A stretch of DNA of 64,000 bases from Candidatus Omnitrophota bacterium. GTDB taxonomy: Bacteria; Omnitrophota; Gorgyraeia; 1-14-0-20-64-10. The notes beneath the pieces are model-generated. The model made no database searches, had not been told where the DNA came from, and worked only from the letters and a program-made list of their open reading frames with translations. This document shows positions 1 to 64,000 of this stretch, in pieces. Where the stretch lies: NCBI GenBank assembly GCA_023248155.1, contig JAHFFE010000004.1, positions 68,248-132,247 on the forward strand, written 5' to 3'. How positions within the stretch are numbered: the first letter of the stretch is position 1; each line of letters starts with the position of its first letter. The position numbers and the translations under genes are program-made.

Positions 1-1
1 C

Positions 2-3000
2 GACTTTGACTTAATCGCCGACGGGAACGCCCATGAATACATTCTGTCCATGAATGACAGCGAACTGTGGAATGGCACCATTACCGGCCTCAAGATCGTA
101 CCCTCGGATGAACCCTCGCACTATGAAATCCTCGGTGCGGCGTCGCGCCAGTCGGTCGATCTTCCGGCCGGGTCCGAATGGGGTCTTTACGGGCCGAAAG
201 AAACCAGCAAGTTCCGCTATGCGGTCGTGGTTGATGGTGTTCAGAGGGGGACGTTCGATGTGCCCTGGAATAAGACGCAGGAGAAAGAAGGCTATGCGGA
301 AATCCAGCTCAACGCTGGTGCTCATCACATTGATATCGTTGAGATGAATTTTTACGACTATCCCTACGCTTCGATGGCGGCATTTAAATCCTATGTGTCC
401 AAGACTCTTGTACGCCGGATTATGCCGGCGGCGGATCTCAACGCGGATAATTATGTGAATGAGGCGGATGCGCGGATTCTGGATACGCTGCGCTCGCGTT
501 TCGAAGCGCCGAACGTTATCGGCCTGCAGGAAGAATTCTTCTCGATTTTGGATAACGGCGACCTGACGCACCGCTTTGTGTCGCGCACGGCGCAGGGCCG
601 CAGTTTTACAAGCGACCCGGCCACGGGGCAGGTCACCATTAATGGCGTCAAACTGCAACTCGGCTATGATGAAGAGCGCGAGCTCTGGCAGGCGTCGCTC
701 TTTGGCCGTGGCAGTGTCAACGTTTATGATCAGGTTCTGCAAATCGGCACTGAGAAAATAGGCGTTACGCGCCGCAAAGACGGCAGTCTTCTTTTCACGG
801 CCTTTGAGCGCACGGAGCCGGTGACTTTTGAATCCGATCCTGCGGCTGAACAAGTCACGATCGGCACGCAGACTTACCGTATTGAACGGGATCCGGAGAC
901 CCTGCAGGTGCGTTTGTTTGAAAGCGCAGAAACAGCGGGGCCCAGCGGCTGGCAGTCAGCCGTGGCCGGCGGCGTTGCCGTGTGGGTGCGGCGCGAAGCG
1001 AGCGGGCTTGTTTTCCGCACCGGCGGCGAAGACCTGGAATTTAACCCGGAAACACGCCGGCTTTCGATCCACGAGAAAAACTACACGCTTTTTGAAAACC
1101 GTCTGGGTCAGCTGACGCTGGTGGAAGTGGATCCGGCTGATCTGGACGGCGACGGCCTTGTGACTTTTGCCGATCAGGCCTTGATGAAAGCCTCGCTGGG
1201 CCGGCAGGCCGCATGGACGCTGGAAGCGATTCAGGCGCGCAATGTCGAAGGCTTTATCCGCGGCCAGCGCAGTGATCAACTGTTTGCGGTCTACGGCAGT
1301 TCGGAAAATTACCGCATGGATTTTGATCTTTTTGCCGACAGCGCCCAGCCGGCGGGGCTTGCTTATTACAACATTATGCTGCGCGCGCAAAGCTATGACC
1401 AAAAAGCCCTGCCCGCCGATTATGAATGGCAGCTTGCCGTCGCTGTTGACGGCGATGACCGCGGCATTGTGATCATTCCCGCGACGGCAGGAAGCGTCTC
1501 CGAGGAAAGCTTGCGCACGCTCATGGCCAACGGTGCGCATACGATCAGCCTGCGCTGGCTGAATCCGCGGCCGGGAACCAGCCTGGCCATCGACCGGTTG
1601 AGGGTCGCCGAAGAAGGCGTTGATCCGGAAGCCAACCTCGTGGTGCGTTCCGGAATTCCGGAGCAGGCGATTGGCGTGCAGACCGAACATTCGGGAGCCG
1701 GCGGACAACTCATCTTACGGACAGCGGCGGGGGAAACAGTTATAACAATTCCGGCGCAGATGCCCTGGCCCGGCCCGGATGATTTTTATTGGGCGGAAGT
1801 GGATGAAAATACGGGCGCCATTCTGCGCCAGGGTTCGCTGCGTTCCGAAGATGCAGACGAAACCGCGCAATTCCTGCTGGATGTGGAAACCCTGCCGGAA
1901 GGCCGCATCCTGGCCGCGGCTTCCTGGGACGGTTTGACGGTGACGCCGTCTTTAGCGCGCGCGCTGGAACGGCTGGGTTCAAAACTGATTCGCAGCATGG
2001 ATGGCGCGCATGAATGGGCTTTTGCCGGCGTCAAAGGACTCCCTCCAGGCAGTGCTTCGGAACAGATTCAGGCGTTAACTACGGGTGACAGCCGTTTGGA
2101 TTTTGATCTGGCCATAACCGGCGGCAGCCTTGAAGACCGCCTGCGGATCAACGCGGCGGACTATGCCGTCTTCCGCCAAGGCATGAGCGACACGGCTGAG
2201 ACTCAGGTCTTTACGCTGCAGGGCAAGGATTATTATGTCAGCGAAACTTCACCGGGAACTTTTGAAGTTTTTGACGGAATTTTGACGAGCGTGCAAAAAA
2301 TCGTGGACGGCCGTCCGGCGCTGGATCTGGGCAGCCGGAGTTTCTTTGTGGAGCGCGGCGTGAACGGCGCTATCCGCCTTGAGGGCATTCTTACCGGCGA
2401 TGTTTTTAGCGACGGTCAACTCGACGGCGCAGATCAGGACTTGCTTGCGGCCAGCCGCGGCCGGTTCAGTTTGGACCGCCGTGACGGCACCGTGATTTTC
2501 AACGAAAGCCAGCCGCTGGTTTATGCCGTCGAAGTGCCGGAAGACGGCCTGTATTCCGTGGGCCTGGCGGCGCGCAATTTCTTCAAGGCAGGCCTGGATT
2601 GGCAGATCGAAGTGGACGTCTATGTGGATGATGAGATTTATCCGCGGACTTCATTTGACGTGCCTGCCGGCCTCAAAGACACGGCAAATTATGTCAATGA
2701 CCTCGATTTGACGGCCGGAGCGCATACGATCCATTTTTACGTGCGCGACCTATACGGCGAGGGCGACCACATCACGCAGAATCCGCATCCTGATCTTGCG
2801 GACCAGCCGGCCGGAGTGGGTTCCGCGCTTCTAGCCGAAAATTTTATTTTCCGGGCGCAGGGTTACCGCAGTGACATGGATCTTAACCACAATCAAAGCA
2901 TTGACACAGGCGATGAAACGATTCTAGCGGGCTTGATTCTGGCCGGGCCGGTCAGCGTGCAGACGCTCGAGCCCCTGCCCGTGAAAGTCCTGCGTCTGGC

Positions 3001-6000
3001 CGGCAAGTTTTACCGGGTCGAAATTTCCGGCACTGCCGTGACGCTGGTCTCCGGCAGTGAAAGCATCACTACGGCCGTGGATGAAGTGATTGAGAAGAAC
3101 GGCGTGTATTACCGCCTGCTGCAAGATGCCGCCGGCGAACTGGCCTTGGCGCGGGAACCGTCCGTCTACGCGTTCCGCGATCCTGCGTTTGAATTCGGCG
3201 CGAGCCGGGCGCTAGACCGTCCTGTTGTTTACGTGCGCGGCCGTTATCTGGAAATCGATCGGGCACCGGACGGCCGCTGGCGCTTTAGCGATGCGGTTGG
3301 CGAATTCCTGTCCAATAGCGAAAAAACCGAAGTTCTGATCATCGACAAGCTTTTCAAAATCCAGGGCGCTCAGGCCGGCGAATTGTCCCTTGAAGAAGTC
3401 CACGCCGAAAGCCTGAAAACGGTGGATTTGGTGATCAATCTAACGGGGGAAGACTACAAGGTCCAGCGTGAAGGCAGCCAGTGGCGTTTTATCCTCGCGA
3501 CGAATGCGGCCGTGAGTTATCTCTCCGTCGACGGTGTGGTCACGATTCAAGACAGACCCTACGCCTTGCGCTGGGATGATCAGCTTCAAGAGTTAGTTGC
3601 GGGCAATCACCCTGTTATTTCCAGTGATCTGGCCGGCCAGTCGGTGGTGCTCGACGGAGTGCTCTATACGATTCGCATGGATACGGCCGATTCGATCAGC
3701 CTGCTGGGTGAAGGTCCGGATGCGCTCGCGGGCGGGACTGTCCCCGGAAACCTTACGCTGGCAGGGGCGGTTTATGCGGTCGAAAAACTCATCGACGGCC
3801 GTTATGTTTTCTCCGGTCAGGTGCAGAGCCGGCCGGCGGAAGAACCCATCCGGTTGTTTGACGGCAAGTTTTACAGCGTGGCGCATGACGGCGAGTATTT
3901 TACGCTCAGCCAAGGCGGAAAGAATTATTCCAATCGTCCGCGTTTAGCGAATTTGCCGGAAGTCGCATCGACCGGTGATTTAACCGCGTTTGAATACTTG
4001 AAAGACGGTACGGTGCGGCCGGAGATCAGCGATGTCTATGACTCTCAATCCGGCACGCTGACGTCCGGCGTTTTTACGGTTCCGGGGGATCAAAACTATA
4101 CGTGGACCTGGGAAATGGCCGCGGGCGGCGAGAGCGGTACCCTGAAAATTCTCAATGCATCCGGAACCGCTGCCCTGCAAGAAACCATCAGTGAATCCAT
4201 GATGTCGATGCCGGGCGGCTGGACTTTAAATTTTCTCAACCCGTTTATTTCGGGCAAGCATGCCGGCTATAAAGTCAGCTACAACACCGGAACGAATACG
4301 CTTACTCTCACGCCCGCCGGCATCACCGGCAATTTTACCGCGCCGGATGGAACGGCTTATCTTTGGGGCCTGACGCGGCATGAGCGCAAAGACTCCGGAG
4401 GGCAGCCGGATACGCTCAATGACGGTTATGTTTTCCGCCTGAGTCAAGCCGGCGGGACGGGCCTTTATGAAAAAACCGGTATCGTTGCGAAGTCTCAAGA
4501 ACTGAATGCGGATTTCACGGGTCTTGTTCAAATGGCCGGCTCGGGCTGGATGGTGCATCTGGATGAAAACAGCGGCAAACTGCGTTTTGATCCCAAGCAT
4601 TCGAGCGGGAGTTTCATTTCGGCTGTGGACGATGAGCGCTACATCTGGTCGATCGATTGGACCCAGACCGGAGAATTTATGAAGGGGTGGACCTTTACGC
4701 TGGAGGATGAGGCCGGCGTCAATACGTTTACGCGTTCCGGTACGCTGAACAGTGATCCGACTTTGGCGATGCCTGAGACGTTTCCACAGCCGTTTGAGGG
4801 TGTTTACGCGCTCGCGAATGCCGTGGAATATCAAATCAGCTTTGATCCGCAGACGAACCGTATGACCCTGGCGCCGCAGCGCGTGCTGGTGGAAGAAAGT
4901 TCTGACCGGATTTTGATTGACGGGCGCTGGTTTGCGATCAGCGGGACGGATACCGGCAGTCTTGTGCTGACGAATGAAATTTTGGAAGAGGCCGGTCAAT
5001 ACCGTTTAGCCGGCGAGCGTTATGCCCAGCAGGTTGAAACGAGCATGAACGAGATGGGTTTCCCCGGGCCGCAGGTGCTGGTGCTGACGGATGAAAACGG
5101 CCGGCGCTTTGAAAGCGTTTTGAATACCACATCCGCCGCGACCGGCCAATACGGGTATAACGCCTATGGTTACTGGGGGCCGATGTATCAATACACCCAT
5201 ACGTACACGGTCACGATCAAAAACATGACGTTTGAAGTGCGCCTGCCGCCCTATGATCCCTACGACTCCAATCCGCCGCCGCTTGAAAATTATACGCTCG
5301 TGCCGTATCAGGCCGCGGCCGTAACGGCGGTTGTGCCGGCGGGGACGCTGGTGAAAATCGGCGGCGCAATTTATGCGATTACCCCCAAGCCGGGCGTTGA
5401 AAATGTCTACCTGATTAGCGACGGCCAAACGCTGACGGAAGCTGGGCTTGGCGAGCCGGTGCGTTTGAATGGCATCGAATACGTCATCCGCCGCGCGCCT
5501 TCCGGAGCGCTCAGTATGATCCAGCAGGTGCAAACGCTGTCCGGGCACCAGGTGATTTTGGAAGGTGTCCGGTATTCGGTCGAAGAGCAGACGGGCCGGG
5601 TCATTCTCTCCGATGGTGTTCAGTCGTTTGAGTCCGATGACGCCAAAGCGAAGATTACGGTCAAAGACCGCCTTTATGATCTTGTGCGCACGGAAGCCGG
5701 CGCCCTGGTGCTGGTCGAATCCGGCGTGGTCCGCTCGTACCAAACCCTGGTTTTCCAAAATAAAACCTACGATGTCCTGCGCAATAGCGACGGTTCGATT
5801 TCGCTGCTCTATCACAAGGCAACGCATGGCACGTTGGCGCCAAAAGAATCCGTCCAGATGCCTGCGCAATTGCGCTATAAAGGCGGAAATTACACCGTGA
5901 GCACGCTGGAAGACGGCCGGCTTCAGATCGAAGGTCCCGAAGGTGTTTCCACCAGCGCGGCGGAAACGGGCCTGATTGATTTTGACGGGAAACTCTGGCA

Positions 6001-9000
6001 GGCCGTGCGGCTTGCGGACGGCCGCTGGACGATTGAGGGAACATTCGAAAGCGCTCCGGCCTCCGGCCAACCGCTGTTTTTTGACGGAAAGATTTACACG
6101 CTTGCCATGCAAGCCAATCAATTCGTGCTTTCCGACGGACGCGCTCACTATACGGCGGATGTCTCGGGTTTTGTGAATTTGAACGGCCGCACGTTCTTCT
6201 GGAGCGGGACCGGGCTGGAGGATTTCCAGATGTTCAACCGGCCGTATCTTGGCAGAACCGATACGGAAATCCAGCTTGAAGGTTTGAACCTGGCCTATCA
6301 GATTGAATATTCCATGATGACGGGCCCGGTCCTTAAAATCACGGATTCTGAACGCAATGCGGTTTATACCAGCTTTACGGATCAAACCAGGGCCTTCATG
6401 GATATCCGGGGCGTTCGCTACGAGATTACGGGCAGCTTGTATGACAGCTTCGGCGAGGGGTTTGGCCTGCGGCCGGCCGCCGGAAACGTGCCGGCTTCTG
6501 CGCCCGCCGAGGAAGGAACCCGGCTTGTGGTGGAAAACCGCATTCTCAGCGTAAGCCTCAAAGCGGGCACCGGCGATATCTATCTGGCGTCCGACGGTAC
6601 GGAGACGCTGGAAGTCCGGCTCGGTGAGACGCTCAACGTCAACGGCCTTCCTTATATGCTTAGTCTGCCAGCCTCCGGCGAACTCAAATTCAGCCTGAGC
6701 AGCCGCCAGATCAGTCTGGCGCAGTTGGGGCTGGATTCGACGTCCTATCTGGCTTTTGAAACCGCGGCCGGCGAATGGGCCTTCCAGGGAACTTACGATC
6801 CCACGGGTGAATTGAGCACAAGCACGGGCGGCGGCACGCTGGTCCAAATCGGCGATCTGAAATATCACATCGAACGCCTCCCTGACGGCGGCCTCAAACT
6901 GACCGAAACCGAAGACAGCGCGCCGGTGGTTTATGAAGATCAACTCTTCCGCAGCGACTTGCAGGCCCGCACGATCCGCATTTCCGGCAAGATCTACCGG
7001 CTCGCACTTGCGGCGGACGGGGACTGGGTCTTGAGTGAAGATTACGAAACTTCGCAGGCCCTGCAGCCGGCGGTGGAAATCGGCGGCCGCAAACTGCAGT
7101 ACCGTTTAGAAGACGCGCAGGTGATCTTGACGGACGGGAAAAACAGCTTCCGCAGCAGCCGCGACGGCTCAAACGTGACGATCGACCATCGCCGCTATGC
7201 GATCCAGCGCAGCGGCAGCGCGATTACGCTTTCCGAGCCGTCTCTGCCGTACAGCCAGACGATCGATGCGCTTGGCGCAATTTGGCTGATCCGCCGCGAC
7301 GCGTCCGGAAAAATCATGGCCGACAATCCCGAAACCCAGGAAACGTTTGCCGGCGATACGGCTGGTCTCGTGATTACGATTCGCGGCGTGCAGTTTGATA
7401 TCACGGGCGAGGAAGGCCGGCGGATTTTCACGCCGCGTATTTCAGCCGAACCCACCCTAGCCGACGGCGCTTTCTTGCTGGCCGGCCGGATGTTCTTTTA
7501 CAAGACCGAAGACGGGCAATTGACCGTGACGTATGCGGACAGCGGGGCCGCGGCCGGCGCAGCGGACGAAAATGCCGGACTGATCGAAATCGCCGGTACC
7601 GTTTATCAAGTGCAGCGCACGAGCGGCCGGCTTGAATTCCATAAGCAAGCCTTTGAAGAAGCTCAGGAAATTTCAGGAGCGGTGTTTTACATCAACGGAA
7701 CGATTTATGAGGTTCAGTATGATGAGACTGCCGGGTCTTTCGAAGTACGCAGCGGCCAGAAAACTTACACCAGCGATCCGGCCACGGGGCATATTTTGAT
7801 CGGCGAAATTGCGGCTGAAATCCGCCGCGATACCGCGAGCGGCGAAATTACGATCACGGTGCCCACAGCAGCCAGCGTCAAGCGCGCCGACCAGGCGGTT
7901 GAACTCAAGGGCCAGATTTATTGGCTGACGCGCCTGGAAGCCGGCCGGTACGAAGTTTATGATCCGGCTGCGAAAACGCCGCATGCGTCCCGCCTTGAAC
8001 AAATTGACGGCGTCTGGCTACCGGTGGTGGATCTGGCCGGCAGTGTTTACCGCGTGGTCGAAGACCGCGGTGAACGCATGCGTCTGGAAGAGGTGACAGA
8101 GGAATTTATTTCCGACGACCGCTTCAAGGTGCTGGCCGGCGGTAAGGAATACACGATCGGCCAGGATTCCGTGGATCAACGTTTCTATCTCGATGACGGC
8201 ACGCACCGTTTCTATGAAACCGGGGTGGATGGCATTATCAAGATCGGCGCTGATTCCTTTAGCGTGCGTGAACTGGCCGGCCGGCGCTTGTTTAATCCGG
8301 AGGTGGTCAAGCGCGCCGATCTGGATCAAAACGGCGAATTCAACGCCGAGGATGCGCGCATCTTGACGCGCCTGGCCAGCCACTACAAAGACATCAACGG
8401 CGACGGTCTGGTCGATCAGCAGGATATTGACGCGTTAAATAAAATTATTGATCTCACGCCTGAGATCCGTGATGCGGTGCCGGATGGTCAGATTACATCC
8501 GATGATTTTACTTCGCTTGACGTCAACCATGACCGCAAGATTGATTACCGCGATGCCAACGCGCTCAACCAGGTGGTGCAGAACCGCTTTGACATCAACC
8601 GCGACGGCCTCACCTCGAGCGGCTCCGGCGTTCCGGCGACGGATGACCTGGCATTTTTCAACGCCCTGTTTAGCCAGATCCGCCAGCTGCAGGCTCAGGG
8701 CATTGTGGTCGAGCCGGCCAAACTAAAAGCGCTGGATGTCAACAATGACGGGCTGGTGACGCATGAGGACGTGACGGCGCTTGGAAAAGTGATCGGCAAG
8801 AATTTCGATATCAATGGCGACGGCAAACTCGATGACCTGGCCAATCGCAAGGATGAAAAACGGCTCGACGATGTGATCAGCGCGCTCGCTTTGAAGATCA
8901 AACAGAACGAATTGACGCTGGCCGATGTGAACCGCAACGGCAAGGTCGATGACAAGGACCGCTCCGACCTTTCGGAATCGATCCGCAAGTATACCCAGCT

Positions 9001-12000
9001 CGCGGTTGCCGCGGATTATGACGCCAGCGGCCTTTTTGATTACGGCGACCTCGTAGCCCTGCAGCGGGATGTCGGCGAAATCCGCCGCGGCAGCCTGCTC
9101 AGCCCGCAGCTGCTCTCGCGCGCGGACATCAATAATGACGGGCGCGTGGATGACCGTGACTGGAGAACGCTGGAGCAGGGCCTGGCTTCGCACCGGGATG
9201 TCAATGAAGACGGCCGCATCGACAGCAAAGACAGCGAGGTGCTGGAACGCTATCTGAATTTCACAGCCGGCGAAATTATTCCGGCCCGCGAAATCCGGCT
9301 CGAGACGCCGGAGGGGCTCGAGAGCCAAATTACGGGCAGTCAGTCCATTGTGCTGGATGACGAGCGCTATGTTGTCTCAAAGAACACCGAAGGCGCTTAT
9401 GTGTTGACGTCCCGCGACGAGACGTTTAACGCCTATGGCGGAATCAATATCGTGGAAATCGGTGAGCACATTTACGACATCTACGAAGATCCGGACGGCA
9501 AGATCCGTCTGGTGGATCAGGAAGCGCGCACGCATCAGAGCATGCACCGGGCGGATTTCGTCATCCGGCTGGGTGAGCGGGAATATGACGCTTATTTCAA
9601 AGATTACGGCCGTTTTGAATTTAAATCCGCCGAGTGCTTTGACGGAACCGAAAACTGCGAAACGGCGCTGAGCGGTTTTGACGACAAAGTAACACTGCAA
9701 AATCAGGTGTTTATCGTTGAAACCGACTCGCTGACGCGTCAGGCCGCGCTCAAAGCGGCCTCGATGCGCAGCCTGAAACGCGCGGACCAGGTCATTGAAC
9801 TGGAAGGCAAACGCTACGAAGTGGTCAATCATTTTGACGGCAGCTATACGTTCAAAACGGATGAGTTTGAACAGCGCTCCGACCGCGATCAGAAACGCGT
9901 CAAACTGGACGGAATTTATTATGACATCCACGAAGATCCGCTGACGGGCCATGTGCAGCTGGCTGAACAGCATGCGATCAGCCGGGTGCTGGCTGACCAG
10001 GTCATCCGCATTCAGCGCAAAGATTCGCTTTCCTTGTCCGAAATTTATGCCGGGGCGGATACGCGGGCGCTTTTCCTGGCCAGCCAGGGCGGACAGAAAA
10101 TCGGCAGTCCGGTCGTTTATGACGATTCTTACCTAGTAAATTTCAACCTTGACGGCACGACGACCTTTACGCATGAGAAGACCGGCACGAAATACACAAG
10201 CGGCCGCTCCCAGGAAGACGGCACTTCCGTTGTGACGATTGACCGGATGGCTTTCCGTATTTTCTCCGATTACGAAAACGGCGGGATCTATATCGAGCAG
10301 GATCATGAAAAACTGGGCTCCGATGCGGGCGCCGGTGCGGGCCGCGGCCAAGTCACGTTCTTGAAAGCCGGCGAGCCGGTGACTTACGAATGGATTTATG
10401 ATGATGCGACCGGCAAGCTCAAGATCAACGGTGAATGGGTCAACCCCGAAACCAATACAGCCTTGCTCGACGGCCAGCAATTCCTGATTAATTTTGATCC
10501 GGAAAAAGGCCGCCTGGCCATGGAACAGGCCTACCTGCGCTCAAGCCGCGTGGCCGATCAGCGTTTGATTCTGGAAGACACGTTGTTTAATGTTTCGCAC
10601 AACAAGGACGGCTCTTTCTCGCTCTTTGACGGCGAGACCAGCTTCCGCACCAACCCGGTGTCCCGCAAGGTGACGATCCGCGGCCGGGTTTACGATGTGA
10701 TTGAAAACAGCTACAGCGGATCGATCACGCTGGCCGAAGAGTACAGCCGTGAAAGCAAGCCGGTCTATGATCAGGTCATTGAACTCAACGGCAAAAATTA
10801 TTTTGTGCGTGAAAATACGCAGGATGGCATCACGGAGTTCATCCACGCTGACGAGACGATCCGCTCCACGGCCAGCCGGACCTGGCAGGACGCATCCATT
10901 GATTTTACCAAGGATAAGATGCCGCAGGGCTGGGCGCCGGAGACGGGCAGCTGGCGCATCATGGCCGGCCGCGCCGAATCGCTGGTGCAAGGCCAGCAGG
11001 CCTCGTTTGCCCGCACCGGGCTTGTGACCGAAACTGATTTTACATTGTCGGTCGATCTCTCCTTTGAAATCCTCAGCGATGAACCCGCCGCGCCTGCCGG
11101 CACAGCCGATGAGCGTCTCTGGGAAGGCTCAGTCCTCTTTAATGTGATGGATCGCGATAACGCTTACGCGGCCCGCCTGTTTGAGCGGGGCGGCAGCCGG
11201 TTTGTGGGGTTATACAAGCTGGTTCACGGGATTGAGTATCCGCTGGCCTTGGAGCGCGAACTGCCGTTTGAGTTCAGCACGGAGACGGATTACCGCATGC
11301 AGATCCGTGTGGAGTCCGGCAAAATCACGCTGGCCATGAATGATCAGCCTCTGCTGGAGGCCCAGGACCATTATTTCACCGGCGGCGCCGTGGCGCTCGC
11401 TGGCAAGGGCCGCGATGTTCAGTTTGACAACATCGTTCTGCATCACGCGCACGAACTGGATCAGCCGCGGCAAGTCACGATAGATGACCATCTTTACACG
11501 ATTTCACGGCGTGATTTTACCGAGACGTATGATCTGGATATCAACCGGGACGAGGCGTTCAGTCAAGGCGACAGCGGCGCCCTGCTGGAAGCTTTGCTCA
11601 GTAACGGGCTTGTCAGCGAAGAAGACTTGGCTCGTTACCGCGCGCAGGGCGGAACCGCGGGATTGGGCGCTAGCGGCGGCGAGGGCGAGGGATCGTTTGC
11701 GGGCGGAGAGAGTGCCGGAGGGGGCGCAGGCATGCCGGCCGGCGGGGAAACTGGCGCAGGTTCAGGCACGTCCTATCAGGTTTCGGAAGACGAAGGCGTG
11801 GATTTGAGCGGCCTGCATGTCAGCATTCCGGGCCGCCTGCCGCGTTCGACCGTGGACATTACCGGCGACGGCCGCGGTGATATTGCGGACATCAAACGTA
11901 TCCAAGAAATTCTGTTTGCCGTGCGCCGCGGTGAAATTGTCCAGCCGCGTGATTACGAGAAGGCGGATGTTACCGGGGATGGAAAAGTTACGGATGCCGA

Positions 12001-15000
12001 CTGGAAAGCGATTGAAACCGCGCGGCTCAAAGCGGCGCGCAGTGACGTGACCCAAGATGGCGTTACGGATTACCGCGATGTTGAAGCGATCCGCCACATT
12101 GACCGCGAAGAAGTCATCCGGGCCACGGCGTCTGAAATCGCGAAAGCGGACCTGAACCACAACGGCGCGCTGGACGCTGCGGATGTGGCGCAGCTTGAGC
12201 AGACCATGAAGCATATGCATGAGCTGGATCTTGATTTCGACGGCAAGATTGTTTTGGCGGACGAACTGGCGGCTTTTGACAAAGCCAAAGAATTTTACGA
12301 TCTGGGCTTGAGCCTGAGCGCCGAACAGTTTGCGCGGGCGGATATCGATCAGGACGGTTTGATCACGCCGGCGGATCTGCGCATTTATGAAAAACTGACC
12401 CAGCAGTGGGATGCTGCCGGCACGCCGCGCAATGTTTTTGATCTGACCAACGACGGCGTGGTGGATGGCAGCGATGAGCAGCGCATGGTTGATCTTTTGA
12501 TGGCCGAGGGCCTCAAAATCACTGAAGAAGAAAAAGTCCTCGGCGATATCAACCGCGACGGCATAACGGACAGCCGTGATTTGGATCTCTATACGCTGAT
12601 TTATCAAAATGAAAACCGGCTGAATATTGATGGGGTGGCGGGCATCAATGCGCAGGATGTTAATAAAGCCGCCTCGATCCGCAGCTGGCTGGCCGCGCGT
12701 AATGCGCCGGTGCGCGGGCTGACTCGGTTGAAAGATCTTCAAGATGCGGGCGTGGACACCGCCAATCCGGATGCGGTTGCCGCGCATCTCAACCAGCTGA
12801 TTTCAACCACGCAGGCCAAGATTGCCGACGTCAACGGCGATGGTCTGATCGATGAAAAAGATTTGGCCCGCGCCCGCGAAGTCGAGGAAATCGTCAGTTA
12901 CGGTATGGACCGCGGCTTTGCGCTGGACATGCGTTTCGATCTTAACCAGGACGGCAAAGTCGATGACAGTGATCTGGCGGCGCTGATGACCGCCATTTCC
13001 AACCAGATTGTGCATGATGTGAATGCGGACGGCGCGGTCAACCAGACGGATGTGGATCTTTTTGACCGCATGATCCGCTATCAACGCACGGGCTATACGG
13101 TGATGCCGGATGATCTGGAGAATGCCGACATTGACCATAGCGGCGCTTTTGATGCGGGCGATGTGACGAATTTCACAAACGCGCTGCCATTCTACCGCGA
13201 TGTGACCGGCGATAAACGCCTGGATAGTGCGGATCTGCTCGCGGTCCGTAAAGCCAAGGCCTTGCAGGAAGCCGGTTACACGGACCGCTCCTCCGGCGAG
13301 CCGGTTTACCGGCCGCTGACGCTGGATCTGCTGCGCCGTGCGGATCTGACCCGCGATAACGTGATCGACAGCGCGGATAGCGCTTTTCTGGCGCAGGCCA
13401 TTCAAGGCAATCTGGATCTGACCGGTGATTTTGCCGTGACGATCGAGGACCAGCTGCGGCTCGGCCAGTATTCGCCGTGGGGGCTGGGCGTGAAGCAAGT
13501 CGAACGTGCAGACATTGATCAGGACAATCTTATCGGCGCGCGTGATTATGCCGGCCTGCTGGCGGCGCTCGGCGGCATTGACCGCGCGGATGTCACCGGT
13601 GACGGCAAGGTCGATGCCAATGATCTCAAAGATTTACGCCGGCTGGTCGAAGCGGCCAAGCTGAAAGTGACCGGCCGCGATGTGGTGCTGGCGGATGTGA
13701 CCCGGGACCGCAAGGTCGATGTGGCGGACGTGACGAAAGTCATTGAAAGCGTACGGGCTTTGCAGGCCTTTGACATCACCGGCGACCGCATGGTCAATGC
13801 GCTGGATGAACAGGCGCTTTTCTTCCTGTGGGGCGTCGAGCCGCTGGATCTGTTAAACCAAAGCGAAGCCGCTTTGGCTGAGCTGGAAGCGCGTGCGGCC
13901 GCTGCGGTCGACGCCGGGGAAGCCCGCGCCATCGAACGCGCGGCCCAAGGTATTTTTAATCAGGCCCTGACCATGGAAGAAACCGGCAAAGCGATTGCGC
14001 GCATGCTGCTCAGCCCCAGCGAATCGCAACAGATGCTGCAGGAAATTGCGCAGATCATGGCGCGTCTTTCCGGACACCGCAGCGCCATCCAAGCCGTGCT
14101 CGCTGCGCTCACCGGACAAGCAGCGCTGGCCCCCAGCCTCGCAAGCCAGCTGGAAGATGCCCTCAAAGTCCTCAAAGAAACTTTGGTTGAAGCGCGCGCG
14201 GCTGAAAGTTCGGATGCGGTGGATTCATTGGTGCTTTCGGTCGAGCCCGTGATTCAAAATATGCGTACACTGGCCGGGACGCAGGGACAGGTCCAGCCAG
14301 GAACTCAGCCGGACCTGTCCCTGGCTGCCTATCTGGATCAGGGCGAGGCTGTTTTTGCTGAACTCTCCGCGTTGGCGCAGTCCGTGCGGCAGGCGGAAGA
14401 GACGATGGCAGGCCTTGCCGAACAAACCCGCAATGCGCTGGCGCTGGCGGATTGGATGAGCCGGCAGTTTGAAGCCGGGGCAGATACCAGCCCTGCTTTT
14501 GTGTCGCTGCTGGCTTTTGGCCGGAATGCCCTTGCCGAGTCGCAGCGTGCGGCCCAGGCTGCGCGCGCCCGGGCGTCGGGTCTTCTGGCACAGATGCCGG
14601 CGAATACCGCGGCCCTGCAGGCCCAGGAAACTTTGCGGGGCGCCCAGAGCCGTTTGGATCAAGCGCTGGAAACCCTCACGCAAAGTTTGCATGAGGCCCA
14701 GGCTGCCGAGAACGGTGCCATGCCTCTGGTGAAGGAAGCTCAGAGCAAACTCGACCACATGCGGATTTTGGCGGCGCAGTCCGTGACCACGGCCCTCGCA
14801 GGCACGGCCGCAGCGCTCGTGACCCAGCTGGCCCGGTCCAATCTCGGCCGCGAACCGACACCGGATGAAATCAGAGCCGCCGTGGCGGGCCTCGCGGCAG
14901 GAGAAACACTGGAACAGACGGCGGGCCGCTTGCTGGCAATTTCCGATGCGGCCCTGATCAAAGCCGCGCTGGATCCGCTGCGGGATAAAACCTCCCTGGA

Positions 15001-18000
15001 TGAAAGTGCTCTGGGCGCGCGCTACCAGGCCATGACCGCAGGCCTCTGGCCATTGGAAAGTGCGACTCAGTCCGTGATGAATTATTTTGGACCGGCCATG
15101 GATTGGCCGGCCGAATTGGCACGCTTGCAGCGGGGGGCCGACGAAATTCTCGCAGATTTAGAGGCGGCTCTCGCTGAAATGGACCGCTTGCTTTATTTGA
15201 ATCCCGGCCATGCGGAACTGAACGCCAATGCTCTGCTCATGACCGATGTTCTGAATCAGGCGGCCGGCCTGGCTGAAGACCTGCGGGAATTCCCGCAGGT
15301 GCTGACGCCGGAAATCGAAAATTTCAACCTTGCCAAAGCCACGGCCGAAGCCAGCCTCGCGTCTGACGAAAATCTGCAGGTCCATCTGGCCGCTGCCGAG
15401 CTTTTGACCGGACGCATCGACGCCATGACTGAAACTGCGGATAGGGCGCAAGCGCTCCGCTGGCTGGAAACTTTTGAAACCACGGCCGCCGGTCCTGTGC
15501 CTCAGCAGATCAACGCACTTGTGGCGGCCGCCAGAACCAAAGTGGAGAGCGCGCAGCAGGTGGAGGCCGGCATCCGTCTGCTTGAAGCTGCGGCCGAACA
15601 AACAGACGCAACCGCCGAATTTATCCGCGCGCAAGCCGGCACGATGAACCGTGAAATGCTGATCGGCGTCGTGGATCAGCTTCTGGGGCAGTTGGAGGCG
15701 GCCGCGGCACAGGCTTCAGGCGTGATCAGTCAGTATCCGGACACGGCGGCGTTCAGCCGTTTGAGCGGCCGTCCGGAAGCGCTGATGGCCCAGATTAAAG
15801 CCGCTCACGAAGCCATGCTGGCTGAATTATTCCATGAGCGGGTGGTCACAAATCGCGGGGCCGATTCCGTTGAAACCGCCGCGCTTTTGGCCGGTGCTGT
15901 GAACCGGTTGGGCGCAATCGCTGCGGACAATGGAGTGGCAATTCATGAATTGCCACTACGGATGCTTTATACGCTGATAAATAACACACGATCCAAAGTC
16001 GCTGTGCTGGAAAGTGAACTGGCTACGGCCGTCAATGCCGGCGTGGATGCCGGGGCTAATTTGGCCTCAATTCGCGACTACCTGGCCCGTATTGACCAAA
16101 CTGCGGCGGCCTTGAACGCCCGCGCTGCGGCTTTGGGCGCGGATGTGAATGCGCCGCTGACGGCGGCTGACAAGAATACCGCTTTAATTTCGATTCTCAG
16201 CGGACTTGAAACGCAATCCCAGGCTGCGAATGCGACGGCCTTGACCCTCAAACAAATCCAGCAGGCTGTGCGCGAGATCCAGGGACAAGTCCAGTTAGCC
16301 GCTCAAGTGCCGGGGACTCAGGGAGAGGTCCAGTTAGCGGCTCAGATGGACCTGTCCCTGCTCACGGTTAAAAATGCACTGCTGCGTGCCACCGGCGGCG
16401 CGTCTCTGGTGGAAGAAACGGTTTATCTGGCCGCGGCCGGGCGCTTGTCGCTGGTGCTTGCCAACAACACGAATGATTTGACCTTATTGAACCGGCTCGA
16501 AGTCTTTGCCGGTGATTTTGCGGTTCAAGCCGCCGCGGCCCGCGCAAAATTGGCTCAGCTTGCTGCCGCAGACAGCACGGGCGTCTATGGCTTCAGCGCC
16601 AATCTGCCTTCACTCGCCGCGCTCGAAGCCGATACCGGCAAAACCAAGGCGCTTGTGACCGAAAGACTGGCGCATTTGGCCGGACAGCCGCAGGCTTGGT
16701 CCACGGATCCGCTGGTGCGCGCGCTGCATGAAGCCGAAGCCCTGCAAAAAGCCATCATGGTCCAACAGGGACAGGTCCAAACAACTCAACAGGACCTGTC
16801 CCTTAAGACTTCGCTCGCGATCCTGGAAGCGATTGGGGAGGCCGTGACCAGCACGATCGCGGCTTTGACGGAATCCGCCCGTCAGGATGCGGCCGCTTTT
16901 GAAGACCGCCAGCGGCTGCTTGAGAATTACCGCGGTCGTTTTGATTTCTCCGAACAAGCCGCTCTGCTTCAAAGTGAAGAAACCATAGCGGCGGCGGAGC
17001 AGGCGCGTGCAGCCGAGCAAGCCGCATTCGAGCGTCACCTCGCCCTGCTGCAGGACCTTGAAACCCAGGATGAAACCCTGGCCCGGGCTTTGGCGGATAT
17101 GGCGATTGACGATGCTCAAGAATTGCGCGATTTGGGCGCTGAGCCGGATCTTGCGATCGTGGAACGCCTGGAAATGCAGGCTGAATCCGCGGAAGCGCGG
17201 CAGGATTCCGGAGCGCAGATTGAAGAACTGGCCGAGGGCCTCGCCGCCTGGATCGAACGGCTGGAGACCATGACGGCCGGTCTGAATACCAACGAGGAGT
17301 TGGCGGTGCGTGAAGGCTTGCTTGATCTGGCGGATGCCGTTACGGCGCATTGGCAGGAACTGCTGACCGAGCCGTCTGCGGCCGAGGTGCGCCAAAAAGT
17401 CGATGCGCTGCGCAGCGTTGTGACGCAAGACCTGCAGGCGCTTGAGACCACAAAAGGGGCTGCGGATGCGGCCGCCGATTGGCTGAAAGAAAACGGCGCG
17501 CATCTGACCGAACTGGACCGTCTGATTGGCGAGGCCATGGCCGCATTTGAGACTGCTGCGAAGACCACCGGTGTAGGGGCGGGTTCTAAAACCGCCCAGG
17601 ATGCCGCTGCTTCCGCGCGCCGGCTCTATGAAGAACTCGAAACGCTTCAGGATGAATTTATCGCGCTTACAGCCGAAGTCGAAAATGCCTCAGCCTATGA
17701 AGACGACATCAAGGCCATGATGACCGCGCGTGAGGAGTTCCGCGCGGAACTGGACGGCCTGGCGGAAACACAAATCCTGACGCAGATCCAAACCTCGCAG
17801 GGCGCGGATGTCACCCAACTCCTGAATACGATTGAAGCGCAGATGACGGCCAATCTCAATGCCCTGCGCAATCTGGACCCCGAAGAATTCAAAAAATCCA
17901 CGGCCGAACTTTTGGCGGGTCATCCGGAATTGGGCGGCCTCAAACTCGAACTGCCGGATGCCGGAGCCCTGGATGAAAACTCTCAGCCCGACCTCTTGCG

Positions 18001-21000
18001 GGCCTTGCTTGAGGGCGCCCGGACGCCGGCGGCCGGCGGCACGCCGCTGCGCGGTTATTATCTGGGTTATCCGGCCACAGCGACGCTGATGAACCTTGAA
18101 AATCTGATCAGCGTTCTCGCGGCCCAGCAAGGCTCCGGAACCATTTTCGCGGAAACTTGGCTGACGAGCATGCGTGAGCGCATGAACGCCTGGTTCAACC
18201 GCATGTTCGGGATGGAGGCTGAACTTGAACAGTACCGCGTCCGCATGATCGTTGACAATTCCGCTGCGGGCATCGAATGGTCACGCGTACTCGATGGAAA
18301 TATTAGCGCGGTCAATCAGCTGATCAGCGAAGCGTCAGGCGCTGCCTCAGGCGCGGATGCGGTCAATAAACTCCGCCAGGCGGAGCGTATGATCGCGCTG
18401 GTCGATGCCCAGCAGCGAGCCGTGCAGGCGCTCTGGGACGATGTGCGCGCGCGCGGTGAGATGAACAGCATCTGGTATAAGACGCGTACGATTTGGCAAA
18501 GCCTGCCGCCGCTGGATGTTTACGGGAAGTATCTGGACCAAATGGAAATCCTAAACGAGGGCGGTGAAATTTTACCGGGTGAAATCGTCGCCTATGGAAA
18601 ACATGTGAGTGATTTTGCCGCGGAACTGGCGAAAAAAGTCAAAGACCTGAATCTGGCCGCCGACTCGGCGCGCCAGGCCGCGGCCGGCAAACTGATAGGC
18701 TCGCTCAAATCGAGCCTGCAGGCGGACCAGCGCGTGATGGATAGTCTGTTGACGGAGATTCGCGGAACCTCTGATGCCTGGGTGCGCGAGGCGGCCCGGC
18801 GCGAGATCCACACCCTGCTGGAAAAGGCCGGCCAGCGCCTGGCGGATGCCAGCGTGCAGGCCGACGAGTGGCTGGATGCCACGACCTTTACAGTGTGGAC
18901 CCGGTCCATTCTGCGGGAAAACGGCATCGACCCCGATCTGCCCGAAAATCAGAAGATCTTTGAAGAGAAGAGGGCGAATGTGCGCCGGAACGAAAAACTG
19001 AAACTGGATGGCGAGCGCCGCGCGGCGGCTGCCATGTTGAACGGCTTGCGCGTGCTGGCGGAACAAGCCGGGGCCGCAGTCATGGACAGCCTGATTTTTG
19101 AAGGCGGCAGCAAACTGCTGACCGCTGAATTGAGTGAAATCAGAACACTGCTCGGCGTCTTTGCCGCGCGCAGCGAATCTGAGCGCGATGCCGTCAAGAC
19201 CGAGGCCTATCTTGAAACTGCACGCATTCTGCGTGATAAAGCGCTGGTTTTGATGAATAAGGTGCGTGAGCAAGCGGCGGCCGAGGACGCCACGCTGGAA
19301 GACCGCAATGAAGTCGCCAAAGCGGAGGCCCAATGGGATCTGATCAACACTGCCGCCGGCTATCTGGAAAATAACCGTTCAGTTCAAACAACTCAGGCGA
19401 CCGGCGGTGATTCCCTGACGAACGAGGCGCAGCGATTCTTTGAGGCCGGCAATGCTCTTTATGGGGTGCTTGATGATATGCTGGCTCGCCGGCAAGTGCA
19501 GCTGGCGGGGCCCTATGACGATCTCAGTAACGATTCCGCGTTTACCATTTTACTCGCATACGGGGATCAAATCACAGCCGACCTGACGGCCCTGCGGGAT
19601 CGTATTCAGGCCACGAGCGGTATTCTCTCAAACGCGTTTGTGAATACAAACATCTGGCTGCAGCACCTCAGCGGCATCATGGAAAATGCGCGGACCCGCG
19701 CCGCAGCGTTTTTCACCATCGGCGACCCTTCCTCGATCCGGCCCCTGGACGCCATGCGGACACTCAACAGACTGTCCGGCAGTATGACAGCGGTCATCAA
19801 GGAAAGCTTAGAATCGCACGAATTCGCTGCGTACCGGGCGGAGAACTATCGCGCGTTTGAAAGTCTGGCTCAGGGACTGCGCCGGACGCTGGATCAAAAA
19901 TACCAGCAGCTGGATACGATCTACCGGGCGGATCGCACGGCGGCAGCCCTGGCCGAACTGAAAGACGCCGCGCTGGAAGTCTTCAAACCCGCGGCCCGCT
20001 TAAATGAACTGCGCATGGCTTTCGGTGAAATGGCCGAGGTGGCGCTGGCGGATTTAACCCAGGCTAGCGTCGTCGAATTTTTACGGACAGAGATCGAACG
20101 CTCCCTGTCTGCGAATGAAGCGGCCCTTATCACGCGCGCGGCCGAAGAAGTCCAGCAAGGGTTGATCCGCGCCGCGTCCGTCTCGGCCGTGGGCATCGCG
20201 CGAAACCATACGAAGTACGAAGTGGTCTTTAATAATACGACACAGCGGCGCGAACGGACGGTGATCGATTATGCGCTCAGTGCCGGCGGTACAGCTGCCT
20301 TCCGCCAGACGCTGGCGCAGGCCTCAGATTTGCAAAAGCCACTTTCTGAAATGAACGAGCTTGCCATTCTCGAAAAAATCCGCGAAACCAACGGCGTTTT
20401 TGCCACGGACTATGTCAAACGGCAGGCGCAAATGTTTGAACGCTGGCGCCTCAAATTTATTCCGCAGGACAATGCCTTGAGCGTCACGTGGAGTATGCTG
20501 ATTTCGCGTGAACTCGAGGAAGAGTTTAACCGCTATACGAATATTCGCGATACGCTGGGCACTTCGGCCCTGGACGGCTATGCCGATGAGTTCTCTTATC
20601 ATCTCAGCATGCTCAACTGGGCGGGGAGCGTGATTGCACGGGAAGGCACGAATACGTTCAGGAACAAGAGCGTTGAAATCGACGGCACAAACTGGGCGGT
20701 GCGGGTGGATGCAGTCGATGTTCTCGCCAAAGCAGTGGATAAGGAAACTTCGCCGGAAAAACTTGAAATGCTGGTGCCGATGCTCAAGGAACAGCTGGAC
20801 GCGTTGGAAATTTTAAATGGCTCGGGGATGTCTCTTGGGAAAGACAATTACCACATCGGCGAAGCGGCGTATTTTGCCGTGCAATCCTTCAGCTCTGAAG
20901 TTAAGACCCGGGCCTATGACATTTATCTGGAGGCGCTCAAGCGCCTGGAGTTTTTCCGCATGCTGGAATTGGGCGGGGAGCAGTCCGTGGCCGATATCCG

Positions 21001-24000
21001 CGCTCAGGTCTATACCGCCGTCGAGATGCGCCGCAAGGCTCAGGCGTCCAATGATCTGGAACTGCTGATGACGCTTGCCGAGGATGCCCGCAACCGGCGC
21101 AAACAGGCGCAGAAAATTTATAAGTCTATGCTCACGCTGCTTGCAAAAGCCCTGACCGGCGACTTCAAAAATCTCGACAAGGTGCTGCCGGCGTTCAAAA
21201 AACGCGTGACGGCGGCTAAAGAGCTTTTAAACCGGCTGGCCGATGAATGGGCGCTGATTGACGCGGCGCGCATGGAATTGGCGGCCAAGGCGGACCGGGG
21301 CGCGCTCCTCGCCGGAGAAATCACCTCCCTGGCGAGTCAGGCGGCAAAATTGCGCGCTGAAATTCTGGGCCGCGAAGAGGCGGCCGGCGAACCTTCGGGC
21401 GCGGCGGCTTTAAAAGATATTCCGCTTGAGAAAATGGCCAAACTGCTCGGAATCACGGAGGAGGAAGCGGAAAAGGTCGTGGATGTGCTTTCGAATAAAA
21501 CGCTCACGCACCAGAATTCAGCCGCCGTCCTGCAGTCCATGGAGGCAGTGCGCAAAATGTTCGACAGCGGCAAACTACGCCTCGAACGTTTGACGGCGCT
21601 GATTGAAGTGCCCTATGCCGACATTGCCGGCGGAGTCCAGAAGACGGCCGCGGCGATTAACGCCATCATCGACAAGCCGGCCGCAGCCCAGGCAGCGGCG
21701 GATATTTTAGCGCAATTCGGCACGGGCATTTCCGCGGTTCCGGGAAGCGATGCGGCTATTTTAGCAGCCCTGGTGCTGGGCCTGTTGGCCGCCAGCGTGG
21801 AAGAGCCCGCAGCTTCCGCAGCTCTGAAAGCCATAATCCGCGAAGCGGCGGCCAAGGCGGCAGCGGAAGCGGAAATGCTCGGAGGCACCAGCGTCAGTCT
21901 GTCCGCGGCGGCCGCATCCGCCCAGGGTTCAGCGGCGATGGCCACGCGCATTGTGAACCAAATTCAAACCGAAAGCGGTACGGCGAGCGGCAGCGTGACA
22001 ACCGCGGCCGCGTTAGCGGTGCTGGCTGCGGCATATTCCGCTCACACGGCACAGCCGGCGTATTCCGAAACCACGGCGTCTGTGCTAGCCTCGAATATCA
22101 ATGCGTTTACGGCTTACCGGGCATACCTTGAACCGCTGCCTCTCGTGTCGCGGGCCGATGCGGCGGCGACAACAGCGCTCATTGCCGACGGACTCGCGGC
22201 CGGAAGCGACGTCAGCGCGGAGGCCGTCCGCGCGGCGGAAAAAGCTTCGGGCCTGGCGCTCATGCTGACGTCGCTGATGTCGCAGGATCGCGGTATTCCG
22301 GGTTATGCGCCTCAGGCGGCTGCGTCGTCTGCGGCCCTGTCGCTGGCGGCACTGTCCCATGCGATTGTAACATCGGGAGTCACCGGTGCGATTCGCAGTG
22401 CTGCGCTTAATGCAGCGGCCAGCGCCCGGGATTTGGCCGCGCAGGTTGCGGGAATTTCATCGCCGGCTCAGGGTGCCCAGGCGGCACGTGATGCTCAGGC
22501 CATTTCCGCAAATCTTGTCCAGATGTTTGCGGAAAATGAGTTAGCTATGCCGGCGGCCATGCAGAACTTTGTGACGGCAATTGCCGTTGCGGCAGAACTG
22601 GCCGGCGGAGCGGCCGCCGGAACGTTGAATCTGCCGGAGGCCGTCTCTATGGCCTCGGGCCTTGCGGTGACCTTTCTCCGCAATAGTCAAAGCTACCTGC
22701 TTACTGCAAGAACGCGCGAGCAGACGGCGGCGCTGACGGCTCAACTTTCAACCGCTTCATCCTGGAGCTCATCCGCACCGCAGGAAGTCGCCGGCTCGAT
22801 CCATGGATTAGGCGTATCACTTACAGCCGGACAGGCTGCTTCCGATGCGCAGGTCATGGATGCGGTGGTAGCTGCGACGGCTGCTTTTAATCTTTTTGCG
22901 AATGCGATTACGACCGATTTTAACATTCCAGAGGAGATTCGAACTGCGGCGCGGCAGAAAGCTCAGAACCTCGTTTTTTACGCGCAGCACCTGGCGCCGG
23001 CCACGACCGTGGATTGGGCGGTGGCTGAGGCGCTCACCCTGATGCAGAATGATCTTTCGGATCTGCAGGGAATGTTCCTTGCGGCTGGAATTGGGATGCC
23101 TCCGCGGGTATCGGCAGCTATGAATGCGGCGGCCGCGGCGCGGATGCTCAGCAGTTCGCTGGTTCAATCTACGCCGGTATCGATTTCGACACAGGCGTTG
23201 ACGCAGAGTTTGACGACGGCGCTGCTGATACTTCCAAGCACGGCTGCGCCCCAGCCCTTGGAGCAAGGCGCAGCTTCTCAGGGCGCGCTGGCGCTCCAAG
23301 CAGCGAGCCGTCTTGCCGTAAGTCTGACGGCCGAGGCGGATATTACCCGGCTGGGCGATACCAGCGCCTTGAATTCCTCAGCTCTTGCCGCAGGCCTTGC
23401 CGCCGCGGCGTCCGCCGGATCCGCCATGCCGCAAGGCTTGACGTCTCAGGCGGCGCAAATGGCGGCGACCGCCTTGTCCATGATTGCGGCCGCGGCCATG
23501 ATTCCGCAGTCAACGGACGATTTGAAGCAGCAGGCCGCTCTCGCCGCCGCCCAGGCCCAGACGCTCGTCGAAAGATCGGGATCCTCGGAGGCGGTCAGTG
23601 CCGCAGAAATCAAGGAAGTTTCGCTTGCGGCGGCGCAGTTAGCCGATACCGTGAAAGCCTTCATGACTTCGCTCAATCTGACGGTACCGGCCAAAATTGA
23701 CCAGATGACGAATGCGGCTCAGCAAGCGGCCGCACTGGCGGGTGCGATTGAAAAGGGCCGTTCGGGCGCTTCGATCGTCCAGGCTTTTGGAGTCAGCGGC
23801 GCGGGCGTGATTCAATATGCGCTCCACAGCCCCGAAGGCAAGGCTGTTTATGAAGCTTATCGCGATGTGCTAGGCCGTGATCCCAAGGGCGAAGAACTGG
23901 CCGTGGATTTGGCCGACGTGCTGGCCGGCAAACTGACGACCGCCGATTTGAAAGTGCGCCTGCTCGGTTCTGAAGAGTACCGCCAGACCCGTGCCTTGAT

Positions 24001-27000
24001 GGAACGCGTCATTCTGTCGGTGGGTGCGGTGCTTGAAAATTATACGGGCTTAAAACGCAGCGAACAGATCATATTCGCTGCCGGCTTTGGTATTCCCGCT
24101 TCCATGGCGGCCTCACTGAATAAAGATTCTGCCACAGCTATTCTTAAATACCTGTCGGAACAAAGCCTGCACTTCGGCATCAGCGCCTTCACGGCTCTCA
24201 GCTTCATGCTCTCTCAAGACTCACGACTCAAGACTCTCGACTACGAAGAACTCGCGCGCCAGACGATTCTCTCCGACATTCTCTCCGGCGTGCTGCGTGC
24301 CGATACGCGCGGCGAACTGGTCCTCTCGGCTTTTGCGCTTCAAAATACGGCGGCGCACGCGGGGCTCGAACTTTACGGCCGGCGCATGACGGCCGAGGAA
24401 TTGCCGGCGCTTAAATTGCCGGCCATTATTCACCTGGACGGCGATCATTTTGCCGTGCTTGAAAAGGCCGACGCTGAAAACGTGACCGTGCGTGAATATA
24501 CGGGCGATTCTTTTGCGCTGAGCGTGGCGGAATTTGTGAAACATTGGGACGGCTTCGTGATGAGCGCCGATCAACCGGACCGCCGCACGCTTGACAGCGC
24601 GAGCCTGCAGCTCATCCGCGGTTCGGATGCGGCGCTGGGATCAAGCCCTGCCGATATTGCGGCATTGTCCGTCCAGCTTGGCAATTTGTTTGCCGCCATG
24701 GCTTCCGGTTCCGTGGATGCGACGCTGGCTCAGGCCGCCTTGGCCGCGGCAGGGGATTTGGTTTCCGTGCTGGCCATTTTTGAAGAATTAAGCGCCAAGG
24801 GCGCTTATCTCAAGAGTGCCGAAAATCTGGAAGAGCGCCTGCGCCAGCAGTCGCTGGCCTTCTTTGAGGAAATCGACCGGCTGGACCTGACCGTGCGCCG
24901 CGCTTCGCGTGTGTCGCAAGGCAAAGCTTTTATGGATCAGATCACCGCGCGCAACAAGGACATCCAGAATTTGCTCATTATTGCCCAGTCTACGGCTATG
25001 CAGTATCCTTCGAACTCGGCGATTGCCGCGGATCTTGCCGAAGTACAGACCATCGCGGCCCAGGCGGCGAACAAAGCCGCGCAGACCGCGATTTATCTGA
25101 ATGAATTGACGGCCGCCGAAGCCAATGCGGCCTCGCTGGCGTCCGCCATGCGCCAGGATCTTGCGCTCATGCAATCCCTGAACCTGCGCGCGCTGGCCAG
25201 CCGCAGCAGCGCGGAAGTGGCGTCGATTTTCTCGCAGGCGGATGAGATGGAAGACCAGATGCGCTTGCTGCGTGAAGACATCAACGACGTCTACGATGCC
25301 TTTCTCAGCAGTCAAGCCATTCTGGACCGTGCCACGGAAGCCAACGAACTGCTGCTGGAAGCGGCGCGCATCCTGGCCGAGTTGACCGTGCGCGCGCGTG
25401 CCGTGGCCCGTTATAACCAGATGAGCCCGCTGCTGTTGGACCGCGCGGATGTCAACCGCGACGGCAGCGTGACTGCCGCTGACGTGACAGCGCTCAATCT
25501 GGCCATGGCCACGGTGGATGACATCAATCTCGACGGCGTGGTCGACCTGCTCGATAAGGCCATCTGGCAGCAGCTCCTGCCGCTGATTCCGACGCTGGAT
25601 TTCCTGAATGGAACCTTAGCCGGGCTGGGCGATGTGGATGCGGACAGCCAGCTTGACAGCGACGACGTCTCCTTGTTCCGTTCGTACTTGTCGGCTTACG
25701 TCAACGTGGATCAAGACCCAGCCGGGCTGGTGGATTCGAGCGATGTCCTGGCCGTGAGCAATTATGTGAATTCAGGCTACACCTTCAAATACGGCACGCC
25801 GGACACCGTGACGCTGTACCGCTACTTCGGTGAAACCCAGCCCAAAGTCGTGCACGTGGCCGATCCGAACCAGACCATCTATGTCAATTCGATCTTTGAT
25901 GTACTCGATTCCACGAGCAATGAGACATTGGATGCCCTGACGGATGTGGAGTTTCCTGAGAATCAGGGCTTTTATGCCGGCCAGATGCAGGGAATTGAGC
26001 GCTCAGCACTGGCTTCCGATGATGAAAGCGCCGTGGCGCTCTTGGCCAGCCGCGCCCGCGACTTACTGGATCAGGCGCTCTTGGGCCGCGATCTTTTGAC
26101 CCTCATCAATACGCCCGCCAGCCGTCAAGTGGCACAGACTGCGGATGGAACGCTTGAAACTTTGGCTGATCTTTACACGGCCCTGCAGGATTGGACCAAG
26201 TTTGCCGCTCAAAAAGAAGACGTCGTGCGTTTGGATCGCGAAGCGCTCGTCAGTGCGGAAGCGGCGTTGGCCCAAGCGCGTGCCGCATTGGCCGGGCTTG
26301 TCGCTCAAGTCAATGCCGGCACGCTTTCATCGGCGGATCCTGCCTTCGCCGCGGCGCTGGCCAATGTCAGTGCCAGGGAAAGCGCATACACAGCGGCAAA
26401 AAACACCTTGAGCGCATCGGCGCAGGACTCCGGCCGCGTGCGGCGCGAGAAAATCCTGCTGGACTATCTCTACAAGTCGGCCAAGAACGATTTGGAATCC
26501 CTGCGGCGCTCGTACGAAAAAATTCGCGCTCAAGCCGAGGCGTTGCGTTACAAGAGTTACGCGGCCGTTACAAGTTCGTTTGTCCGCTATCTTGGAGATG
26601 CCGCCTATGCCGCGGGGCAAAAACTTGACCCCAATAAACCGGAGGACAAACCGCTGATCCGCGCGCTTCAGGAAGTCCAGGCCTTCCAGTACCGTCTGGC
26701 GGAAACAACCGGCAATGATTTGATGGACTTGTATAACGGCCTTAGCTTTGCGCGTGACAATGGGTGGGAAACCGGTCTTCAGCCGCCGGCGGACCCGATG
26801 CCTTTGACGATGGGCGCCTGGAATGATGATACCAACCCGCTGCAATTGATTGACTTTGATCATTCCAGCGCCCGGGAATTCCGCGCGAACGTCGACCGGC
26901 TCAAAATTATTTTCGAGCATTGGGGCGAACCGCTGCCTGGAACCGGCACGGGTGGTCTTGACCTAATGCTTGATGCCAGCCAGGTTACGTTCATCGAGCA

Positions 27001-30000
27001 GTTACGGGCCAAGATGGATACCATGACGCGTCTGATGCATCAAAACTATCCGTATTGGCAGCTGAAGCTGGGCGACGTGCTCTCAGGCGTGCCGCATTTC
27101 TTTACCGAGGCGCGCATGCTGATCGAAGGCGCTAAAGTGTATTACCAGGAACTCAAGATCCGGGCCGCGCTTGTGCGAAGCGCGCATCAGGCCTATGCCT
27201 CCCGTCAAACCGAATTTAATGCGGCCGCTGCTCGCGCTCTCGGTGTGGACCTGAAGGACCTGGATACGGATGGCGATGTGGATTATGACGATTTGAATGT
27301 TCTTAAAACCCGTGTGGATACGGAAGAGCAGGAGTATACCGGCACGCTGGGCTTAATGAGTGAACTGACCGCGCCCGATGTCGGCCTCGAAGCCGTGTTG
27401 AATAAACTCGAAGGCTTCTACGGCAATATGAAACCCGTGGACCGGCTTGAAAATCTGCGCCGTGAATTCTCGGCTTTTGAAGAACGCGTGCGCATGGCCC
27501 CAACGGCTGAAGCGGCGGCGGCTGAATACGAAGCGGCTGCGCTGGTGCTGCGTGACATCACCATGCCCAATGAAGAACACTCCGTGCGTATTTCCGGTGA
27601 GCTTGACCGCGCCGCCGCGCCGGGGACTTATAATCAGGTGGCCGTGTCTTTTGCCGCACCCATGCCTGAATTCAGAGTCGGGACAACAACCTTCAAATTT
27701 CCATTCCATCTGCGTATTGGCAATGAAATCTTTGGCATGCGTGCCGGCGACCACACCGTGACGCCCGAAATCATGAACCAGGCGTTTACGTTCTATAAAC
27801 TTTATGACGTGGTCGATGTGACTCTGCCGGATGGGTCGATCATCGGTTACAACCAGCCGGTCACCACGCTGGCCGCCATGAATCCCTTTGTTTCGTATTA
27901 CGATATTCCGACGGGAGAACACCGGGTCAACGTGGGACCGATCACTTACCGGCTGGATGAAGGTTTGACCGGTCTTTGGCTGCGGCTTGAAACCGAAAAA
28001 GATCAATATGTGGAAATCGCCGAAGAACAATACAGCCTCTTCATGAGCGGCAATCCCGTTTATATGGCCGTGCGCCGTGCCTATGAAGATGCGGCGGCCG
28101 CCTACGAAAGTGCCGCCAACGCCGTCACCGCCGAAGAGGAACGTGTGGCGGATGAGGAAGAGGATCGCGCGGCAGCTATCCGCCGGAGCGTTGACGCACT
28201 GATGCAAAATCAAATCACACCGCTTGGGCTGGGGATTTTCGGCACATCCGGCAGCGTTCTTTTAGATGCGGCCGAGATCGAGCGCCGTTTGGATGAGTTC
28301 GCGAATTATGAAGCCGAGTTTGATCAATTGCAGAATGAAATCGTCCGCCTGCAAGCCATGGCTTTGGCGCCGGCCCTGACCGAGGTCAATGCCAAGGCCG
28401 CACTGGTTGCCGCCCAAGCGGCGCCGCGTAATGCTGTCAAGGCTGATCTTGAGACAGCCCACGCCCAGGCGCAATTTGCCGCGGAATTGGCCGCGGCCTT
28501 TAACGCCGCGCGCGCGGCGTTGGGAAGGGGCCAGCTTTCGTCATCCGGACTTGCTGGGCTAAGCGAGAGTGTGTTGAATGCGCGCTACAGCGGACTTTTG
28601 GCCGAGAGACTTGCTTCTGAACTGGCGCTGGCGCGCTACATGCAAATCTATGAGCGCATGAATGGTGCGGCGCGCGCGCGTCTGGATTCCATCTACGACC
28701 GCACGGCTTTGGCCGCGGATTGGCAAGCCGCATTCAGCAATTTGAACACGGCGCTGCAAACTGCGGAAGCGGCGCGGATCGCGGATGAGATTACGGCCGG
28801 AACAACGAATTTATCCGCGATTGCTGGCAATCTCAATAGCACGATTACCGCAGCGGATACGAATTTTGACAACCGTAAACTGGTGCTTGATACCGCGGCC
28901 GGAGCGGCCACGGATAACGCCACGCTCAAACCGCTGGTCGAAGGCGCGGACGGCTATATCGAAATGCGCAACAAAATCCAAGGCATGAAAGATCTTTTGG
29001 AACGCGCCCTGAATTGGTCGACGGACGCTTCTTTCGTGGCCTCCGTCACCGCCATGCTGTCGACGATCAATGCGGATGCGGGCGCCTACGACACTGCGAT
29101 CGCGATGCAAAATGTCCGCTTGGCGCATTTTGCCCTGCGTGACGGTCCGGTCACGGGCCAGCGCAACCGGGTCGTGACGCTCAAGAACCAGGCGCAGACG
29201 ATTGACACCGGCCTGCCGCCCAATCCCACGATCCAGGATGCGCGCGCGATCAATGCCGTGCTGGCACGGGTTGCGGCCGCTGCCGGACAAATCGAAAAAA
29301 TGCGCGATGAAGCGCGCGAACTTTTCCGCCGCACGGATGCGTATTATGCGGCGGTCGCGGCTTCGGGGCAGATCATTTTGGCGCCCTTGCGCGCGGATGA
29401 AATCAATGCGCTGAACGACATGAACAACCTCCTTCTCAATTTGAACACACGGCTTGCCGCGCTTGAAAATGACGCCTATCTGGTCGAACGCGACCGGTTG
29501 AACGGGATTAAGGCCGATCGCTTGACGGACAAAAACAACCGTTGGACGGACCTGACGGCAGCCGGCGGCCTGACGCCGATGAGCGGCAGCTATGAGAATT
29601 ACTACGCCAACCATGATCTGGTGCGCGCCCTGCGTGAGGAGACCGACGCAGAAGCCGTGGCCGGTGAGAAAGTTAAGGAACAACGCGACATCGTGACAGT
29701 TCAGCTTGTTGCTCGCGCCGACGCTCTGCGCGCTTCGATGCAGGCTGTTATTCAAAGCCAGCTTGAGCCGCTGCTTGCGGGCCTTCTCGATGTCAACGGC
29801 GTGCCCGTGCTTTCCGAAGCGGAGTTGACTCTGCGCATGGGGCAAGCTCGCACCAAACGCGCTGACTTTGAGGCCCTGCGCGATGAGTTGAACCGGATTA
29901 AAACCTATCTGCCTGACGATGCCCGGGAAGATTTTCAGGTTTATCTGAATGCCGCTTCGACTTTTGGCCTGCGGGTCGATGAGATTTTGACTCAGCTGGC

Positions 30001-33000
30001 GGATGCGCTCAACTATGAAGTGCATGCGGATGGTGCGCGCGCAGCGATGAGCGCCGCTGCGGCCGCTGCGGCCAGCGCTTCAGTGCGGATCGGCGGCCTG
30101 AATTTGACTGCGCTTTCGGATGCGGCTTTGGGCAATCTGCGCTCGGGGCTTTTGAGCGACCGCGCCAATCTTGAAGCCGCCCTGCTCAACTATGAGCGCC
30201 TATTCGCCACAGCCACGGGCGCCAGCCAGAACCGTCTGGCCAGCATCTATAACACCGCGTCCCTGCGGGCGGCCTTTAACAGCATGTTTAATGCACTTGA
30301 TGCCGAACTGGCACGCCGCGAACAGATTTTGATTCAAGCGGCGCTGACAAGTATGCCGCCTGCGCTCACGGCAGCCACATTGGCTGCCAATACGGCCGCC
30401 ACGATTGCCAATTGGAAAGCTGATTTTACAACTCGCCTAGGCCTGTTGGAAAGCGCCTTCCAGACGGCCTCTACGGGTGCGGCCATGAATCTAGTCATTC
30501 TGAATGCGGCGGCAGATGATTTGACGGACCTTCTGCTGGATGCCGAAGAAGCGCGCCGCGCCGTCACGCGCATGCCAGCCTGGGTGGCCGAAAGACCGCT
30601 GACGGAAACAGCGGCATTCCGCAATGAAGTCACAGCCGGTGCAGAAGAGATCGGCTTCCTGCTTCAGCGCATCACGGCCAAAATGCTGGGCATGAACAAA
30701 ATTGCCGGTTATCAGACCATGAAGGAAGGCGAACTCAGCGCGAATCTTACGGTCGTTCAGGCCGCTAAAGCCGAGGTTGATGCGCTTGAGGCGGCCTTGT
30801 TAGCAGTGCCTGCTGCGGATGCGCCCGTCACGGACCTGGATCGCGCGCGCGTGGAAGGGGAGATTGCCTTGAAGGCCATGCATCTGCAATGGTCACTGGC
30901 CGAAGAGCGCCTGCGCGCCTCGCGCGAATTGCAGCTTGGCGCCGGCGCCGCCGCCGCGGGCTATACGGCCCCGTCGGTTTCTGACCAGGATACGGCCTTG
31001 CTTGGCATCATGCAGGCTGCCGGCCGCCTGTCCACGCGCCTGGCCGACCTAGATAAACGCCGCGAACTCAAAGCGCTGGAAGAAGCCCGGCGCAAACAGT
31101 ATGAGGCTGCGCTCAAAGTCCAGGAAGCCAAAGACCGGGTCAATGGCGACTCGGTACTCTACTGGTTCCAGACGGTCCATGACATGGCCTATCAATCCCT
31201 GCAGGAAACCCGCGATCTCAAGCGTGCCTTTGAAAATGCCTTTGCCGCCATGCGCGTCTCGTTTGAAAACATGCGCGCCAAAGTGCAGGCTGAAAACGAA
31301 ATTCAGAAAAAAGCCAAAGATCTGTCCGAGGAACTCAAGGCGCATGCACAAATTGTCAACCAACTTGTCTTTGACTTGTCACTCTTGGAAAATTTCGGTG
31401 AGATCGTGACCGATCCCGACAACGCCAACTTCTCCCATGTGGATTTGGCGGATAACGCCCAAATCCTGCTGCGTCAGATCAACGAATATACGGGCGGGCT
31501 GGGCGACGGCAAGAAGGGCCTGATCGATGACTATCAAGACATCAAGGCCATGGCCGAGTCTCAGCCGGAAAATATCGAATTGCAGCGAATTTTGAAAGAC
31601 GTGGAACCGACCGCGCTTGACGCCATGGCCATTCAGCGCGTACTCAGCGACCTCTTTGGCGTGATGAGCGCCTACAGCCGTTCGGTCCAGCATCAGGAAC
31701 TAGCGCGCGCAGCCATCGAAGCCGAGAAACAGTTGATGGCGCTTTTTGAAAATGAAACCGACGACGGCGCCAAGGCGGCTTACTTTGACCTCTTCCAGCA
31801 GGCGGAAGGCAAACGCCAGGAAGCGATGAATCTGTCCATGTCAGAAGCGCGCGGCATTCTGGGGAACCTGGACCAATTGCGCGAGTACGTCGATAACTCC
31901 GACCCGTTCCTGAAAGAAAACTATCCGTCGCTTCTGACGGCCGACAAGCTGCGCATCGTCAGCCTGCTTGAAAAAATCATCGGCAGTGCAAACCTGTTGT
32001 CTCTCTCCAACGGCACGGGCGTTGAGACACCATTGGGCTCAGTCGTCGATGTGGAACACCGTCTTGATCTGGTGACGCGCCTGCGCAATAACCGGGGTTT
32101 GAGCAACGCGCCGCAGACGGAATCCGGCAGCGCGATGACGAATGTTGAAAATTTTAAATTTAATTTTAAAAATGACGTCATTCCAGCCGGATTCCCGATT
32201 CAGAACAATACTGTCTATGAATGGTTCCCGGCACCCGCAACGCCGCCGGCCGTCACGCCCAAGTGGTACGACCTTCAAGCCGGTTCAATTAATTTCTCGG
32301 CTCCGGCTTCAAATTTTGTACCTGGCCAGGCGTATGTGATTATGCGCTATGTCAAGCATCCGACCCGCTATAGACCGTGGAACGGTGTGGGTCCGGAACC
32401 GATTCATGAAGACGAGGAATTCCTCTACCGTGTCGTCACATTCTTGCGTGAGCCGTCGGACGACAAACCGGGTGAGATGGTGACGATTCTGCAGCAGCCT
32501 GAGAGAAAGCTGATTCCCGATCCCTCTAACCCAGCGGAAAAAATTGTCGGCACGAAGTGGGGGACGGTCGGTACGCCGCGCACTGACGCTATCAACAAAT
32601 ATGTGCCGGGTGTGATTCTTGAGGGTTCATCCACGACCACGCCGCCGGTCGCAGAGCCGCAATGGACCGGTAAGTCAGCGGATGTGGCCAAGGATGAAAA
32701 TAATCAATTTGTCGTGGTCGTTGACGGCAAGATTTATCGTCAATCGGCCGCTCAGGTGACGTTGATCAGCGACAACCGCTATACACCCGGCGGAGATGGC
32801 AAACTGACGCTTCAAATTTTAGTGACCGAGGGCACGGCCATTTCCTGGAAACAGCTTGTGATTATGCCCGAGGCTTTCCGTGGTGAATTTAAAGGCGACA
32901 TCAAAACCATTTTAGGAGCCAAGGACGCGCATGACCGTCTGCTCAAGGCCATGTTCGGCGCCACGGGTACGGCGGCCAATCCGGCCACGCCCGACGGCAT

Positions 33001-36000
33001 CGGCGGACTACGCGGGGATGCTTTCCGGCGCACGGGCGGCGTCGAGTTTTTTGAGACACAAAAATTTATCCTGGATACGCCGCGTGAGATTTTCAAAAAT
33101 ACAAAGCTTATTGAGAATCCGCCTAACACTACGCCCAATCTGGTCACAAGCCTGCAGCTTGCGTCCGTACCGGTGACAATCAACGGGATTAATTCAATGG
33201 TTATCCAGCCCGCGCTTACGAGCGCTCTGCATCAATTTTTCCCGGTTCCCACCGGCTATGCGGTGCGCGAAGATTTGGATATCAGTTTGTTGGACAACGG
33301 CAATTTTAAAACGACCGCGTTGTTTGACCCTGACCTCAACGATTTAGAGGTTACGGTGGAGCGTGATCCGCTCACATTAGACCCGCGGCGCGTCTCTGTT
33401 CCAGGGCTGGGAACTTTCGACGTCAAAGTGGTGCCAGGTTATGCGAATACGAACGAAATCGACAATAGCAATTTCCACCAGTTCCAGGCGATCTACGATG
33501 TCGGTACCTTGAGCGCACCCGGCGGCAGCGGCAAACTCTATCTCTACCTGCCGGTTCATGTGGGCGAAATCTTCGCCGATGTCAATGGCGACGGCTATCT
33601 GGGGCTCGAGACCGATCCGGAACTGATGGTCTGGCAGGACGGCCAGCTTGTGGACATCAAGGCCAGAGACACGGCGTCGACAACCGCCACGCCTCCCGGC
33701 TTGGGGACACCGATTTCGCAGTACAAATTTGGGATTGGGGTTGCTCCGGATAAAGTAACGCTTAGTTCTTACCTGCCGTGGATGAATGTGGCGGCGACGA
33801 CCCTAAGGTCGGTTCAGCCGGGAACTTCAGCGATGGTGACGAACTTGGTGGAAATTCAGGGGCGCTTGTTTAGCTTCTCCGACGGGACGTTGCGGAGTGA
33901 AGTGGCGCTTAACAGCACGGATACGCAGTATGTTCTGCTTATGCCAACACTTGCGGATCCCCAGCATACAGAAACGGTGGTGATTCAGCATAACGCGGTC
34001 AATACCGCAGCGGTTAATTTTGCAGCCGCGGTAACGCGCGATGGCACCGGCATTGAAGACTTTACGTACAAGGGCGTGCAGGATGCCTGGGATCCAACAT
34101 TCCTGCATCGCAAAGTGACGTCTGCCATGGCCGCGGATTATCGGTTGGCGGTGCCAGGAACGGTCACGTTTGAAGGCGACACGGTCAATTATAACGTTCT
34201 CAAGCACGTTGAAGTGACATATGAACTGGAAAATGGCGAAACATTCACGAGCCGGGGAGAAACTACCGGGTTTGTGAGTGATGCGAGCAGCAACATCCTC
34301 GTGGGAACGGCCGCGAATCCCGTGACCTATACGGCACTTTCAACCACCCAAGTCCAGCTTTGCCAGGGACCGACCGTTCCGCCGGTTTGCCAGACGTTCA
34401 ATGCGCGGGTTTTAAATCGCACCTACTTCGTCGAAAGCCAGTCCGGCCACAAGGCCGGTATGATGACGTTCGGTGCCGTGACCTTGAAAAATTTGAATAG
34501 CGATGCAGCGGTGGTTATGGGCGGCATCCTGGCCAACATGGCTAATTCCGGCGGCAATGAAATGGATCGCGAGACCGATATTGCCGAATTGATTGCGAAT
34601 TCCCAGCATGTCAGTTCCTTGCGTGCATCCATGACCCAGGCTGAAACAGAGTACCAACAGGCGGCGGACCGCTACGAAGCAGCCTTTAAAATGTGGAAAG
34701 AGTATGAACGGCAAACAGGTTTGCCCGCAGCTTGGGGCGGAATTCAACAAACCGAAGAACAGGCCCTTCTGATCGACCCTGTAACCGGGCTGCCGACGAC
34801 AGGGCTTATCCGTTTTGGCACGTACGAATATCTGCAGCAGACCAAGCGCGATTATCTGCTGGCCAAACAAGAAAAAGAATTGCTCGAGCAGGAGCAAGCT
34901 TCGCTCTTGCGCCTAATCAAGACCAAAATAGATGAGTTCAAACGCGCAGACGAGCGTTATCAAGCCATGCAAAACCTGCTCAATGAAGCCAAGGCCGTGG
35001 AACAGCTTTTGCGCTACTACATCGGCAATGACGATATGCAGTCGTCGACGTATGACCCCAATTACCTGGTGCCACCTCTGGGACCGGCCCTGCTGCCGAC
35101 ACAGGACTATGTTTCAACGGATGTGGAGTTTCAGTCTTTCATCGACGCGCGCAATTTGAATACGTTGACGGGCACGAACACGGGTCAGGAGTTTCAGGGC
35201 TGGATTGCCCAGGAAACCATCCGCGCGGCCATGAAGATCTGGCCCAAGAGCACCTGGGACACATCGGTGTTTACTCCCAATCCATTTCCCGGGGGCGGCT
35301 TAGAGGCGTATCTCATCCCGCAAATGATTCCGGATTCGCAGCAGCGTTATATGTACGGCAATTACACAACGGCTGACGATGCTGCCCATGATTTTAACAA
35401 CGCGGGCTTCTTTGCGCGCACGGGCGTCAATACGATTGATTACCACTATAGACCGGGGCTGGTGGATCTGTTGGATGAAGTGGTGGGTATGGGGCCGCTC
35501 AATCCAGTGGCTGGCACGGCCTTGCCGCCCAGCGTATCCGATGTCAATCTTAAAAAATTGGATCTTAATTTGATTCCTTATGGAGAGTTAGACATGCTCA
35601 TGTTTGACGAAAGTGTGCGCGAGCAAGTCCGGCTTGAGGGCGGCATTACCCAAAACGGAACGCGTTCCAACAATAGCTTAATCGAGGGGGTGGATGTCAC
35701 GGCGAATAGGGGCACGCAAGCGGTGCTGGAACGCGTGGTCTACGGAGGGATTGCTGATTTGAGAAGCATCTACAAAGAATACCTGGATCTGCTCGTGGCC
35801 GGCAGCCTGCGTCTGGCTTCCGATGGGCGCCAAGACAAAACCGGCCACGGCGCCAGCGCGCTGGCGCTTTTGGAAAATATGTTCCGGGTCTTTAATAACC
35901 GGACCAGTCTCGGTCAATTTCCCTCCAGCATGGCGCCGTTGGCGGTTTATCAGAACCCGCCGGCAAATTCGGAATTTTTGACAGGCGATCCCTCGGATGG

Positions 36001-39000
36001 TCCGGAAAAGGGCGGCAAAATGATCATCAGCCTGCCTAAGGAATTTACGGGCGATTTCAACAACTCCGCGGACAAAACGCATAACGGCACCTTAGACAGC
36101 AACGAATACATAAATTTGCCCGGAGAAATAACGGATAGGGACAAAGTCGTCATTGATTTGGAATGGACGGGCTATCGCACAGAAACCATGGCGGGTACCA
36201 GCGCCGATGAAGCCGCTACGGGGCAAAATAAAGTGGATTTGGTTGATCGATTTTTTATCAAGCATATCAGCTGGCATTCGGCGGACAATAAGCTATACGA
36301 TTATTACTTTCTTCCGAAAGACGATCCGTTCCGCGGTACCGACCTCCCGGATGGTACGCTTCGCTTTTTTGACCCGCTCGGCGTCGAGCCCGGCAAGCCG
36401 GTCACGTTTAACATTTACATCCCCGATCCCTCTGCTGTGGCCGGTGCGGATAGGGCCAAAGACATCAAGCGTGCGTATTCGGTCTATGTGGACATCAAAA
36501 AAATGGATACGCATCCGGTCACGAGCCAACCCTTGCCTTCGGCTACAAAATTTTACGATGTCCAATTCCGCCACGCTGACGGGCTGGTCCAGCAGATTCA
36601 GAACCTTATCGACAATCCCACGGCTCCCTCGGTGATCGAAAAAGACCGGGTCATGATCTTTGACGAAAATGATCCGACGATCTACCGGCTGGATGAAAAC
36701 AATCCCGCGCATAGCCCGGTGAAAATGGAATTGGCCGAGCGCCGCACCCAGCTTGCGGACGAGATCAGCGGGCTTCTTGAAAAATACCGCGGTCTCTACG
36801 GCGGCAGCGACCTAAACGCCGAGGATACGGCTTTTAGCGACCAGGAAAATGCTGCTTTGGTAGCGATCATCGGAAGCTTGGATTTGACGGCCCCGGTAGT
36901 CGGCGGCAATACGGTGCCCTCACGATTGATGGACGCGCAGACTAGCTATGCTGCCAAGCAGGATGAGTTTCTAAAAGCTGTTGCGATTGAATCTAAAACC
37001 CGTGTCCAGCTTGAAGATCAAGATGCCAAGTTCAAAGCCGCCAAAGATAAATACGAGGACATGCTCAAGCAATACCGTGCCGCGCAGGAAGATGCAGCCA
37101 TGATTGCGGCCCGTCAGTTCGCAGATCCGGTCAAAGAAGCCCTGCGCGCGGATTGGAAGAGCAAAGAAACGACGGCGCTGGATCTGGAAAGGCAGTTACG
37201 CCTGGCTCAATCGAATCCCGATGTGCAGTCCGAGGACGTGCAGGCACTGGAGCAGCAGGCCATTACGGCGCGTACGTCTGCGGATACGGCTCATAGCGCT
37301 TTTAATGACTACGTCAATGTTTACCTGGCCAAGGCCGAAGAGTTTAATAAGCGCGTGACTCTGCGCGCGCAGGAAGATATGGAGACCGCGCGCGATGCCT
37401 ACCGTGACCTGGAAGAGGAATTTTTGAAAGGCCGCCAGGCGCTTGAGACGATGCGAGTCAGCCAATACAGCAATGAAGCCCTGCAAGACAAATACCGCAA
37501 TGGCTTTGAACAGGCCCAGTACATGATTTCCAATCGCGATGAAGAACAGTTTACGCTGAAGTACGGGGCGCGTCAGGCGGAGAGCGCGGCATCTTTCGGC
37601 CGCAATCAAATTGAAACCGCGATTCAGGGCGCTGTCGATCAGATCGACCGCGTGCGCGATGCCGTGCAGGGCATCACCGCTGATTTTGAAAAATTGGCCG
37701 ATGCTTCCGAAAAACAAACCTTGATGCAAACCCGGCTGCAGCCTGCGCTGGATAAGGCTGAACAGACGGCTGACATTTATGAAGCCGCCGCGCAAGTGGA
37801 GTATGACGAGGCGCTCTACTGGATGGGCGCCAATAACAGTTTGCGATCCATTCTGGCGTATTCGGAAACAACGGTTTTTCCGCCTACGGGGGTGGGGACG
37901 GTCATCCGCATTCCAGGCTCCAATCCGCCGGTGAATGTAGCAGTCCGGTACGATGAACAGCTCAAGGTTTTCTGTTTTGAAAATCTTTGCAATGCCGGCG
38001 GCCAGCTCATGCTGGATGGCGGTAGTGTGCAATACGGCGGCAAGTCTTACAAAGTCAATTTGAACGGCAGTAAAGCTAAAGGCGGTTATATTGAACTGAC
38101 CGCGCCTGATCCGGACATGATCCGCGGCGTTTTTGATATCGGCGACAGCAAACGCCAGGATTATTTCAGCCTCCAGAACCGGGAGATTGCATTGACCCGT
38201 GAAAAGATGATGCTCGAGGAAGAGGCCGCCATCCGCGATGCGGAAATCGCCGGGAATCTTGCCAAAGTGCAGGCACTGCTTGCGGCTTATAACACGGCCA
38301 ATGCCAATAGTGATCTCTCGCAGGCCGACAAAGACCGGGCCTATCAGCTCTGGAAATCAGCCCGGGAGCAGCTCAATGAACTCTACATCCAGCGCTTCGG
38401 CGTCTTTGATCAGTCGCCTGCGCCGCCAACGGCAGCCTATCAAGATCCTCGAACATTAACAGCCGTTCTGTGCTCTGACGCCGAGTGGATTGGCCGCTGC
38501 AACAGTCTTGCGCAGAGTATTTACCGCCGTTTGGACGACGTCACCACGCAGCTTACAAGCGTCGCAACCCTCAAGACCCAGGCGACGAACAATTACAATA
38601 CGGCGCTGACCCAATTGGGCGGGTTGAGCGATGCTCCGACAGTGCTCAGTACGCGCGATCAACTATTCGATGTTTTGGTTAATCTTCCGGATAGTCTCGC
38701 GCGGCGGCAAGCTGAGTCCATGGCCGCGAGTTTTGCCTATGGCATGGACAGTGCCGGTTGGGACGATAGCATTGTCGCGCTATGTCCGGCGGGCTCTACG
38801 GATGATGAAATTGACATCGATTGCGTGCGCCGGGATTCCAAAGGCAAGATTATGACGGATATCCATGGAAATGTGATGTACATTCCGTTTGAAAAGAATG
38901 CTGTCGGGTATGTGGAGGGTGCCCGCAAAACTGCCTGGTACAATTTTTACAAAGAAGAAGCGGCCATGCGCGATTTTGAACTGCGCAAGTCGTTTGTCGA

Positions 39001-42000
39001 AGAAGCCCTGAAAGGCGTCAATGCGCAGCTTGAAGAAATCATCAAAGCCAAGTTGACGGTGGAACAGGAGATTCAGGATGTTCTGAAGGGTTCGAATCAA
39101 AAGACTTCGACCACTCCGGCCCAGGCGATTAATTTCTATTTTAATCCAGCAGATCCGCTTGCCTTTGTGGGCCCGGTGCAGCCTTGGGAAGTGGTCTCGC
39201 CCTATTTCTATGAGAGTGCCAATGCCAAGACGTACTATGAAGCCGAACTTGATCCGCGGGTCCAAAAATTAATGCGGTTGATCAAACCGGACACCGGAGT
39301 GGCGCTGGGAACTCCATCGCTTGACGCCGCAGGCGTTATTTTTCAAGCGCTTACGGATTTGCGTCAAAGACAGCAAAATTTACAGAACGAACTTAAAACA
39401 CTTTATAACGGCTGGAATTATCAGGTGCCGGTTTTGGCCAACCGGGACCCCGGCGCGTCGACCGGAGTTGAACTTTACCGGGAATGGAATATGGCCGCGC
39501 CGAATGGCTCTGCCGGATGGTCCACGGCCTGGGATGCGGCGGCGACCTGGACGGAGTGGGAGCACCGCAATCAGGCTGAAGACACGGCGCGCATTGCAGC
39601 GTTAGAGTCGCAATATGTGGGGAGTCATCCGGATGTGATAGCGGCCCGAAACAGCGCCGGTGGGACTGAAGGTTTTGCCGCCATTGCTAAACAAAACGAA
39701 CGCAAATCCATGGTCCGATCCGAAATCGAAGAGACCCTCTTGGCCGGCGTTGAGACCGACCAGCGGCGTCTGGAAGCCGCGCTGGATAAACTTACGGTGG
39801 TGCGCGACACCATGACCGACGAAATGAAAGTGCTGAACCTTGAATTGATTCAGCAGAGAGAAAAACTCAAAGAGAAAACTAATCTGTATAACCCGGCCTA
39901 TGGGGTCGGAACGGCACCGGCCGGCGTTCTGCAAAACAACTGGGAAACCACGGCTAAGAATCTTGGGTTTGATTTTGAAAAAGATCAAAGCGATTACGTG
40001 GCGGCGCGGCTGGCGCTGATGACGGCGTTCTGCGGCGGGGTGAACTGTCCGGATACGCTCAGCGCGTTTACGGGCGCCCCTAAACTTTCGGTTCTTAAAA
40101 GTGTTTTGGACGGCTTGGCCTCGACAAACCGGCCGCTCTGGAACCAGCTCAAGGGTAATTTTGAAGCGTTGAAAAACTATTTTATGAGCGTGATTATGAT
40201 TACGTCGCCGGCTGTCAGCGCAACGGTCAGCAGCGCCGACCTGGCTCTGAATGGGCTCACTTACGATTGGACGGCGATCCTGCCGGCGCGCGGCAAACTG
40301 GAACTTGCCAATTTTGCCGTGCTCTATCTGCGCAGCTATCTGGATACGGCTCCCGACCGTACCACGAATGAATATGCCCAAGCGCAGCTTGAAATCACCA
40401 GCTTGCTTTCCGCGCGCGCTGCCGCTGCAGCAGAAGTGGACCGGCTAACGGATGATTTGGCGGCTTTGCGCTCTCAGATGTCAGAAACGGACTCTCAGAT
40501 TTCGGGAATCAATCTCAAAATCAGCGAATTGGAAGAAACCTACAAACGCATCGGCGGTAAGCCGTCGCCGGTGGGCGGTGTCATACCGGCCGCCGACATG
40601 CATTTCTATAAACGAGCCTTTGTGGAAGCCTTGATCAAGGAAAACAGAGTCCGTATCGACGCAGTCAAGACGGCCTATGTCATGCCCCAGCAGGCGGCTT
40701 TGACTGCGGCCCAGACCGCGCATGCCGCGGATCAGGATACGCGCGATGAGTGGGTTGCTGAATCGGATGTTTTATCCGCCTTCCTGATAGCGGACAGCGA
40801 CAAACAGAAATTACTGCTGGATGCAGGCCAAATGCGCAAATTCAATACGCGCCTGGGACGTGATGCGGCTAAAGGCGAGAGCCATTTAATTAAAACCGAA
40901 CAAGAAGTCCAGAAGCTGATCAGCCAGGCCGGCCTGGCCCGCAACCTTTATGCGGCTGCAGGCGAGGGCCTGCAGCAGGCATTCGCGTTCCGCAATATCG
41001 GCGGCATCAATCCCGAAGCTTTGCGCAAATTCTTCAACCGCTTGTCGACGCCGCAGATGAACATCGAATACTTGTTTGACCGTTCCAAAGCCATGGCCGC
41101 GGCCGCCAATAAACTACTCGAACTTGCGCTCAACAAGCAGGTGGTCAAAGATTCATTGGCGATGCGCATGTTCGCAGATTTGATCCGTTATGCTGCGCGC
41201 GAAACCGCCGGTGCTGGCATTTTCCTCGATCAGATGATCGCTTCCGAAGGCTCGATTAGTCTGTCTTTTGCCTTGCTGGATGCGATTGCCCAGCGCTTTG
41301 ATCCTAATTTTCTGCACATCCTTGATATTCAAGAAAAATATTTCCAGGCCTTGGAAGAAGAAAAACAGCGCCGGCGCCTTGAAAAAGAAGCTGAGGTGCG
41401 TTTGCGCAATCAGCTTAAAGACCTGGCTAAAAAACCGGCCGAAATTAAATTCCAAATGGAAAAATTCGGCCTGCAGTACGACCGCGCCGAAATTAAAGTC
41501 AATGAATATACCGCCCTGCTGACCGCCATTGCGGCTAAACGCGGCCAGCTTGAGACCGATCTGACGGCGGCGCTGGCGCTGGAAGTCACGACGCGTGCGA
41601 TTTTGCAAACGGCTAGCATCGATTACGATACGGCTCTGGGCGACTATCAGACCGCCCGGGCGGTTTACGAAACCACGGCCAATGACATCAACCGCAATGC
41701 CCTGCAGGCCAAGTGGATCAATCTGGTGTCCAAAGGCTCTGCGCTTGAAAATATCCGGCTGACCATGAGCGATTTACAGGCCAAAATTCAGCGTTTGCGG
41801 GATGAACTTTTTATCTATATCCGCGACAGCGGTGAATCTGAATTGCAAGCGAAGCTGACGCAGGCGCTCGATGAAAAGAACCGCGCGCAGGAGCTCTACG
41901 ACAAGTCACTGATCGATTGGACGGCTGCGGATGAGCAGGCGGCGGTTTATGATACGTTCGCAAACCGCGTCTCAGCCGCCGCAGCCGGCGTGGATGACCT

Positions 42001-45000
42001 TCTGCGCGCCAATCCTAAAGCTGAATTGGAGCAGGTGGGCGTGACGCCTGAGACCATCACGGTGGGCGGCGTAACGCAGATTATTTACAAGCCTGTCTAT
42101 GCCAAAACACGGCGTGCTGTTCTGCGCGACGAGCTTTTACAAGCGCAAAAAGAAACGCTGGCGGCAACGCAGGAGCGTACCGGTCTTGAAAAACGCTATA
42201 ACGCCTTGCAGCAAAGTTTCAATGTTGTTGTCCAGCCCATGGGTGCCGTCGCGCATGTCCAGGATTTGGCCCAAAGCTATGTCAATTACACCGAAGGGTT
42301 GGAAGCGCTCAGCCGGCTCAAACAGGAGTCTGAACGGACTATGGCTCTTTCAAAGAGCCTGGCGTCTCTGTCCCAGAGCGCCTCGCCGGCCATCAAGAAT
42401 GAAATGGATAAAATCCAGACCGGTTTCAAAACGCGGCTTGAGGCGATTTCCGGGGAAATAAAGGTTTACTTGAATCCTTACACCAGTGCGTGCACGAGCC
42501 CAAATAACTGCGAACCCGGTCTGCTTCAGGTCGTTCTGGCGCGCATCCTCCGCACCGTGGAAGGAGAGCCCGTACACAGCGCTGCGACTCCCTATGACTT
42601 CACCAGTGTGACCACAGCGGGAGTCATTACGCCCATGATGCAGATTAAAACTGCCAATGAGAACGCCATCAGCCGGGTCAAACTCTCGACACAGTACGAC
42701 CGTTTGGCCAAGGAACCGCTTGAAGATAACAAGAAGATTATTGGAGATTCCACGAAGGTGCTGCAAGCCCTGGCCAAACGGGCGCGTGAGGAATTCCACT
42801 ATGCGGCGACGCAAACCCTGGTGACCAAGACTGAAAATGCGGCTGCCGCGATCACGCTCTACAACATTTCACCAGCCCAGCTTGAGACGGGTTTTGACGT
42901 GCGCCTCGATGCGGAAGCGCTGACCGAAGGCGATTTTGAAAATATGCAGGCCCAGCTTGCCCTGCTTAAATCCGATACGCCGTTTATGCAGGTGACGGCG
43001 ATTCTTGCGGACATCCAGCATATTTTGCCGGCCGCGGTGCGCATGGCCTCTTTGGCGCGCGACCGCCGTGCGGCGGAACTTGATCAATTGACCAATACGG
43101 CGATTCCGGGTGCCGCTGATGAACGCGTCAAGGAATTGCTGCGTGTCAAAGCCAAGTTTGTGACTGAGCGCCTGACCCGCCTGAATGACCTGGTGGATTT
43201 TTACCGCGGCTTTAACTCTCTAAGCCAAACGCTCTATAACGCTTACAACGAAATGGATAAATTGCGGAAACTAACCGGAGCGATTAACGAACTGCGCAAT
43301 CAGTTGACTTCAGCCTCGCTGGCCAATGATGCGGATCTGGCCTTGGCGTCGCGGGTCAGCCAGATGCAGACGGCGGCTCAAACGCCATTCCAGAATTTGA
43401 GCCGTGTTTTGGCGAATTATCAAGGCTGGTTGACAGGTGATATCCAGTTTGATGCGTCTCTTTTCGCCAGCCTGCGTCTTTCCGCCAATGCATTGATGTC
43501 GCGCATGATCGACAATATGAATTTTTCCAACTACCTGCTGCAGCAAACCACGCAGTTCGGCGCACGGCAATTCGGCAGTCTTTCGATGACGGAAACTTAT
43601 CAATTGACCGGCACGCGCGAAACCGGCTGGGCCAATGAACTTTTGAGCCAGACCGGATTTTTTAATACAACCTCCGGCCCGCAGATTTCCAGAATCGTAC
43701 GCTATCACGACGGCAAGGCCCAAGACGCTTCGTTCTATTGGTATCATCCCGAAGCCAAGACCCAGCACCATGTGGATTCTCTGGATGGCACCAGCCTCAA
43801 TATCACTGGCCGCATTTACTATCAAGACCCGGCCGTGCCGCCTGATCCGCGCAAGCCGATTGGTCAAGACGTGCGCATTGACCGCTATCTCAATCCGGTG
43901 ACGCCCGCGCCGTACAATTGGTCTGGAGTGACGCCGGCGGATGCGCGCAATTTCGCGCAGCTGCAATACTCATATTACGACAAAGACCGCCAGGCGCGCA
44001 CACAAGGCCAATCGCTGACCTATGAAGAAGTCAGCACACCTACAGGGATTACGGGGTTGACGCGCCTGACCGATACGCGTTATTCAGGCCAGCAAAATTT
44101 TGAGCGCGTGCAGATGAACCGCCGCTACCGCCTGCTGGATGCTACGCTTGATCTTTCGGCCTCGACGCCCATCGGCATTCCGGGTCTGGATTCGGCCCCG
44201 GCCGCAGCCATGGAAAATGCATTTCTGGAGATTGAACAACGCTATTACTATCAAGCCTTGGCATCGGACAATGATCTGCAGGTGAGCGGCCGCAAAGACC
44301 CGTTTGCCGCATTCCTGAATCCGGCCAATGCCGGCGCGCTCTATCCAGATTATGACGCGGATGAACTGGGCGGGGATTCGCGCGATCTGGACGTTTTGGG
44401 CGAAGTCCAATATTTTGAAGATGGGACCGTACAGAAGTCAATTACCCTTCAGCGCGGCCAAGACCAGATCGAAACGCCCTTTGCGCGTGTCACGCTGCGG
44501 CGCCATAATCCAGCCTGCGGCCTGGCGACGTGCCCTGAAGAAATGCGCGTTGATTCCGTCACGCTCTTTGCCACGGATGAAACCGGGGCCGTACGCGAGC
44601 AGGTGCTGATCCGGCCGCTCGATCCATCGGCTCTGCCGCTTTACGATTCTGTCGTCAATCTCATCACGACTGAAAAAGGCGATTTGAGCGGCATTCTTAC
44701 CAATGGTGCTTTTACATTGGCATCGCGGACCCTGTTTGACGGAGCGCGCCAATCCGAGCGTGTGACGCAGGTCTGGCAGTTTGAGCCGCGCGAGACCCAA
44801 CAGATCCAGAACCTGGCCGATCTGGTTCAAGCCGGCACAAGTCCGTTTAATTCATCGCTGGTCGGGCTGGATATTCTGCGGAATTTCTCTCTGGCCTCGC
44901 TGACCAGCTATTTTTATCACCCGGATAACAGCCTGGATTACACGGTGGGTACGCGTTTTCTGCGTCAGAACACCGGACCGGCTGAGACGATACGCACCGA

Positions 45001-48000
45001 ATATGCCAAGGTCCGCGGCCAGAGCAAGATCGCCCGGACGATTGAAAATGATGGTGTTGAACACCGCTTTACCGAAGCCCTGTATTCCGAAACCGCCAAT
45101 TTCACCTGGGGCCAGGATTTCGTTTTCACGGTGCGCGGTAAAAACAATAAAGATACCGCCTTTAAATGCCATATCAATGCCGCTGGCGGCTGTGACGTTT
45201 CCGATCCTGTGACGGGCGCCATGATCGGCGTGATCAGTGACGGAGGCTTCTTTATCGCCTATACCGAAGACCGGGACGGCGACGGCCTGCTGGATGGCAG
45301 CGAAGATGCCAACGGCAACAACGTGCTGGATCCCGGCGAAGATACGCTGCCGTTCAACGGCGTCCTTGATCCGTCGGAAGATACCAACGGCAATGCGGCC
45401 CTCGATCAAAAGCGCTATCGCGTGCGCATCATTCATAACGGCAATCACGGAACACTGGTGCTGGAGGGGGATGAGGTCATCTCCGTGGCCCAGGCCGGCA
45501 GCCGCCTTGAAAGCCTGCAGGAAGAGCAGAGTTTCTACTTCACCTGGGGCCAGGACTTCGAGTTCAGTTATCTGTGGGAAAACGGAGTGCAGTCGCGTTT
45601 TAAATGCCATATCAACGTGGCCGGCGGCTGCGATGTGACCGATTTGCGCACCGGCGAATTCATGGGTAGTGTTGTCAATCTCGGCACTTTTACCTACGAC
45701 GAAGACCGGCCGGCGCTTTTATTCCCGAACGGTAACGACCTGCTCGACCCAAGTGAAGATATCAACAACAACGGCATCCTGGATCTTGGAGAAGACATCT
45801 TCGCGCCCATTGGCGTGCTGAACCTGGCGGAAGATATCAACCAAAACGGCCGCATCGATGTGCGCAACTATACGCTCGATTTGCGCCAAGACGGCACGCG
45901 TGGCACGCTGATTTTACGCCGCAATGAAATCGTGCCGCGCATTTTTGAATCGGAGAACGTGACCAATCAACTTCTACGCACGCGCAATAATACCAATTTC
46001 ACGGCCACTTCCGAAGGCACGACCAGCTATACCGACTCTGAAGGCCGGCGTCTCAAGGCCGTCGATGCTTTTGGCAATGTAACGCGTTACTTCTACCGCC
46101 GCGACCCGCTCAGCGGTGCGGTCTTGACCGACGTGCGCACGGGCCAGCCGCTCGAAACCTATGTCCTGGACGCCAATAACAATATTACTATTTTAGGTGC
46201 GGAAGGGGAGCGTCTGGCCTTCATCGATTTCTCGGCCCACATGGAAAAAGGCAGCCCGGTGCTCAAGACCGGCATTTACCAGGACATCCGGGTTTGGAAC
46301 GAAACGACCATGACGCTGGATGTGGTCACGATCGATCAGAACATGCAGGGCCGGACCGATCTGCGTTATCTGGCGCGGCCCGATATTCTGACGAACCCAG
46401 CACTATGGTGGTTTAGTGATCCCGACCTGGACAGCACACTCCTCACTGCCGCGGAGCGGGCCGAAACCATCAGCCCAGCCATACACTGGTTCGATTATGA
46501 CCGCGATCCGGCCACGGGCCGCATCCGGCGCGGGGTGAACGGCGAACCCATGAAGATGATCGAACTTTTCTCCGAACGCCAAATGCCGCAGTACAAGACC
46601 GAGTACGGAGCCACGCATCGCGATGTGACTCAGCGTATGTACTATGAAGATGGCCGGTTAGTAGGCAACGACACCAAGATCCGTGACCCACAGGCGGAAT
46701 TGGATACCACTCTGCAGAACACCTATCAAAAATACACGCATGTGCGGATGCGTATTGACGGCGTCTTTGAAATCGTGCGCAACAGCGAGCAGCAGGAGCA
46801 GGAGGACATGCTGGCCTGCGCGTCGTCACCGGCAGGGCCGTGTGATGTCACGTTCCGGCGCAATCATGCAATCCGGCTGGCTTTTGACTCAGACACGGGT
46901 GCCTTATCTGGCCAGGGACTCAACAACAAGGCCAACCAGCAGTCGCTGGATCTAGGCAGTTTTGATTTTGAATCTACGTATCTCGATCCGGACACACTCT
47001 ATGTGAAACGCATGCGCCGCAGTAACATGGCCGCAAGCTTCCAGCCCGAAGTTTCCATGCTCTATAAACGCAATTGGCACGATGATGCGAACCATAATGG
47101 CCGGCAGGATCCCGGCGAAGGCGGCTCTTCAGGCTGGCGCGGGGCCGTTTGGGAACTCAAACAAATTATCAATCCAAAAACGGGACCGGTTATGGTGAAC
47201 ATGCCTAACTCTGCTTATTCGTCCGGCGGCCAGGCGTATAACCGGCTTGTCCAACAAGGACCCACGGCATACAACCTCATAGGGGCTGCGCCGATAACTC
47301 TTGCTCCTCTTGCGGATGGTACGCCGGTTTATGCCCCGCCGACAGGGTGGGATATTGCCCCGTGGGGAGTGAACGCCTTAGAAGCAAACCGCACACTTCC
47401 GTTCTATCAGTATGTGCGAGCGCCGGTTTCTCTCTATGAAAAATACTACACTGAACAGACCAGCCGCATTTCCAGCATGCTGGCAGGAGGCTCCAACCTG
47501 CAAATGCTTTATCGCGGCAGCCTCGATTTGTATGCGGGGCTTGGTGCGGCCGGCGAAGATCAGCCCAATACGAATGCGGCCATCGCTGCTGGGAAGTTCC
47601 AATCTGGATTCGATTGGGACACGACCGGTTCCAATAGGCACGCGGGAACGGAGCGTAACCGCCTGACCGGTGAAATCTTCCAGCGCCTGATCGGCGTCAA
47701 TCCGGCGGCAAAAGACTATCAGCCGACTCTAAACCTGTACTTTACGGGTGAACAGACTATCGGCGCGCTCAATTTTGACATACCGTCTTACGAATATATC
47801 TGGAACCCGGTGACACTGCAGGTGGACCGCCTGCCACTCTCAATCAACGCCAATCTGAAAGTGATCGAAAAAGCCGACGTGGCTAGAGTCGACGGCGGTT
47901 TGTCCGACCGCGCTTTTGATACGCTCGACCAAAAAGACAATGCGCCGCCGCTGGAAGTCACCACCGAAATTATTAACCGCGAAGTCAACCTTCTGACCGA

Positions 48001-51000
48001 AACGCTCACCCGGTCGCTGGATGCAAAAAACCAAGCGATACGTTTTGCCGTCAACGCCCTGCTGAAAGGCGCGGATGGCTTAGGGACAACCACCGGCTTG
48101 CAGTTTTATGAAAACATGGAAGACCGCGGCGGCTACTATCAGGTTTACGAATTTCTCTTCACCGACCAAATGCCGCCGGCCGCGGCTATCGACGAAGTCG
48201 CAGCGGCCTATAAAAAACTGGCATTGTCCAAAGGATTGTCGTCCGCCGGTCTGGCTGGTTTCCTGAAAAACCTTACGAATGCGGGCAGTGTGCGGACGGA
48301 TAATCTGTCCGGCGGCGCGCAAAATGCGCGTCAGCAGGGCTATTCCAAGAGTTTGGCTGACAATATCGTGAACACGATTGTGTATTCAGCGGCTGTCATG
48401 GCGACCAATATTTGGGGTGGTGGGGGCCTGGGCGCCGCTTCGATGGATGGCGCGCTGATCGCGCCGGAGGGCGATCTCATCACGCCGCGTTTCGACTCCT
48501 CTGACCAGACCAACCGGGGCATCGTCAACCCAATGATCGAAGACGGTGAACACCGCTACACGCTGAAACTTCTGAAGGCCTATTCCACCAGCTTGACGGA
48601 ATTCGCCACGCAGTTTGATCCGCCGGTGGAAGCCGACGATTACCGCGCCAATCAGGAAGCCAAAGAAACGGGCCAGACCCCGGATCAGACGATTGACGAA
48701 CTCATCCGCAACGACGTCGGGCTGACGCATACGATTGAGAATTACGTAGCAACCCGCATCCAGTCCGGACAAATTGCTGCCGTCAGTGCGCGCGACTTCC
48801 TTGAAGAGTATCTTTGGGAACTTGCTCCGACGACCGGGACGCAGCCCAAGAATCTGCACGTTGGCCGCGAAAAAGCGCGCGAGATGTTCTTTGAATTGCC
48901 TGAGCTCCTGCGGAAGTTCTACAGCGAGTCGCACGGGGCCAAGGCCGACAGCGAAGCGCTCGGATATCTTGAAAGCCTGGTCAATTACCTTGTGCTGCAA
49001 AACGGAAATCCCGTGGGCAGTGACTTTAGCGGCTTGGAAATGAAAGACAAAATCAAGAAACTGGCCGAAGACCCCACGTACAGCATTGATTACGTTTACG
49101 ATTCCTGGCTCTTTAAGGCGGTTGAGAAAATCATTGCGGCGACGCTGAATTACCAAAACGAGAAACAGGAAGCCTTTAAGGATTTTTATAAGGAAGTGCT
49201 TTATACCAATCAATCGACGACCAGCCTTGGCGATGTCATGGGGCTTCTGACGCACAACATCGTCACGACCGCCGCGATTGGCGGCACGGATACCCGCGTC
49301 GATGTACGGCCGCTTTTGGATGAAGTTAAAATGGAATACCGTGCTTTTATCACGGAGCGCCAGGAAGAAGCGAAGCGCACGGCCACCGAACTTTCGCTGC
49401 AGAGCCAGCAGCGGCATGTCTCGCTGGCCGGCGGCGACCGCGGCGCGCTTGAGGGTGATCTGGATGTCCTGGCTTATGATAAACGCGAAAAAGAACTGAA
49501 AGACTTGCGCGAATTTTTGGGTTGGAAGCCGGTGGCTAGCGGCGGTTACGAATTGCCGCTTCCCACGGCCACGGCACCGGCTGACGACTGGGAAGATTAC
49601 TGGGACCGTAAAAAGTTCACGGAAGGCTGGACCGAAGCTCCCAGCGCATTTCAAGAAGCCGCTCCGGCTGGCGAACTTTACATCCTTCCCACCAAAGCCG
49701 ACAAGGCCCTGCCTGCGAGCCAATATGCCGCAGGCACGCTGGATAACTATGACTTCGGCCTTGAAAAACTTTTCCACAATACGCTTGATTCGATCCAGCT
49801 CTTGTCGGAACAGACCGTAGCCGGCCTCGAGCAGCTCAGCGCCGCCGAACCGCCCATTCCGATGAAGGACCTTGTGGGGATTGAGCCTGGCGCCGAAACG
49901 CCGCTCAATCAGCTTTTCGCCAAATACTTTACACCGGTTTGGGATAAGGGGCGTTTGGAATATAGCGGCAATATGACAGGCGATATGACGATCCGGCTTT
50001 CCAACATGGACAGCCTGACTAAAGACGTCCTGGCCTACGCCGAAAAAATCCTTAAAGACCCGAAGTCGGCGATTAACGATCTCGATTCTGGCCTGCTGGA
50101 TTTTGAAGACATCTTTTCAAAATTGCGCGAGTTGGATAACTCCCTGGCCCTTTTCCACGAAACCGAGTTCAAACGTGTCTATGACAATAGCGTGCTGGTC
50201 TCAAGCGCCAACCCATTCGATCCGGCAGGCCTTGGCGATATCTATGATTTTGCCCATGCGCGCACCGTGCCCGTGGCGCAGGTCGATCATATGCTTGATT
50301 TTGTCAGTCAGCAGATGAACCGCTATTTGGATGTGACGCGCGTCTTTTTGGCCGGTTATAACCAGCTGCGTCAGTCATTTGGCCTGAACCAGGCTGCGGA
50401 AGAGCTGCGCTTTGATCTTGAGACCATGGATCTTGACAAAGGTTTGGACGAAATCCGCAAAGTGGATCCGGGCCGCGCACGCGCGATTGAACAGTTGCGC
50501 AAAACGGCGGTGGAAATGCTCAGTTCCAATCAAGTTGTGTCCAAAGCCATGGCTTACGCCTCCGCCGCGCGGCATGTGATGCTGTCGGCGATGGCGCGCA
50601 ATGATTTTTACAAACTGGCAAAAGAAAAAGACCAGAAGCTCTCCGACCTGGACCCGGCCAGCTATATTACGCGCGATGCCCAGGGAAATCCGGTGTTAGG
50701 GACGCCGCCTTCAGGGCCTGTCTTTCTGCGGCCGGAGTTGAAATTCGATGAAGACGGCGAATACATCCGCGATTTCAAGGAATTTATCCGCACGGAAGTG
50801 GCGCCGCTTGAGGCGGTGGTCAAACAGCATGTCGTGGAAGAAGCCGCGGCAGGCACGCCCACAAATAACGCGGCGGCAGATACCCGGCTTGGTGATGTTA
50901 CCAGCGACTATGCGCAAAAGGCCATTCTGACGAATGTGACTGAATCCAAAAACGTTTTCGAGGAATACGAACACAAGATTTATCTCGAGACCTATGCCAC

Positions 51001-54000
51001 CAAGATCGGCACCGGCGGCATGCTGCTGGCGGATAAATTCACTGAATTGGAGCAAAAAGCCGCGGAATGGCTGAATGCGGCGGCCATGTTGCGCGCCGAG
51101 GAAGGCGCGGCCGGCGAAGAGCGATTCCAACAGGCCGTACGTGCCATTCATGATTACAAGAATGCTTACCGCGATTATCTGGTGCGTTTCCTGCGCGGCG
51201 ATACGTCAGAAATCTGGGGCAGTCCGTTTGCTCTGCCCTCGGGCGAGCCGGTCGAGATCCTTCAGCAAGGCAATTTCGGCATCCTGCACAATTTGAGCAT
51301 GTACTTATCGAAGGACAAGATCTATCAAATTGCCGTCAGCCCGGCTAAAAAGGATGCGAATGGCTATTTGTATTATCTCAAAAAAGATCCCATCACCGGA
51401 TTGGATTTACCCGATGTGATGACCACAACGACGAACAACCGTCAATACGTCCTTGATACAACCGTGCTGGCGTTAACGGATGATCCGGCGACGCTGGGGT
51501 GGGATGAGACGCGCGGCTTTGGCGTCAAGGATGATAAGTTCTTGCCCTTTACCAAAGAACAAATACTCAAGGGCGATGAGTCCGAGATGGTGATCGGCGA
51601 AGAAATGCGCCGCATGATGCAGGAGTATGACAAATGGTTTGACGAGGCCGTCGACGCCTACCGCGGCAGCATGTCGTATTACGAACTTAGTGTGGCGGAT
51701 TTATCCGGCACTGTCACGGCGACGCCGGGTCTTGATCCTTCGGTCATTGCCATGCAAAACACGTTTAGCGATATCCTCAAAATGCATCTTGGAACGAACC
51801 CGCCGACGGCGACATTTGCAGGTATCACGTCGATCAAAAAGGAGTTTAACGACATCCATGATGAAGCGTGGGGTGTTTACGAGCAATTCCTTTTCGGCAG
51901 CGCGGCTGAAACCGACGGAGACGGCGCTCTGGAAAAATACAGAACTGAAGTGCAGGACGTGTATGAGGCCGTCAAGGGGCTGGATAAGAAAATTTCAAGT
52001 ATCCGCCAGCTTGCCAAGGCTGAACCGGTGGCGCGCGAACTGGGCCGCAATATTTTTGAAACAGCCTTCAGTGTGATTCAGGATTTGGCTTCTGAAATGC
52101 AGCGTGAGATTTATAACTACAACCGTTCGGCGATTCTCAAGATTGGCGCGCAAGATAGCTTGAATGAGTTTTACGTTAAAAAAGTTCGCGCCATGACCGG
52201 CATGCTCAACCAACTCACTAATAATCAGTTTTCAAAATACTTTGGCCTGCCCCGGGATTGGAATAAGGCCATTTATGGCGGCTATTTTGGCCACGACTTT
52301 TTAGGGGCCCGGGATAACTGGCTGCGGGATGTGTTTGCCGTGCCGCTAGGGATTACGTACACAGGCACCCAGGCCGATCAGGACGAAATTTTTACCGAAA
52401 TCGGCATGCTTGTGCTTGATTCGCTGACCAATCATGTCTTTGAGCAGGGGACGACCGAGCAGGAAATGACGCTCTTTGCCATGATGTCGTCGGTTTTTGG
52501 CGAAAGCATGGGGCCGATCAAATATTTTGATACGGAACTCGAGTTTGACAAGAAGATGAATTATCTGCGCCAGGGCGGCGACCCGGCGTCCGGTAAGCGC
52601 CTGACACCGCTGGAAGTTTTAAGTGAATGGTTTGAAGAAGGCTTCCTGACCGACTCTGAGTTTCTGCAGTTTACGGATGCGAAGTCAGCTTCCAAGACCC
52701 AGCCCCTGGAAAAAATCATCGCCACGCTCAAAAGCCAGACCGTTTTCGGTGAACCGCGTTTCAATCATGTGATTGCGCCCAACGGTGCTGTGACGCCTGT
52801 CAATGGAACCTATGCGAAAAAGATGGAAGAAATCCGGCGCAAATATATTCTCGCCGGAAAAGTCCCGGCTAATGCGTGGCGTAACGCCGTGATGGGCGAT
52901 CTGCATTATGCGCTCGGGACGCCTTCGGCGCCGGCGCCCACGGAAATCCGCAAAGACGGTACGCTGATCAATAAATACCATTACACGGGTTTTAGCAGCG
53001 GAGAATATGGTTTGCTGGCCCTGGGCAGCCAGCTTTGTGAAGACGCTGTGAATCTGGCTTGCAACGATTCAGCTCCGATTACCGGAGATTTAAACAATAT
53101 ATTCCAGGGGTTGGGACTTATTTTTAGCACGTTTGATGAGGCGTCGGGAAAATGGAATGCGCCCGCTTTCTTTGCGATGAATGCGAATACCGATTTTCTA
53201 GACTTAGTCGGGGGTTCAACGGGACTCTCGAATGGGGTCAAACATGGTTTGTTCGATATTAACCATGCTCTTATGGATGGCGATTATCAATATTCTGCGA
53301 CCGCCGATGTATCGGACAATAAAGTTCTCTCAAAGTTCCTCTATGGCGGTGGCGGCGGAGGCCTTGCAAAAACCAATAACGCGAAAGAAGACGCCCTGGC
53401 ACAATTAATCACGAAAGCCCGCGCCAACATTCTGACGGATTACACGGCCGGCGGCGGCAATGTCGATCTTTTGCGCGAAGACGCGACGCACATTTCCAAC
53501 ACGATCCACGATCTCTATGAAAAAACGCTCAACCGCATTCAAGACTTCTACGACTATGGCCCTACACCGGGCCAGCCGGGTGCCGGCAAACTGCTCGACG
53601 AGTTCTACCTGAGCGGCCGCCAGAACTTCGCCGACTTCTCTTACAACATGATTCTGCACTTCAGCGATTTTGATCCGGCCAAATTCACGACCTCGAATTA
53701 CGACTACCTGGCCGTGGAAGCTGACCATGCCCTGGCGGAAACCGGCCTGCTCTCCAAAAACAAAGACGGCGGCGCGGCCTCCAACGCCCTCGCCTATGCC
53801 AGCCGCGCGCATTTTGAAGAAACCCTGCTTTCCGAGATTAACGCGCTCGATGAGCGGATCAGGGAATTCCTGGTCATTGGCCAGGATAGTTCGATTATCA
53901 AGGGTGGCCTGCACTCCTTTGAAGTCGCGGCCGGCATCAACGAAGCGCGCAAAGCCCGCCTGCGCGAACTCGAACGCCAAGGCATTATCAACCGCGGCGA

Positions 54001-57000
54001 AATTGCAACGGTCCAGGGTCTTACGGCTCTCACCGATCAGGAAGCCGAATTGCGCAGTTTGCTCTACAACGCGCATGTGGCCATTGAAGTCACCGATGCC
54101 AGCGGCAAATTGCATTACAAAGAATATGACAACGGGCTGAATACGCTGGAGCAGATTTATACGGATAACGACAAGAAAAAACTTGAGAAAGAAACGATTC
54201 GTACTTTGCGGGAAAACGGTATGGTTGCTGAGGCCACTCGCAACTTTATCCGCGAAAAACAGCGCAATCTCAAAGGTGAATACGTGGATACCGAAACCAT
54301 CGAAACCACGCTCACCGACATCAACACGATCGGCGAGGCCGTCAACGTTGAGCGTATCGTGACTGTGATTAAAGACGTGGGCGGGAGTCTCTTGGCCCGG
54401 ACCAATGAAGCCGTTTTGGTCAAAATGAAGGCTCGGGGCGCCGTCAAGACGGTGTCCAAGACCGGCAGTAAAATCAAAACAACGCTCAAAATTGATGGTG
54501 TCAAAACGACACTAGGATTCATCTATGATGAAGTCACGGAGACATACACGGATCTGGAGGGTAAGCCGCTCACCGGCAAGGGCCTCGGTGACAAATGGTT
54601 AATTGATGGGCTCCTGGACGGCACCCTCAGCATAACCATCCTCGACGAGGCGGATGGTTTGGAAGGTGAAATTTCCGGTCCCTTGACAAAATCGGTGCTT
54701 GTGGCGGCTAGAGACCAGGGCCTCGAAATCAGCCGGGACATCATTGAGCCGACGCTGTATGACCGCCTCCAGCATCCCGGCATGTCCGATCGAGACCTCA
54801 TAGCCATCCTGAACCCGATACCCGAGAATTTAGAGGTGGTCATGCAGAATGGCCATGTTGTCGACGCGAGTTATGACACCACCGTAGACAAATATGGCTG
54901 GAACCTCGGCAGTATTTTCCGGGGTGTCGTTGACTTTATTGTGGACAACCACGGAACCCGGACGGAGAAGTTAAAAGTTCACTTGGATTTTGCCGCGTTG
55001 GATAAGGCCCAATACGAAAAGAGAGAGCCCAGCATGATTCGCGACCTGCTCGGCGACGATCTCGGCACTGTCCTCTGGAATTCCATCGGCGGCCGGCAGT
55101 TTGTCGCGGCGTTCAGCGATATCAAGACGGCTTTGGTCAATATGGCCACCTCCATTGTCTACGAAACAAGTCAAGTCGGCCAGTGGTTCAGCAGTACGAT
55201 GGGAACGGCGGGCACGATCCTGGCCTGGACGCTTGGACTTGGGCTTCTTGCGCTGGCGGCTTTTTTCCTTGTGCCTCTAGCCGGAGCCTTTATCGCAGCC
55301 GGCGGCATTCTCTGGGGTATTTTCGCGGCGGGTGCAGTGCTCTTTGCCGGAACGGCGTTCGTTGCCGCCGTGGCGGGTTTATGGATGGGCGCCAGTCTAG
55401 GCGAAAGCAATTGGCGCAGCGTCGAAGAATACCGCAGTCACCTGCGCCAGAATGAAAAGAGTCAGTACCTCATCAATTTCGCCATGACGCTGATGCTCTC
55501 AGCAGGTATCGGCAGCAGTTCCTTTGCTGTTGATTTGTGGACAGGCGCGAAATTCTGGGCTCTTTCAGAATTTGGCAAAGCGTTTCTCATTGAGGCGGCC
55601 ATATCCGTGTTTGCCGGAGCAGCCGCGCAGCTCTTTTTCTTCATGTGGAATACGCCGGCCGCTCAGCGAACTTTGGGTGATCTGTTGTGGGAAGCGGCCA
55701 AGGGCGGCATGAATGGCTTCCTTTTCTTCATTGTGATGAGTGCCCTCTTTGGCCCCACCGCCATAACGCCCTGGCAAAACCTTCAGCAAATGGGTGAGCG
55801 TGTGACCTGGACGATTGTGAAGGCTGCCTGGAGTAAGGCGGAAGGTAATCTATTTGCCAGAACACTCGATTTCCTCATTATCCAGGGGGGTGCCGGACTG
55901 CTTATCCGTTTTGCCGCGCAATGGATTCCTTCTGCTCTTGGTGGCTGGGCATTTCGCGGGGTATTCAAAGTGGCCCAGTCGCAACTGTCGCGGGCGGCTG
56001 GAGCTTTTATTCTAAAGGCAGCTTCCATTGCCTTCATACGCTTGCCCACGATCCTGGTCAATTATCTGATTTCAGCGGTTGGTCAAGGCATCGGTTGGGC
56101 TGCGTTTGGCGTGGTTTTGACGGCGATCGGAGACGCCTGGAAAGCTGGCAGTGTCTGGACATTTTTTACATCACTCGGATCGGGTTTTCTCGCCGTCGGA
56201 TCGGCGCTTTATCAATTCCTGGGGACGCTGTTGTGGTCTCCGTTCGCATTATTTGAGGGCGGCTTCAGTGGCTTGGGAGCTCTCTTTCAGGGTTTCGTGG
56301 ATGCGCATGGCGCTATTGGGCAATCCATGCTGAATGGCTTTCTAATCGGCAATTTGTTCACTATTTTTGGGCCGTCGGTGACCGGCGGATTCGGTCGGTT
56401 TCTGGCGGGTCTGCATAACCCGTTCCAGGGCCTTGCGCGTTTAGGCGGCCAGCGCGTGGAAGCCTGGTTCATGGCGCTTATCTCAAAGATCGGACTGGGC
56501 GGATTGATGCGGCTTGGAACCGCCTTTGGGAAGTCTGCGGTCGGGAAATTGCTGTCGAACGCGGTTAGTAAAACGATTGGGAAAATTATTCCTGATGCTG
56601 TGAAGTCGGCAGCCAAACGGGTTGGTGAAATTTTAGGCAAACTGTTCTCAACTCAGGGTGTTTTCGGGCTCCTTCAACTCCCGTTCATTTCGCACTTCAG
56701 CGGGCTTTTGCTGAATCCGATCACCTTTTTGGGCAGTGCATTTTTTGTCGAGCATATTGTACCGTTTCTCGGCCAAACCATTGGGGAGCCGCTTGTACTG
56801 CAAGTGGCTTTACTTTTTGGTGTAACGGGCCTGCTGCAACGAGACGCGAAGGGCAATATTCTTCCGCAACTGAATGCCTTTGCCAAAGAACACGTGACGC
56901 AAAATCTATTCTTCTTCCTCCTGCCGCGCGATGTGCATGGCCGCGAAGCTTTCCAGAAACGCGCCCGTCTGGACTACCTGCATCAGCATGGCTCCTTGCC

Positions 57001-60000
57001 CAAGGGCAAGATCACTCAGAATAGGGCAATCGGACTAGCGCTGCGCGAGGGTAAAAACCCCGCTGAGTACTGGGCTGAAGTCAAGGGCCGCAATGCCGCC
57101 GAAGTGCTCATCGAAAGTTTCGTCCAAACGCAGATCTCCAGCGGCAACTACAATAAGTTCGAAGCGTTGACGTCGATAGCCGATCCCGGGACCTCCGAGT
57201 GGGATGTACTCATGGCCCTGGAGAAATTTAGCTTTTCGGATAATTTAGACTTTTATACTAAAAGTGAAGGCGCCGTCACTGTCGATGCTCGCACGGCCGC
57301 CCGCATTCATCTTGCAGCGAAGGTTGGAGGAAACTCTGAAAAATTTGCCGCTGCCATGACGGAGAGAATTCAAGCCGAAAATGAAGCTAAGAATCTTTAC
57401 GCGAGTGGCCGCCTGCCCGTATTGAGAGAAAAAGTAGCGGATAGGGACAGAACGATGAGTGTCAAATCCGCTGATCTTGTGGCGCGTGATTTTGGCGCGG
57501 ATTTTTTTGCGGTGGAACGGACCGACACTCTCAAATCCGGCTGGGTTTCTGGGCTCAAACCTGAAGCCATCAAAGAAGGGGCGAAATTTGAGGACATCTT
57601 CCAGGAGGGAGTAAGAGGCACAGCGCTTGAAGGCTCTAGGGTCAGAGTTTCCGATTGGAAAACGATTTCAGAGACAAAAGCGACCGATGCGATGGCCGCG
57701 GTCAACAAAGCTCTGGACGGTAAGTTTGAGGCTGAAGCGACTGAGTTTATTTTGGCGGTGTTCCAGAGTCATCTTAATTCGTCGATGGCGGCCGGGTTTA
57801 AGGCGGAACTTGCGAAGTATGGCGATAACGATGCTGCCCATGATGCAGTCTATAAACAGCTGGATGCTGATTTTGCCAAAAATAAAGCCAATGTCCGGGC
57901 GCGAGAAATGGTACTTCATGCTGAAAATGTTGCGGCAGAGCGCTACCAAAAATATCTGGATACGCTCGATTCCGCTGCCCGCAAAGCCGAATTGATAAAA
58001 ATCCCCGAGGAAGTCGATGCGGCAGGCGACACACCGGCCGGGATCGCCCAGCGGGCCCGCTGGCTTGTGGGAAGCCGCGAGCTCACCAAAATAAGTGCGC
58101 ATGAAGCCGCGGAGGCCGTAAAAGCCGCCTATGAAAAGGCCACTCCCTTCGAGACGATTGTGGGCGATAAGTTTGAAAATACTCGCGAGGTGTCACATCA
58201 GACCGAGAGTACGCTCAAAGTCAAAACGCTGCCCAAAGAACTGACGGAAAACTCAGCGGGTCACATCGCGGATGCTTTCAAGAATAATCCAGGGGTGCGC
58301 GAAGTAATCCTTGTAACCTTCAGCGAAACCAAACCCAGCAAAATGCTGCCTAAAAATGCTACCGCCGTTCAACATACCCAGCATGCAAAATATGTTGAGA
58401 AAATTGCGATTGTTGCGCTCAAGGATTCCATGCGCCCGGGTGGCACCAAATTCTCCAAAACGGAAGCTCTGGCACTTGAGAAGTTATTGAACTCAGGCTG
58501 CGGAAGCAGCTGTGCTCAAAGGGGTGCGTTCGGCAAAGATCTAAAGAAAGCTTTAACCGAAGCCGGTTTTATTCTGGGTAAGGCCTTGGCTGCGGACAAT
58601 CATAACCTGCTTAGGATCGGCGGCATGGTCGTTCTGCCGGATGACTTGAACGACCTGGATGCGCTTTCAGGCCGGCTGATCGCCGAGGCGCGGAATGACT
58701 TTTCCACGTTCGGAACCGGTGTTCGCGGTATGGAAACCCTGCGCACGGCGGTCAGAGTCTACGACTCGCTTGCGCCGACGGGCCAAAGTAACAGGGCAAA
58801 AGTTTTCTCATTTGCGCAAGCCTACTACCGCGCGGGCGCTCTCTCGGCCGGCACTGAGCAAAATAAACAGCGGCGAACGGCCCTAGACGCTCTGACAAAG
58901 CTTCTGGTGAATGTCCAGGAAAGCAAAGGCAGGACGGTCTCGGCGGCTGAGGCTAGGTCACTGCGTGTCGATGCCTTGGTGATCTTAAGAGCATTTTCCG
59001 GCGAGACGCGTGCGGCGCAGCGCTTAGCGCTTCAAGAGATCGGTGCCTTGGGCAAGGACGGTCTGGTCAAGGGCGGTAATATTTTTAATTGGGCGGAGAG
59101 TAAGATTTCTGAAGCGGATTTTAATAAATTGAGTACAGGTGCAAAAGCGAAGGCGATCGCGGACGGCAAAGTACAGCTCCAGAAAAAAACGGGAATCCAA
59201 TTTGAAAGCTTGACCAGTCTGATCAAAAGCGAATCCGGGGTCCTTCAGCTCGGAACTGCCGGCGGTAAAACCAGCGTGCTGACACCCGGTCTTACCAAGA
59301 TTATGAATCGCCTTGGCGTGCACACCGTCCAGTTTTTCCCCTCCGAGTTCCTTAAGCAGGCCGGTTTTGCGGCTGCCAGCTCGCAAGCGAGCAATACGAA
59401 AAAAATTGATCTGTTGGAGGGCGACATTTCACGATTAAACGGGCGGCTTACTAAAACAGAAGGGGCCGCGCGTCTCAAGCTCCAGGGGGAAATCGAAAAT
59501 CTGGAAGGTCTCAAGTCACTGCTGGAAGCAGGGATGAGTATTGTGGTTTTTGACTCGAAGAAATTTTATAAAGCGGGCGAAACGGCCTATCGGGAGCAAG
59601 TGCTCAAAGCGGATGTTTTGGTCGCTGATTTCAATGATACGAAAAGCGGTCTGTTGGAAGTCCGGTCGACCCGCGATTCGGCGCGCATGAACAACGTCGA
59701 AGCCGTCGGCCGTTATGATGCCGGCTTGCGGCTGCAAGATCGCATTGCGCGTTCGCAGCTTTTAATCGACGAAGTTGACCAATTGGTGGACGTTCCCTCA
59801 ACAACAACGGCGGCCTTTGGCGTTGAAGGCGGCGTGACCAAACGGGCGATTGACGTCGACAAAACCAGCGTGCGTGACGTAGACACGGTCGTCAAGGTCT
59901 TGGTCGACAAAGGCTATGCCAAATTTGAAAATAATAAACTCAAACTGACTAAGACGGGTGAGAGTAGTATTTTTGGAGCAGACGGCCGGGATATTAACGG

Positions 60001-63000
60001 CATTAATTTCAAAACGACCGCTGTGGATGATGTTTTGGGAACACTGGGCTTTGAGAGAAGTTCGAATCGCGGCCAGCAGTTTGCGAAAACGCTGGAAGGC
60101 GTTGCGCAAGGTTTGAAATTTAGCGCGCGTCAGGTGGCCTTCGGTCAAAAAGGTACAAATAAGTTTCATCCGGTCGCTGAAAACGGTGAAACCTCGGTCG
60201 ATCAGGTTTTTGCGGGCGCGCGCCGCGCTGCGGCTTACGATATCGTGGGCCGTTTGCGTGAGGGCATCAGCCATGACGGCATAGGCTCAGCCGTCTACCG
60301 CAATGTCGGCGATGTCGCGAAACTGGTGAATCTGCGCGAGAGTAAAGTTGAAGTCCAGGAAAGCGCGGTCACCGTCAGTGTGGCGGATGCTTTCCGCGAA
60401 CTGCGCAAGCTTGCCGGCGGCAATCTGATGATCCGCGGCTTTTCGGGCAATGCCACGGTGGCGCGCGAGCGTTTGGCACTGAATCTTGGGGTTGATTTTA
60501 TCGGCAAATTCGATGGGATTGAGAATGGCCGGTTCTATACGCTCAAGCAAACGCCGGGTCAAACCGGCTTCCGGCTGCGCAGCAACGCGTTAAACCATAA
60601 TTTCCATGGGACGATTGATGGCGCGCTGAACCGGATTACAGCGACCACCATCAGCCGGAATAAAAATATTTTGATTCAGGATATCACCGGCGAGGGCTAT
60701 AACGCGGTTTGGGATGCAACCGCCCGCAGATTGAGTGATCTGGGCCGCACGGCGACCGATAAAACGCTGTTTGTCGTCATGCTGCCGGAAAAAGGAAGCG
60801 TGGCCGTATTTACCGACTTTGCTGCGTTTAAAGCCAAGGATTTCAGCAAGTCCACGGAAGTGAAGTCAGTCAAGAATAAAATAACCGGCGAGCTTGATCT
60901 TGTAGTGGACATTAAGGGCCAGGAAATACAGTTCAATCGATTGCTGGGCGGCTATGAGGCCGGCAAAGGCCCTTTAGAAGCGCTAGGCTTTGACCGTGTG
61001 GTTGAGATTCAGAGCATGCCCGCGACGCGCGGTACCGACCAGCGCTTTGACGTGCAGAATTCAGCCGGCAAGTGGCAAGCCAATGTCCACCGCATCTTAC
61101 TGGTGGATCGCAATACGACTTTTGACTCGCTTGAGCAGGCCTTGGGCCGTGACCGCGGGTTAGGCAATTTGACGCTCGACCGCGCGACGCTCTCAGACAC
61201 GATTTCCGTGATTGATGCCAACCCCAATGCGCTGCGGGCCGAGTTCAGCAAACTGGGCGGGGGCGACAACGTCATCGGCTTGGTACGGTTCACCCATGAA
61301 ACGCTGCGCGCAAATATCCGCGAAGGCATTCTTAGCGATGGCTTGACCGCCTTGCGCGATGCACCCGGCCGTTTGTTGGGTGAAATTGAGACGGCGTTGA
61401 ATCAAACCTCCCAGGGCGGCGGCTTGGGCGGTGTAAAGGGCGCGGCGAAGGGCGATGTGACGGCGGCTCTGGCCTCTTTTGCGGCTTTGCGGAAGCAGGT
61501 GGAGGCAAAAGGCGATGACCTTACGACAGCCTTCAAGGGGACAGTCAAATCGGACCTAAAGTTCAACGACACCGCCAAGCAGTTTCACCAGTTGACGGTG
61601 GATCTGCTGCGTGGGACGGGAGATTTTAAGGGCACGGGGGTCGACTTGATCAAGGCCCTGGAAAATGCGGGCGCTAAAGAGCTGGCCGGCCGGTTGACGC
61701 GCGATGTTTTGAATGTGGACGCTAAATCGCTTGAGCTTAAGTTTGACGAGGTGACGGGCGCGGTCGAAGGGGCCGGACGCGGCGCCCGTTTCCTGGCCGA
61801 TGCCGATGTGTTTACGGTACGCGATACGGTTCAGGCCTTCCGTAATTCTCTGCATGATCTTTCCACGCGTCAAATTGAAGTCGGCGATAACGTTAAAGGC
61901 CGCACGACGGCTGAAACTTCGGGATTTAAAAGCGCGCGCGATCTTTTGCCGGATTTCACTTCGGCCAATCGCGCGGTGACTGCGGCGGTGCGTGTCGAAG
62001 TGAAGGCAACCGAAGGGTTGGCCCGCACCGAGGTAGGCAAAAAGTTGATTGATGCCTCCAGCGCCAAATATAGCGAGGCTTACCAAAAGACCATTGTAAC
62101 GGAGGTCACGGCAGCCCAAAAAGCGCCGGGCGCTACCGCCGCCACGATTGCTGCAGCCCGTCAAGCGGCCGAGACCAAAGCGGATGAGGCGGGGCGCGCC
62201 GCGTCAGCCACGCGGTTTTATGTGCCGAATGCCCATGAAATTCATGTGGAGGTGGGCGGCCAGGTGCTCGTGTTTAATGTGGCTGATCCTGGTGCCGTTG
62301 CCGCTGCCAATCAACTCGATTATGAAACCGCCGCCATGATTCGCAATGCCGTGCCGGCGGGTTCGGTGAATGGATTTGTAAGCGCGCAGTTTGATGTGGC
62401 GGCTAACCAGTTTGTCTTTTCGGCGGATATTTTGACGGATTTTCAATTTCAGCGTTCCGGCACAAAACTGCCGGCGGCAGATTTCTTCCGCCAGATCGTG
62501 ACCCCGCAGACCCAGCCGGGGACCAGCGGCTTCGCGAACTTTAATCGCGTTGATTTTGGCGCGACTGCGGATACTCGCAGGACCAGCCTGGAGAAGCATT
62601 TGGCGGCTCTAGCGGCTGGGAAAATCCCGTCGGCTCCCGGCATCGATGGGACAACTTTGCCTCACCAAACGCTGGTCTTGCCCGATACGGACACCGTGAT
62701 TGACGTGCCGAATGTGGGCGCTATTGCGATTAAGGGCGGGACTAAGATTTTTGTTCATGCGGATGGCACGGTGAGCATTCCGGCCGGCGCATTTGCCGAC
62801 GATGATTTTAGAATCCCGGGATTCAAGTTAATTCCGACGGCGGATGCGGCGATTGTGGTGCGCGCAACCGGGGCAACGGTTCTACGGTTAGGGCCTGGAA
62901 CGCAGTCGTCTTTTGATTTTGGCGGGGTTGCCATTCCGAATCTGCCGGAGGGGACTGAAATTGAATTTATTAAAAATACCGTGAGTGCCATTAATTTACC

Positions 63001-64000
63001 CGCGGAATCTTCTGTCTCGATCACAGTGGCGGGTACAAGATTCACATTGCCTCCCAATACCCGGATTATCCCAAGCGACATTCCACAACAAACCCAGTTT
63101 GAGCTTCCGGACGGCCGGGTTATGGTGGTTAAAATTGATGCGGTGACTAAAAAACCCGTGCCCGTATTGGCCAGCGTCAATCTGCCGGACTTTGCAACCG
63201 TCGATACGGTCTGGGTGACGGATGCCGGCGCCATTAAAACATTCCGCAAAGTGGAAACGCCCGTCAATATTGACATTGGAACCCGCAAAGTGATTCTGCC
63301 GGCGGGCGTTTTTGTAGAAACCGATCTCGCCGGAAAAATTCTCCGGATCGCGATACCTGAAAATGTAACTTTAACTACTGCCCAGCTGCCGGCCCTGACC
63401 ATTCTTCAGAAGCAAGGCGTGAAGGTTGTTTCTGTCCACGGCGTCGATGACAAAATAGGAACTGTGACTGCGATTCGAGTGAACGCCTCAAGCTTGGACC
63501 TGGATGATTTGAATGTCATCCAAAGCCTGCAAGCCACAGGAGTGAACGTGTCTTTAGTCCGTCTGCCCGCAGACACGCGTCTGGATATTAACATTCCGCC
63601 AAGCCTGGCGGGTCTCAACGACGCGCATCTGGCTGCGCTGGAAACGCTTCAGGGGCTTGGAGTGCCATATCAACTCAGCGGTGCTTCGGGCAGTGTGCAT
63701 TTGACGCTGACGACTATTCCACCCGGGTTAAACCTTGTCGAACTGTCTGAGGCCGGCTTGGATGTCCGCGTCAACCTGACAAAAATTCCTGACAAAAGCC
63801 AATGGAGTGATCAGACAGCGAAGGCGTTTAAAGCGGCCGGTGGAAAACTGATTGTGAATCTCGGCTCTTTGAATGGTGTGTCGCTTGCTGATTTGCGTGA
63901 CTTTGCCGCTCGTGATGCCGGAACAATCAATTTGAATCTGATTCAGATTGACGCAAGCTCTTTTGTTGCGCTGGCAGATCTTTCGGGAACAAAAAATATT
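2..64000 (+). CDS. Internal fragment of a single giant ORF (21,333 in-window codons; 5' and 3' ends outside window) encoding a multidomain, probably cell-surface/membrane-associated giant protein
   Basis: I translated frame +2 across the whole window (2-10,150; 10,150-35,700; 35,700-48,000; 48,000-64,000) and met no stop codon. No + ORF in the supplied track has start mod 3 = 2, so frame 2 has no stop; otherwise an ATG(50)-to-stop ORF would be listed. Coding-like codon usage with GC-rich third positions (ctg, gcc, ggc, ccg) throughout. Recognisable protein motifs run collinearly along the frame. First in-frame Met is at nt 50, but there is no upstream stop, so it is not a start. Confidence 0.9.
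212..2760 (+). repeat. Three tandem ~400-aa globular modules sharing a conserved core [YW]-x-[LV]-x-V-x-VDG...(V/I)P...AGAHTI-x-[LF]
   Basis: FRYAVVVDGVQRG...LNAGAHHIDIVEMNFYDY at about nt 212-360. YEWQLAVAVDGDDRG...MANGAHTISLRWLNPRPG at about nt 1418-1580. DWQIEVDVYVDDEIY...LTAGAHTIHFYVRDLYG at about nt 2596-2760. Spacing is about 1,200 nt (400 aa). Beta-rich composition, possibly carbohydrate-binding-like. Confidence 0.5.
2950..8290 (+). repeat. Array of about 35 degenerate ~30-36-aa beta-hairpin modules with consensus [VIL]-x-[VIL]-x-G-x-x-[YF]-x-[VIL]-x(4-6)-G-x-[VIL]-x-[VIL]; predicted beta-solenoid or beaded beta-sandwich stalk
   Basis: Examples read in frame: LRLAGKFYRVEISGTAVTLV; VVLDGVLYTIRMDTADSISLL; ITVKDRLYDLVRTEAGALVLV; LFFDGKIYTLAMQANQFVLSDG; IRISGKIYRLALAADGDWVLS; IEIAGTVYQVQRTSGRLEF; FYINGTIYEVQYDETAGSFEV; VELKGQIYWLTRLEAGRYEV; VLAGGKEYTIGQDSVDQRFYL. 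Confidence 0.6.
8310..9265 (+). repeat. Dockerin type-I-like / EF-hand-like Ca-binding repeat array 1 (about 9 copies of D-[VIL]-[ND]-x-[DN]-G-x-[VI]-[DN]-x-x-D with following helix)
   Basis: ADLDQNGEFNAEDARIL; DINGDGLVDQQDIDALNKII; LDVNHDRKIDYRDANAL; FDINRDGLTSS; LDVNNDGLVTHEDVTALGKVI; FDINGDGKLDDLANRKD; ADVNRNGKVDDKDRSDLSESI; ADINNDGRVDDRDWRTLEQGL; DVNEDGRIDSKDSEVLERYL. Confidence 0.7.
9300..10860 (+). repeat. Second block of the G-x-x-Y beta-hairpin modules (about 13 copies)
   Basis: IVEIGEHIYDIYEDPDGKIRLV; VIRLGEREYDAYFKDYGRFEF; VIELEGKRYEVVNHFDGSYTF; VKLDGIYYDIHEDPLTGHVQL; VTIRGRVYDVIENSYSGSITL; VIELNGKNYFVRENTQDGITEF. Confidence 0.55.
10880..11450 (+). other. Concanavalin-A-like / LamG jelly-roll domain (DUF1080-like, 3-keto-disaccharide-hydrolase-type lectin fold)
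   Basis: WQDASIDFTKDKMPQGWAPETGSWRIMAGRAESLVQ...TDFTLSVDLSFEI...WEGSVLFNV...YAARLFERGG...YRMQIRVESGKITLAMNDQPLLEAQDHYFTGGAVALAGKGRDVQFDNIVLH. The start (W..G.W....G.L), middle and C-terminal GG-x-[IV]-[AG]-L...-x-V-x-F-[RD]-N-I motif are laid out as in DUF1080/LamG domains. Confidence 0.5.
11641..11780 (+). other. Gly-rich flexible acidic linker
   Basis: AQGGTAGLGASGGEGEGSFAGGESAGGGAGMPAGGETGAGSGTSYQVSEDEG. Confidence 0.7.
11850..13830 (+). repeat. Dockerin/EF-hand-like Ca-binding repeat array 2 (about 18 copies, ~22-37 aa period)
   Basis: VDITGDGRGDIADIKRIQ; ADVTGDGKVTDADWKAIE; SDVTQDGVTDYRDVEAI; ADLNHNGALDAADVAQL; LDLDFDGKIVLADELAAF; ADIDQDGLITPADLRIYEKL; FDLTNDGVVDGSDEQRMVDLL; GDINRDGITDSRDLDLYTLI; ADVNGDGLIDEKDLARAREV; FDLNQDGKVDDSDLAALMTAI; HDVNADGAVNQTDVDLFDRMI; ADIDHSGAFDAGDVTNF; RDVTGDKRLDSADLLAV; ADLTRDNVIDSADSAFLAQAI; ADIDQDNLIGARDYAGLL; ADVTGDGKVDANDLKDLRRLV; ADVTRDRKVDVADVTKVIESV; FDITGDRMVNALDEQALFF. 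Confidence 0.7.
14282..14323 (+). repeat. In-frame palindromic element copy 1: CAGGGACAGGTCC-16 nt-GGACCTGTCCCTG (perfect 13-bp inverted repeat), encoding QGQVQPGTQPDLSL
   Basis: Read directly from nt 14282-14294 and 14311-14323; the arms are exact reverse complements. Total length 42 nt, a multiple of 3, starting on a codon boundary. Confidence 0.8.
16280..16360 (+). repeat. In-frame palindromic element copy 2: CAGGGACAAGTCC-55 nt loop-GGACCTGTCCCTG (12/13 complementary); loop contains a 21-nt imperfect direct repeat GGTCCAGTTAGC[CG]GCTCA
   Basis: nt 16280-16292 and 16348-16360, encoding QGQVQLAAQVPGTQGEVQLAAQMDLSL. 81 nt, a multiple of 3, on a codon boundary. Confidence 0.75.
16766..16803 (+). 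repeat. In-frame palindromic element copy 3: CAGGGACAGGTCC-13 nt-GGACCTGTCCCT (12-13 bp stem)
   Basis: nt 16766-16778 and 16792-16803, encoding QGQVQTTQQDLSL. 39 nt, a multiple of 3, on a codon boundary. Confidence 0.75.
24146..24580 (+). other. C39-like (bacteriocin-processing peptidase / papain-fold) domain, probably a non-catalytic 'C39-like domain' variant
   Basis: About 145 aa: KYLSEQSLHFGISAFTALSFML...(about 70 aa)...LPAIIHLDGDHFAVLEKADAENVTVREYTGDSFALSVAEFVKHWDGFVMS. The C-terminal block matches the C39 signature G-x-HF(V/A)VL...DP/E...(F/L)...W-x-G-x-(V/L). The N-terminal Q-x(5)-[DC]G motif is present, but the position of the catalytic Cys (DCGxAAL) is occupied by HFGISAF, so there is no Cys. 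Confidence 0.5.
25444..25770 (+). repeat. Dockerin/EF-hand-like Ca-binding repeat cluster 3 (4 copies) plus an isolated copy at about 27,250-27,300 (LDTDGDVDYDDLNVLKT)
   Basis: ADVNRDGSVTAADVTALNLAM; DDINLDGVVDLLDKAIWQQLL; GDVDADSQLDSDDVSLFRSYL; VNVDQDPAGLVDSSDVLAVSNYV. Confidence 0.6.
27560..28050 (+). other. Small beta-rich globular domain inserted in the helical region
   Basis: RISGELDRAAAPGTYNQVAVSFAAPMPEFRVGTTTFKFPFHLRIGNEIFGMRAGDHTVTPEIMNQAFTFYKLYDVVDVTLPDGSIIGYNQPVTTLAAMNPFVSYYDIPTGEHRVNVGPITYRLDEGLTGLWLRLE. The composition changes abruptly to aromatic- and Pro/Gly-containing beta-type sequence. Confidence 0.4.
32100..35700 (+). other. About 1,200-aa Pro/Thr/Asn/Gly-rich beta-type globular region (several domains), with a Cys-bracketed loop (LCQGPTVPPVCQ, nt 34351-34395)
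   Basis: VIPAGFPIQNNTVYEWFPAPATPPAVTPKWYDLQAGSINFSAPASNFVPGQAYVIMRYVKHP; KLYLYLPVHVGEIFADVNGDGYLGLETDPELMVWQDGQLVDIKARD; TFEGDTVNYNVLKHVEVTYELENGETFTSRGETTGFVSD. Confidence 0.4.
35700..43550 (+). other. Mixed region: predominantly charged alpha-helical/coiled-coil segments with small interspersed globular inserts. Includes an E/R/K-rich single-alpha-helix-like stretch at nt 41341-41470
   Basis: For example LEEEAAIRDAEIAGNLAKVQALLAAYNTANANSDLSQADKDRAYQLWKSAREQLNELYIQRFG; FQALEEEKQRRRLEKEAEVRLRNQLKDLAKKPAEIKFQMEKF; DLAALRSQMSETDSQISGINLKISELEETYKRIGG. Small beta/Cys-containing insert at 38,700-38,930 (LCPAGSTDDEIDIDCVRRDSKGKIMTDIHGNVMYIPFEKNAVGYVEG). Confidence 0.4.
45098..45960 (+). repeat. 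Tandem duplication of a ~145-aa module: FTWGQDF-x-F...FKCHIN-x-AGGCDV-[ST]-D followed by thrombospondin-type-3-like acidic Ca-binding loops (D/N-x-D/N-G-N-x-x-LD-P-x-ED)
   Basis: Copy 1, nt about 45098-45530: NFTWGQDFVFTVRG...FKCHINAAGGCDVSDP...TEDRDGDGLLDGSEDANGNNVLDPGEDTLPFNGVLDPSEDTNGNAALDQ...HGTLVLEGDEV. Copy 2, nt about 45533-45960: FYFTWGQDFEFSYLW...FKCHINVAGGCDVTDL...DEDRPALLFPNGNDLLDPSEDINNNGILDLGEDIFAPIGVLNLAEDINQNGRIDV...RGTLILRRNEIV. Period 436 nt. Nucleotide identity is visibly partial, e.g. tttaaatgccatatcaa[tc]g[ct]ggc[tc]ggcggctg[tc]ga[ct]gt. Confidence 0.7.
46019..46232 (+). repeat. YD/RHS-like repeats (2-3 copies)
   Basis: TSYTDSEGRRLKAVDAFGNVTRYFYRRDPLSGAVLTDVRTGQPLETYVLDANNNITILGAEGERLAFIDF. 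This follows the YD-repeat pattern G-x-x-[TS]-x-Y-x-[YT]-D-x-x-G-R-L-x-x-V-x-D-x-x-G-N-x-T-x-Y-x-Y. Confidence 0.45.
48000..55190 (+). other. About 2,400-aa mixed alpha/beta globular region of unknown function (several domains). Includes a hydrophobic/Gly stretch (nt 48361-48466) and a Gly6 hinge (nt 53344-53364)
   Basis: For example NIVNTIVYSAAVMATNIWGGGGLGAASMDGALIAP; KFLYGGGGGGLAKTNN; HALMDGDYQYSATADVSDNKVLS; KIKTTLKIDGVKTTLGFIYDEVTETYTDLEGKPLTGKGLGDKWLIDGLLDGTLSITILDEADGLEGEISGPL. Confidence 0.3.
55195..56930 (+). other. Polytopic membrane segment: about 10-14 predicted transmembrane helices, Gly/Ala/Phe/Leu-rich with many small-xxx-small motifs
   Basis: Hydrophobic runs of 18-25 aa separated by short polar loops: TAGTILAWTLGLGLLALAAFFLVPLAGAFIAAGGILWGIFAAGAVLFAGTAFVAAVAGLWMGASLG; YLINFAMTLMLSAGIGSSSFAV; AFLIEAAISVFAGAAAQLFFFMW; GMNGFLFFIVMSALFGPTAI; LDFLIIQGGAGLLIRFAAQWIP; AGAFILKAASIAFIRLPTILVNYLISAVGQGIGWAAFGVVLTAIG; VWTFFTSLGSGFLAVGSALYQFLGTLLWSPFALF; LNGFLIGNLFTIFGPSVTGGFGRFLAGL; VEAWFMALISKIGLGGLMRLG; GVFGLLQLPFISHFSGLLLNPITFLGSAFFVEHIVPFLG; LVLQVALLFGVTGLL; NLFFFLLP. 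Confidence 0.65.
59200..61200 (+). other. SecA-like / SF2 DEAD-type ATPase motor domain (two RecA-like lobes) embedded in the giant protein
   Basis: Collinear motifs in frame 2. Motif I (Walker A) LQLGTAGGKTSVLT at nt 59252-59275 (SecA: EMKTGEGKTLVAT), followed by GVHTV (SecA: GVHVV). Motif II LLIDEVDQLVD, with DEVD at nt 59768-59779 (SecA: VDEVDSILIDEA). Motif III IRGFSGNATVARE at nt 60437-60457 (SecA: LAGMTGTADTE). Motif V QSMPATRGTDQ at nt 61016-61042 (SecA: TNMAGRGTDI). Motif VI SLEQALGRDRGLGN at nt 61130-61168 (SecA: NQLRGRSGRQG). The DEVD and RGTD variants are characteristic of SecA rather than generic DEAD-box helicases. Confidence 0.6.
62700..64000 (+). other. Beta-type tandem modules followed by a Leu-rich-repeat-like segment; continues beyond window
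   Basis: IKGGTKIFVHADGTVSIPAGAFADDDFRIPGFKLIPTADAAIVVRATGATVLRLGPGTQSSFDFGGVAIPNLPEGTEIEFI... then LDLDDLNVIQSLQATGVNVSLVRLPADTRLDINIPPSLAGLNDAHLAALETLQGLGV...LNLVELSEAGLDVRVNLTKIP...LIVNLGSLNGVSLADLRDFAARDAGTINLNLIQIDASSFVALADLSG, which has LxxLxLxxN periodicity. Confidence 0.35.

Follow-up and report, generated by a model that had tools for sequence, protein, structure and literature searches.

A 64-kb open frame encoding part of a giant protein with the predicted layout of a membrane-anchored, Dockerin-type surface protein

Introduction

The 64,000-nt stretch of DNA analysed here, referred to below as the window, is the internal part of one real gene that is longer than 64 kb. The encoded fragment is predicted from its sequence to belong to a membrane-anchored, calcium-dependent surface scaffold or adhesin of the Dockerin-type giant kind, and this is the reading that we consider probable. 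Dockerin-type giants have been described in the phylum Omnitrophota, which belongs to the PVC supergroup, and contain dockerin and EF-hand repeats together with ILEI, DUF1080 and C39-like domains; their N-terminal bulk carries few TM helices, TM anchors are found near the C-terminus and SecA-related domains follow these (West-Roberts et al., 2023; bioRxiv 10.1101/2023.11.21.568195). TSP3, discoidin and GNAT domains are present or common in these proteins and were not called universal (West-Roberts et al., 2023). Tubes of antiparallel beta-helix and ladders of CBM35 and dockerin have also been reported for the class. In a study in which 5,761 proteins with 10,000 aa or more were clustered, dockerins were borne by 21 of the 916 proteins of this size that were catalogued, and dockerin-bearing proteins make up its class 3 (Nielsen and Lui, 2026; bioRxiv 10.64898/2026.06.07.730766).

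The open frame and its assembly

The coding sequence occupies the window as follows:

2..64000, + strand: interior of the giant ORF in frame +2, 21,333 codons, with start and stop both outside the window

A preliminary description of this DNA had reported that frame +2 is open from nt 2 to nt 64000, and a count of stops per frame bore this out, with 0 stops in 21,333 codons as against 1141, 786, 263, 769 and 941 in frames +1, +3, -1, -2 and -3, respectively. About 829 stops per frame are expected from base composition, and the probability of finding none in frame +2 corresponds to a log10 P of about -367. The first in-frame ATG was confirmed at nt 50, and the mass of the visible protein, previously put at about 2.3 MDa, was computed as 2.32 MDa for the more than 21,333 aa in view. 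GC1, GC2 and GC3 (∼0.6, 0.42 and 0.65) follow the same coding pattern in all 22 three-kb tiles, and relative synonymous codon usage is correlated across all pairs of eight 8-kb segments (r = 0.88-0.98). Tandem Repeats Finder detected two trivial arrays only, dispersed DNA repeats are confined to matches of 41-45 nt (two families located where calcium loops are encoded, plus a single match present in two copies), and self-similarity of the protein is low. The even coding periodicity and codon usage and the lack of DNA repeats thus give no sign of a chimera or a collapsed repeat.

Misassembly is sometimes behind giant ORFs in metagenomes, and GC content drops from ∼0.58-0.60 to 0.53-0.55 near nt 32,000, as might be expected if the 64-kb frame had been joined from several genes or had arisen by collapse or expansion of a repeat, the true locus consisting of several ordinary genes. 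However, the change in GC affects GC1 for the most part, and hence amino-acid composition, with a slight drift of GC3, and a chimeric join at this position was rejected on the GC1/2/3 pattern and codon usage. The frame would survive a random join in one-third of cases only, such a join would not give the collinear architecture reported for Dockerin-type giants, and there are virtually no DNA repeats able to cause collapse or mis-joining. Together with the stop-free frame and the even codon usage, these observations make an assembly artefact extremely unlikely.

Thirteen ORFs of at least 250 aa are found on the minus strand, and Pfam gave no match for the four of them that were searched; we read them not as real antisense genes but as shadow ORFs, produced by an antisense frame that has few stops (263). 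The possibility of RNA genes in the window was likewise considered and rejected, as was an NRPS/PKS megasynthase, domains of that kind being absent.

The visible part alone reaches the "large" class of West-Roberts et al. (2023), in which large proteins have at least 10,000 aa and giant ones at least 30,000 aa. Ranking it in size with the largest bacterial proteins known, as had been done at first, overstates the case, predicted proteins of 85,804 and 147,155 aa having been reported; at more than 21,333 aa the protein is very large, but it is exceptional no longer.

Overall layout of the protein

The translated fragment can be divided into three parts, an acidic region (aa 1-18,400; pI 4.74), a hydrophobic cluster (aa 18,407-18,945; pI 10.0) and a basic tail (aa 18,946-21,333; pI 8.57). 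Close Cys pairs number 13, of which 12 lie N-terminal of the hydrophobic cluster. Pfam is silent over most of the length of the ORF, and the features that were delimited are the following:

1799..2038 (aa 600-679), + strand: ILEI-type domain, a small module rich in beta structure whose relatives include glycan binders (Pfam PF15711)
8384..9259 (aa 2795-3086), + strand: dockerin cluster 1, six EF-hand/dockerin Ca2+ loops (Dockerin_1, E = 1.3e-14 and 1.8e-14)
11273..11437 (aa 3758-3812), + strand: weak DUF1080 (3-keto-disaccharide-hydrolase-like) segment (Pfam PF06439)
11966..13729 (aa 3989-4576), + strand: dockerin/EF-hand cluster 2, twelve Ca2+ loops (Dockerin_1, EF-hand_7)
13502..31501 (aa 4501-10500), + strand: middle of ∼6,000 aa, mostly rich in helix formers, with Ala up to 25% and Leu 11-14% (composition by tile)
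24323..24571 (aa 8108-8190), + strand: C39-like domain (Pfam Peptidase_C39, PF03412)
25418..25495 (aa 8473-8498), + strand: lone dockerin half-module with a Ca2+ loop at aa 8483 (Dockerin_1, E = 5.6e-8, 33.3 bits)
45173..45991 (aa 15058-15330), + strand: Asp-rich repeats and a duplicated CHINxAGGC disulfide-loop module (DNA repeat families D2 and D3; database relatives)
55220..56836 (aa 18407-18945), + strand: candidate polytopic membrane anchor of ∼10-13 helices (Kyte-Doolittle scans; pI 10.0)
59231..61171 (aa 19744-20390), + strand: putative P-loop ATPase module, possibly SecA-like (motif positions)
59531..61957 (aa 19844-20652), + strand: segment homologous to the database protein P0001 (phmmer, BLASTP)
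62699..64000 (aa 20900-21333), + strand: C-terminal tail running off the window, rich in beta formers (Val/Ile/Leu-rich)

In the ∼6,000-aa middle, Pfam found nothing besides the C39-like and dockerin matches, and the region is possibly a long helical stalk, a helical reading taken from composition alone. A sequence search of the PDB with the dark region, in tiles of aa 9,001-13,666 and 13,667-18,332, gave no matches. The C-terminal tail looks leucine-rich-repeat-like by eye; Pfam gave no match to it.

Calcium-binding and glycan-related modules

The ILEI-type domain scored 34.2 bits (E = 3.6e-8), its gathering cut-off being 27. The PF06439 match is considerably weaker (E = 0.009-0.011, 16.3-16.5 bits) and falls under its gathering cut-off of 26.8, offering a hint only that this segment is DUF1080-like. 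Dockerin_1 scored above its gathering threshold in four tiles, and some ten dockerin/EF-hand modules are present in all. The loops of cluster 1 are located at aa 2797, 2840, 2912, 2975, 3042 and 3066, and the strongest matches were obtained in cluster 2, where Dockerin_1 covers five stretches (E = 5.6e-34, 116.6 bits) and EF-hand_7 is also recognised (E = 3.6e-11). The ORF contains 25 Ca2+ loops, where shuffling predicts 0.6. The Asp-rich repeats further downstream also look calcium-binding; Pfam gave no match over aa 15058-15330, and TSP3, discoidin (F5_F8_type_C) and GNAT had no Pfam match either, not even when aa 14,950-15,449 were searched with E values of up to 10 allowed.

Type I dockerins with paired Ca2+ loops are shared with the cellulosomal scaffoldins and dockerin enzymes of Clostridia, which implies a surface assembly of the cohesin-dockerin style. 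Scaffoldins, however, combine cohesin repeats with one dockerin and their partner enzymes carry a single dockerin, whereas the protein described here has ∼10 dockerins and its own polytopic TM anchor, and cohesin had no Pfam match in any tile. It is proposed that the dockerin modules would use Ca2+ to recruit partners that carry cohesins or to attach to surface ligands, that the ILEI, DUF1080-like and beta-helix-like modules may recognise glycans of another cell or of a polymer or act on them, and that the helix-rich middle could act as a spacer.

The C39-like domain

The Peptidase_C39 match (E = 2.1e-10; 41 bits, the cut-off being 22) spans positions 45-129 of the 133 in the profile, and NCBIfam C39-type matches were also obtained. 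The conserved His is present as H8149, within ...GDHFAVL..., and no Cys at all occurs between aa 3220 and 11453. Weak PDB matches were found to 3b79, the N-terminal domain of a toxin-secretion ATP-binding protein, and to the double-glycine protease domain 6mpz, in which the His is aligned. As it has no Cys, the domain is not expected to be an active C39 peptidase and is probably non-catalytic; for the same reason it may bind peptide instead of cleaving it. In this respect it resembles the CLD of the HlyB-type ABC transporters of RTX toxins, in which the C39 fold signal and the His are retained and the catalytic Cys is missing. The CLD of ABC exporters is N-terminal, however, whereas the domain described here lies near aa 8,100, with 10,000 residues between it and the TM cluster, and ABC transporter domains are absent from the ORF, unlike in HlyB.

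Membrane cluster and topology

Hydropathy scans revealed a single strong cluster of hydrophobic helices in the window, at aa 18,407-18,945, which AlphaFold2, run on the single sequence, modelled as all-helical with low confidence (pLDDT 45). An Ala-rich, moderately hydrophobic region at aa 7,248-8,263 might contribute further membrane passes. On the basis of hydropathy, charge and the types of domain we infer a topology in which the ∼18,400 acidic residues would lie outside the cytoplasm, followed by a polytopic anchor and at least 2,400 basic residues on the cytoplasmic side. The N-terminal part is placed outside because dockerin/EF-hand loops need Ca2+, because it holds all but one of the 13 close Cys pairs and because strong hydrophobic segments are absent from it. 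No signal peptide is in view, and the start of the gene lies outside the window.

The acidic, calcium-binding, adhesion-type modules would also be in keeping with a classical, fully secreted giant adhesin, such as a type I-secreted RTX/BIg protein, an FhaB/CdiA two-partner secretion passenger or an Rhs/YD toxin, and C39-like domains are otherwise known from the ABC transporters of type I secretion. Such an assignment is nevertheless very unlikely. RTX nonapeptides (GG.G.D) number zero in the ORF and YD motifs occur at chance level (one, against 0.6 expected), BIg, haemagglutinin, Rhs and cadherin had no Pfam match in the tiles searched, and internal repetition is very low. Moreover, a polytopic cluster with at least 2,400 further residues behind it misfits both a C-terminal type I signal and a two-partner secretion passenger.

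The ATPase-like module

Downstream of the anchor, the putative ATPase module contains a Walker A motif (LGTAGGKTS, aa 19750, with K19756), GVHTVQF, ADVLVADFND and a Walker B motif (LLIDEVDQL, D19923-D19926), followed by VEVQESAVTVSV...GFSGNA (aa 20146), ATRGTDQ (aa 20341) and ALGRDRGLG (GRDRG at aa 20382). The order of motifs in SecA (Walker A, DEVD, GMTGTA, AGRGTD and GRxGRQGD) is kept by LGTAGGKT, DEVD, GFSGNA, ATRGTD and GRDRG, and the succession common to both can be written as TxGxGKT, GVHxV, AD(I/V)xxxxxN, DEVD, VE(V/I)Q...T(V/I)...GxxG(T/N)A, RGTD and GRxRG. As a further likeness, an insertion of ∼190 aa occupies the position expected for the preprotein-binding domain. When SecA motif blocks were ranked among 21,324 positions, the Walker B block came 1st, the Walker A core 4th and GRGTD 11th, the other two ranking 34th-35th or lower; only four of the seven invariant residues of the Walker A region are kept. 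The top two local hhalign alignments involve SecA residues 96-131 and 338-411, are collinear and coincide with the Walker A/motif Ia and pre-motif III/GMTGTA regions of SecA. Their summed score exceeded that of all 420 of the 420 column shuffles, and in a control with real sequence the ATPase-region tiles were placed first and second among the 1000-aa tiles tested, by a narrow margin (44.6 vs 42.0).

Standard homology searches, on the other hand, failed to connect the module to SecA. Pfam SecA_DEAD (PF07517) gave no match with E up to 10, PDB searches for SecA by phmmer and with an hmmsearch profile gave none, nor did hmmsearch --max, and BLASTP against Escherichia coli SecA was not significant (E = 0.38). 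The hhalign tool, run against a 10-sequence SecA profile, returned a probability of 0.5% (E = 0.11), an ungapped PSSM chain test yielded z = -0.09, and bridging through divergent SecA-like regions of Mycolicibacterium and Embleya records in the plasmid collection was unsuccessful. AlphaFold2 modelling of aa 19,700-20,699 from a two-sequence alignment gave a low-confidence model (pLDDT 33). The module also differs from SecA in construction. Whereas SecA is built of SecA_DEAD, PPXD and NBD2, the module is fused after a TM cluster within a giant protein, and no SecA scaffold or wing domain is detectable in it. Of the collinear motifs noted in the preliminary description, the dockerins, the C39-like domain and the TM cluster were recovered by Pfam and hydropathy, whereas the SecA motifs were recovered as short motifs and not by standard searches; its SecA motor ATPase is unproven, and what remains is a motif-level, collinear and weakly significant similarity. 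That the cytoplasmic GGKT/DEVD module is a SecA-like ATPase is thus only suggestive. The weakest step of the proposed mechanism is that this module, as a very divergent SecA-like ATPase, may aid the export or remodelling of the protein or its partners. As the ribosome reaches it last, the module cannot power the export of the N-terminus of the same chain co-translationally in cis.

Relatives in sequence databases

A phmmer search of 1.84 billion representatives produced one match to the module, P0001 (E = 2.1e-37, 31% identity), a protein of 1,039 aa (label SRC, soil run SRR3989338) that gave E = 7.5e-49 in a local BLASTP comparison and in which the ATPase-like motifs are conserved. With P0001 the sole relative of the C-terminal module among these representatives, the module is not detectably the Pfam SecA_DEAD of published giants. 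A word-index protein search of 5.8 billion clusters with aa 1-2000 and aa 19,550-20,849 gave no matches. No relative was found in genome contigs scanned with window peptides and the P0001 alignment, in metagenome contigs scanned with the C-terminal 634 aa and a degenerate VEVQxSAVTVSV pattern, in viral contigs, or among plasmids (tblastn, megablast). Within aa 14,701-16,700, database relatives (n = 23) were obtained only for the Asp-rich repeats at aa 15058-15330; 17 of the 23 carry PF13229 (Beta_helix), and all five for which an organism is named belong to Planctomycetaceae/Planctomycetota, which provides weak pointers to an origin there. In sequence, the giant protein appears to be nearly an orphan. 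Marker genes are absent from the window.

Comparison with other giant proteins

The preliminary description could match the architecture to no described family. The Dockerin-type giants of West-Roberts et al. (2023) do fit by description, and the ORF matches this group in its published domain content and order, as distinct from sequence alignment. Shared features are a single giant ORF with many dockerin/EF-hand Ca2+ modules, ILEI, DUF1080-like and C39-like domains, near-zero TM content over the N-terminal bulk, a late TM anchor and then an ATPase-like region with SecA-type motifs, as well as a Pfam blank over most of the length. There are also differences. Of the ILEI and DUF1080 pair, only ILEI is above cut-off here, and the TSP3, discoidin and GNAT domains of Dockerin-type giants were not detected by Pfam. 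Published members are repeat-rich and hard to assemble, whereas this ORF is almost without DNA or protein repeats; its C39-like domain is mid-protein and without Cys, and its SecA-like region is below Pfam detection, unlike the published SecA_DEAD matches, such as those of CAILPI010000004_73. The archaeovorins, typified by the giant protein of Velamenicoccus archaeovorus, likewise have a giant membrane-associated ORF with a C39-like domain, and a SecA-like domain beside TM regions has been reported in them. They are, however, without dockerins, which are abundant here, and carry many dispersed TM helices and glycosyltransferases, methyltransferases, glycosyl hydrolases and NUDIX domains, none of these enzyme domains being found in the window.

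The scarcity of relatives, with one match in 1.84 billion representatives and none in 5.8 billion clusters for aa 1-2000 and 19,550-20,849, and the failure of every standard SecA test would also be accommodated by a new lineage of giant dockerin membrane proteins outside Omnitrophota (e.g., in Planctomycetota), with a novel, non-SecA P-loop ATPase, the likeness to Dockerin-type giants being convergent or due to shared domain shuffling only. The Planctomycetota assignment of five of the five organism-named matches, the GC content of 56% and the single TM cluster, where Omnitrophota proteins with 10,000 aa or more have on average ∼22 TM helices, point in the same direction. Against this, the domain order is close to the published Dockerin-type description, the two collinear hhalign alignments map precisely onto SecA at Walker A/motif Ia and at pre-motif III/GMTGTA, the Planctomycetota matches are restricted to a short Asp-rich repeat, and close relatives may be missing from the sequences searched. 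An origin of this kind is judged unlikely. If it did apply, the window would be the first substantial fragment of an orphan dockerin giant lineage beyond Omnitrophota, and the module would represent either a branch of SecA that has diverged to an extreme or a P-loop ATPase family not described before that handles a multi-megadalton surface protein, with one other known member, the 1,039-aa P0001; we regard this conclusion as doubtful.

Implications

Taken as a probable Dockerin-type giant, the protein leaves the general picture of giant genes unchanged, since both its size and its architecture have been described before. For the Dockerin-type class, it suggests that the C39-like domain can be without its catalytic cysteine, and for the protein at hand this speaks against the self-cleavage idea put forward in the literature. 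Giant bacterial genes are so far experimentally uncharacterised, and the export, possible cleavage and binding targets of multi-megadalton polypeptides are standing questions. The fragment described here is clean and repeat-poor, and therefore easy to assemble and tile, and its predicted layout is simple, comprising a very large acidic exterior that binds Ca2+, a single anchor and, in the cytoplasm, a basic tail. It may thus provide a convenient test case for asking whether the fused ATPase-like module is a true SecA derivative and what the docking partners of its ∼10 dockerins are.

Coding character of the open frame

Frame +2 contains no stop codon between nt 2 and nt 64000 (0 over 21,333 codons), as the preliminary description had stated, against 263-1141 in the other five frames and ~829 predicted from base composition (log10 P ~ -367). 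The frame resembles genuine coding sequence end to end, with a GC1/GC2/GC3 coding pattern that is constant in 22 of 22 three-kb tiles, synonymous codon usage that is correlated among all eight 8-kb segments (r = 0.88-0.98), and a product of protein-like amino acid composition containing 0.1% Cys. The window has a GC content of 56%, which steps down from ~0.58-0.60 to 0.53-0.55 within nt 28000-36000 (near nt 32,000). This step lies mostly in GC1 and corresponds to Ala content, the first half being Ala-rich, and not to codon bias; codon usage is still correlated across it.

Tandem Repeats Finder detects two tandem arrays in the window, both trivial, and dispersed DNA repeats are limited to three families of 41-45 nt, two located in calcium-loop coding sequence and one a two-copy match; self-similarity of the protein is confined to a few module pairs. 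Judged from the sequence alone, there is no sign of a collapsed or chimeric assembly in repeats, codon usage, or GC periodicity. The minus strand carries 13 ORFs of at least 250 aa (longest 645 aa; e.g., nt 5006-6943, 48386-49777, and 28811-30025); one antisense frame has just 263 stops, which would account for them. No Pfam match was detected in the four of these that were searched, and the 13 are best read as shadow ORFs rather than genes. No RNA genes were found in the window.

Domain organization

Pfam matches above the gathering score are restricted to the first 40% of the giant protein, and searches of Pfam, NCBIfam, and PDB sequences with aa 9,000 to the end yielded nothing significant. 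A loop pattern search of the protein detected 25 Ca2+ loops of the EF-hand/dockerin type where 0.6 would be expected, concentrated at aa 2797-3066 and aa 3989-4565.

Pfam domains and composition of the giant protein (plus strand, frame +2)
aa 600-679: ILEI, above gathering score
aa 2795-2857 and around aa 3066: Dockerin_1, above gathering score
aa 3758-3812: DUF1080, sub-threshold
aa 4274-4331: EF-hand, above gathering score
aa 4338-4395: Dockerin_1, five stretches, 116.6 bits
aa 8108-8190: Peptidase_C39, 41 bits
aa 8473-8498: Dockerin_1, above gathering score
N-terminal 4,500 aa: mixed or beta-rich composition
next 6,000 aa: helix-forming residues abundant, Ala up to 25%
next 8,000 aa: mixed composition
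aa 18,407-18,945: lone strong hydrophobic cluster, then at least 2,388 further residues

By eye, the window opens with a module at aa 1-133 (nt 2-400; DFDLIADG...VVVDGVQRG...LNAGAHHIDIV) that recurs at aa 441-535 (nt 1322-1606; DFDLFADS...VAVDGDDRG...MANGAHTISL) and may be a beta-sandwich or CBM-like unit that occurs more than once; comparing the protein with itself by BLAST at 1e-5 did not reveal this recurrence.

The C39-like domain reported previously is supported by the Peptidase_C39 match, and its conserved His (H8149) is retained, but the translation contains no Cys between aa 3220 and 11453, which excludes activity of the domain as a C39 cysteine protease. It is flanked by an Ala-rich region at aa 7248-8263 (nt 21743-24790; Ala is 25% in aa 7001-8000). 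Several segments there are moderately hydrophobic, such as GSDAAILAALVLGLLAASV (aa 7248) and LAQAALAAAGDLVSVLAIF (aa 8242). This region could be a second membrane-associated region, which would put the C39-like domain in the cytoplasm.

Cysteine pairs, charge and predicted topology

All 26 Cys residues fall in 13 close pairs, 4-13 residues apart (e.g., CFDGTENC, CHINAAGGC, and CGSSC), within aa 3212-19504 (nt 9635-58513); 12 pairs precede the hydrophobic cluster and one follows it (aa 19500/19504). The pattern suggests short disulfide loops, the rest of the protein having no Cys. The pI is 4.74 for the N-terminal 18,400 aa (nt 2-55201), 10.0 for the cluster, and 8.57 for the tail (nt 56837-64000), a charge asymmetry that fits an outside/inside split.

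The sequence shows one coding frame with Ca2+-binding dockerin modules, a glycan-type module, and a Cys-less C39-like domain, together with a single hydrophobic cluster at which the charge switches and a conserved module downstream of the cluster. It can be proposed that 18,400 acidic, disulfide-looped, Ca2+-dependent residues would lie outside the cytoplasm, with the hydrophobic cluster as the anchor and the basic tail inside. The dockerins would bring in partners that carry cohesins or would attach to surface ligands, the helix-rich middle would act as a spacer, and the C39-like domain may serve in peptide binding, not cleavage. The tail ATPase might aid export or remodelling and, because it is made last, would have to work in trans or post-translationally.

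The module downstream of the proposed anchor

Short motifs of the kind claimed as SecA motifs in the preliminary description lie after the anchor, and in SecA order.

Motifs in order after the anchor (plus strand, frame +2)
aa 19750: LGTAGGKTS
second: GVHTVQF
third: ADVLVADFND
aa 19919: LLIDEVDQL
aa 20113-20151: VEVQESAVTVSV...GFSGNA
aa 20341: ATRGTDQ
aa 20380: ALGRDRGLG

SecA identity, however, fails in every standard homology test. Neither Pfam, at E up to 10, nor PDB, queried by phmmer and with a profile, gives a SecA match for the module; comparison with E. coli SecA by BLASTP (E = 0.38) and hhalign against a SecA/SecA2 profile of 10 sequences, from plasmid-collection records plus E. coli (probability 0.5%, E = 0.11), are non-significant; hmmsearch --max for SecA returned nothing, and an ungapped five-block SecA PSSM chain gave z = -0.09. 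Some results do favour SecA. Across the entire giant protein, the best score of the SecA Walker B block falls exactly at aa 19919; the module's Walker A core takes 4th place and its GRGTD block 11th. The two best matches from local hhalign, alternative alignments included, fall on SecA 338-411 and SecA 96-131 and are collinear; none of 420 column shuffles attained their summed score of 50.6 (maximum 47.7), and 7 of the 420 attained the top score alone. As a control, the giant protein was divided into 1000-aa tiles spaced 500 aa apart, with an extra tile centred on the module; the two tiles holding the module ranked first and second by a small margin (44.6 and 44.3 vs 42.0). The module is likely a P-loop ATPase, and its SecA ancestry is plausible, unproven, and about evenly balanced or slightly favoured.

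Relatives

When aa 19,500-20,699 were compared exhaustively by HMMER with 1.84 billion representatives, one relative was detected, P0001 (1,039 aa, 31% identity, E = 2e-37; labelled SRC, run SRR3989338). The blocks conserved in P0001 are precisely the motifs listed above from DEVD onward. P0001 begins just before the DEVD motif, which suggests that it is a piece of a larger protein. Word-index searches with aa 1-2000 and aa 19,550-20,849 gave no matches; aa 14,701-16,700 gave 23, all on Asp-rich repeats at aa 15,058-15,330, of which 17 have a Beta_helix domain (PF13229) and five have a named organism, in each case Planctomycetaceae or Planctomycetota. Together with the GC content of 56%, these matches are a weak pointer to Planctomycetota as the source. 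Neither relatives nor the source contig were found in genome, metagenome, viral, and plasmid collections, and on these comparisons the giant protein is a near-orphan in sequence.

Two actinobacterial plasmid-collection records, L011 (NZ_AP022592.1, Mycolicibacterium arabiense pJCM18538) and L012 (NZ_CP108785.1, Embleya sp.), contain divergent SecA-like regions with 24-25% identity to E. coli SecA. That of L011 sits within a hypothetical protein of ~3,470 aa, recalling the large actinobacterial proteins with SecA that West-Roberts et al. mention. By BLASTP, neither region shows similarity to the window module.

Comparison with known giant proteins

Dockerin-type giant proteins contain dockerin and EF-hand repeats, TSP3 and discoidin repeats, and ILEI, DUF1080, GNAT, and C39-like domains; most of their N-terminal part lacks TM helices, and TM anchors near the C-terminus are followed by SecA-related domains (West-Roberts et al. 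2023, bioRxiv 10.1101/2023.11.21.568195). Proteins of up to 147,155 aa have been described, 5,761 with 10,000 aa or more were included in clustering, and dockerins are borne by 21 of the 916 listed from Omnitrophota in that size range (Nielsen & Lui 2026, bioRxiv 10.64898/2026.06.07.730766). Compared by published description, the giant protein matches the Dockerin-type class in architecture. In contrast to that class, it is repeat-poor, shows no TSP3, discoidin, or GNAT domains by Pfam, has its C39-like domain mid-protein and without Cys, possesses one TM cluster, and carries an ATPase module that lies under Pfam detection.

The initial observation is confirmed and its interpretation supported in part: the architecture, which the preliminary description could not match to a described family, is shared with the Dockerin-type class as described by West-Roberts et al. 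(2023). Neither the size nor the architecture of the giant protein is new; it is a good, clean specimen of the Dockerin-type architecture.

Follow-up and report, generated by a model that had tools for sequence, protein, structure and literature searches.

Tandem arrays of a small, predicted all-beta A+B domain in a giant protein of Omnitrophota resembling the Dockerin-type class

The stretch of DNA analysed here, a 64-kb window, is occupied from end to end by a single stop-free frame of 21,333 codons (nt 2-64000, + strand) that is open at both ends; the N-terminus of the protein falls outside the window. Pfam assigned ILEI, Dockerin_1 arrays, EF-hand and Peptidase_C39 to the frame, together with weak matches to DUF1080 and CBM_35, and no TSP3 repeats were detected in the window. 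Because this content fits the published description of the Omnitrophota Dockerin-type class (bioRxiv 10.1101/2023.11.21.568195), the gene matches, as judged from its domains, part of a giant gene of that class and is probably best filed there. The described giants (same reference; class 3, bioRxiv 10.64898/2026.06.07.730766) are likewise single giant ORFs with the same domains (Dockerin_1/EF-hand arrays, ILEI, CBM35-like, DUF1080-like and Peptidase_C39); they and the window share long unannotated repetitive stretches and have relatives known from Omnitrophota only. Proteins of the class lack predicted transmembrane domains along most of the N-terminal portion, and roles in attachment and in cell-surface polymer processing have been proposed for them (bioRxiv 10.1101/2023.11.21.568195).

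A preliminary description had reported about 50 copies of a short G-x-x-Y beta-hairpin module at nt 2950-10860 (aa ~983-3620 of the frame), in two blocks separated by a dockerin array, and this repeat is real. The hairpin motif clusters in aa ~170-3626. The protein contains 50 instances of its minimal form, [VILMFA]-x-G-x-x-[YFW]-x-[VILMFA], compared with 18.5 +/- 4.2 in shuffled sequences, and 30 of the 50 lie within aa 950-3650. An iterated position-weight matrix, with its threshold set so that roughly one false positive would be expected in 21,333 residues, recovered 39 units in aa 950-3650, three more upstream (aa 215, 289 and 741) and six weak, scattered matches in the remaining ~17,700 residues. 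With about ten further degenerate copies visible by eye in the gaps between units, the figure of about 50 is fair; some units carry D, N, E or H in place of G. Spacing inside runs is 29-46 residues, mostly 33-36. A profile of a ~68-residue double unit, built solely from proteins of other organisms and applied at a cut-off of at least 5 bits, yielded 29 domain matches, all in aa 172-3626, with none in 40 shuffled sequences or in the reversed sequence. The two blocks and the intervening dockerin array were recovered as described (Table 1). The proposed interval does contain the repeats, but the array starts earlier, with four more domains upstream, and three non-repeat inserts break up block 1.

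The ~33-36-residue modules are of two types, A then B, in an alternation that other proteins share with the window. Type A reads Q-x-[IV]-x-L-x-G-x-x-Y-x-V-x4-D-G-x-[YF]-x-F-x-D-G-x3-[YF]-x-S, and type B reads V-x-[IL]-x-G-x-x-Y-[D]-[IV]-x2-D-x3-G-x-[IV]-x-L-x-E. The family consensus combines conserved alternating hydrophobic or aromatic positions (I3, L5, Y10, V12, Y20, F22, Y29, V38, I40, Y45, I47, I56 and L58) with turn glycines (G7, G18, G25, G42 and G54), and a few polar positions are conserved as well (Q1, D24, S31, D50 and E60); this is the pattern of residues that build a structural core, not of an active or binding site common to the units. Paralogous units share ~15-30% identity, nearly all of it at core positions, and the motif S-x-x-[VR]-A-D-Q recurs in the linkers between domains. 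Tandem Repeats Finder detected no array in the DNA, just four tiny chance repeats, which marks the copies as old and divergent.

Table 1. Coordinates of the A+B array and neighbouring features in the window (A+B, one module of type A followed by one of type B; A+B matches and bit scores are from the profile built solely from other organisms' proteins).
Feature	Position (nt)	Strand	Position (aa)	Evidence or remark
Upstream run, three A+B domains	515-1135	+	172-224, 244-309, 328-378	15.0, 27.3, 6.9 bits
ILEI domain	1799-2038	+	600-679	Pfam E 3.5e-08
Lone A+B domain, after ILEI	2204-2383	+	735-794	12.0 bits
Block 1	2987-8272	+	996-2757	18 A+B matches, 6.6 to 38.0 bits
Block 1, A+B domains 1-6	2987-3160, 3224-3412, 3431-3580, 3614-3703, 3755-3892, 4823-4978	+
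Block 1, A+B domains 7-12	5351-5527, 5552-5734, 5879-6034, 6071-6196, 6731-6916, 6941-7057	+
Block 1, A+B domains 13-18	7073-7240, 7256-7414, 7502-7648, 7691-7876, 7892-8101, 8132-8272	+
Insert 1 in block 1	3932-4822	+	1311-1607	no A+B or Pfam match
Insert 2 in block 1	4979-5350	+	1660-1783	no A+B or Pfam match
Insert 3 in block 1	6197-6730	+	2066-2243	sub-threshold A+B matches only; partly degenerate hairpins
Dockerin array 1, between blocks	8309-9271	+	~2770-3090	Dockerin_1 E 1.1e-25, 7 stretches
Block 2	9341-10879	+	3114-3626	7 A+B matches
Block 2, A+B domains 1-4	9341-9535, 9560-9772, 9788-9982, 10121-10312	+		47.4, 15.0, 64.8, 18.1 bits
Block 2, A+B domains 5-7	10442-10546, 10559-10759, 10772-10879	+		6.1, 55.1, 18.2 bits; last is A half only
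Three-domain slice	9341-9997	+	3114-3332	AlphaFold2
Reference copy (best-scoring A+B domain)	9788-9997	+	3263-3332	single-domain structure prediction
Probable jelly-roll (DUF1080 / 3-keto-disaccharide-hydrolase-like) module	10919-11440	+	~3640-3813	directly after block 2; weak assignment

Among the neighbouring features, a dockerin-like calcium loop follows the upstream run at aa 380, and the calcium-loop motifs of dockerin array 1 lie at aa 2773, 2797, 2912, 2975, 3005, 3042 and 3066. The probable jelly-roll module has a readable GWxxxxGxW start and a match to PF06439 that is under the cut-off (E 0.016, aa 3757-3812); it is followed by dockerin array 2.

Modeling of the reference copy with 100 family units in AlphaFold2 gave a pLDDT of 89.1 and a pTM of 0.71, with strands at residues 2-5, 8-14, 20-23, 28-30, 37-40, 43-49 and 56-60. 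The three-domain slice reached a mean pLDDT of 87.5 and a pTM of 0.45, and its 21 strands fell into three groups of seven, with pLDDT below 50 at residues 63-67 and a dip at residues 141-150 (mean of 67 over the 10-residue block). These models predict that one A and one B module together form a compact seven-strand all-beta domain of ~60-70 residues, with a short turn or loop after every strand, and that successive pairs are separate beads on low-confidence linkers. Both a beta-solenoid and beads of tiny beta-sandwiches had been suggested earlier; the discrete seven-strand domains, at pLDDT 87-89, agree with the beads, whereas no continuous solenoid was predicted in the slice. Thus, the short module is real, but the predicted fold unit is the ~70-residue pair, so that the array comprises ~28 domains and not 50 modules that each stand alone.

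No Pfam family exceeded its threshold on the repeats, and NCBIfam holds no model for the A+B domain. None of Pfam, NCBIfam and the PDB sequences matches the whole domain, the PDB matches spanning one hairpin at most. Models for RTX, YD, PKD, cadherin and Ig gave no match at E <= 1, in line with the earlier judgement by eye, and the likeness to Ig-like adhesins covers 24 of 70 profile columns. Foldseek returned no match at E <= 1e-3 against the PDB or BFVD; it is low-powered for 60-residue all-beta domains, and hence the absence of a known fold cannot be claimed. Together, these searches characterize the A+B domain as previously unannotated and without match to known families, as the preliminary description had supposed, and neither Dockerin-type text (bioRxiv 10.1101/2023.11.21.568195, 10.64898/2026.06.07.730766) defines a ~70-residue double-hairpin domain or an A/B signature. 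When 100 units were scanned singly, no consistent Pfam family emerged; Flagellin_D3 (PF08884), the sole recurrent match, was sub-threshold in 4 of 100 (best E 0.007), and DUF7244 appeared in 3 of 100. The top Foldseek match of the A+B domain was also a flagellin chain, 3v47_C (E 0.46, TMq 0.30, 44 aligned columns). Flagellin D3 is a small surface domain built of hairpins; these scores, far under significance, permit no claim of homology.

A search of 1.84 billion representative proteins with a profile built solely from the window's units gave 244 proteins at E <= 1e-3. Among the best 150 of these matches, ~38 other proteins carry the A+B domain with a ~70-residue period, and all 16 organism-named members come from Candidatus Omnitrophota MAGs, each as a partial protein. 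Pfam detected Dockerin_1 in the same proteins as A+B domains, and dockerin-like calcium loops are present in 27 of 39 family proteins versus 14 of 112 non-family matches. The family is not unique to the window but recurs in dockerin-bearing Omnitrophota giant proteins. With this and the A+B pair as the unit as its two refinements, the preliminary interpretation is supported. One homolog, P0002 (MBI3306332.1), from another Omnitrophota MAG, is colinear with window aa 233-4500, that is, over more than 4,000 residues, at 28-43% identity. Combined with the lack of tandem repeats in the DNA, this colinearity indicates that the array is ancient and maintained, which bears out the earlier argument from divergence against recent expansion or assembly collapse.

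Our preferred reading, to which we give a probability of roughly 60%, takes the region as the outer, N-proximal portion of a Dockerin-type giant surface protein of Omnitrophota, with the bead array as an extender or scaffold. We infer an extracellular location for the array. Approximately 28-32 A+B domains in series, each followed by a linker of 5-12 residues, would form a chain broken by the dockerin (calcium-binding) arrays, the ILEI domain, the probable jelly-roll module and the three inserts. Such a chain would most likely act as a passive extender or scaffold, spacing the calcium-binding modules and the putative glycan-binding ones and holding them out from the cell toward the surface of a host or prey, the same job as that of the tandem Ig-like arrays of giant RTX adhesins. 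The Ig-like extenders of RTX/Bap proteins (MpAFP/MpIBP region II, 4p99; NF033510) offer the best functional analogy for this proposed extender role; they too are tandem small all-beta domains of giant surface proteins, occur with calcium-binding elements, project ligand-binding modules and share with the array a near-identical hairpin, [VI]-x-[VI]-x-G-x-x-Y-x-V-x-x-D-x-x-G. However, adhesin repeats are Ig-like sandwiches of ~100 residues in nearly identical copies, whereas the array has ~60-70-residue domains of seven short strands at 15-30% identity, with homology restricted to 24 columns. In addition, the surface constraint between the window and P0002 exceeds the need of a purely passive spacer: in conservation, non-core positions (38.5% identical) and linkers (39%) fall little short of the core (43%), and the non-core value hints at unit-specific contacts, either with a ligand or in interdomain packing.

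Surface conservation of this kind between homologs is also compatible with a multivalent array in which the A+B domains themselves, as small lectin-like or carbohydrate-binding units, grip glycans in the wall of a host or prey cell, their aromatics stacking against sugar. Each unit has several conserved aromatics (Y10, Y/F20, F22, Y/F29 and Y45), the neighbours are tied to glycan binding (ILEI, weak CBM_35, weak DUF1080 and dockerins), the published proposal of cell-surface polymer processing agrees, and beta-trefoil lectins are among the weak Foldseek neighbours. Nevertheless, we regard this as unlikely, as the aromatics alternate with aliphatics within strands like core residues, the ~15-30% identity among units lies mostly in the core with no common surface site across units, and no CBM or lectin family was matched, lectin structures reaching TM <= 0.31 at E ~1. 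Fixed interdomain contacts would likewise fit the conservation of linkers and surface, and the recurrent linker motif as well, if the beads of the full-length array packed together as one continuous antiparallel beta-helix, superhelical or tubular in form. West-Roberts et al. described a Dockerin-type protein with a structure of this kind, a predicted ~1,500-residue tubule with "external paired antiparallel beta sheets" obtained from 1,000-residue AlphaFold2 fragments (bioRxiv 10.1101/2023.11.21.568195), and block 1 is of similar size (~1,760 residues). That tubule is likened to the array by its description, and the published models, which also include ~200-residue CBM35-like barrels joined by helices, differ from the A+B array. 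Since the domains stay separate in the three-domain model (pLDDT of ~50-67 in the linkers, pTM 0.45), a lone unit folds confidently (pTM 0.71) and three unrelated inserts break block 1, continuous packing seems quite improbable. The published tubule has been likened to RHS shells (bioRxiv 10.1101/2023.11.21.568195), and YD/RHS repeats resemble the array in their short beta-hairpins, conserved Tyr, Asp-Gly turn and occurrence in very large secreted proteins. However, RHS_repeat gave no Pfam match at E <= 1 in the window, the motif spacing differs (Y-x-V-x4-D-G in the array, Y-x-Y-D-x-x-G-R-L in YD/RHS), and discrete small domains are predicted in place of a continuous cocoon sheet.

Two further readings would assign the modules to known repeat types. 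That the domains are shortened, highly diverged Ig-like tandem repeats of RTX/Bap adhesins (Big or Ca_tandemer type) is suggested by profile matches to the hairpin V-T-[IV]-N-G-x-x-Y-x-V-T-x-D-x-x-G-N-W of ~100-residue repeats, whose proteins lead the 1.84-billion search (P0001, P0004 and P0005), and by weak matches to NF033510 Ca_tandemer (E 0.022) and the 4p99 MpAFP RII tandem repeat (E 0.045). The hhalign probability of 91% is circular, because the proteins had been selected by the same hairpin, and spans one hairpin and one strand of the profile. With a period of ~100 versus ~70 residues, a seed A+B profile that fails to retrieve those proteins, no Ig-like structure among the Foldseek matches listed and no Big_* Pfam model matched, we hold this reading to be very improbable. 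The idea that each module is a blade of a PQQ-type (BamB-like) beta-propeller, and the region a propeller string, is largely refuted. PQQ-type blades (PQQ_2, PQQ_3; 3hxj; Cake/Scone) do share D-G-x-x-Y-A-x-x-x-D-G-x-x-x-W-x-F and a ~35-40-residue period with the array; a single-module window profile matches the designed Cake10 (E 1.7e-19) and Scone as well as the natural propeller 3hxj (E 4.8e-09), and real PQQ and WD40 propellers (P0093 and P0102) were retrieved from the 1.84 billion proteins. However, each repeat contributes ~5-7 bits with per-domain i-E-values of ~100, identical designed blades inflating the totals, and the full A+B profile reaches the natural propeller only at E 0.009. No propeller Pfam model matches the window, and the 33-36-residue period with A/B alternation contrasts with ~40 residues and four strands per blade. 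Propellers are rings of 6-8 blades, whereas the A and B modules make up a two-module domain; AlphaFold2 predicts discrete seven-strand domains, with Foldseek TM to propellers of ~0.15.

The inserts of block 1 are in part conserved in homologs, insert 1 in P0002 (E 8.8e-19) and insert 3 in both P0096 and P0002. By eye, insert 1 resembles roughly three Trp-rich units, each ~100 residues long, distinct from the hairpin repeat.

The whole window is one stop-free frame on the plus strand (nt 2-64000, 21,333 codons, open at both ends in the six-frame translation), and nt 2950-10860 correspond to residues ~983-3620 of the giant protein it encodes (residue i = nt 3i-1 to 3i+1). In this interval, a preliminary description had reported about 50 copies of a short beta-hairpin module. 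The protein contains 50 instances of the motif [VILMFA]-x-G-x-x-[YFW]-x-[VILMFA], compared with 18.5 ± 4.2 in shuffled sequences, and 30 of the 50 fall within aa 950-3650. An iterated position matrix, with a threshold of approximately one false positive per whole protein, recovered 39 units in aa 950-3650 and three upstream, and the remaining ~17,700 residues gave only six weak, scattered matches. A register-aligned listing placed the units 29-46 residues apart, mostly 33-36, with about ten further degenerate copies in the gaps between them. As a non-circular test, a 68-position double-unit profile was built only from proteins of other organisms, without the window. This profile produced 29 matches of at least 5 bits in the window protein, all within aa 172-3626 and reaching 64.8 bits; the controls, comprising 20 shuffles of the whole protein, 20 of the region, and the reversed sequence, yielded no match. 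Because the spacing varies, residue-class autocorrelation peaked only weakly, at lags of 34-35 and 70 (z 2-2.7); the profile tests, rather than autocorrelation, are the real evidence for the repeat.

The matrix scan, the motif excess, and the non-circular profile with its clean controls establish a repeat in nt 2950-10860, with units mostly 33-36 residues apart. The modules thus lie where they had been described, but the array starts earlier, with a run of three domains and a single domain ahead of the main blocks (table below). The arrangement in two blocks around the first dockerin array stands, but three non-repeat inserts break block 1. Likewise, the approximately 50 copies are not of one module but of two kinds, A and B, paired as A+B. 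Each A+B pair is predicted to form a double-hairpin domain, described by a profile of ~68 positions and spaced 60-85 residues apart in tandem.

Positions of the repeat domains and other features in the giant reading frame
Feature	Position	Strand	Evidence or remark
N-terminal-most A+B run, three domains	nt 515-1135	+	Calcium loop next in order, at aa 380
ILEI domain	aa 600-679	+	Pfam E 3.5e-08, passes cut-off
Single A+B domain after ILEI	nt 2204-2383	+	Profile match
Block 1, 18 domain matches and three inserts	aa 996-2757	+	Profile
Insert within block 1, ~297 residues	nt 3932-4822, aa 1311-1607	+	Interrupts the repeats
Dockerin array 1	aa ~2770-3090	+	Dockerin_1 E 1.1e-25, 7 stretches
Block 2, 7 A+B matches	aa 3114-3626	+	Profile
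Probable DUF1080 / 3-keto-disaccharide-hydrolase-like jelly roll	nt 10919-11440, aa ~3640-3813	+	PF06439 E 0.016, sub-threshold; adjoins the last hairpin unit
Second dockerin / EF-hand array	nt 12149-13183, aa ~4050-4394	+	Dockerin_1 E 2e-36; calcium loops aa 4050-4376
Peptidase_C39, mid-protein	nt 24323-24571, aa ~8108-8190	+	E 9.5e-10, passes cut-off
Example S-x-x-[VR]-A-D linkers	nt 9767-9790, 9977-10000; also aa 2766-2775		Sequence

In the alignment of window copies and their relatives, A and B alternate strictly. The A module follows Q-x-[IV]-x-L-x-G-x-x-Y-x-V-x4-D-G-x-[YF]-x-F-x-D-G-x3-[YF]-x-S, and the B module follows V-x-[IL]-x-G-x-x-Y-D-[IV]-x2-D-x3-G-x-[IV]-x-L-x-E. An AlphaFold2 model of one A+B unit (aa 3263-3332, from an alignment of 100 family units) reached a mean pLDDT of 89.1 and a pTM of 0.71, with seven short strands (residues 2-5, 8-14, 20-23, 28-30, 37-40, 43-49, and 56-60) and a disordered tail. 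Three consecutive units (aa 3114-3332, 34-row alignment) were modeled at a pLDDT of 87.5 and a pTM of only 0.45, as three separate groups of seven strands; the pLDDT is under 50 over residues 63-67, with a shallower dip (10-residue block mean 67) over residues 141-150. Owing to these three groups, the low-pLDDT breaks between them, and the low pTM, the array is predicted from this short slice to consist of about 28-32 small beta domains. Between the two architectures proposed earlier, the three-unit model therefore favors beads on a string and does not predict a beta-solenoid.

Comparison with known families gave no membership. Pfam placed no family on the repeats of the window (aa 1-3667) or of its relatives, and on 100 single units its matches were scattered and sub-threshold (Flagellin_D3 in 4 and DUF7244 in 3). 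NCBIfam likewise holds no model for the repeats, with Ca_tandemer NF033510 at E 0.022 and 15 bits against a cut-off of 50. A Foldseek search of the single-domain model found nothing at E ≤ 1e-3 in the PDB (best E 0.46, query-normalised TM ≤ 0.36, a flagellin chain first), and in the BFVD the best matches were unnamed small phage proteins (E 0.066, TM ≤ 0.50). Among specific candidates, RTX nonapeptide, PKD, and cadherin repeats had no Pfam match at E ≤ 1 in aa 1-3667, and the Pfam scan of the window contained no FG-GAP match. YD/RHS repeats (PF05593) were absent at E ≤ 1 from both the region and the 100 units, and the AlphaFold2 domains are discrete, with no continuous shell sheet. The choline-binding CW_binding_1 family is a ~20-residue G-W-x-x-x-x-G-x-W-Y-Y hairpin repeat. 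It (PF01473) also had no match at E ≤ 1, and the period in the window is 33-36 residues rather than ~20.

Two resemblances required closer consideration, namely to beta-propellers and to bacterial Ig-like adhesin repeats. The single-module profile matched the designed PQQ-like propellers Cake and Scone and the natural propeller 3hxj among PDB sequences, at ~5-7 bits per blade, with the identical designed blades inflating the total; the match to 3hxj weakens to E 0.009 when the full A+B profile is used. For the three-domain model, the only Foldseek matches were propellers at TM ~0.15, which were set aside as meaningless global alignments. Propeller repeats are four-strand blades of ~40-60 residues arranged in a ring, whereas the two-module A+B domains have seven strands and form no ring in the models, and no PQQ, WD40, or Kelch family was matched in the Pfam scan of the window. 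The Ig-like adhesin repeat (Big_*, NF033510) is a sandwich of ~90-105 residues matched at a period of ~100, in contrast to the A+B period of ~70. In hhalign, only 24 of 70 columns aligned between the A+B profile and a profile of ~100-residue Ig-like adhesin repeats with the same hairpin, and the listed Foldseek matches contained no Ig-like structure. Both resemblances are confined to one hairpin, at the motif level. The earlier judgment by eye that the repeat is not RTX, YD, PKD, cadherin, or Ig was thus borne out, and no strong Pfam match to a known family such as YD or FG-GAP emerged. On profile and model evidence, the A+B domains make up a repeat-domain family without earlier annotation, as first suspected, and their compact seven-strand fold is confidently predicted.

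A profile of the window's own 45 units alone was run exhaustively with HMMER against 1.84 billion representative proteins and returned 244 proteins at E ≤ 1e-3. The best 150 of these 244 fell into three main classes: Ig-like adhesins with matches every ~100 residues, true PQQ/WD40 propellers, and A/B proteins. Among the matches listed, the A/B class comprises at least ~38 proteins with the 33-36 / ~70-residue period and A/B alternation, and 39 proteins, including that of the window, carry at least two A+B domains. A profile iterated over all 150 listed matches drifted into Ig-like adhesin repeats (228 to 985 domains) and was dropped; the seed profile and a one-step version were used instead. 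Exact-sequence matching of 20 A/B-class proteins to database records showed that all 16 with an organism name were partial proteins from Candidatus Omnitrophota metagenome-assembled genomes (MAGs), annotated as 'hypothetical', 'dockerin type I domain-containing', or 'LamG-like jellyroll fold domain-containing'. Since each is partial and roughly fills its own contig, they are fragments of giant genes. Pfam found Dockerin_1 in several A/B-class relatives; of the 39 family proteins, 27 have dockerin-like calcium loops, compared with 14 of the 112 non-family matches among those listed.

The relative P0002 (MBI3306332.1, a partial protein of 5,283 residues from an Omnitrophota MAG) runs colinear with aa 233-4500 of the window (identity 28% in the first part, 43% in the second), so that domains and inserts correspond one-to-one between the two genomes. 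It also keeps the insert at aa 1311-1607 (E 8.8e-19), which had no match in the Pfam scan; by eye, this insert contains about three Trp-rich modules of ~100 residues each ('YTWTWEM', 'YLWGL', 'YIWSIDW'). Owing to this correspondence, the array is old and maintained, neither recently expanded nor collapsed. This agrees with the divergence of the repeats noted at the outset and with Tandem Repeats Finder, which found no tandem array in the DNA. Another relative, P0023 (2,506 residues; L001 1-27521, ENA ERZ28564302 scaffold_1434, a 55-kb contig), is flanked by open reading frames (ORFs) of 7,601 and > 4,868 residues across gaps of only 26 and 12 nt, and gene calling or sequencing errors may have divided a single giant gene into these three. 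Scans of GTDB species-representative genomes and JGI metagenomes found no close relatives. A word-indexed homologue search with a 976-residue slice and a 100-unit alignment returned no matches, yet the same collection contains P0002; because it missed a protein 28-43% identical over > 4,000 residues, its negatives do not indicate absence for divergent repeats.

The domain set of the window agrees with the Omnitrophota Dockerin-type giant proteins of West-Roberts et al., which carry dockerin/EF-hand, ILEI, DUF1080, CBM35-like, and C39 domains (bioRxiv 10.1101/2023.11.21.568195). The window protein has a giant single frame and multiple dockerin/EF-hand modules, with EF-hand families also matched in Pfam and 22 calcium-loop motifs in total; ILEI and Peptidase_C39 pass their cut-offs, CBM_35 (E 0.045) and DUF1080 are sub-threshold, and Pfam detected no TSP3. 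It also fits the dockerin-bearing class in a 2026 complete-genome survey (bioRxiv 10.64898/2026.06.07.730766). Both papers emphasise that most of the protein length is unannotated, and neither, in its searchable text, defines the ~70-residue domain. Seymour et al. also note that few domains are annotated in these giant ORFs, which presumably act in adhesion. For the Dockerin-type class, West-Roberts et al. report that most of the N-terminal portion is without predicted transmembrane domains and propose attachment to a host or prey surface; in one Dockerin-type protein they describe an 'antiparallel beta-helix' tubule of ~1,500 residues that has 'external paired antiparallel beta sheets' (bioRxiv 10.1101/2023.11.21.568195). 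This tubule could be a higher-order packing of such an A+B array.

What the array does can be approached through the positions it conserves. Across the family these are mainly alternating hydrophobic and aromatic residues in the predicted strands together with turn glycines, and few are polar (Q1, D24, S31, D50, E60). Paralogous units are ~15-30% identical, nearly all at these positions, so the conservation reads as the signature of a structural scaffold rather than of a shared catalytic or ligand site. The best-supported reading is that the array would serve as an extender or spacer, much as the tandem Ig-like regions do in giant RTX adhesins; we infer this from its position among calcium-binding and lectin-like modules and from its presence in a class of presumably extracellular proteins. 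One comparison runs counter to this reading: the window and P0002 share 43% identity at core, 38.5% at non-core, and 39% at linker positions, and this near-equal conservation suggests contacts specific to individual units. Such contacts could reflect ligand binding, as in a lectin array, or fixed inter-domain packing, as in a tubule. The same figures would also suit a far more speculative scheme, in which A+B, as a new small beta fold restricted to Omnitrophota, acts as a 'mini-cohesin' partner for the interleaved non-cellulosomal dockerins, with calcium-dependent contacts, intra- or intermolecular, zipping the protein into an ordered extracellular coat or tubule around ultra-small cells. The association of the family with dockerins, the unusually conserved surface and linker positions, and the absence of a recognisable cohesin from the Pfam matches in the window fit this scheme indirectly, and we consider the scheme very improbable. 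Terminal-gap artefacts dominated a mean-field direct coupling analysis (DCA) of 241 non-redundant units (Meff 237), which gave no usable contact map. A linker ending in S-x-x-[VR]-A-D follows 41 of 369 family domains, and the commonest next residue is Q, the first of the next domain. The same 'K-R-A-D' at aa 2770 runs directly into the first dockerin calcium loop, A-D-L-D-Q-N-G.

The design of the array, small domains in tandem along a giant surface protein, is familiar, although the domain itself is undescribed. It reveals no new biological mechanism, as tandem small-domain extenders are familiar in giant bacterial adhesins. Giant Omnitrophota proteins are among the longest predicted in any organism, and one unannotated piece of them, amounting with its intervening inserts to about 3,400 residues of the window protein, is now searchable through the ~68-position profile, the A/B signature, and a confident predicted fold. 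The A+B domain could be deposited as a new domain family, and pieces of dockerin-type giant genes scattered over metagenome assemblies would then be easier to identify and link. The domain also offers protein fragments of 70-220 residues, small and well-behaved, for expression, structural, and binding work, which would open the proposed attachment role to testing.

Beyond the repeats, C39 domains such as the one in mid-protein may, according to the literature, self-process giant precursors. From roughly aa 8,200 to 21,333 (~13,000 residues), Pfam gave no match at E ≤ 0.01, save one sub-threshold helical-repeat match. Within this stretch, aa 9000-11000 (nt ~27000-33000) show a residue-class autocorrelation peak at lag 7 (z = 6.6), which suggests a long heptad, coiled-coil-like segment. 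Lone calcium-loop motifs lie at aa 8483, 8507, 9086, 15090, 15253, and 15695. Minus-strand ORFs of up to 645 residues (e.g., nt 5006-6943) are nested wholly within the plus-strand giant frame; with the sequence at 57% G+C, they most probably represent non-coding shadow ORFs.

What the first reader, a model, noticed from the sequence alone, without database searches (positions are those of the whole stretch)
8310..13830. Unusually long arrays of dockerin/EF-hand-like Ca-binding loops (about 31 copies in three arrays)
Canonical dockerins have exactly two such 22-residue Ca-binding segments. Here D-[VIL]-[ND]-x-[DN]-G-x-[VI]-[DN]-x-x-D loops, each followed by a short amphipathic helix, are concatenated 9, 18 and 4 times, with one further isolated copy at about 27,250. 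The long arrays could give a Ca-dependent rigid rod. Alternatively they could act as multivalent cohesin-binding sites, if a cohesin-bearing partner exists elsewhere in the genome.
Basis: partly seen in the sequence, partly recalled or inferred. Interest (0 to 1): 0.65.

Follow-up and report, generated by a model that had tools for sequence, protein, structure and literature searches.

The report
Tandem dockerin arrays in giant protein
The roughly 31 calcium-binding loops are real: they form about 15 back-to-back dockerin-like modules inside one enormous surface-protein gene that fills the whole 64-kb window, a kind of "dockerin-type giant protein" already reported from Omnitrophota bacteria, though what the arrays do is still unknown.

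Summary
A loop motif occurs 28 times in aa 2770-4610 (shuffles give 0.5), and 3 more copies carry insertions, giving 31. Pfam Dockerin_1 matches all three sub-slices (E 7e-29, 2e-16, 2e-27; 16 stretches). Asp is invariant at loop positions 1 and 12.

The entire window is one stop-free frame (nt 2-64000, at least 21,333 aa) that runs off both ends. Its domain set is dockerin arrays, ILEI, a DUF1080-like domain, a C39-like peptidase and a late transmembrane cluster. Its best homologues are Omnitrophota fragments. Both point to the published "Dockerin-type giant proteins".

An Omnitrophota orthologue (P0007) is colinear and keeps a loop at each of the 30 tabulated positions, with few indels. Homologous fragments carry up to 72 loops.

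Loop spacing alternates between about 25 and about 36 aa, so canonical two-loop dockerins are fused with no linker. The closest solved relative is the C. thermocellum double-dockerin (8X39).

No cohesin was seen in the sequences scanned with Pfam. The cohesin-recognition positions are the least conserved. I favour Ca-dependent spacer or adhesive segments, which is inferred and not shown.

Verdict: a new member of a known kind, of moderate interest.

The parts
2..64000 (+). Single stop-free reading frame of 21,333 codons, open at both ends. It is a fragment of a giant gene and contains every other part listed here.
   Evidence: 0 stops in this frame against 263-1141 in the other five; colinear homology to an Omnitrophota protein fragment, P0007; no DNA tandem repeats, no Rfam family and no tRNA.
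8312..9277 (+). Dockerin array 1 (aa 2771-3092). It has 10 Ca-binding loops, at aa 2773, 2797, 2840, 2864, 2912, 2936, 2975, 3005, 3042 and 3066, which is about 5 modules. Net charge is -24.
   Evidence: (Dockerin_1 7e-29, 6 stretches).
9299..10921 (+). Spacer between the arrays (aa 3100-3640): unannotated beta-hairpin-like repeats with the motif h-x-h-x-G-x-x-Y-x-h...D-G-x-h-x-h.
   Evidence: no Pfam family at E<=0.1; motif map; conserved in P0007.
10910..11500 (+). DUF1080 / 3-keto-disaccharide-hydrolase-like domain (aa about 3637-3833) immediately upstream of array 2.
   Evidence: PF06439, 16.5-17.6 bits, below the cut-off; the aligned region of the distant relative L001 scores 28.8 bits, above the cut-off, and is likewise followed by a dockerin array.
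11537..11611 (+). Isolated loop plus helix (aa 3846-3870, DINRDEAFSQGD). It is followed by a Gly-rich linker (nt 11654-11779) that is absent from the orthologue.
11849..13837 (+). Dockerin array 2 (aa 3950-4612). It has 20 recognisable loops, at aa 3952, 3989, 4015, 4050, 4076, 4114, 4147, 4182, 4276, 4313, 4339, 4376, 4400, 4448, 4472, 4504, 4530, 4565 and 4591, plus a degenerate one near 4208. That is about 10 modules fused head to tail. A loop-poor stretch lies at aa 4222-4273. Net charge is -53.
   Evidence: 1.8e-16 with 4 stretches; 1.6e-27 with 6 stretches; AF2 model of aa 4274-4399.
25442..25702 (+). Three further dockerin-type loops (aa 8483, 8507, 8544), about 300 aa downstream of a C39-like peptidase domain (nt 24323-24571).
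   Evidence: Dockerin_1 4.2e-10; Peptidase_C39 2.1e-10.
27257..27322 (+).
   Evidence: Pfam does not call it.
434..2944 (+). Single F-hand-like segments at aa 145, 380, 801 and 960 that flank beta-rich CBM-like domains, with an ILEI domain (aa 600-679) between them.

Best explanation
The 31 loops form about 15 non-cellulosomal dockerin modules. Each module is a pair of F-hand Ca-binding loop-helix segments. The modules are fused head to tail without linkers into two arrays.

The arrays lie in the exported part of a giant protein (more than 21,333 aa) of the 'Dockerin-type giant protein' kind known from Omnitrophota.

The arrays most likely bind about one Ca2+ per loop outside the cell. They then fold into a chain of small three-helix modules. 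This chain would act as a Ca-dependent structural spacer or stalk, and possibly as a generic adhesive surface. It would hold and separate the neighbouring carbohydrate-binding-like beta modules (beta-hairpin repeats, DUF1080-like and CBM-like domains).

Shown here: the repeats, their dockerin family signature, their placement in a giant ORF, their conservation module by module in an orthologue, and the kinship with Omnitrophota giant proteins.

Inferred only: Ca binding, export, and the spacer/adhesion role.
For: - Family signature: Pfam Dockerin_1 scores 60-100 bits per slice, in 16 stretches. D is invariant at loop positions 1 and 12, where canonical EF-hands (my own knowledge) have Glu at 12. 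The ligand pattern N/T/D at 3, D at 5, G at 6 and D at 9 is present.
- Solved relatives: a profile of two-module windows finds the C. thermocellum double-dockerin (8X39/8X3A) as best hit, E 1e-14 over the full profile, followed by type I dockerins.
- Model: the AF2 model has pLDDT 80.7 and shows loop-H1-short H2-loop-H3 twice. H3 of module 1 ends at the residue before the next loop.
- Giant ORF: 0 stops in 21,333 codons.
- Architecture: the domain set (dockerin arrays, ILEI, DUF1080-like, C39-like, late TM cluster) matches the published description of Dockerin-type giant proteins.
- Taxon: the best homologues are partial Omnitrophota proteins.
- Fold, Ca sites and length look constrained, not one binding face. 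The orthologue P0007 is colinear over more than 5,000 aa. It has an aligned loop at each of the 30 tabulated loop positions, with few indels. Identity between orthologues is highest at Ca ligands and core positions (0.64-1.0). It is lowest at positions 7, 10 and 11 (0.21-0.29).
- Other evidence: related fragments carry up to 72 loops in 2,796 aa, which is hard to reconcile with one partner per module. The net charges of -24 and -53 would be roughly offset by bound Ca.
- Export: all 26 Cys sit in 13 short-range pairs.
Against: - No experiment or Ca-containing model supports Ca binding or rigidity.
- pTM is 0.38, so the inter-module geometry is not predicted. The 681-aa prediction failed (pLDDT 40).
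- The Foldseek match of the model to solved dockerins is weak: E 0.2-0.7, TM 0.41-0.51, rmsd 11-12 A.
- Variable surface positions are also what rapidly co-evolving cohesin-dockerin pairs would show.
- The rest of the genome is unavailable, so cohesins cannot be excluded.
- No signal peptide or N-terminus is in the window, so export is inferred only from the Cys pairing, the domain types and the literature.
Confidence: 0.55

Rival explanations
1. Inverse scaffoldin. Each dockerin module is a specific docking site for a cohesin-bearing partner protein, so the giant protein recruits about 15 partners (enzymes, adhesins or neighbouring giant proteins) onto the cell surface.
For: - The modules are dockerins by sequence.
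- In the solved C. thermocellum double-dockerin, at least the first module binds a cohesin (review PMC12484212).
- Surface positions differ from module to module, as expected if each had its own partner.
- Module number and order are conserved in the orthologue.
Against: - No Cohesin (PF00963) match was seen in the Pfam scans covering the 21,333 aa or the 9,000 aa of relative L001 scanned. None appears among the Pfam annotations on record for the genes of the Omnitrophota locus L004, where the longest gene was not looked up.
- No Omnitrophota cohesin is reported in the papers read.
- There is no Ser-Thr pair at positions 10/11.
- The two halves of a module show no two-fold symmetry at surface positions: 0.094 identity against 0.096 for random loop pairs.
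- The modules have no linker between them, which leaves little room for a cohesin of about 150 aa on every module (inference).
- Homologues with 40-72 loops would need dozens of partners.
Confidence: 0.2
2. Ca-driven export ratchet. The acidic loops stay unfolded in the low-Ca cytoplasm and fold on meeting extracellular Ca2+. That would prevent back-sliding and help pull the enormous polypeptide out, as RTX repeats do for type I secretion substrates. Any spacer role would be secondary.
For: - The arrays are strongly acidic, with one potential Ca site per about 30 aa.
- Loops are scattered along the first 9,100 aa rather than confined to one place.
- A C39-like peptidase domain, a type associated with ABC exporters, lies in the same protein.
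- The analogy with RTX proteins rests on my own knowledge and on the discussion in 10.1101/2023.11.21.568195.
Against: - At most three short, low-scoring loop-like matches lie in aa 9,100-21,333 (aa 11192, 15253, 15278). Most of the protein would therefore lack the ratchet.
- The secretion route is unknown.
- Conservation of the exact module number is not required by a ratchet.
- This explanation is not mutually exclusive with the best one.
Confidence: 0.15
3. The repeats are not a real feature: chance matches or low-complexity Asp-rich sequence in a spurious ORF.
For: None beyond the short length of the motif.
Against: - 28 matches against 0.5 expected.
- Pfam E-values down to 7e-29.
- An orthologue with 49.5% identity across the region and loop-by-loop correspondence.
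- A 64-kb stop-free frame.
Confidence: 0.01

Closest known systems
Dockerin-type giant proteins of Omnitrophota (West-Roberts et al. 2023, bioRxiv 10.1101/2023.11.21.568195). Also the nine-dockerin giant ORF of Aquinicolibacterium lacustre (Seymour et al. 2023, PMC10066038) and the 'dockerin-bearing' class with up to 15 PF00404 copies (bioRxiv 10.64898/2026.06.07.730766).
   Same: - A giant ORF with many dockerin/EF-hand repeats.
- ILEI, DUF1080 and C39-like domains, and transmembrane segments late in the protein.
- Split dockerin-like helices flanking CBM-like beta domains.
- The best sequence relatives are Omnitrophota MAG proteins.
   Different: - No TSP3, discoidin, GNAT or SecA domains were detected inside the window. 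The gene continues beyond both window ends, so they may lie outside.
- The source genome is not identified, and one related contig is labelled Planctomycetia.
- In the passages read, the papers describe domain counts, not the linker-less contiguous arrays or their conservation.
C. thermocellum double-dockerin dDoc_0689 of an S8 protease (PDB 8X39/8X3A; Chen et al. 2024, Protein Sci e4937, as summarised in PMC12484212).
   Same: - It is the best solved sequence relative of the two-module profile, E 1e-14, aligned over all four loops.
- It has two dockerins in tandem with a stable interface.
- Distant homologues of the array (P0002-P0004) are also S8 proteases carrying long dockerin arrays.
   Different: - It has only two modules, with a linker about 12 residues longer between them (alignment).
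- It belongs to a cellulosome with known cohesins.
- Here there are 5 and about 10 modules with no linker and no known cohesin.
Type I dockerin module (Pfam PF00404; e.g. 1OHZ_B, 2CCL_B, 1DAQ).
   Same: - Two loop-helix segments per module with the Ca-ligand pattern D1, N/D3, D5, D9, D12.
- A short linker helix and a module of about 60-70 aa.
- These are the top Foldseek hits.
   Different: - The modules are internal and tandem instead of a single C-terminal copy.
- Thr occupies position 3 in 10 of 28 loops.
- There is no Ser-Thr recognition pair and no internal symmetry.
- The structural superposition of the model is poor.
EF-hand proteins with four sites (calmodulin; Entamoeba CaBP1, 1JFJ).
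   Same: - 12-residue Ca loops flanked by helices.
- The two-module profile aligns over all four sites of 1JFJ at E 9e-12.
- Pfam EF-hand families match parts of the arrays.
   Different: - Asp, not Glu, at loop position 12 in 28/28 loops.
- EF-hand scores are far below the Dockerin_1 scores.
- The spacing alternates 25/36 aa rather than a uniform ~36 aa.
- The context is extracellular.
Ca-rigidified extender regions of giant adhesins (RTX adhesins with BIg repeats) and thrombospondin type 3 repeats. This comparison rests on my own knowledge and on citations.
   Same: Long runs of acidic Ca-binding units in very large surface proteins, thought to give Ca-dependent stiffness and reach.
   Different: - The folds are unrelated: beta-sandwich or disulfide-braced loops there, against helical F-hand pairs here.
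- No RTX or TSP3 Pfam match was found in the window.

Membership tests
Dockerin type I module (PF00404) | Sequence match to the family model above the curated threshold | tested here: met
   100.2, 60.5 and 95.9 bits for the three sub-slices (cut-off 22.9), with 16 matched stretches.
Dockerin type I module (PF00404) | Two duplicated ~22-residue segments, each a 12-residue Ca loop (ligands at 1, 3, 5, 9, 12; Asp at 12) followed by a helix | tested here: met
   D1 28/28, D12 28/28, position 5 D/N/S, position 9 D/T/N, G6 in 20/28; spacing is bimodal, 24-26 and 33-37 aa; a helix follows each loop.
Dockerin type I module (PF00404) | Compact three-helix fold that superimposes on solved dockerins | tested here: inconclusive
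Dockerin type I module (PF00404) | Binds a cohesin module (the functional definition) | not testable with these tools
   The genome is not available. No PF00963 match was seen in the window, in the 9,000 aa of L001 scanned, or among the Pfam annotations on record for L004 genes.
Dockerin type I module (PF00404) | Conserved recognition residues (Ser-Thr at 10/11, basic pair at 17/18) and near-identical duplicated halves (dual binding mode), as in C. thermocellum | tested here: not met
   positions 10/11 are A/D/S/Q/Y and A/R/E/K/G; within-module identity at surface positions is 0.094 against 0.096 for random pairs.
Dockerin-type giant protein of Omnitrophota (West-Roberts 2023) | Giant ORF (tens of thousands of aa) | tested here: met
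   at least 21,333 codons without a stop, open at both ends. The full length is unknown.
Dockerin-type giant protein of Omnitrophota (West-Roberts 2023) | Numerous dockerin/EF-hand repeats together with ILEI, DUF1080 and C39-like domains | tested here: met
   ILEI 3e-8, Peptidase_C39 2e-10, DUF1080-like 17.6 bits (weak, but homologous to a 28.8-bit match in L001).
Dockerin-type giant protein of Omnitrophota (West-Roberts 2023) | Bacterial thrombospondin type 3 repeats, discoidin and GNAT domains | tested here: not met
   no such Pfam matches in the 21,333 aa. They may lie outside the window.
Dockerin-type giant protein of Omnitrophota (West-Roberts 2023) | C-terminal transmembrane anchors followed by SecA-like domains | tested here: inconclusive
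   a hydrophobic cluster at aa 18415-18945. No SecA match in aa 19000-21333. The ORF continues beyond the window.
Dockerin-type giant protein of Omnitrophota (West-Roberts 2023) | Encoded by an Omnitrophota genome | tested here: inconclusive
   the best hits, including the colinear orthologue P0007, are Omnitrophota MAG proteins. The source contig was not found. One relative contig is labelled Planctomycetia.
Canonical EF-hand (PF00036/PF13499) | Helix-loop-helix with Glu at loop position 12 | tested here: not met
   Asp in 28/28 loops. The EF-hand Pfam scores (20-44 bits, mostly partial) are far below the Dockerin_1 scores.

The most novel reading that the evidence does not exclude
The linker-less dockerin arrays could be multivalent docking rails. 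They might engage cohesin-like or CBM-like beta-sandwich modules of the same or neighbouring giant proteins, in cis or in trans. The giant proteins would then zip into a Ca-dependent surface lattice or an extended attachment organelle used for cell-cell contact or predation. That would be an inverse, self-assembling version of the cellulosome principle.
Probability: 0.1. Interest if true: 0.75.

Novelty: new member of a known kind. Interest (0 to 1): 0.4.

Why it matters
Giant genes of Omnitrophota and their relatives are thought to mediate attachment to host or prey cells, but almost nothing in them has a tested function. The dockerin arrays are among the few recognisable parts.

This window adds a further example. 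Within the arrays, a diverged orthologue keeps a loop at every tabulated position (49.5% identity across the region). So the length and order of the arrays are under selection. They are not a recent repeat expansion.

Cellulosome research lists multi-dockerin modules (up to septuple) as structurally and functionally unknown. Arrays of 5 and about 10 linker-less modules are compact, expressible test objects. They could answer two questions. Can tandem dockerins form Ca-dependent structural elements? Do they need cohesin partners?

Tried and rejected
- AF2 on the whole second array (681 aa, alignment of 5 sequences): pLDDT 40, unusable.
- Identifying the source contig or genome: the protein-pattern scans of genome contigs and metagenome contigs returned only distant relatives at 22-28% identity, never the window itself.
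- The search for homologous proteins with the array returned only 6 hits and missed the orthologue, because common dockerin words saturate the candidate list. With the TM region and the C39 region it found nothing.
- PDB sequence search with the DUF1080-like segment: no hit.
- DNA-level repeats, Rfam and tRNA scans: nothing. The arrays are therefore not recent DNA duplications, and no RNA feature overlaps them.
- Chen et al. 2024 (PMC10949318) is not held, so I relied on a review.
- Minus-strand ORFs overlapping the region (for example 11762-12787 and 12803-13498): considered and rejected as genes. They are shadows of the giant + strand frame, which alone has homologues.
- RTX or TSP3 identity of the loops: rejected, with no Pfam match and a helix after every loop.
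- Chance occurrence: rejected.

Full report
**What is at the coordinates**

The window has no ordinary gene structure. The + strand frame starting at nt 2 has no stop codon in 21,333 codons. The other five frames have 263-1141 stops. The ORF runs off both ends, so the window is an internal fragment of a giant gene. GC is about 56% overall and 64% at third codon positions. There are no DNA tandem repeats, Rfam families or tRNAs. The finding region, nt 8310-13830, is aa 2770-4610 of this translation.

**Checking the observation**

- A strict loop regex finds 20 copies in the window.
- A relaxed regex finds 36 copies, 28 of them inside aa 2770-4610. Residue shuffles of that region give a mean of 0.5 and a maximum of 3.
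- An HMM built from the copies and iterated adds degenerate loops.
- Pfam Dockerin_1 matches the three sub-slices at 7e-29, 1.8e-16 and 1.6e-27, with 6, 4 and 6 stretches. EF-hand families match more weakly.
- In 28 clean loops Asp is invariant at positions 1 and 12. Position 3 is N/T/D, position 5 D/N/S, position 6 mostly Gly, and position 9 D/T/N. Positions 8, 13, 16 and 19/20 are hydrophobic, which is the pattern of an amphipathic exit helix.

**Anatomy of the arrays**

Spacing between successive loops alternates between about 24-26 aa and about 33-48 aa. The same bimodal distribution, with peaks at 24-26 and 33-37, holds across 153 homologous proteins.

Pfam aligns the long-spaced pairs as one canonical dockerin: loop, helix 1, short linker, loop, helix 3. 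The short spacing is therefore the junction, where helix 3 of one module runs straight into loop 1 of the next.

Array 1 (aa 2771-3092) has 10 loops. After beta-hairpin-like repeats, a DUF1080-like domain, one isolated loop and a Gly-rich linker, array 2 (aa 3950-4612) has about 20-21 loops. The arrays have net charges of -24 and -53.

**Structure**

AF2 on all of array 2 with five sequences failed (pLDDT 40). I then built an alignment of 78 two-module windows taken from the window and from homologues.

The model of aa 4274-4399 has pLDDT 80.7. It shows loop-H1-short H2-loop-H3 twice, and the junction helix ends at the residue before the next loop. pTM is only 0.38, so the relative placement of the two modules is not defined.

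Foldseek against the PDB ranks C. thermocellum type I dockerins first, but weakly: E 0.2-0.7, TM 0.41-0.51, rmsd 11-12 A. I count the fold test as inconclusive.

A sequence profile of the same alignment finds a 'Serine protease' chain, 8X39/8X3A, as the best solved relative. The E-value is 1e-14 and all four loops align. Dockerins and four-site EF-hand proteins follow.

According to a 2025 review, 8X39/8X3A corresponds to the C. thermocellum S8-protease double-dockerin. [quoted passage not shown] The review lists triple to septuple dockerins as known from genomes, with unknown structure and function.

**Relatives and the identity of the gene**

- phmmer of array 2 against 1.8 billion representatives gives 193 hits. 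The best, P0007, is a 5,283-aa partial protein from an Omnitrophota MAG.
- Most other top hits looked up are also partial Omnitrophota proteins, some annotated as dockerin- or DUF1080-containing.
- P0007 is colinear with window aa 233-5585. Across the finding region it is 49.5% identical. It has a loop aligned at each of the 30 tabulated loop positions, with few indels inside the arrays. The arrays are therefore old, and module number and order are conserved.
- Related fragments carry many more loops, for example 72 in 2,796 aa and 53 in 3,985 aa.
- A distant relative on a 229-kb contig labelled Planctomycetia is also one uninterrupted ORF over the 27.6 kb held. It shows DUF1080 followed by a dockerin array.
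- An Omnitrophota contig carries five consecutive long genes, the first four with Dockerin_1 hits on record.
- Within the window, Pfam also finds ILEI (aa 600-679) and a C39-like peptidase (aa 8108-8190). A hydrophobic cluster lies at aa 18415-18945.
- This combination matches the 'Dockerin-type giant proteins' of West-Roberts et al. 2023. Seymour et al. 2023 reported a giant ORF with nine non-cellulosomal dockerins. A 2026 preprint reports up to 15 PF00404 copies in one protein.
- TSP3, discoidin, GNAT and SecA domains were not found in the window. The source genome could not be located. Membership is therefore likely but not complete.

**How it probably works**

No Cohesin match was seen in the Pfam scans of the window, of the 9,000 aa of L001 scanned, or among the Pfam annotations on record for the L004 genes. 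None of the Omnitrophota papers read reports cohesin partners.

Between the window and P0007, identity is highest at Ca ligands and core positions (0.64-1.0). It is lowest at positions 7, 10 and 11 (0.21-0.29), and positions 10/11 are the classical cohesin-recognition positions. The two halves of a module are no more alike at surface positions than random loops, 0.094 against 0.096.

Several further points favour a structural reading:
- the absence of linkers between modules;
- the conserved array length;
- homologues with dozens of modules;
- the acidic charge, which bound Ca would offset;
- the position of the arrays between beta-rich modules that look carbohydrate-binding.

I therefore favour Ca-dependent structural spacer or adhesive segments of an exported giant protein. 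The Cys pattern supports export: the 21,333 aa contain only 26 Cys, all in 13 C-x4-12-C pairs. This did not occur in any of 20,000 random placements.

All of this is inference. Variable surfaces would also fit co-evolving partners, and the rigid-rod idea is not supported by the model's low pTM. Rivals are an inverse scaffoldin that recruits cohesin-bearing partners, and a Ca-driven export ratchet analogous to RTX repeats.

**Verdict**

The family assignment (dockerin-type F-hand pairs) is supported. The functional readings remain open.

The feature is a new member of a known kind. What this analysis adds is a description of the linker-less array architecture, its loop-by-loop conservation in an orthologue, and the link to the solved double-dockerin. 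Interest is moderate.

Noticed in passing
window 2-64000 (+): The whole window is one stop-free frame of 21,333 codons, open at both ends. The other frames have 263-1141 stops. The finding sits inside a giant gene.
   Followed up: yes
window, aa 3212-19504 (nt 9635-58513): Only 26 Cys occur in 21,333 aa, and all sit in 13 short-range pairs (C-x4-12-C). This happened in 0 of 20,000 random placements. It suggests local disulfide hairpins and hence an exported protein. One pair (aa 19500/19504) lies after the hydrophobic cluster.
   Followed up: partly
window nt 434-2944 (aa 145-981): Single F-hand-like loop-helix segments (aa 145, 380, 801, 960) flank beta-rich CBM-like domains, for example aa 835-915. 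This resembles the 'split dockerin around a CBM35-like barrel' unit described for Omnitrophota giant proteins.
   Followed up: partly
window nt about 3000-10921 (aa about 1000-3640): Many copies of an unannotated beta-hairpin-like motif (h-x-h-x-G-x-x-Y-x-h...D-G-x-h-x-h). It is confined to the first 4,000 aa, has no Pfam match, and is conserved in P0007.
   Followed up: partly
window nt 13859-24001 (aa 4620-8000): A stretch of about 3,400 aa directly after array 2 is rich in Ala (up to 25%), Leu, Glu and Gln and has almost no Pfam matches. It is probably a long helical or coiled region. Its first part is conserved in P0007.
   Followed up: no
window nt 24323-24571 and 25442-25702: A C39-like peptidase domain (2e-10) lies in the middle of the giant protein, followed about 300 aa later by three dockerin loops. 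The word-index search found no database homologues for this region.
   Followed up: partly
window nt 55244-56836 (aa 18415-18945): A cluster of five hydrophobic, transmembrane-like segments lies late in the window. No Pfam match and no homologues were found, and no SecA domain was found downstream within the window.
   Followed up: partly
window nt 11654-11779 (aa 3885-3926): A Gly-rich low-complexity linker lies between the isolated loop and array 2. It is absent from the orthologue P0007.
   Followed up: no
window nt 11855-13807 (aa 3952-4602, array 2): Thr occupies Ca-ligand position 3 in 10 of 28 loops (DVTGDG, DLTxD), all of them in array 2. The orthologue often has Asn at the same sites.
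   Followed up: no
L004 1-31046 (Omnitrophota contig JADGBR010000015.1): Five consecutive same-strand genes of 3026, 3985, 942, 1013 and 14271 aa. The first four carry Dockerin_1 hits on record, and the 14,271-aa product was not looked up. This is either a real cluster or one giant gene broken by frameshifts or assembly errors.
   Followed up: no
P0002-P0004: Proteins of ordinary size (about 1,100 aa) combine an N-terminal anchor, an array of 14-17 dockerin loops and a C-terminal S8 protease. This echoes the S8-protease double-dockerin of C. thermocellum.
   Followed up: no
window minus strand, e.g. 5006-6943, 11762-12787, 56896-58992: Long antisense ORFs (up to 699 aa stop-free) lie opposite the giant frame, and one minus frame has only 263 stops. 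I treat them as shadow ORFs caused by codon composition, not as genes.
   Followed up: partly

Follow-up and report, generated by a model that had tools for sequence, protein, structure and literature searches.

The 64,000-nucleotide stretch of DNA analyzed here (the window) is spanned by a single giant reading frame. Forward frame 2 contained no stop codon across the window, whereas every other frame contained 263 to 1141 stops. The only Pfam matches in the giant ORF were to Dockerin_1/EF-hand, ILEI, and Peptidase_C39. Its features are listed below.

2..64000, + strand: giant stop-free ORF, at least 21,333 aa long, with neither end inside the window.
11801..13822, + strand: dockerin array 2 (aa 3934–4607), identified by Pfam (Dockerin_1, E = 3e-37; EF-hand) and by internal repeats in self-BLAST.
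13829..32092, + strand: helix-rich, Ala/Leu-rich, Cys-free, nonrepetitive region (aa 4610–10697), identified by composition, Chou-Fasman propensity, and periodicity.
13859..17458, + strand: AlphaFold2 tile 1 (aa 4620–5819), with 34 predicted helices of 12–53 aa, a median loop of 5 aa, and a pLDDT of 46.
21599..23791, + strand: Ala/Ser-rich, low-charge sub-region (aa 7200–7930), identified by composition, with Ala reaching 32%.
24119..24601, + strand: C39-like domain within the helical region, matched to Pfam Peptidase_C39 (E = 2e-10) over profile positions 45–129 of 133.
24818..25444, + strand: cluster of the longest predicted helices (62, 60, 33, and 44 aa, with turns of 2–4 aa) in an AlphaFold2 tile, overlapping the longest Pro/Gly-free run.
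25403..25864, + strand: dockerin cluster 3 (aa 8468–8621), which self-BLAST aligned with dockerin arrays 1 and 2 and which matched Pfam Dockerin_1 (E = 3e-5).
27623..28018, + strand: small beta-prone domain (aa 9208–9339) that interrupts the helical region, from the Chou-Fasman map and sequence.
28166..28798, + strand: copy 1 of an internal duplication (aa 9389–9599), 26% identical to copy 2 (E = 3e-12).
29714..30352, + strand: copy 2 of the duplication (aa 9905–10117), the self-BLAST partner of copy 1.
31145..31399, + strand: heptad-coherent segment (aa 10382–10466), 84 aa lacking Pro and Gly, with a period-3.5 power of 5.9 in 56-aa windows versus 6.3 for tropomyosin.
55244..56836, + strand: transmembrane-like hydrophobic cluster (aa 18415–18945), with Kyte-Doolittle 19-residue means of up to 2.46.

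The helix-rich region comprises 6,088 aa, of which approximately 5,200 are helix-prone. It lies directly downstream of dockerin array 2, the final repeat of which ends at about aa 4607, and extends to the point at which Chou-Fasman helix propensity drops, at about aa 10,640–10,700; the borders proposed in a preliminary description of this DNA (nt 13830–32090) were thus right. The composition of aa 4610–10697 was compared with that of the rest of the protein (15,245 aa). Ala accounted for 18.4% of the region versus 10.3% elsewhere (p = 9e-58) and Leu for 12.4% versus 9.7%, but Gln (5.3% versus 4.5%) and Glu (7.3% versus 6.3%) were only marginally enriched. Gly (5.4% versus 8.1%), Pro (2.4% versus 3.6%), and the aromatic residues F, W, and Y (5.3% versus 8.4%) were each about one-third less abundant than in the rest of the protein, and Cys was absent from the region, compared with 26 residues elsewhere. 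The claim that the region is almost devoid of these residues is wrong, however: it contains 148 Pro and 326 Gly residues together with 325 aromatic ones. The GC3 value was equal to that of the N-terminal flank, indicating that the bias arises at the protein level and giving no sign of foreign DNA.

Chou-Fasman analysis classified 75% of the region as helix-prone, compared with 22–32% elsewhere. Two 1,200-aa tiles, corresponding to 2,400 of the 6,088 residues, were modeled with AlphaFold2 from single sequences, and these models showed a helix content of 80% and 68% at low confidence (pLDDT of 46 and 40, pTM of 0.27–0.30). Hydrophobic residues recurred with a period of 3.5–3.6 residues at twice the strength seen in shuffled sequence, and 20 of 20 windows fell on the folded side of the charge-hydropathy boundary, with large hydrophobic residues making up approximately 29% of the region. 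These data support a predominantly alpha-helical, amphipathic region that is not disorder-like. An intrinsically disordered or low-complexity linker that resembles helix formers in composition only would be consistent with the very low AlphaFold2 confidence, the existence of only one database homologue, and the local abundance of Ala, Ser, and Gln. Such a linker is nevertheless very unlikely, given not only the charge-hydropathy and periodicity results but also the absence of tandem or cryptic repeats and a collinear orthologue alignment in which conservation is selective for hydrophobic residues.

The preliminary description had taken the amphipathic helix or coiled coil to be essentially continuous over some 6,000 residues and had proposed a length of several hundred nanometers for such a stalk; at 0.15 nm per residue, it would reach up to approximately 900 nm. 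The high helix content and amphipathic periodicity are compatible with this idea, as are a few long runs free of Pro and Gly, including the 84-aa segment, which is the only one in the region with tropomyosin-like heptad coherence. The helix breakers proved to be frequent, however: the 474 Pro and Gly residues are spaced 12.8 aa apart on average, and a length of 100 aa without either residue is attained only once (in a run of approximately 140 aa, aa 8336–8476). The two AlphaFold2 tiles together contained 77 separate helices, with a median length of 21 aa and a maximum of 62 aa, joined by loops with a median of 5 aa. In tile 1, where the median helix length was 26 aa, 25 of the 29 Pro residues were located at predicted helix ends. 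Heptad power remained at about 2 as the analysis window was widened from 28 to 98 aa, whereas that of the tropomyosin control rose from 3.3 to 10.4; unlike in tropomyosin, heptad phase was lost beyond approximately 28 residues. Even in the cluster of longest helices, heptad power was moderate and was gone at 98 aa. The helix breaks are also retained in the orthologue. The Pro/Gly frequency, the helix lengths, and the flat heptad power refute a continuous helix or coiled coil, leaving that reading with almost no credibility. The region instead appears to consist of some 180 short helices with conserved turns between them.

All three elements that had been said to interrupt the helix were present: the C39-like domain (Pfam-matched part, aa 8108–8190), dockerin cluster 3, and the small beta-prone domain. 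They are not the only interruptions, with at least five more non–helix-prone stretches of 40 aa or longer having been detected (aa 5407–5486, 6145–6191, 6470–6579, 6837–6899, 8987–9048, and 9686–9749). The C39-like domain retains the His motif but lacks the catalytic cysteine: in an alignment with a canonical C39 domain, the ECGAA of the latter is aligned with HFGIS. A short beta element follows dockerin cluster 3 in the AlphaFold2 model. In the modeled part of the Ala/Ser-rich sub-region (aa 7700–7930, residues 1–230 of tile 2), predicted helices were shorter (12–24 aa) and often started behind a hydrophobic-Pro cap; hhalign self-comparison revealed no repeat in this sub-region. With the exception of two small pairs, no tandem or internal repeats were found in the helix-rich region at the DNA or protein level, and aa 9389–9599 and 9905–10117 form its only sizeable duplication.

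The helix-rich stretch yielded no match in Pfam, NCBIfam, or the PDB, including no FIVAR or GA match. Among 1.84 billion representative proteins, a single homologue was found (E = 8e-40), a fragment annotated as Candidatus Omnitrophica from a metagenome-assembled genome. This affiliation agrees with the predatory or epibiotic setting suggested initially, given that the phylum Omnitrophota is predatory or epibiotic in published descriptions. The evidence for conservation thus comes from one orthologue, which ends after approximately 1,100 aa of the region. It is collinear with the region over approximately 1,130 aa (1,135 aa of the window protein against 1,092 aa of the orthologue) at 25–26% identity, with a length difference of only approximately 4%. 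Trp (50%) and Leu (42%) were much better conserved than Gln, Thr, Ser, and Lys (13–16%). Gly and Pro residues common to both proteins were at predicted helix ends in 14 of 20 cases, versus a baseline of 31%, and all four indels of at least 10 aa within the modeled tile coincided with predicted loops. The DNA of the orthologue is 49% GC, yet the compositional bias is maintained.

The helix-turn-helix pattern with short loops in the AlphaFold2 models might also indicate a superhelical alpha-solenoid, or several compact helical domains, serving mainly for binding, for example of dockerin-array partners or prey-surface ligands, rather than as an arm that sets distance; such a structure would measure far less than 100–150 nm from end to end. 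No significant hit emerged from a fold search (best E = 0.029); helical-repeat toroids and HAT repeats were the top nonsignificant hits, and alpha-catenin had an insignificant E of 1.9. The 12- to 24-aa helices of aa 7700–7930 fit such an arrangement, and nonrepetitive sequence with position-specific conservation suggests specific surfaces. On the other hand, no HEAT, ARM, TPR, or other repeat family was detected in the region even at E values of up to 10, internal sequence repeats are lacking, and typical solenoid helices are shorter than those of tile 1. We regard this binding platform as possible but rather doubtful, although HEAT repeats are reported, in a study of Omnitrophota giant proteins (10.1101/2023.11.21.568195), to be the commonest extracellular domain of the other class of these proteins.

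Kyte-Doolittle analysis, a hydropathy heuristic rather than a dedicated topology predictor and applied to a protein whose N-terminus lies outside the window, detected no transmembrane-like segment within the helix-rich region; the only cluster, at aa 18,415–18,945, is probably a membrane anchor. The region itself is probably extracellular. The amphipathic helices might be imagined to penetrate or cover a prey membrane, as a pore former, translocon, or apolipoprotein does, an idea for which the proposed predatory context and two marginally hydrophobic 19-mers (aa 7248 and 8242) could be cited. Both 19-mers include Asp, however, and have scores of no more than 1.9, and the region carries a net charge of –262, shows none of the 11-residue (3.67) periodicity that was strong in the apoA-I control, and matches no toxin or translocon family. 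A membrane-active role therefore appears very unlikely.

We consider it reasonably likely that the region is a folded extracellular all-alpha, multihelix scaffold and that the giant ORF encodes a surface protein of very large size, anchored in the membrane, that belongs with the "Dockerin-type giant proteins" of Omnitrophota. The approximately 180 amphipathic helices, mostly of 15–60 residues, would be joined by short, evolutionarily conserved turns, which imply that the chain folds back on itself, presumably into helical hairpins or bundles instead of one long helix. Judging from its position, the region may act as a long, semirigid arm or scaffold of fixed length that holds the binding modules on its N-terminal side (beta-rich, ILEI, and dockerin) apart from the remaining protein and carries the inactive C39-like domain, the third dockerin cluster, and the small beta domain as inserted modules. 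Short helices with conserved turns also mean that any stalk would be approximately three times shorter than the 0.15 nm per residue assumed previously implies. Six FG repeats of staphylococcal Embp, each of approximately 126 aa, have a Dmax of 34.8 nm by SAXS, or approximately 0.046 nm per residue (PMC7587433). If bundles were strung end to end as in Embp/Ebh, the region would add at most approximately 250 nm of reach, not approximately 900 nm. An extended arm of up to this length is thus possible, but, with approximately 7,700 aa of other domains between the region and the transmembrane-like cluster, it would be a mid-section and not a membrane-proximal stalk.

The ORF shares with the Dockerin-type giant proteins of Candidatus Omnitrophota, as presented by West-Roberts et al. 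2023 (bioRxiv 10.1101/2023.11.21.568195), its giant single-ORF structure, Dockerin/EF-hand arrays, ILEI and C39-like domains, few Pfam matches, and transmembrane segments situated toward the C-terminus and absent over most of the length. It differs in that the TSP3 repeats, discoidin, GNAT, and SecA-like domains mentioned there were not detected within the window. Neither that paper, in which term searches yielded only beta-helix tubules and CBM35/dockerin ladders, nor a second preprint on a "dockerin-bearing" class of Omnitrophota giant proteins (bioRxiv 10.64898/2026.06.07.730766), which defers a "dark-matter fraction" to later structure prediction, describes an all-alpha section of several thousand residues. 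The best functional analogue is Embp/Ebh, also a giant bacterial surface protein with several thousand all-alpha residues and short turns between helices of tens of residues, although a bundle topology is only presumed for the present region. Its three-helix bundles (FIVAR/GA, F and FG repeats) form an elongated rod (PMC7587433) and are encoded by 40–50 tandem sequence repeats with Pfam signatures, whereas the region studied here is repeat-free and has no detectable homology to them.

No sequence match was found between the region and the helical-bundle rods of eukaryotes. These long rods, including the talin rod, spectrin, and alpha-catenin/vinculin, resemble the region in their Ala/Leu-rich amphipathic helices, which have approximately 25–35 residues and are connected by short loops into three- to five-helix bundles, and in the weakly repetitive or nonrepetitive sequence of talin; they are, however, cytoskeletal, intracellular, and 3–10 times shorter. 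Periscope proteins have stalks that keep a functional module off the cell surface, with near-identical tandem repeats allowing length variation. The region, by contrast, is nonrepetitive and differs little in length from its orthologue over the first 1,100 aa. It resembles coiled-coil stalk proteins (tropomyosin, M proteins, SMC arms, and PrgA) in being helix-rich and in having less Pro, Gly, and aromatic residues than its flanks, but differs from them in its frequent Pro and Gly, short helices, and lack of long-range heptad coherence. The heptad-coherent segment of aa 10382–10466 is plausibly a true coiled coil.

The plus-strand reading frame that begins at nucleotide 2 runs without a stop codon across all 64,000 nt of the window (21,333 codons), with 263 to 1,141 stops in each of the other frames. 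The giant open reading frame (ORF) is open at both window ends and encodes at least 21,333 amino acids; many minus-strand ORFs of 150 to 645 amino acids that lie opposite it are shadow ORFs, which a gene caller could mis-annotate. Pfam coverage of the 21,333 residues was very sparse, consisting of Dockerin_1/EF-hand arrays (Dockerin_1 E = 3e-37 and 1.5e-25, together with EF-hand), an ILEI domain, and a partial Peptidase_C39 domain.

Recognizable features of the giant protein (all on the plus strand).
Residues 600-679: ILEI domain (Pfam, E = 2e-7)
Residues 2753-3120, 3934-4607, and 8468-8621: three dockerin/EF-hand arrays (self-BLAST)
Window 24119-24601, residues ~8040-8200 (Pfam match at residues 8108-8190): C39-like domain, partial Peptidase_C39 (E = 2e-10)
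Window 55244-56836, residues 18415-18945: TM-like cluster of six segments (Kyte-Doolittle hydropathy, heuristic)

In the heuristic hydropathy scan, most of the N-terminal part was TM-free and TM-like segments lay toward the C-terminus, with 6 of the 10 Kyte-Doolittle segments falling within residues 18,415-18,945 and the remaining four being marginal (1.61-1.94). The TM-like cluster is followed by at least 2,400 residues that include a DEVD (Walker-B/DEAD-like) motif at residue 19923. The strongest internal repeat of the window is a tandem duplication of residues 15034-15160 and 15180-15311 (window 45101-45481 and 45539-45934, plus strand; 45% identity, E = 3e-30), which lies outside the helical region and has no family assignment.

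The helical region (window 13830-32090, residues 4610-10697) is a real compositional domain with sharp bounds, and its coordinates in the preliminary description were accurate. The enrichment in Ala, Gln, Leu, and Glu described there held for Ala and Leu, whereas Gln and Glu were raised only marginally.

Amino-acid composition of the helical region and of the rest of the protein.
Ala: 18.4% versus 10.3% (p = 9e-58)
Leu: 12.4% versus 9.7%
Gln: 5.3% versus 4.5% (marginal)
Glu: 7.3% versus 6.3% (marginal)
Gly: 5.4% versus 8.1%
Pro: 2.4% versus 3.6%
Phe + Trp + Tyr: 5.3% versus 8.4%
Cys: 0 versus 26 residues

GC3 of the helical region equaled that of the N-terminal flank (0.66), and its raised GC content came from codon positions 1 and 2 because of the Ala codons. 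The possibility that the Ala bias stems from foreign DNA or purely from GC content was rejected, given this GC3 value and the retention of the bias in an orthologue with a GC content of 49%. In a Chou-Fasman map, 75% of the helical region was helix-prone, compared with 22-32% elsewhere; the map also showed more interruptions than the three previously listed (the C39-like domain, the third dockerin cluster, and one small beta domain).

The region had been read as a continuous amphipathic helix or coiled coil almost devoid of Pro, Gly, and aromatic residues. This depiction did not survive counting: we found 148 Pro, 326 Gly, and 325 aromatic residues, with only one Pro/Gly-free run of at least 100 residues (residues 8336-8476, 140 residues). 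Frequent helix breakers on exact counts had been set beforehand as grounds for abandoning a continuous helix, and Pro or Gly occurs on average every 12.8 residues.

We obtained single-sequence AlphaFold2 models for two 1,200-residue tiles of the helical region. Tile 1 (residues 4620-5819; pLDDT 46, pTM 0.27) was 80% helical, with 34 helices of 12 to 53 residues and a median loop of 5 residues, and tile 2 (residues 7700-8899; pLDDT 40, pTM 0.30) was 68% helical. DSSP assignment on both models yielded 77 helices with a median length of 21 and a maximum of 62 residues, none reaching 100 residues. Most prolines of tile 1 (25 of 29) were located at predicted helix ends, and even the 140-residue Pro/Gly-free run was modeled as separate helices of about 60, 33, and 44 residues. 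Model confidence is too low for the packing of the helices to be trusted; the predicted architecture, at the same low confidence, is one of helices of tens of residues each connected by short turns.

Periodicity analysis also failed to support a long coiled coil. With windows of 28, 56, and 98 residues, heptad (3.5-residue) power for the helical region was flat at 1.9, 2.1, and 1.9, whereas it rose to 3.3, 6.3, and 10.4 for tropomyosin; power at 3.67 residues for apoA-I likewise rose with window length (4.9, 8.9, and 15.5). Both control sequences were entered by hand. The 3.5-residue periodicity of the helical region was twice the shuffled value and had no long-range phase coherence, with tropomyosin-like behavior being apparent only at residues 10382-10466. 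Apolipoprotein-like 11-mer periodicity was rejected as well, being absent from the region, unlike the apoA-I control, as were TM helices, the hydropathy scan having picked out no more than a pair of marginal segments in the region, each with Asp in it. The region failed every defining feature tested of a canonical coiled-coil or single-helix stalk. A mostly disordered state, which would also have told against the helical reading, was not indicated: by the charge-hydropathy (Uversky) measure, a crude metric, all 20 windows of 300 residues fell on the folded side. The helical region is not disorder-like.

An exhaustive HMMER search with residues 4620-5819 against 1.84 billion representative proteins returned exactly one match, MBI3306332.1 (E = 8e-40; 25% identity along a collinear stretch of about 1,130 residues), a partial hypothetical protein of the Candidatus Omnitrophica metagenome-assembled genome (MAG) GCA_016196555.1. 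Its contig, JACPXL010000010.1, is 17.4 kb long, coding throughout, and has a GC content of 49%. MBI3306332.1 is collinear with residues 233-5585 of the window protein at 28-38% identity, covering the beta-rich part and the dockerin arrays and reaching into the first part of the helical region. The compositional bias is kept in its helical part (Ala 15.3%, Leu 13.7%, Gly 4.0%, Pro 1.0%, aromatics 3.7%). In the pairwise alignment, Leu (42%) and Trp (50%) were well conserved compared with Gln, Thr, Ser, and Lys (13-16%); 14 of the 20 Gly and Pro residues common to both proteins were situated no more than two residues from the end of a predicted helix, versus 31% of all residues; and all four insertions or deletions of at least 10 residues inside the modeled tile fell at predicted loops. 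As judged from this alignment and the predicted helices, the pattern is the one expected for a folded architecture of many helices with a putative buried core and fixed turns. The aligned lengths, 1,135 residues in the window protein and 1,092 in the orthologue, differ by about 4%, so that the length comparison called for in the preliminary description came out in favor of conservation for the first ~1,100 residues of the region in this one orthologue. A continuous helix or coiled coil is contradicted by four independent lines of evidence: breaker counts, AlphaFold2 models, periodicity, and conservation of the breaks.

The giant gene is split in the orthologue, with an upstream ORF of 524 amino acids (JACPXL010000010.1, 1-1700) overlapping the start of MBI3306332.1 by 4 nt. 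This upstream ORF shares 44% identity with residues 1-147 of the window protein, and the split, near the equivalent of residues 150-230, either is genuine or stems from a frameshift or an error in assembly. A faint match to PF06439 (3keto-disac_hyd), which we take to be DUF1080, was present only in the orthologue.

The helical region is essentially non-repetitive. No DNA tandem repeats were found in it by TRF, and protein self-similarity by BLAST and hhalign was essentially nil apart from one sizeable duplication (residues 9389-9599 versus 9905-10117, 26% identity) and a short loop motif. Cryptic repeats in the Ala/Ser-rich part were rejected on the basis of hhalign self-alignment (E = 0.78). 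The loop motif, QGQVQ...TQxDLSL, occurs in three copies within the first 1,000 residues of the region, at residues 4762, 5428/5441, and 5590 (window 14285-14326, 16283-16363, and 16769-16807, plus strand). All three copies map to a predicted loop or its immediate neighborhood and each coincides with a gap in the Omnitrophica orthologue, which suggests lineage-specific insertions in loops. At residues 9086-9098 (window 27257-27295, plus strand), inside the helical region and distant from the dockerin arrays, lies a lone calcium loop of EF-hand/dockerin-like type, DLDTDGDVDYDDL.

Word-indexed protein searches with residues 4610-6109, 6000-7199, and 8860-9360 gave no match, each search saturating its list of 8,000 candidates; these negatives are weak for that reason and since the first of the searches missed the homologue later found exhaustively. 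No match was obtained in metagenome scans with a single sequence or the two-sequence alignment as query or in a plasmid search with tblastn, and nothing significant was detected in PDB by sequence with single queries or a two-sequence profile. On the helical region, Pfam at E <= 10 and NCBIfam at E <= 1 detected C39 and dockerin only, with no HEAT, ARM, or TPR alpha-solenoid profile at E <= 10 in Pfam. A Foldseek comparison of the low-confidence tile 1 model with PDB gave no significant match, the best being a designed helical-repeat toroid (E = 0.029). The helical region is an unusually long, non-repetitive, near-orphan segment that is predicted to be all-α, with its structure coming from low-confidence models only.

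Dockerin-type giant proteins of Omnitrophota have been described (West-Roberts et al., bioRxiv 10.1101/2023.11.21.568195). The window protein resembles them in its dockerin/EF-hand arrays, ILEI and C39-like domains, long TM-free N-terminal part, and TM segments toward the C-terminus, and it also matches the "dockerin-bearing" class of a 2026 survey (bioRxiv 10.64898/2026.06.07.730766). Neither TSP3 nor a SecA-like domain was found within the window: no TSP3 repeat (PF18884) was detected by Pfam at E <= 0.01 in the 21,333 residues of a gene that extends past both window ends, and residues 17,501-21,333 contained no SecA Pfam match and no Walker A motif, although a SecA-like domain may be encoded further downstream, where the ORF runs on past the window. 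Judged by its domains, the whole protein appears best placed among the Dockerin-type giant proteins, an already reported class. Term searching of the two preprints brought up no long all-α section, and the 2026 survey explicitly defers the "dark-matter fraction" to later structure prediction.

The helical section shares with the rods of the staphylococcal adhesins Embp and Ebh an all-α composition, helices of tens of residues, and short turns, as far as the low-confidence AlphaFold2 models indicate. Tandem repeats of the Embp/Ebh type (about 126-170 residues) were not detected by BLAST, TRF, or hhalign, and FIVAR and GA gave no Pfam match at E <= 10. By analogy, the section may work most like Embp/Ebh helix-bundle rods or talin/spectrin rods; it belongs to neither family, because it lacks their repeats, signatures, and detectable homology. 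Nor does it resemble periscope-type stalks, given its lack of repeats and a length that is conserved as far as visible.

We conclude that the helical region is, on the predicted structures, a folded all-α scaffold of about 180 helices, this number being extrapolated from 34-43 helices per 1,200 residues. The helices would be arranged as hairpins or bundles, and the region is probably extracellular. Its position between the N-terminal binding modules and further domains, together with its own inserted modules, suggests that it may serve as an arm or scaffold. The extended stalk proposed previously is thus retained in part: helical structure is supported and a stalk may exist, but the region is neither a single helix or coiled coil nor membrane-proximal, with ~7,700 residues of other domains separating it from the probable membrane anchor, the TM-like cluster.

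FG repeats of Embp (~126 residues) measure about 7 nm each, and SAXS gives a length of 34.8 nm for six repeats (PMC7587433), which corresponds to about 0.046 nm per residue. With this yardstick, the ~5,200 helical residues arranged as a helix-bundle rod would extend at most about 240 nm, an upper bound, whereas a continuous helix would reach about 800-900 nm. The several hundred nanometers estimated previously from 0.15 nm per residue therefore exceed the bundle-rod value by a factor of about three or more. A solenoid, or packing side by side, would make the region shorter still. The ~900-nm "single helix" picture gives way to a testable helix-bundle picture of no more than ~250 nm.

The C39-like domain within the region has lost the catalytic cysteine, with the canonical ECGAA aligned to HFGIS, and retains the His motif DHFAVLE; without this cysteine it is probably non-proteolytic. 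In RTX exporters, HlyB among them, catalytically dead C39-like domains serve in substrate binding. A scan of genome contigs with the C39-like segment gave a sole match, in an Aestuariivita MAG (JAPORU010000148.1, 9788-12013), which was rejected as a giant-protein relative: its 741-residue ORF has an N-terminal canonical C39 peptidase domain and the look of an ordinary ABC-type exporter. A more specific proposal, which we consider rather improbable, is that the ~5,200 helical residues would form a single non-repetitive, fixed-length serial-bundle rod of ~200-280 nm that sets how far an apparatus for attachment or predation in Omnitrophota can reach; along it, the inactive C39-like domain and the third dockerin cluster would act as docking stations. 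Such a length would, to our knowledge, far exceed that of any rod built by a known non-repetitive helical-bundle protein.

The giant genes found in Omnitrophota are presumed to function in attaching to other microbes or preying on them, and most of their length is without recognizable domains. Here, ~6,000 unannotated residues are assigned a defined predicted state, folded, helix-turn-helix, non-repetitive, and Cys-free, with an architecture conserved in the one known orthologue. If the region forms a rod, the protein could bridge a distance similar to the diameter of its ultra-small producer cells, with direct bearing on how such cells reach hosts or prey; if it is instead compact and devoted to binding, it would constitute a very large interaction surface. 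In either case it is a near-orphan, with one homologue among the 1.84 billion representative proteins. Shorter helix-prone sections, dissimilar to the main helical region by BLAST, are present downstream at residues ~12200-14000, 16440-17060, and 19080-19800 (window ~36600-42000, ~49300-51200, and ~57200-59400, plus strand), so that helical 'dark matter' in this protein extends beyond the main region.

Follow-up and report, generated by a model that had tools for sequence, protein, structure and literature searches.

Palindromic Hairpins Inside a Giant Open Reading Frame: Probable REP/REPIN-Type Passenger DNA in Candidatus Omnitrophota

Introduction

What does it mean when a palindromic DNA element occurs three times within one coding sequence, each time in the same reading frame? 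The question is raised by a stretch of 64,000 nt, referred to here as the window. A first-pass annotation, prepared from the sequence alone, described three copies of a palindrome with a 13-bp stem and proposed as candidate explanations an mRNA hairpin, a REP/MITE-like insertion tolerated in-frame, or a recombination site at which the spacer could expand or contract. These explanations are weighed below, together with the possibility of a repeated protein motif.

The Host Gene and the Three Hairpins

The window is read on the + strand as a single uninterrupted frame of 21,333 codons (2-64000), open at both window ends. Pfam domains identified in this frame include Dockerin_1 (about nt 8384-8572 and elsewhere), EF-hand_7 (about 12821-12988), ILEI (about 1799-2038) and Peptidase_C39 (about 24323-24571), a combination that corresponds to the "Dockerin-type" architecture described among giant proteins of Omnitrophota. 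None of the fetched loci was detectably similar to the window protein, DNA matches being limited to the hairpins (termed S) and to the second palindrome (P2) described below, and no orthologue or strain variant of the host gene, and with it no empty site or presence/absence polymorphism, was found. The first-pass annotation mentioned neither the window-long frame nor the palindrome at 15934-15957.

Copy 1 of the S hairpin (14282-14323, 42 nt) has a perfect 13/13 stem with arms CAGGGACAGGTCC and GGACCTGTCCCTG, a 16-nt loop and the in-frame peptide QGQVQPGTQPDLSL. Copy 2 (16280-16360, 81 nt) has a 12/13 stem formed by outer arms at 16280-16292 (CAGGGACAAGTCC, one mismatch) and 16348-16360, a 55-nt loop holding an inner stem AGCCGCT/AGCGGCT, and the peptide QGQVQLAAQVPGTQGEVQLAAQMDLSL. 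For both copies the annotated coordinates, stems, loops and lengths can be read directly from the sequence. The direct repeat reported in the loop of copy 2 is also present, but instead of 21 nt it represents a 39-nt tandem duplication (16268-16305 vs 16307-16344, 79% identical), in which segment 16280-16318 duplicates the 5' part of 16319-16360. Copy 1 corresponds to this last segment (copy 2b, 42 nt, 5' arm CAGGGAGAGGTCC), the two being 79% identical over 53 nt, and about 11 nt upstream (TGGCCGGGACG) are common to copies 1 and 2b beyond the hairpin itself. Copy 3 (16766-16804, 39 nt) forms a perfect 12/12 stem (16767-16778 and 16792-16803) with a 13-nt loop and encodes QGQVQTTQQDLSL; its annotated length and codon-boundary start hold, but because the 13th pair, C16766/T16804, is mismatched, the element ends at 16804 and not at 16803.

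With codons counted from nt 2, all three copies start on a codon boundary and encode peptides of the type QGQVQ...DLSL, as had been claimed. The three copies found in 64 kb lie inside 2.5 kb, in one shared frame, and are situated in Pro/Gly-containing breaks of an otherwise helical, Ala/Leu-rich region. Their loops vary widely, which is unusual for copy-and-paste elements.

Excess Over Chance and the Protein-Motif Alternative

With up to two mismatches allowed, the 13-mer arm matched the window 9 times against 1.14 expected, a number reached in 0 of 100 shuffles. An abundance of unpaired arms would have pointed to chance; no surplus of these was found in the window, the only extra matches being two with 2 mismatches, at chance level. 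The window contains 4 perfect stems of 12 nt or more with loops of 0-60 nt, compared to 0.35 +/- 0.61 (maximum 3) among 200 shuffles of synonymous codons in which both the protein and its codon usage were kept. The folding of the three hairpins exceeded that of shuffled controls, as the annotation had proposed to check, with z-scores of -3.6, -3.0 and -5.8 as RNA (-27 to -45 kcal/mol) and -4.0, -3.7 and -6.0 as DNA (-13 to -21 kcal/mol).

A short motif QGQVQ-x-DLSL repeated at the protein level, with arm complementarity as a coincidence of codon choice, could in principle produce such a pattern because the codons for Q/L, G/S and V/D are reverse complements. A coincidence of this kind does exist, as the conserved glutathione-S-transferase motif NPKGQVPVLVDGDLSL is encoded by the same 12+12 palindrome in single-copy orthologues of Microvirga and a related MAG, and the single frame of the three window copies would agree with a protein motif. 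Against it, arm complementarity given the peptides and the codon usage of the gene has a probability of 3.9e-4 in each copy, and every copy uses the rare GGA codon (13% of Gly codons in the gene). Diverged copies of the S peptide are absent from the rest of the 21,333 residues, and the flanks of the three copies, with the element masked, scored 17-20 bits pairwise, no more than pairs drawn at random from the helical region (median 15 bits, 99th percentile 21.7), so that the copies stand in unrelated, non-homologous contexts. Since, in addition, the same DNA is mostly intergenic in relatives and is read there in other frames (see below), the protein-motif reading is already largely refuted and we consider it hardly credible.

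The S Family in Other Genes and Genomes

A search for the exact pattern AGGGACAGGTCC-N5-35-GGACCTGTCCCT, with one genome per species, retrieved at least 120 loci where, by our own estimate, roughly 0.1 were expected. Several to many copies per genome were found in nzgw332 and other Omnitrophota MAGs, in one MAG each of Cloacimonadota, Lachnospiraceae and Acidobacteriota, and among Bacillaceae in cultured Fredinandcohnia and others; taxon-specific nested flanks surround S in Bacillaceae, Lachnospiraceae and Acidobacteriota. The Omnitrophota MAG nzgw332 has at least 21 copies, mostly in tiny intergenic spacers and the rest within giant ORFs: 13 of the 21 copies listed lie in short spacers, most of them less than 50 nt from a gene end, and in 17 of these 21 a C precedes the 12-nt arm, which reproduces the 13-nt arm of the window (CAGGGACAGGTCC).

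Within ORFs, at least three frame combinations of S occur: QGQV..DLSL in the window and in the GatB of locus L015, GTGP..DLSL in giant ORFs of nzgw332 (L034, L036, L064, L070, L118), and GTGP..GPVP in GatA, GatB, NadE, DnaX, ValRS and a DAO oxidoreductase. Aligned to solved structures, GatA of a related MAG shows a pure insert of 24 residues exactly at the S hairpin, GatB of a related MAG two pure inserts (gaps of 11 and 8 residues), and a NadE a clean 16-residue insert that corresponds to a third palindrome family. The initial view that conservation acts on nucleotides and not on a protein repeat is thus borne out, because the hairpin recurs between genes and in other frames of other ORFs, the masked flanks in the window being at background level.

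The distribution of S also bears on a further possibility, namely that selection maintains the palindromes as mRNA (or DNA) structures useful to the giant gene, where they would pause ribosomes between folding units or protect a long mRNA, having been co-opted from, or having converged with, a genomic hairpin family. Hairpin stability far above shuffled controls and the location in Pro/Gly-containing breaks of the helical region are consistent with such a role, and an influence of extragenic REPs on expression and on the stability of mRNA has been described (PMC3337134). However, S is not specific to giant genes, since it is found in ordinary enzymes (GatA, GatB, NadE, DnaX, ValRS) and in intergenic spacers, and three copies per 64 kb, all within 2.5 kb, do not form a periodic pausing pattern. 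Degenerate S copies show 10 one-sided changes vs 1 both-sided change and no compensatory maintenance, copy 2 of the window being itself already mismatched. No Rfam family was matched at the gathering score in 20 loci, and the matches at the window hairpins were only miRNA-like and of chance level (E 3.6-9.5). The suggestion of an mRNA hairpin under selection therefore finds no support here, and we regard it as improbable.

A Second Palindrome and the Association With Y1 Transposases

Between the S copies of the window lies P2 (15934-15957, GTGGCAATTCATGAATTGCCAC), a perfect 12+12 palindrome without loop whose halves, AGTGGCAATTCA|TGAATTGCCACT, translate in the host frame as (G)VAIHELPL. The identical nucleotide sequence recurs in giant ORFs of nzgw332 and in at least 120 metagenome contigs; among about 120 such contigs, nearly all carry it with GTAG...CTAC, the window copy having CTAC on the 3' side only. 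P2 adjoins or lies within genes of another Y1_Tnp clade (L205, L177, L179, L153), and symmetric variants at those loci retain the palindrome. It belongs to a second element family, distinct from S.

Inverted S-type units were found on both sides of Y1_Tnp (PF01797) genes in all six cases examined, which span Acidobacteriota, Bacillota and Planctomycetota. The six are L114 (Acidobacteriota), L116 (Fredinandcohnia) and all four of the further homologues fetched, of which L245 and L246 are bracketed by units GGGGACAGGTCC / GGAC(A/C)TGTCCC(T/C), and L241 and L243 by units that have co-varied, GGGGATAAGT(C/T)C / G(G/A)ACTTATCCCC. Such bracketing by inverted units is the signature of REP/REPIN-RAYT systems. 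The fetched Omnitrophota loci, which are pieces of 8 kb only, contained no Y1 transposase. Target-site duplications were not visible at the three window copies (flanks GACG|..|GCTG, GATC|..|CTCA and CCAA|..|TAAG), an absence that is expected for Y1 enzymes and is also uninformative.

These associations have to be set against an origin within the gene and without a transposase, in which template switching during replication perfected a quasi-palindrome, and slippage, segmental duplication or gene conversion then multiplied it, so that the hairpins would now be hot spots of recombination and expansion. The 39-nt tandem duplication in copy 2 starts from the 5' arm, as hairpin-promoted slippage predicts, and hints at the recombination or expansion site proposed in the first-pass annotation; the clustering within 2.5 kb, the common frame and the roughly 11 nt of upstream sequence common to copies 1 and 2b point in the same direction. 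Local events do not explain, however, the identical 13-14-nt arms in unrelated genes, spacers and other genomes, the presence among the S copies of the unrelated P2 from the same foreign repertoire, or the bracketing of Y1 transposases by the same units, and segmental duplication is not visible because the flanks of the copies are non-homologous. As the source of the family, a local origin is decidedly improbable; as the route by which the window came to hold three copies, local copying or gene conversion is possible in place of three independent transpositions.

A Model of Passenger DNA

Altogether, the three hairpins probably represent copies of a REP/REPIN-type element that is short, palindromic and non-autonomous, and P2 a copy of a second such element, both carried as selfish passenger DNA. 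The multi-copy intergenic spread in relatives, the insertions in enzymes and the Y1 bracketing all favour the REP/MITE-like insertion tolerated in-frame that had been listed among the initial candidates. Each S hairpin can be viewed as a doublet of two inverted quasi-palindromic units of about 12-14 nt, AGGGAC-AG-GTCC(C/A), separated by a variable spacer, with the orientation of each unit given by its non-palindromic centre (AG or CT); the units seen are AGGGAC-AG-GTCC(C) and GGGAC-CT-GTCCCT. Units of this kind are the DNA signals found on either side of Y1 (HUH) transposase genes in the RAYT/IS200 superfamily, and a Y1 enzyme acting in trans would recognize the folded single-stranded hairpin and copy or move it around the chromosome. 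We infer that a RAYT is present in the organism of the window and that it mobilized these particular copies, and likewise that the window derives from an Omnitrophota genome.

Most copies would land in intergenic spacers, and those in coding DNA would survive only if their length is compatible with the frame, if they bring in no stop codon and if the peptide is harmless, as may be the case for the Gly/Gln/Thr/Pro/Ser/Leu-rich peptides QGQVQ..DLSL, GTGP..DLSL and GTGP..GPVP. A giant, largely helical protein under low constraint would offer a large and tolerant target; the in-frame insertions tolerated there would therefore be selfish passengers translated as short loop insertions, and the mRNA hairpin a by-product.

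A broader hypothesis, which we find doubtful at present, is that REP-type hairpins of at least two RAYT clades routinely colonize coding DNA in Omnitrophota and allied lineages, that a conserved RAYT clade keeps their core and that the hairpins help giant ORFs to grow. Were this so, essential enzymes as well as giant genes would be colonized in Omnitrophota and allied uncultured lineages, and a 12-nt core would be common to Bacillota, Planctomycetota and Omnitrophota because it is read by a conserved RAYT clade, either horizontally spreading or very ancient. Hairpins in giant genes would then be not mere passengers but substrates for slippage and recombination that add linker peptides and reshuffle ORFs.

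Comparison With Known Systems

REP elements and their RAYTs were reportedly described by Nunvar in 2010, with a conserved 5' GTAG tetranucleotide beside the REP palindrome. REPs and REPINs are mobilized by RAYTs (REP-associated tyrosine transposases), a REPIN being a doublet of inverted REP units whose orientation is given by the palindrome centres (Bertels and Rainey, PMC3116915, PMC3337134, PMC5581495). S resembles them as a short hairpin palindrome that is repeated many times in a genome, chiefly in the short spacers between genes (in relatives of the window's organism), in its doublet anatomy with orientation marked by the unit centre, and in the units that, in other phyla, bracket a PF01797 Y1 (HUH) transposase gene, with flank sequences co-varying among transposase homologues. 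P2, with its GTAG/CTAC head and long perfect palindrome, is similar to the "palindromic REP singlets" of Pseudomonas fluorescens SBW25. In contrast to REPs, which are extragenic by name, the window copies (three of S plus P2) are all intragenic and translated, and related MAGs carry copies in essential enzymes. S also lacks the 5' GTAG, having C or variable bases before its arms, its spacer or loop is hypervariable (7 to >55 nt), and its identical 12-nt core extends over several phyla, where the REP families described are each confined to a lineage.

With IS200/IS605 elements S shares the PF01797 superfamily, hairpin signals in single-stranded DNA and the lack of target duplication; their hairpins, however, are subterminal, with left and right ends that are unlike and not inverted copies of each other, and do not occur by the dozen as dispersed solitary copies. 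Several MITEs, among them ERIC, BOX and Correia/NEMIS, have intragenic in-frame copies (PMC10969869). Like these, S is non-autonomous, has inverted-repeat ends, can be co-transcribed and is occasionally fused in-frame to an ORF, and its hairpin resembles the two ends of a transposase-carrying unit joined with little between them. Unlike them, S shows no target-site duplication, is much shorter than typical MITEs and has as partner a single-strand-specific Y1 HUH transposase instead of a DDE transposase.

The in-frame palindromes of the window recall those within Rickettsia genes, the Rickettsia palindromic elements (RPEs) reportedly introduced by Ogata et al. in 2000. Those elements differ from S in size (about 100-150 bp vs 33-81 nt), in having one conserved peptide per family instead of at least three frame combinations, and in the absence of a linked transposase, Y1-transposase genes being bracketed by units of S and P2; the hosts also differ (Rickettsia vs probably Omnitrophota) and no sequence relationship is known. 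RPEs are in-frame palindromic repeats in unrelated coding genes, including housekeeping enzymes (PMC10969869). S shares with them the in-frame insertion in unrelated genes (GatA, GatB, NadE, DnaX, ValRS, the DAO oxidoreductase, the giant ORFs and the window), the short peptide placed at tolerated surface or linker positions, and the occurrence of intergenic copies too.

The giant gene and its protein

A single plus-strand frame runs through the window (56% GC), with codons from nt 2 and 21,333 codons without a stop; since it is open at both ends, the gene must extend further and the window is part of a still larger giant gene. Pfam assigned plus-strand Dockerin_1, EF-hand_7 and ILEI domains to the first 5,000 residues of the protein, among them ILEI at ~1799-2038 and EF-hand_7 at ~12821-12988, as well as one domain that resembles Peptidase_C39 around residue 8,100 (~24323-24571). 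This architecture matches that of the "Dockerin-type" giant proteins of Omnitrophota, which were described as having EF-hand/dockerin repeats together with an ILEI-like domain and, for one of them, C39 domains (bioRxiv 10.1101/2023.11.21.568195). Along with the DNA elements shared with Omnitrophota genomes (see below), it points to that phylum as the probable source. An irregularly spaced array of 5-7 dockerin/EF-hand-like calcium-binding repeats was also observed at 12000-13800, with the DNA motif GAT(C/G)TGAC..GACGGC..GT(C/G)GA.

The comparison of orthologs and strains proposed in the first-pass annotation yielded no ortholog, neither in 5.8 billion proteins nor in a metagenome scan. Specifically, the proteins encoded at 13802-17401 and 23402-26701 (~1,100-1,200 residues each) had no homolog at E≤1e-5 in that protein set, the metagenome scan with the protein of 14003-17002 found no relative, and the complete window protein, compared by tblastn with 120 fetched loci, matched nothing in a run whose positive control worked.

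The hairpin element S in the window

Three palindromes (the copies of element S) are present within the giant gene where the first-pass annotation had placed them, each starting on a codon boundary and encoding QGQVQ...DLSL. Copy 1 (14282-14323, 42 nt) has a 13/13 stem and a 16-nt loop and copy 2 (16280-16360, 81 nt) a 12/13 stem and a 55-nt loop, as had been described, the 13-nt arm being CAGGGACAGGTCC. For copy 3 the hairpin and its length of 39 nt stand, with the correction that the element ends at 16804 and not at 16803; its arms (16767-16778 and 16792-16803) pair perfectly over 12/12 positions and the 13th pair is mismatched.

The palindrome signal in the window is not due to chance. With 2 mismatches at most allowed, 9 occurrences of the 13-mer were observed against 1.1 expected, and perfect stems of 12 nt or longer (loops of 0-60 nt) numbered 4 against 0.35 ± 0.61 in 200 synonymous-codon shuffles that kept protein and codon usage. 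Given the encoded peptides and the codon usage of the giant gene, the probability of complementary arms is 3.9e-4 per copy. The two tests named at first pass as potentially refuting gave results in the same direction, the fold energies of the window hairpins exceeding those of dinucleotide shuffles (z -3.0 to -6.0, as RNA or DNA) and unpaired 13-mer arms showing no excess in the window. A further perfect 12-nt inverted repeat, AGCGACGTCAGC / GCTGACGTCGCT (22205-22216 and 22264-22275, 47 nt apart), was considered and rejected, as none of the fetched loci contains a relative of it and its occurrence can be explained by chance.

Copy 2 is composite. Within it, the 42-nt segment 16319-16360 corresponds to copy 1 with 79% identity over 53 nt, a match that includes ~11 nt upstream of the hairpin, and the 5' part of this segment is duplicated in tandem as the 39 nt of 16280-16318, suggesting hairpin-promoted slippage. 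The proposal that the palindromes act as a recombination site allowing local expansion finds its only hint in this tandem duplication. As the three copies lie in one frame within 2.5 kb, it is possible that they stem from local copying.

A nucleotide-level element rather than a protein repeat

The statement that conservation resides in the nucleotide sequence, and that the copies are not a protein repeat, was borne out by the reading frames and by the flanks. At least three frame combinations are used among ORFs that contain S: the window and one GatB site have QGQV..DLSL, the 35-nt hairpins of giant ORFs of the Omnitrophota MAG nzgw332 (JAHFHF01) have GTGP..DLSL, and GTGP..GPVP is the reading in GatA, GatB, NadE, DnaX, ValRS and a DAO-type oxidoreductase. 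No real ORF with S was seen to use a frame yielding RDRS or a peptide with Cys, a pattern that we infer to be the trace expected of selection for harmless peptides.

Duplication of a protein module was considered on account of a 27-29% similarity between the flanks of the window copies, which had been obtained without composition correction. Once composition-based statistics and masking of the S peptide were applied this similarity was gone and the reading was rejected, since the similarity was a product of composition and of the motif itself. The corrected flank scores (17-20 bits) fall within the range of pairs drawn at random from the helical region that holds the copies (median 15 bits, 99th percentile 21.7), and the three copies therefore sit in unrelated contexts.

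A functional mRNA hairpin was also among the first-pass candidates. Degenerate S copies, including copy 2 of the window, carry 10 one-sided substitutions versus 1 both-sided, and this one-sided decay argues against selection for an RNA helix.

Distribution of S in other genomes

When one genome per species was searched for exact AGGGACAGGTCC-N5-35-GGACCTGTCCCT, at least 120 loci were retrieved, versus ~0.1 expected by chance according to our own estimate. At least 21 copies were found in nzgw332, 17 of 21 having a C before the 12-nt arm, which gives the 13-nt arm of the window. Several to many copies per genome also occur in at least six further Omnitrophota MAGs, in one MAG each of Cloacimonadota, Lachnospiraceae and Eggerthella, in cultured Fredinandcohnia and other Bacillaceae, and in one Acidobacteriota and one Thermotogaceae MAG. 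Among the loci listed the copies are mostly intergenic. In nzgw332, 13/21 lie in short intergene spacers, mostly no more than 50 nt from a gene end, two are at the very 3' end of an ORF and six are within ORFs, five of these in giant ORFs (frames open throughout the fetched piece, 8 kb in four of the five cases). When the window was compared with 1.75 Mb of fetched DNA, matches were confined to the S and P2 segments, P2 being the second palindrome family treated below. Neither S nor P2 was detected in 2.9 million viral contigs, so carriage by phage is not supported.

Not every match to the pattern is an S copy. Seven loci from Microvirga/Proteobacteria and a related MAG (L035, L050, L065, L073, L097, L109 and L112) were rejected, as their 12+12 palindrome is made by a conserved glutathione-S-transferase motif (NPKGQVPVLVDGDLSL) of a single-copy gene; it is a coding coincidence, and shows that coding sequence can yield the S palindrome in this way.

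A subclass of S with 32-nt loops was observed in nzgw332 (L007 4899-4954, L082 2445-2500, L092 29-84 and L113 4063-4118), which have an AT-rich middle and ends that are related to each other (..GTAAC...GTT(A/C)GGA, in one orientation or the other); an AGGAGG-like sequence arises where the right end joins the arm.

The second palindrome family, P2

Between S copies 1 and 2 the window contains a perfect 24-nt palindrome, AGTGGCAATTCA|TGAATTGCCACT = AGTGGCAATTCATGAATTGCCACT (15934-15957; core GTGGCAATTCATGAATTGCCAC), which is read in frame as VAIHELPL. P2 is widespread, its exact 22-mer being present in at least 120 metagenome contigs; among those listed the copies are nearly all intergenic and nearly always extended to GTAG...CTAC. 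In nzgw332 three exact copies occur in L034 and others in L082 and L118, with a one-mismatch copy in L070; those of L034, L070 and L118 lie within giant ORFs, and one L034 copy extends to a 48-bp perfect palindrome. In one metagenome contig (L138, 3358-3403) an Rfam Acido-Lenti-1 match (RF01687, 53.7 bits) is located ~60 nt from P2, possibly representing another dispersed hairpin family of the same genomes.

Association with Y1 transposases

Candidate Y1 (HUH) transposases were sought with approximate E. coli RAYT (REP-associated tyrosine transposase) and IS608 TnpA queries and the matches were verified by Pfam. The ORFs adjoining S in L114 (Acidobacteriota) and L116 (Fredinandcohnia) encode PF01797 (Y1_Tnp) proteins with HUH and Tyr motifs and only ~28-30% identity to each other; each gene has an S doublet upstream and a single S unit directly after the stop codon. 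The S-associated Y1 clade is very large: the L114 protein had 7,990 homologs at E≤1e-10 among the best 8,000 candidates tested, and the few with a taxon name were all Planctomycetota (Planctomycetes/Planctomycetota, Phycisphaerae, Phycisphaerales, Schlesneria). Contigs were fetched for four homologs, 54-56% identical, from Schlesneria, Phycisphaerae and two unclassified contigs, and inverted S-type units lie on both sides of the ORF, ~70 nt or less from its ends, in 4/4. The flanking units are AAAGGGGACAGGTCC ... GGACATGTCCCTTTT in L245 and AAAGGGGACAGGTCC ... GGACCTGTCCCCTTT in L246, and have co-varied to AAAGGGGATAAGT(C/T)C ... G(G/A)ACTTATCCCCTTT in L241 and L243. Thus 6/6 genes examined in the S-associated clade are flanked by the unit, and each examined Y1 gene of L241-L246 forms, with its two inverted S-type ends, a compact unit of ~0.8 kb.

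P2 lies within 50 nt of the gene ends of a second Y1_Tnp clade (L177, L179, L205 and L153), and P2-type palindromes also occur inside these genes, between the HUH and Tyr motifs (L205 316-337, L153 899-920, L179 and L177), where they encode VGAIHELPLQ. The variants within Y1 genes (GGGGCAATTCATGAATTGCCCC) carry symmetric double changes that keep the palindrome. Clustering of the ORFs near elements revealed no recurrent neighbor other than the small Y1 family beside P2, and no Y1 gene was found in the Omnitrophota pieces fetched. In both families, S and P2, there are units that bracket Y1-transposase genes.

In-frame insertions in conserved enzymes

Alignment to solved structures was used to judge insertions. 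In GatA of the MAG CAYZYT01, a 75-nt S hairpin coincides exactly with 24 additional residues (TGPGS...GPVPK). They lie between the conserved segments PCGF and LPIGMQL, at a point where Aquifex GatA is contiguous, and in a second MAG this position is occupied by an S hairpin of 39 nt. In one of these MAGs GatB contains two S hairpins that correspond to gaps of 11 and 8 residues in the homolog. NadE of nzgw332 bears two S-like hairpins in variable loops. A DnaX has one S hairpin in its linker. A third palindrome family, AGAAGGTGCCAGGCACCC ... GGGAGCCAGGCACC, was found in nzgw332 at L113 4255-4300 (NadE) and L036 3773-3812, its NadE copy being a clean 16-residue in-frame insertion compared with PDB 3n05 and 4f4h; the window has no copy of this family (AGGTGCCAGGCACCC). 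Conserved proteins can carry S and P2 as in-frame inserts.

Proposed origin and significance

S and P2 are nucleotide-level, multi-copy and mostly intergenic hairpin elements. Among the explanations offered at first pass, the REP/MITE-like insertion tolerated in frame is the one supported, on the basis of the multiple copies, the mostly intergenic relatives, the insertions in enzymes and the bracketing of Y1 genes. S and P2 are probably spread by a Y1 enzyme of the RAYT type, which would act on single-stranded DNA in its folded form, and copies landing in ORFs would survive only if the frame is kept, no stop is introduced and the peptide is benign. The giant helical protein, being weakly constrained, would offer a big tolerant target, and the mRNA hairpin would be a by-product.

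REPs are by definition extragenic, and palindromic selfish DNA that is read in frame within genes is a textbook curiosity, described in essence only from Rickettsia. A REP/REPIN-type hairpin (REPINs being doublets of inverted REP units) that is Y1-linked in other phyla and is translated as part of a giant gene and in GatA, GatB, NadE, DnaX and ValRS of related genomes provides a second, independent system for asking how proteins cope with random inserted peptides, a means of testing if enzymes of the RAYT type can seed coding sequence, and a DNA-level marker common to lineages whose giant proteins have no detectable homologs. If the 12-nt core is truly a mark of conserved RAYT specificity across phyla, it bears on the origin and spread of the REPIN-RAYT system. 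In practical terms, S-like hairpins can mislead both giant-gene assembly and scans for repeats or RNA structure.

Comparison with known systems

An Rfam search returned nothing relevant. Neither the S core nor the P2 core is present in the searchable literature, where matches were to unrelated primers or lacking altogether, and two papers on giant genes of Omnitrophota say nothing about palindromes, hairpins or REPs. The anatomy of REPINs and their palindromic derivatives has been described (PMC3337134, PMC5581495). Like a REPIN, S consists of a quasi-palindromic unit, AGGGAC-AG-GTCC(C), whose centre gives orientation, with two units inverted about a spacer and nested, taxon-specific flanks. 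In contrast to classical REPs, which have a GTAG head, S lacks GTAG, and the standard REPIN model does not account for the hypervariable loops of S or for an identical 12-nt core across phyla. The Rickettsia palindromic elements (PMC10969869) resemble S in their in-frame insertion into proteins. Altogether, the nearest known kind for the element and its likely mobilization is the REP/REPIN-RAYT system, and for its in-frame behavior the Rickettsia palindromic elements.
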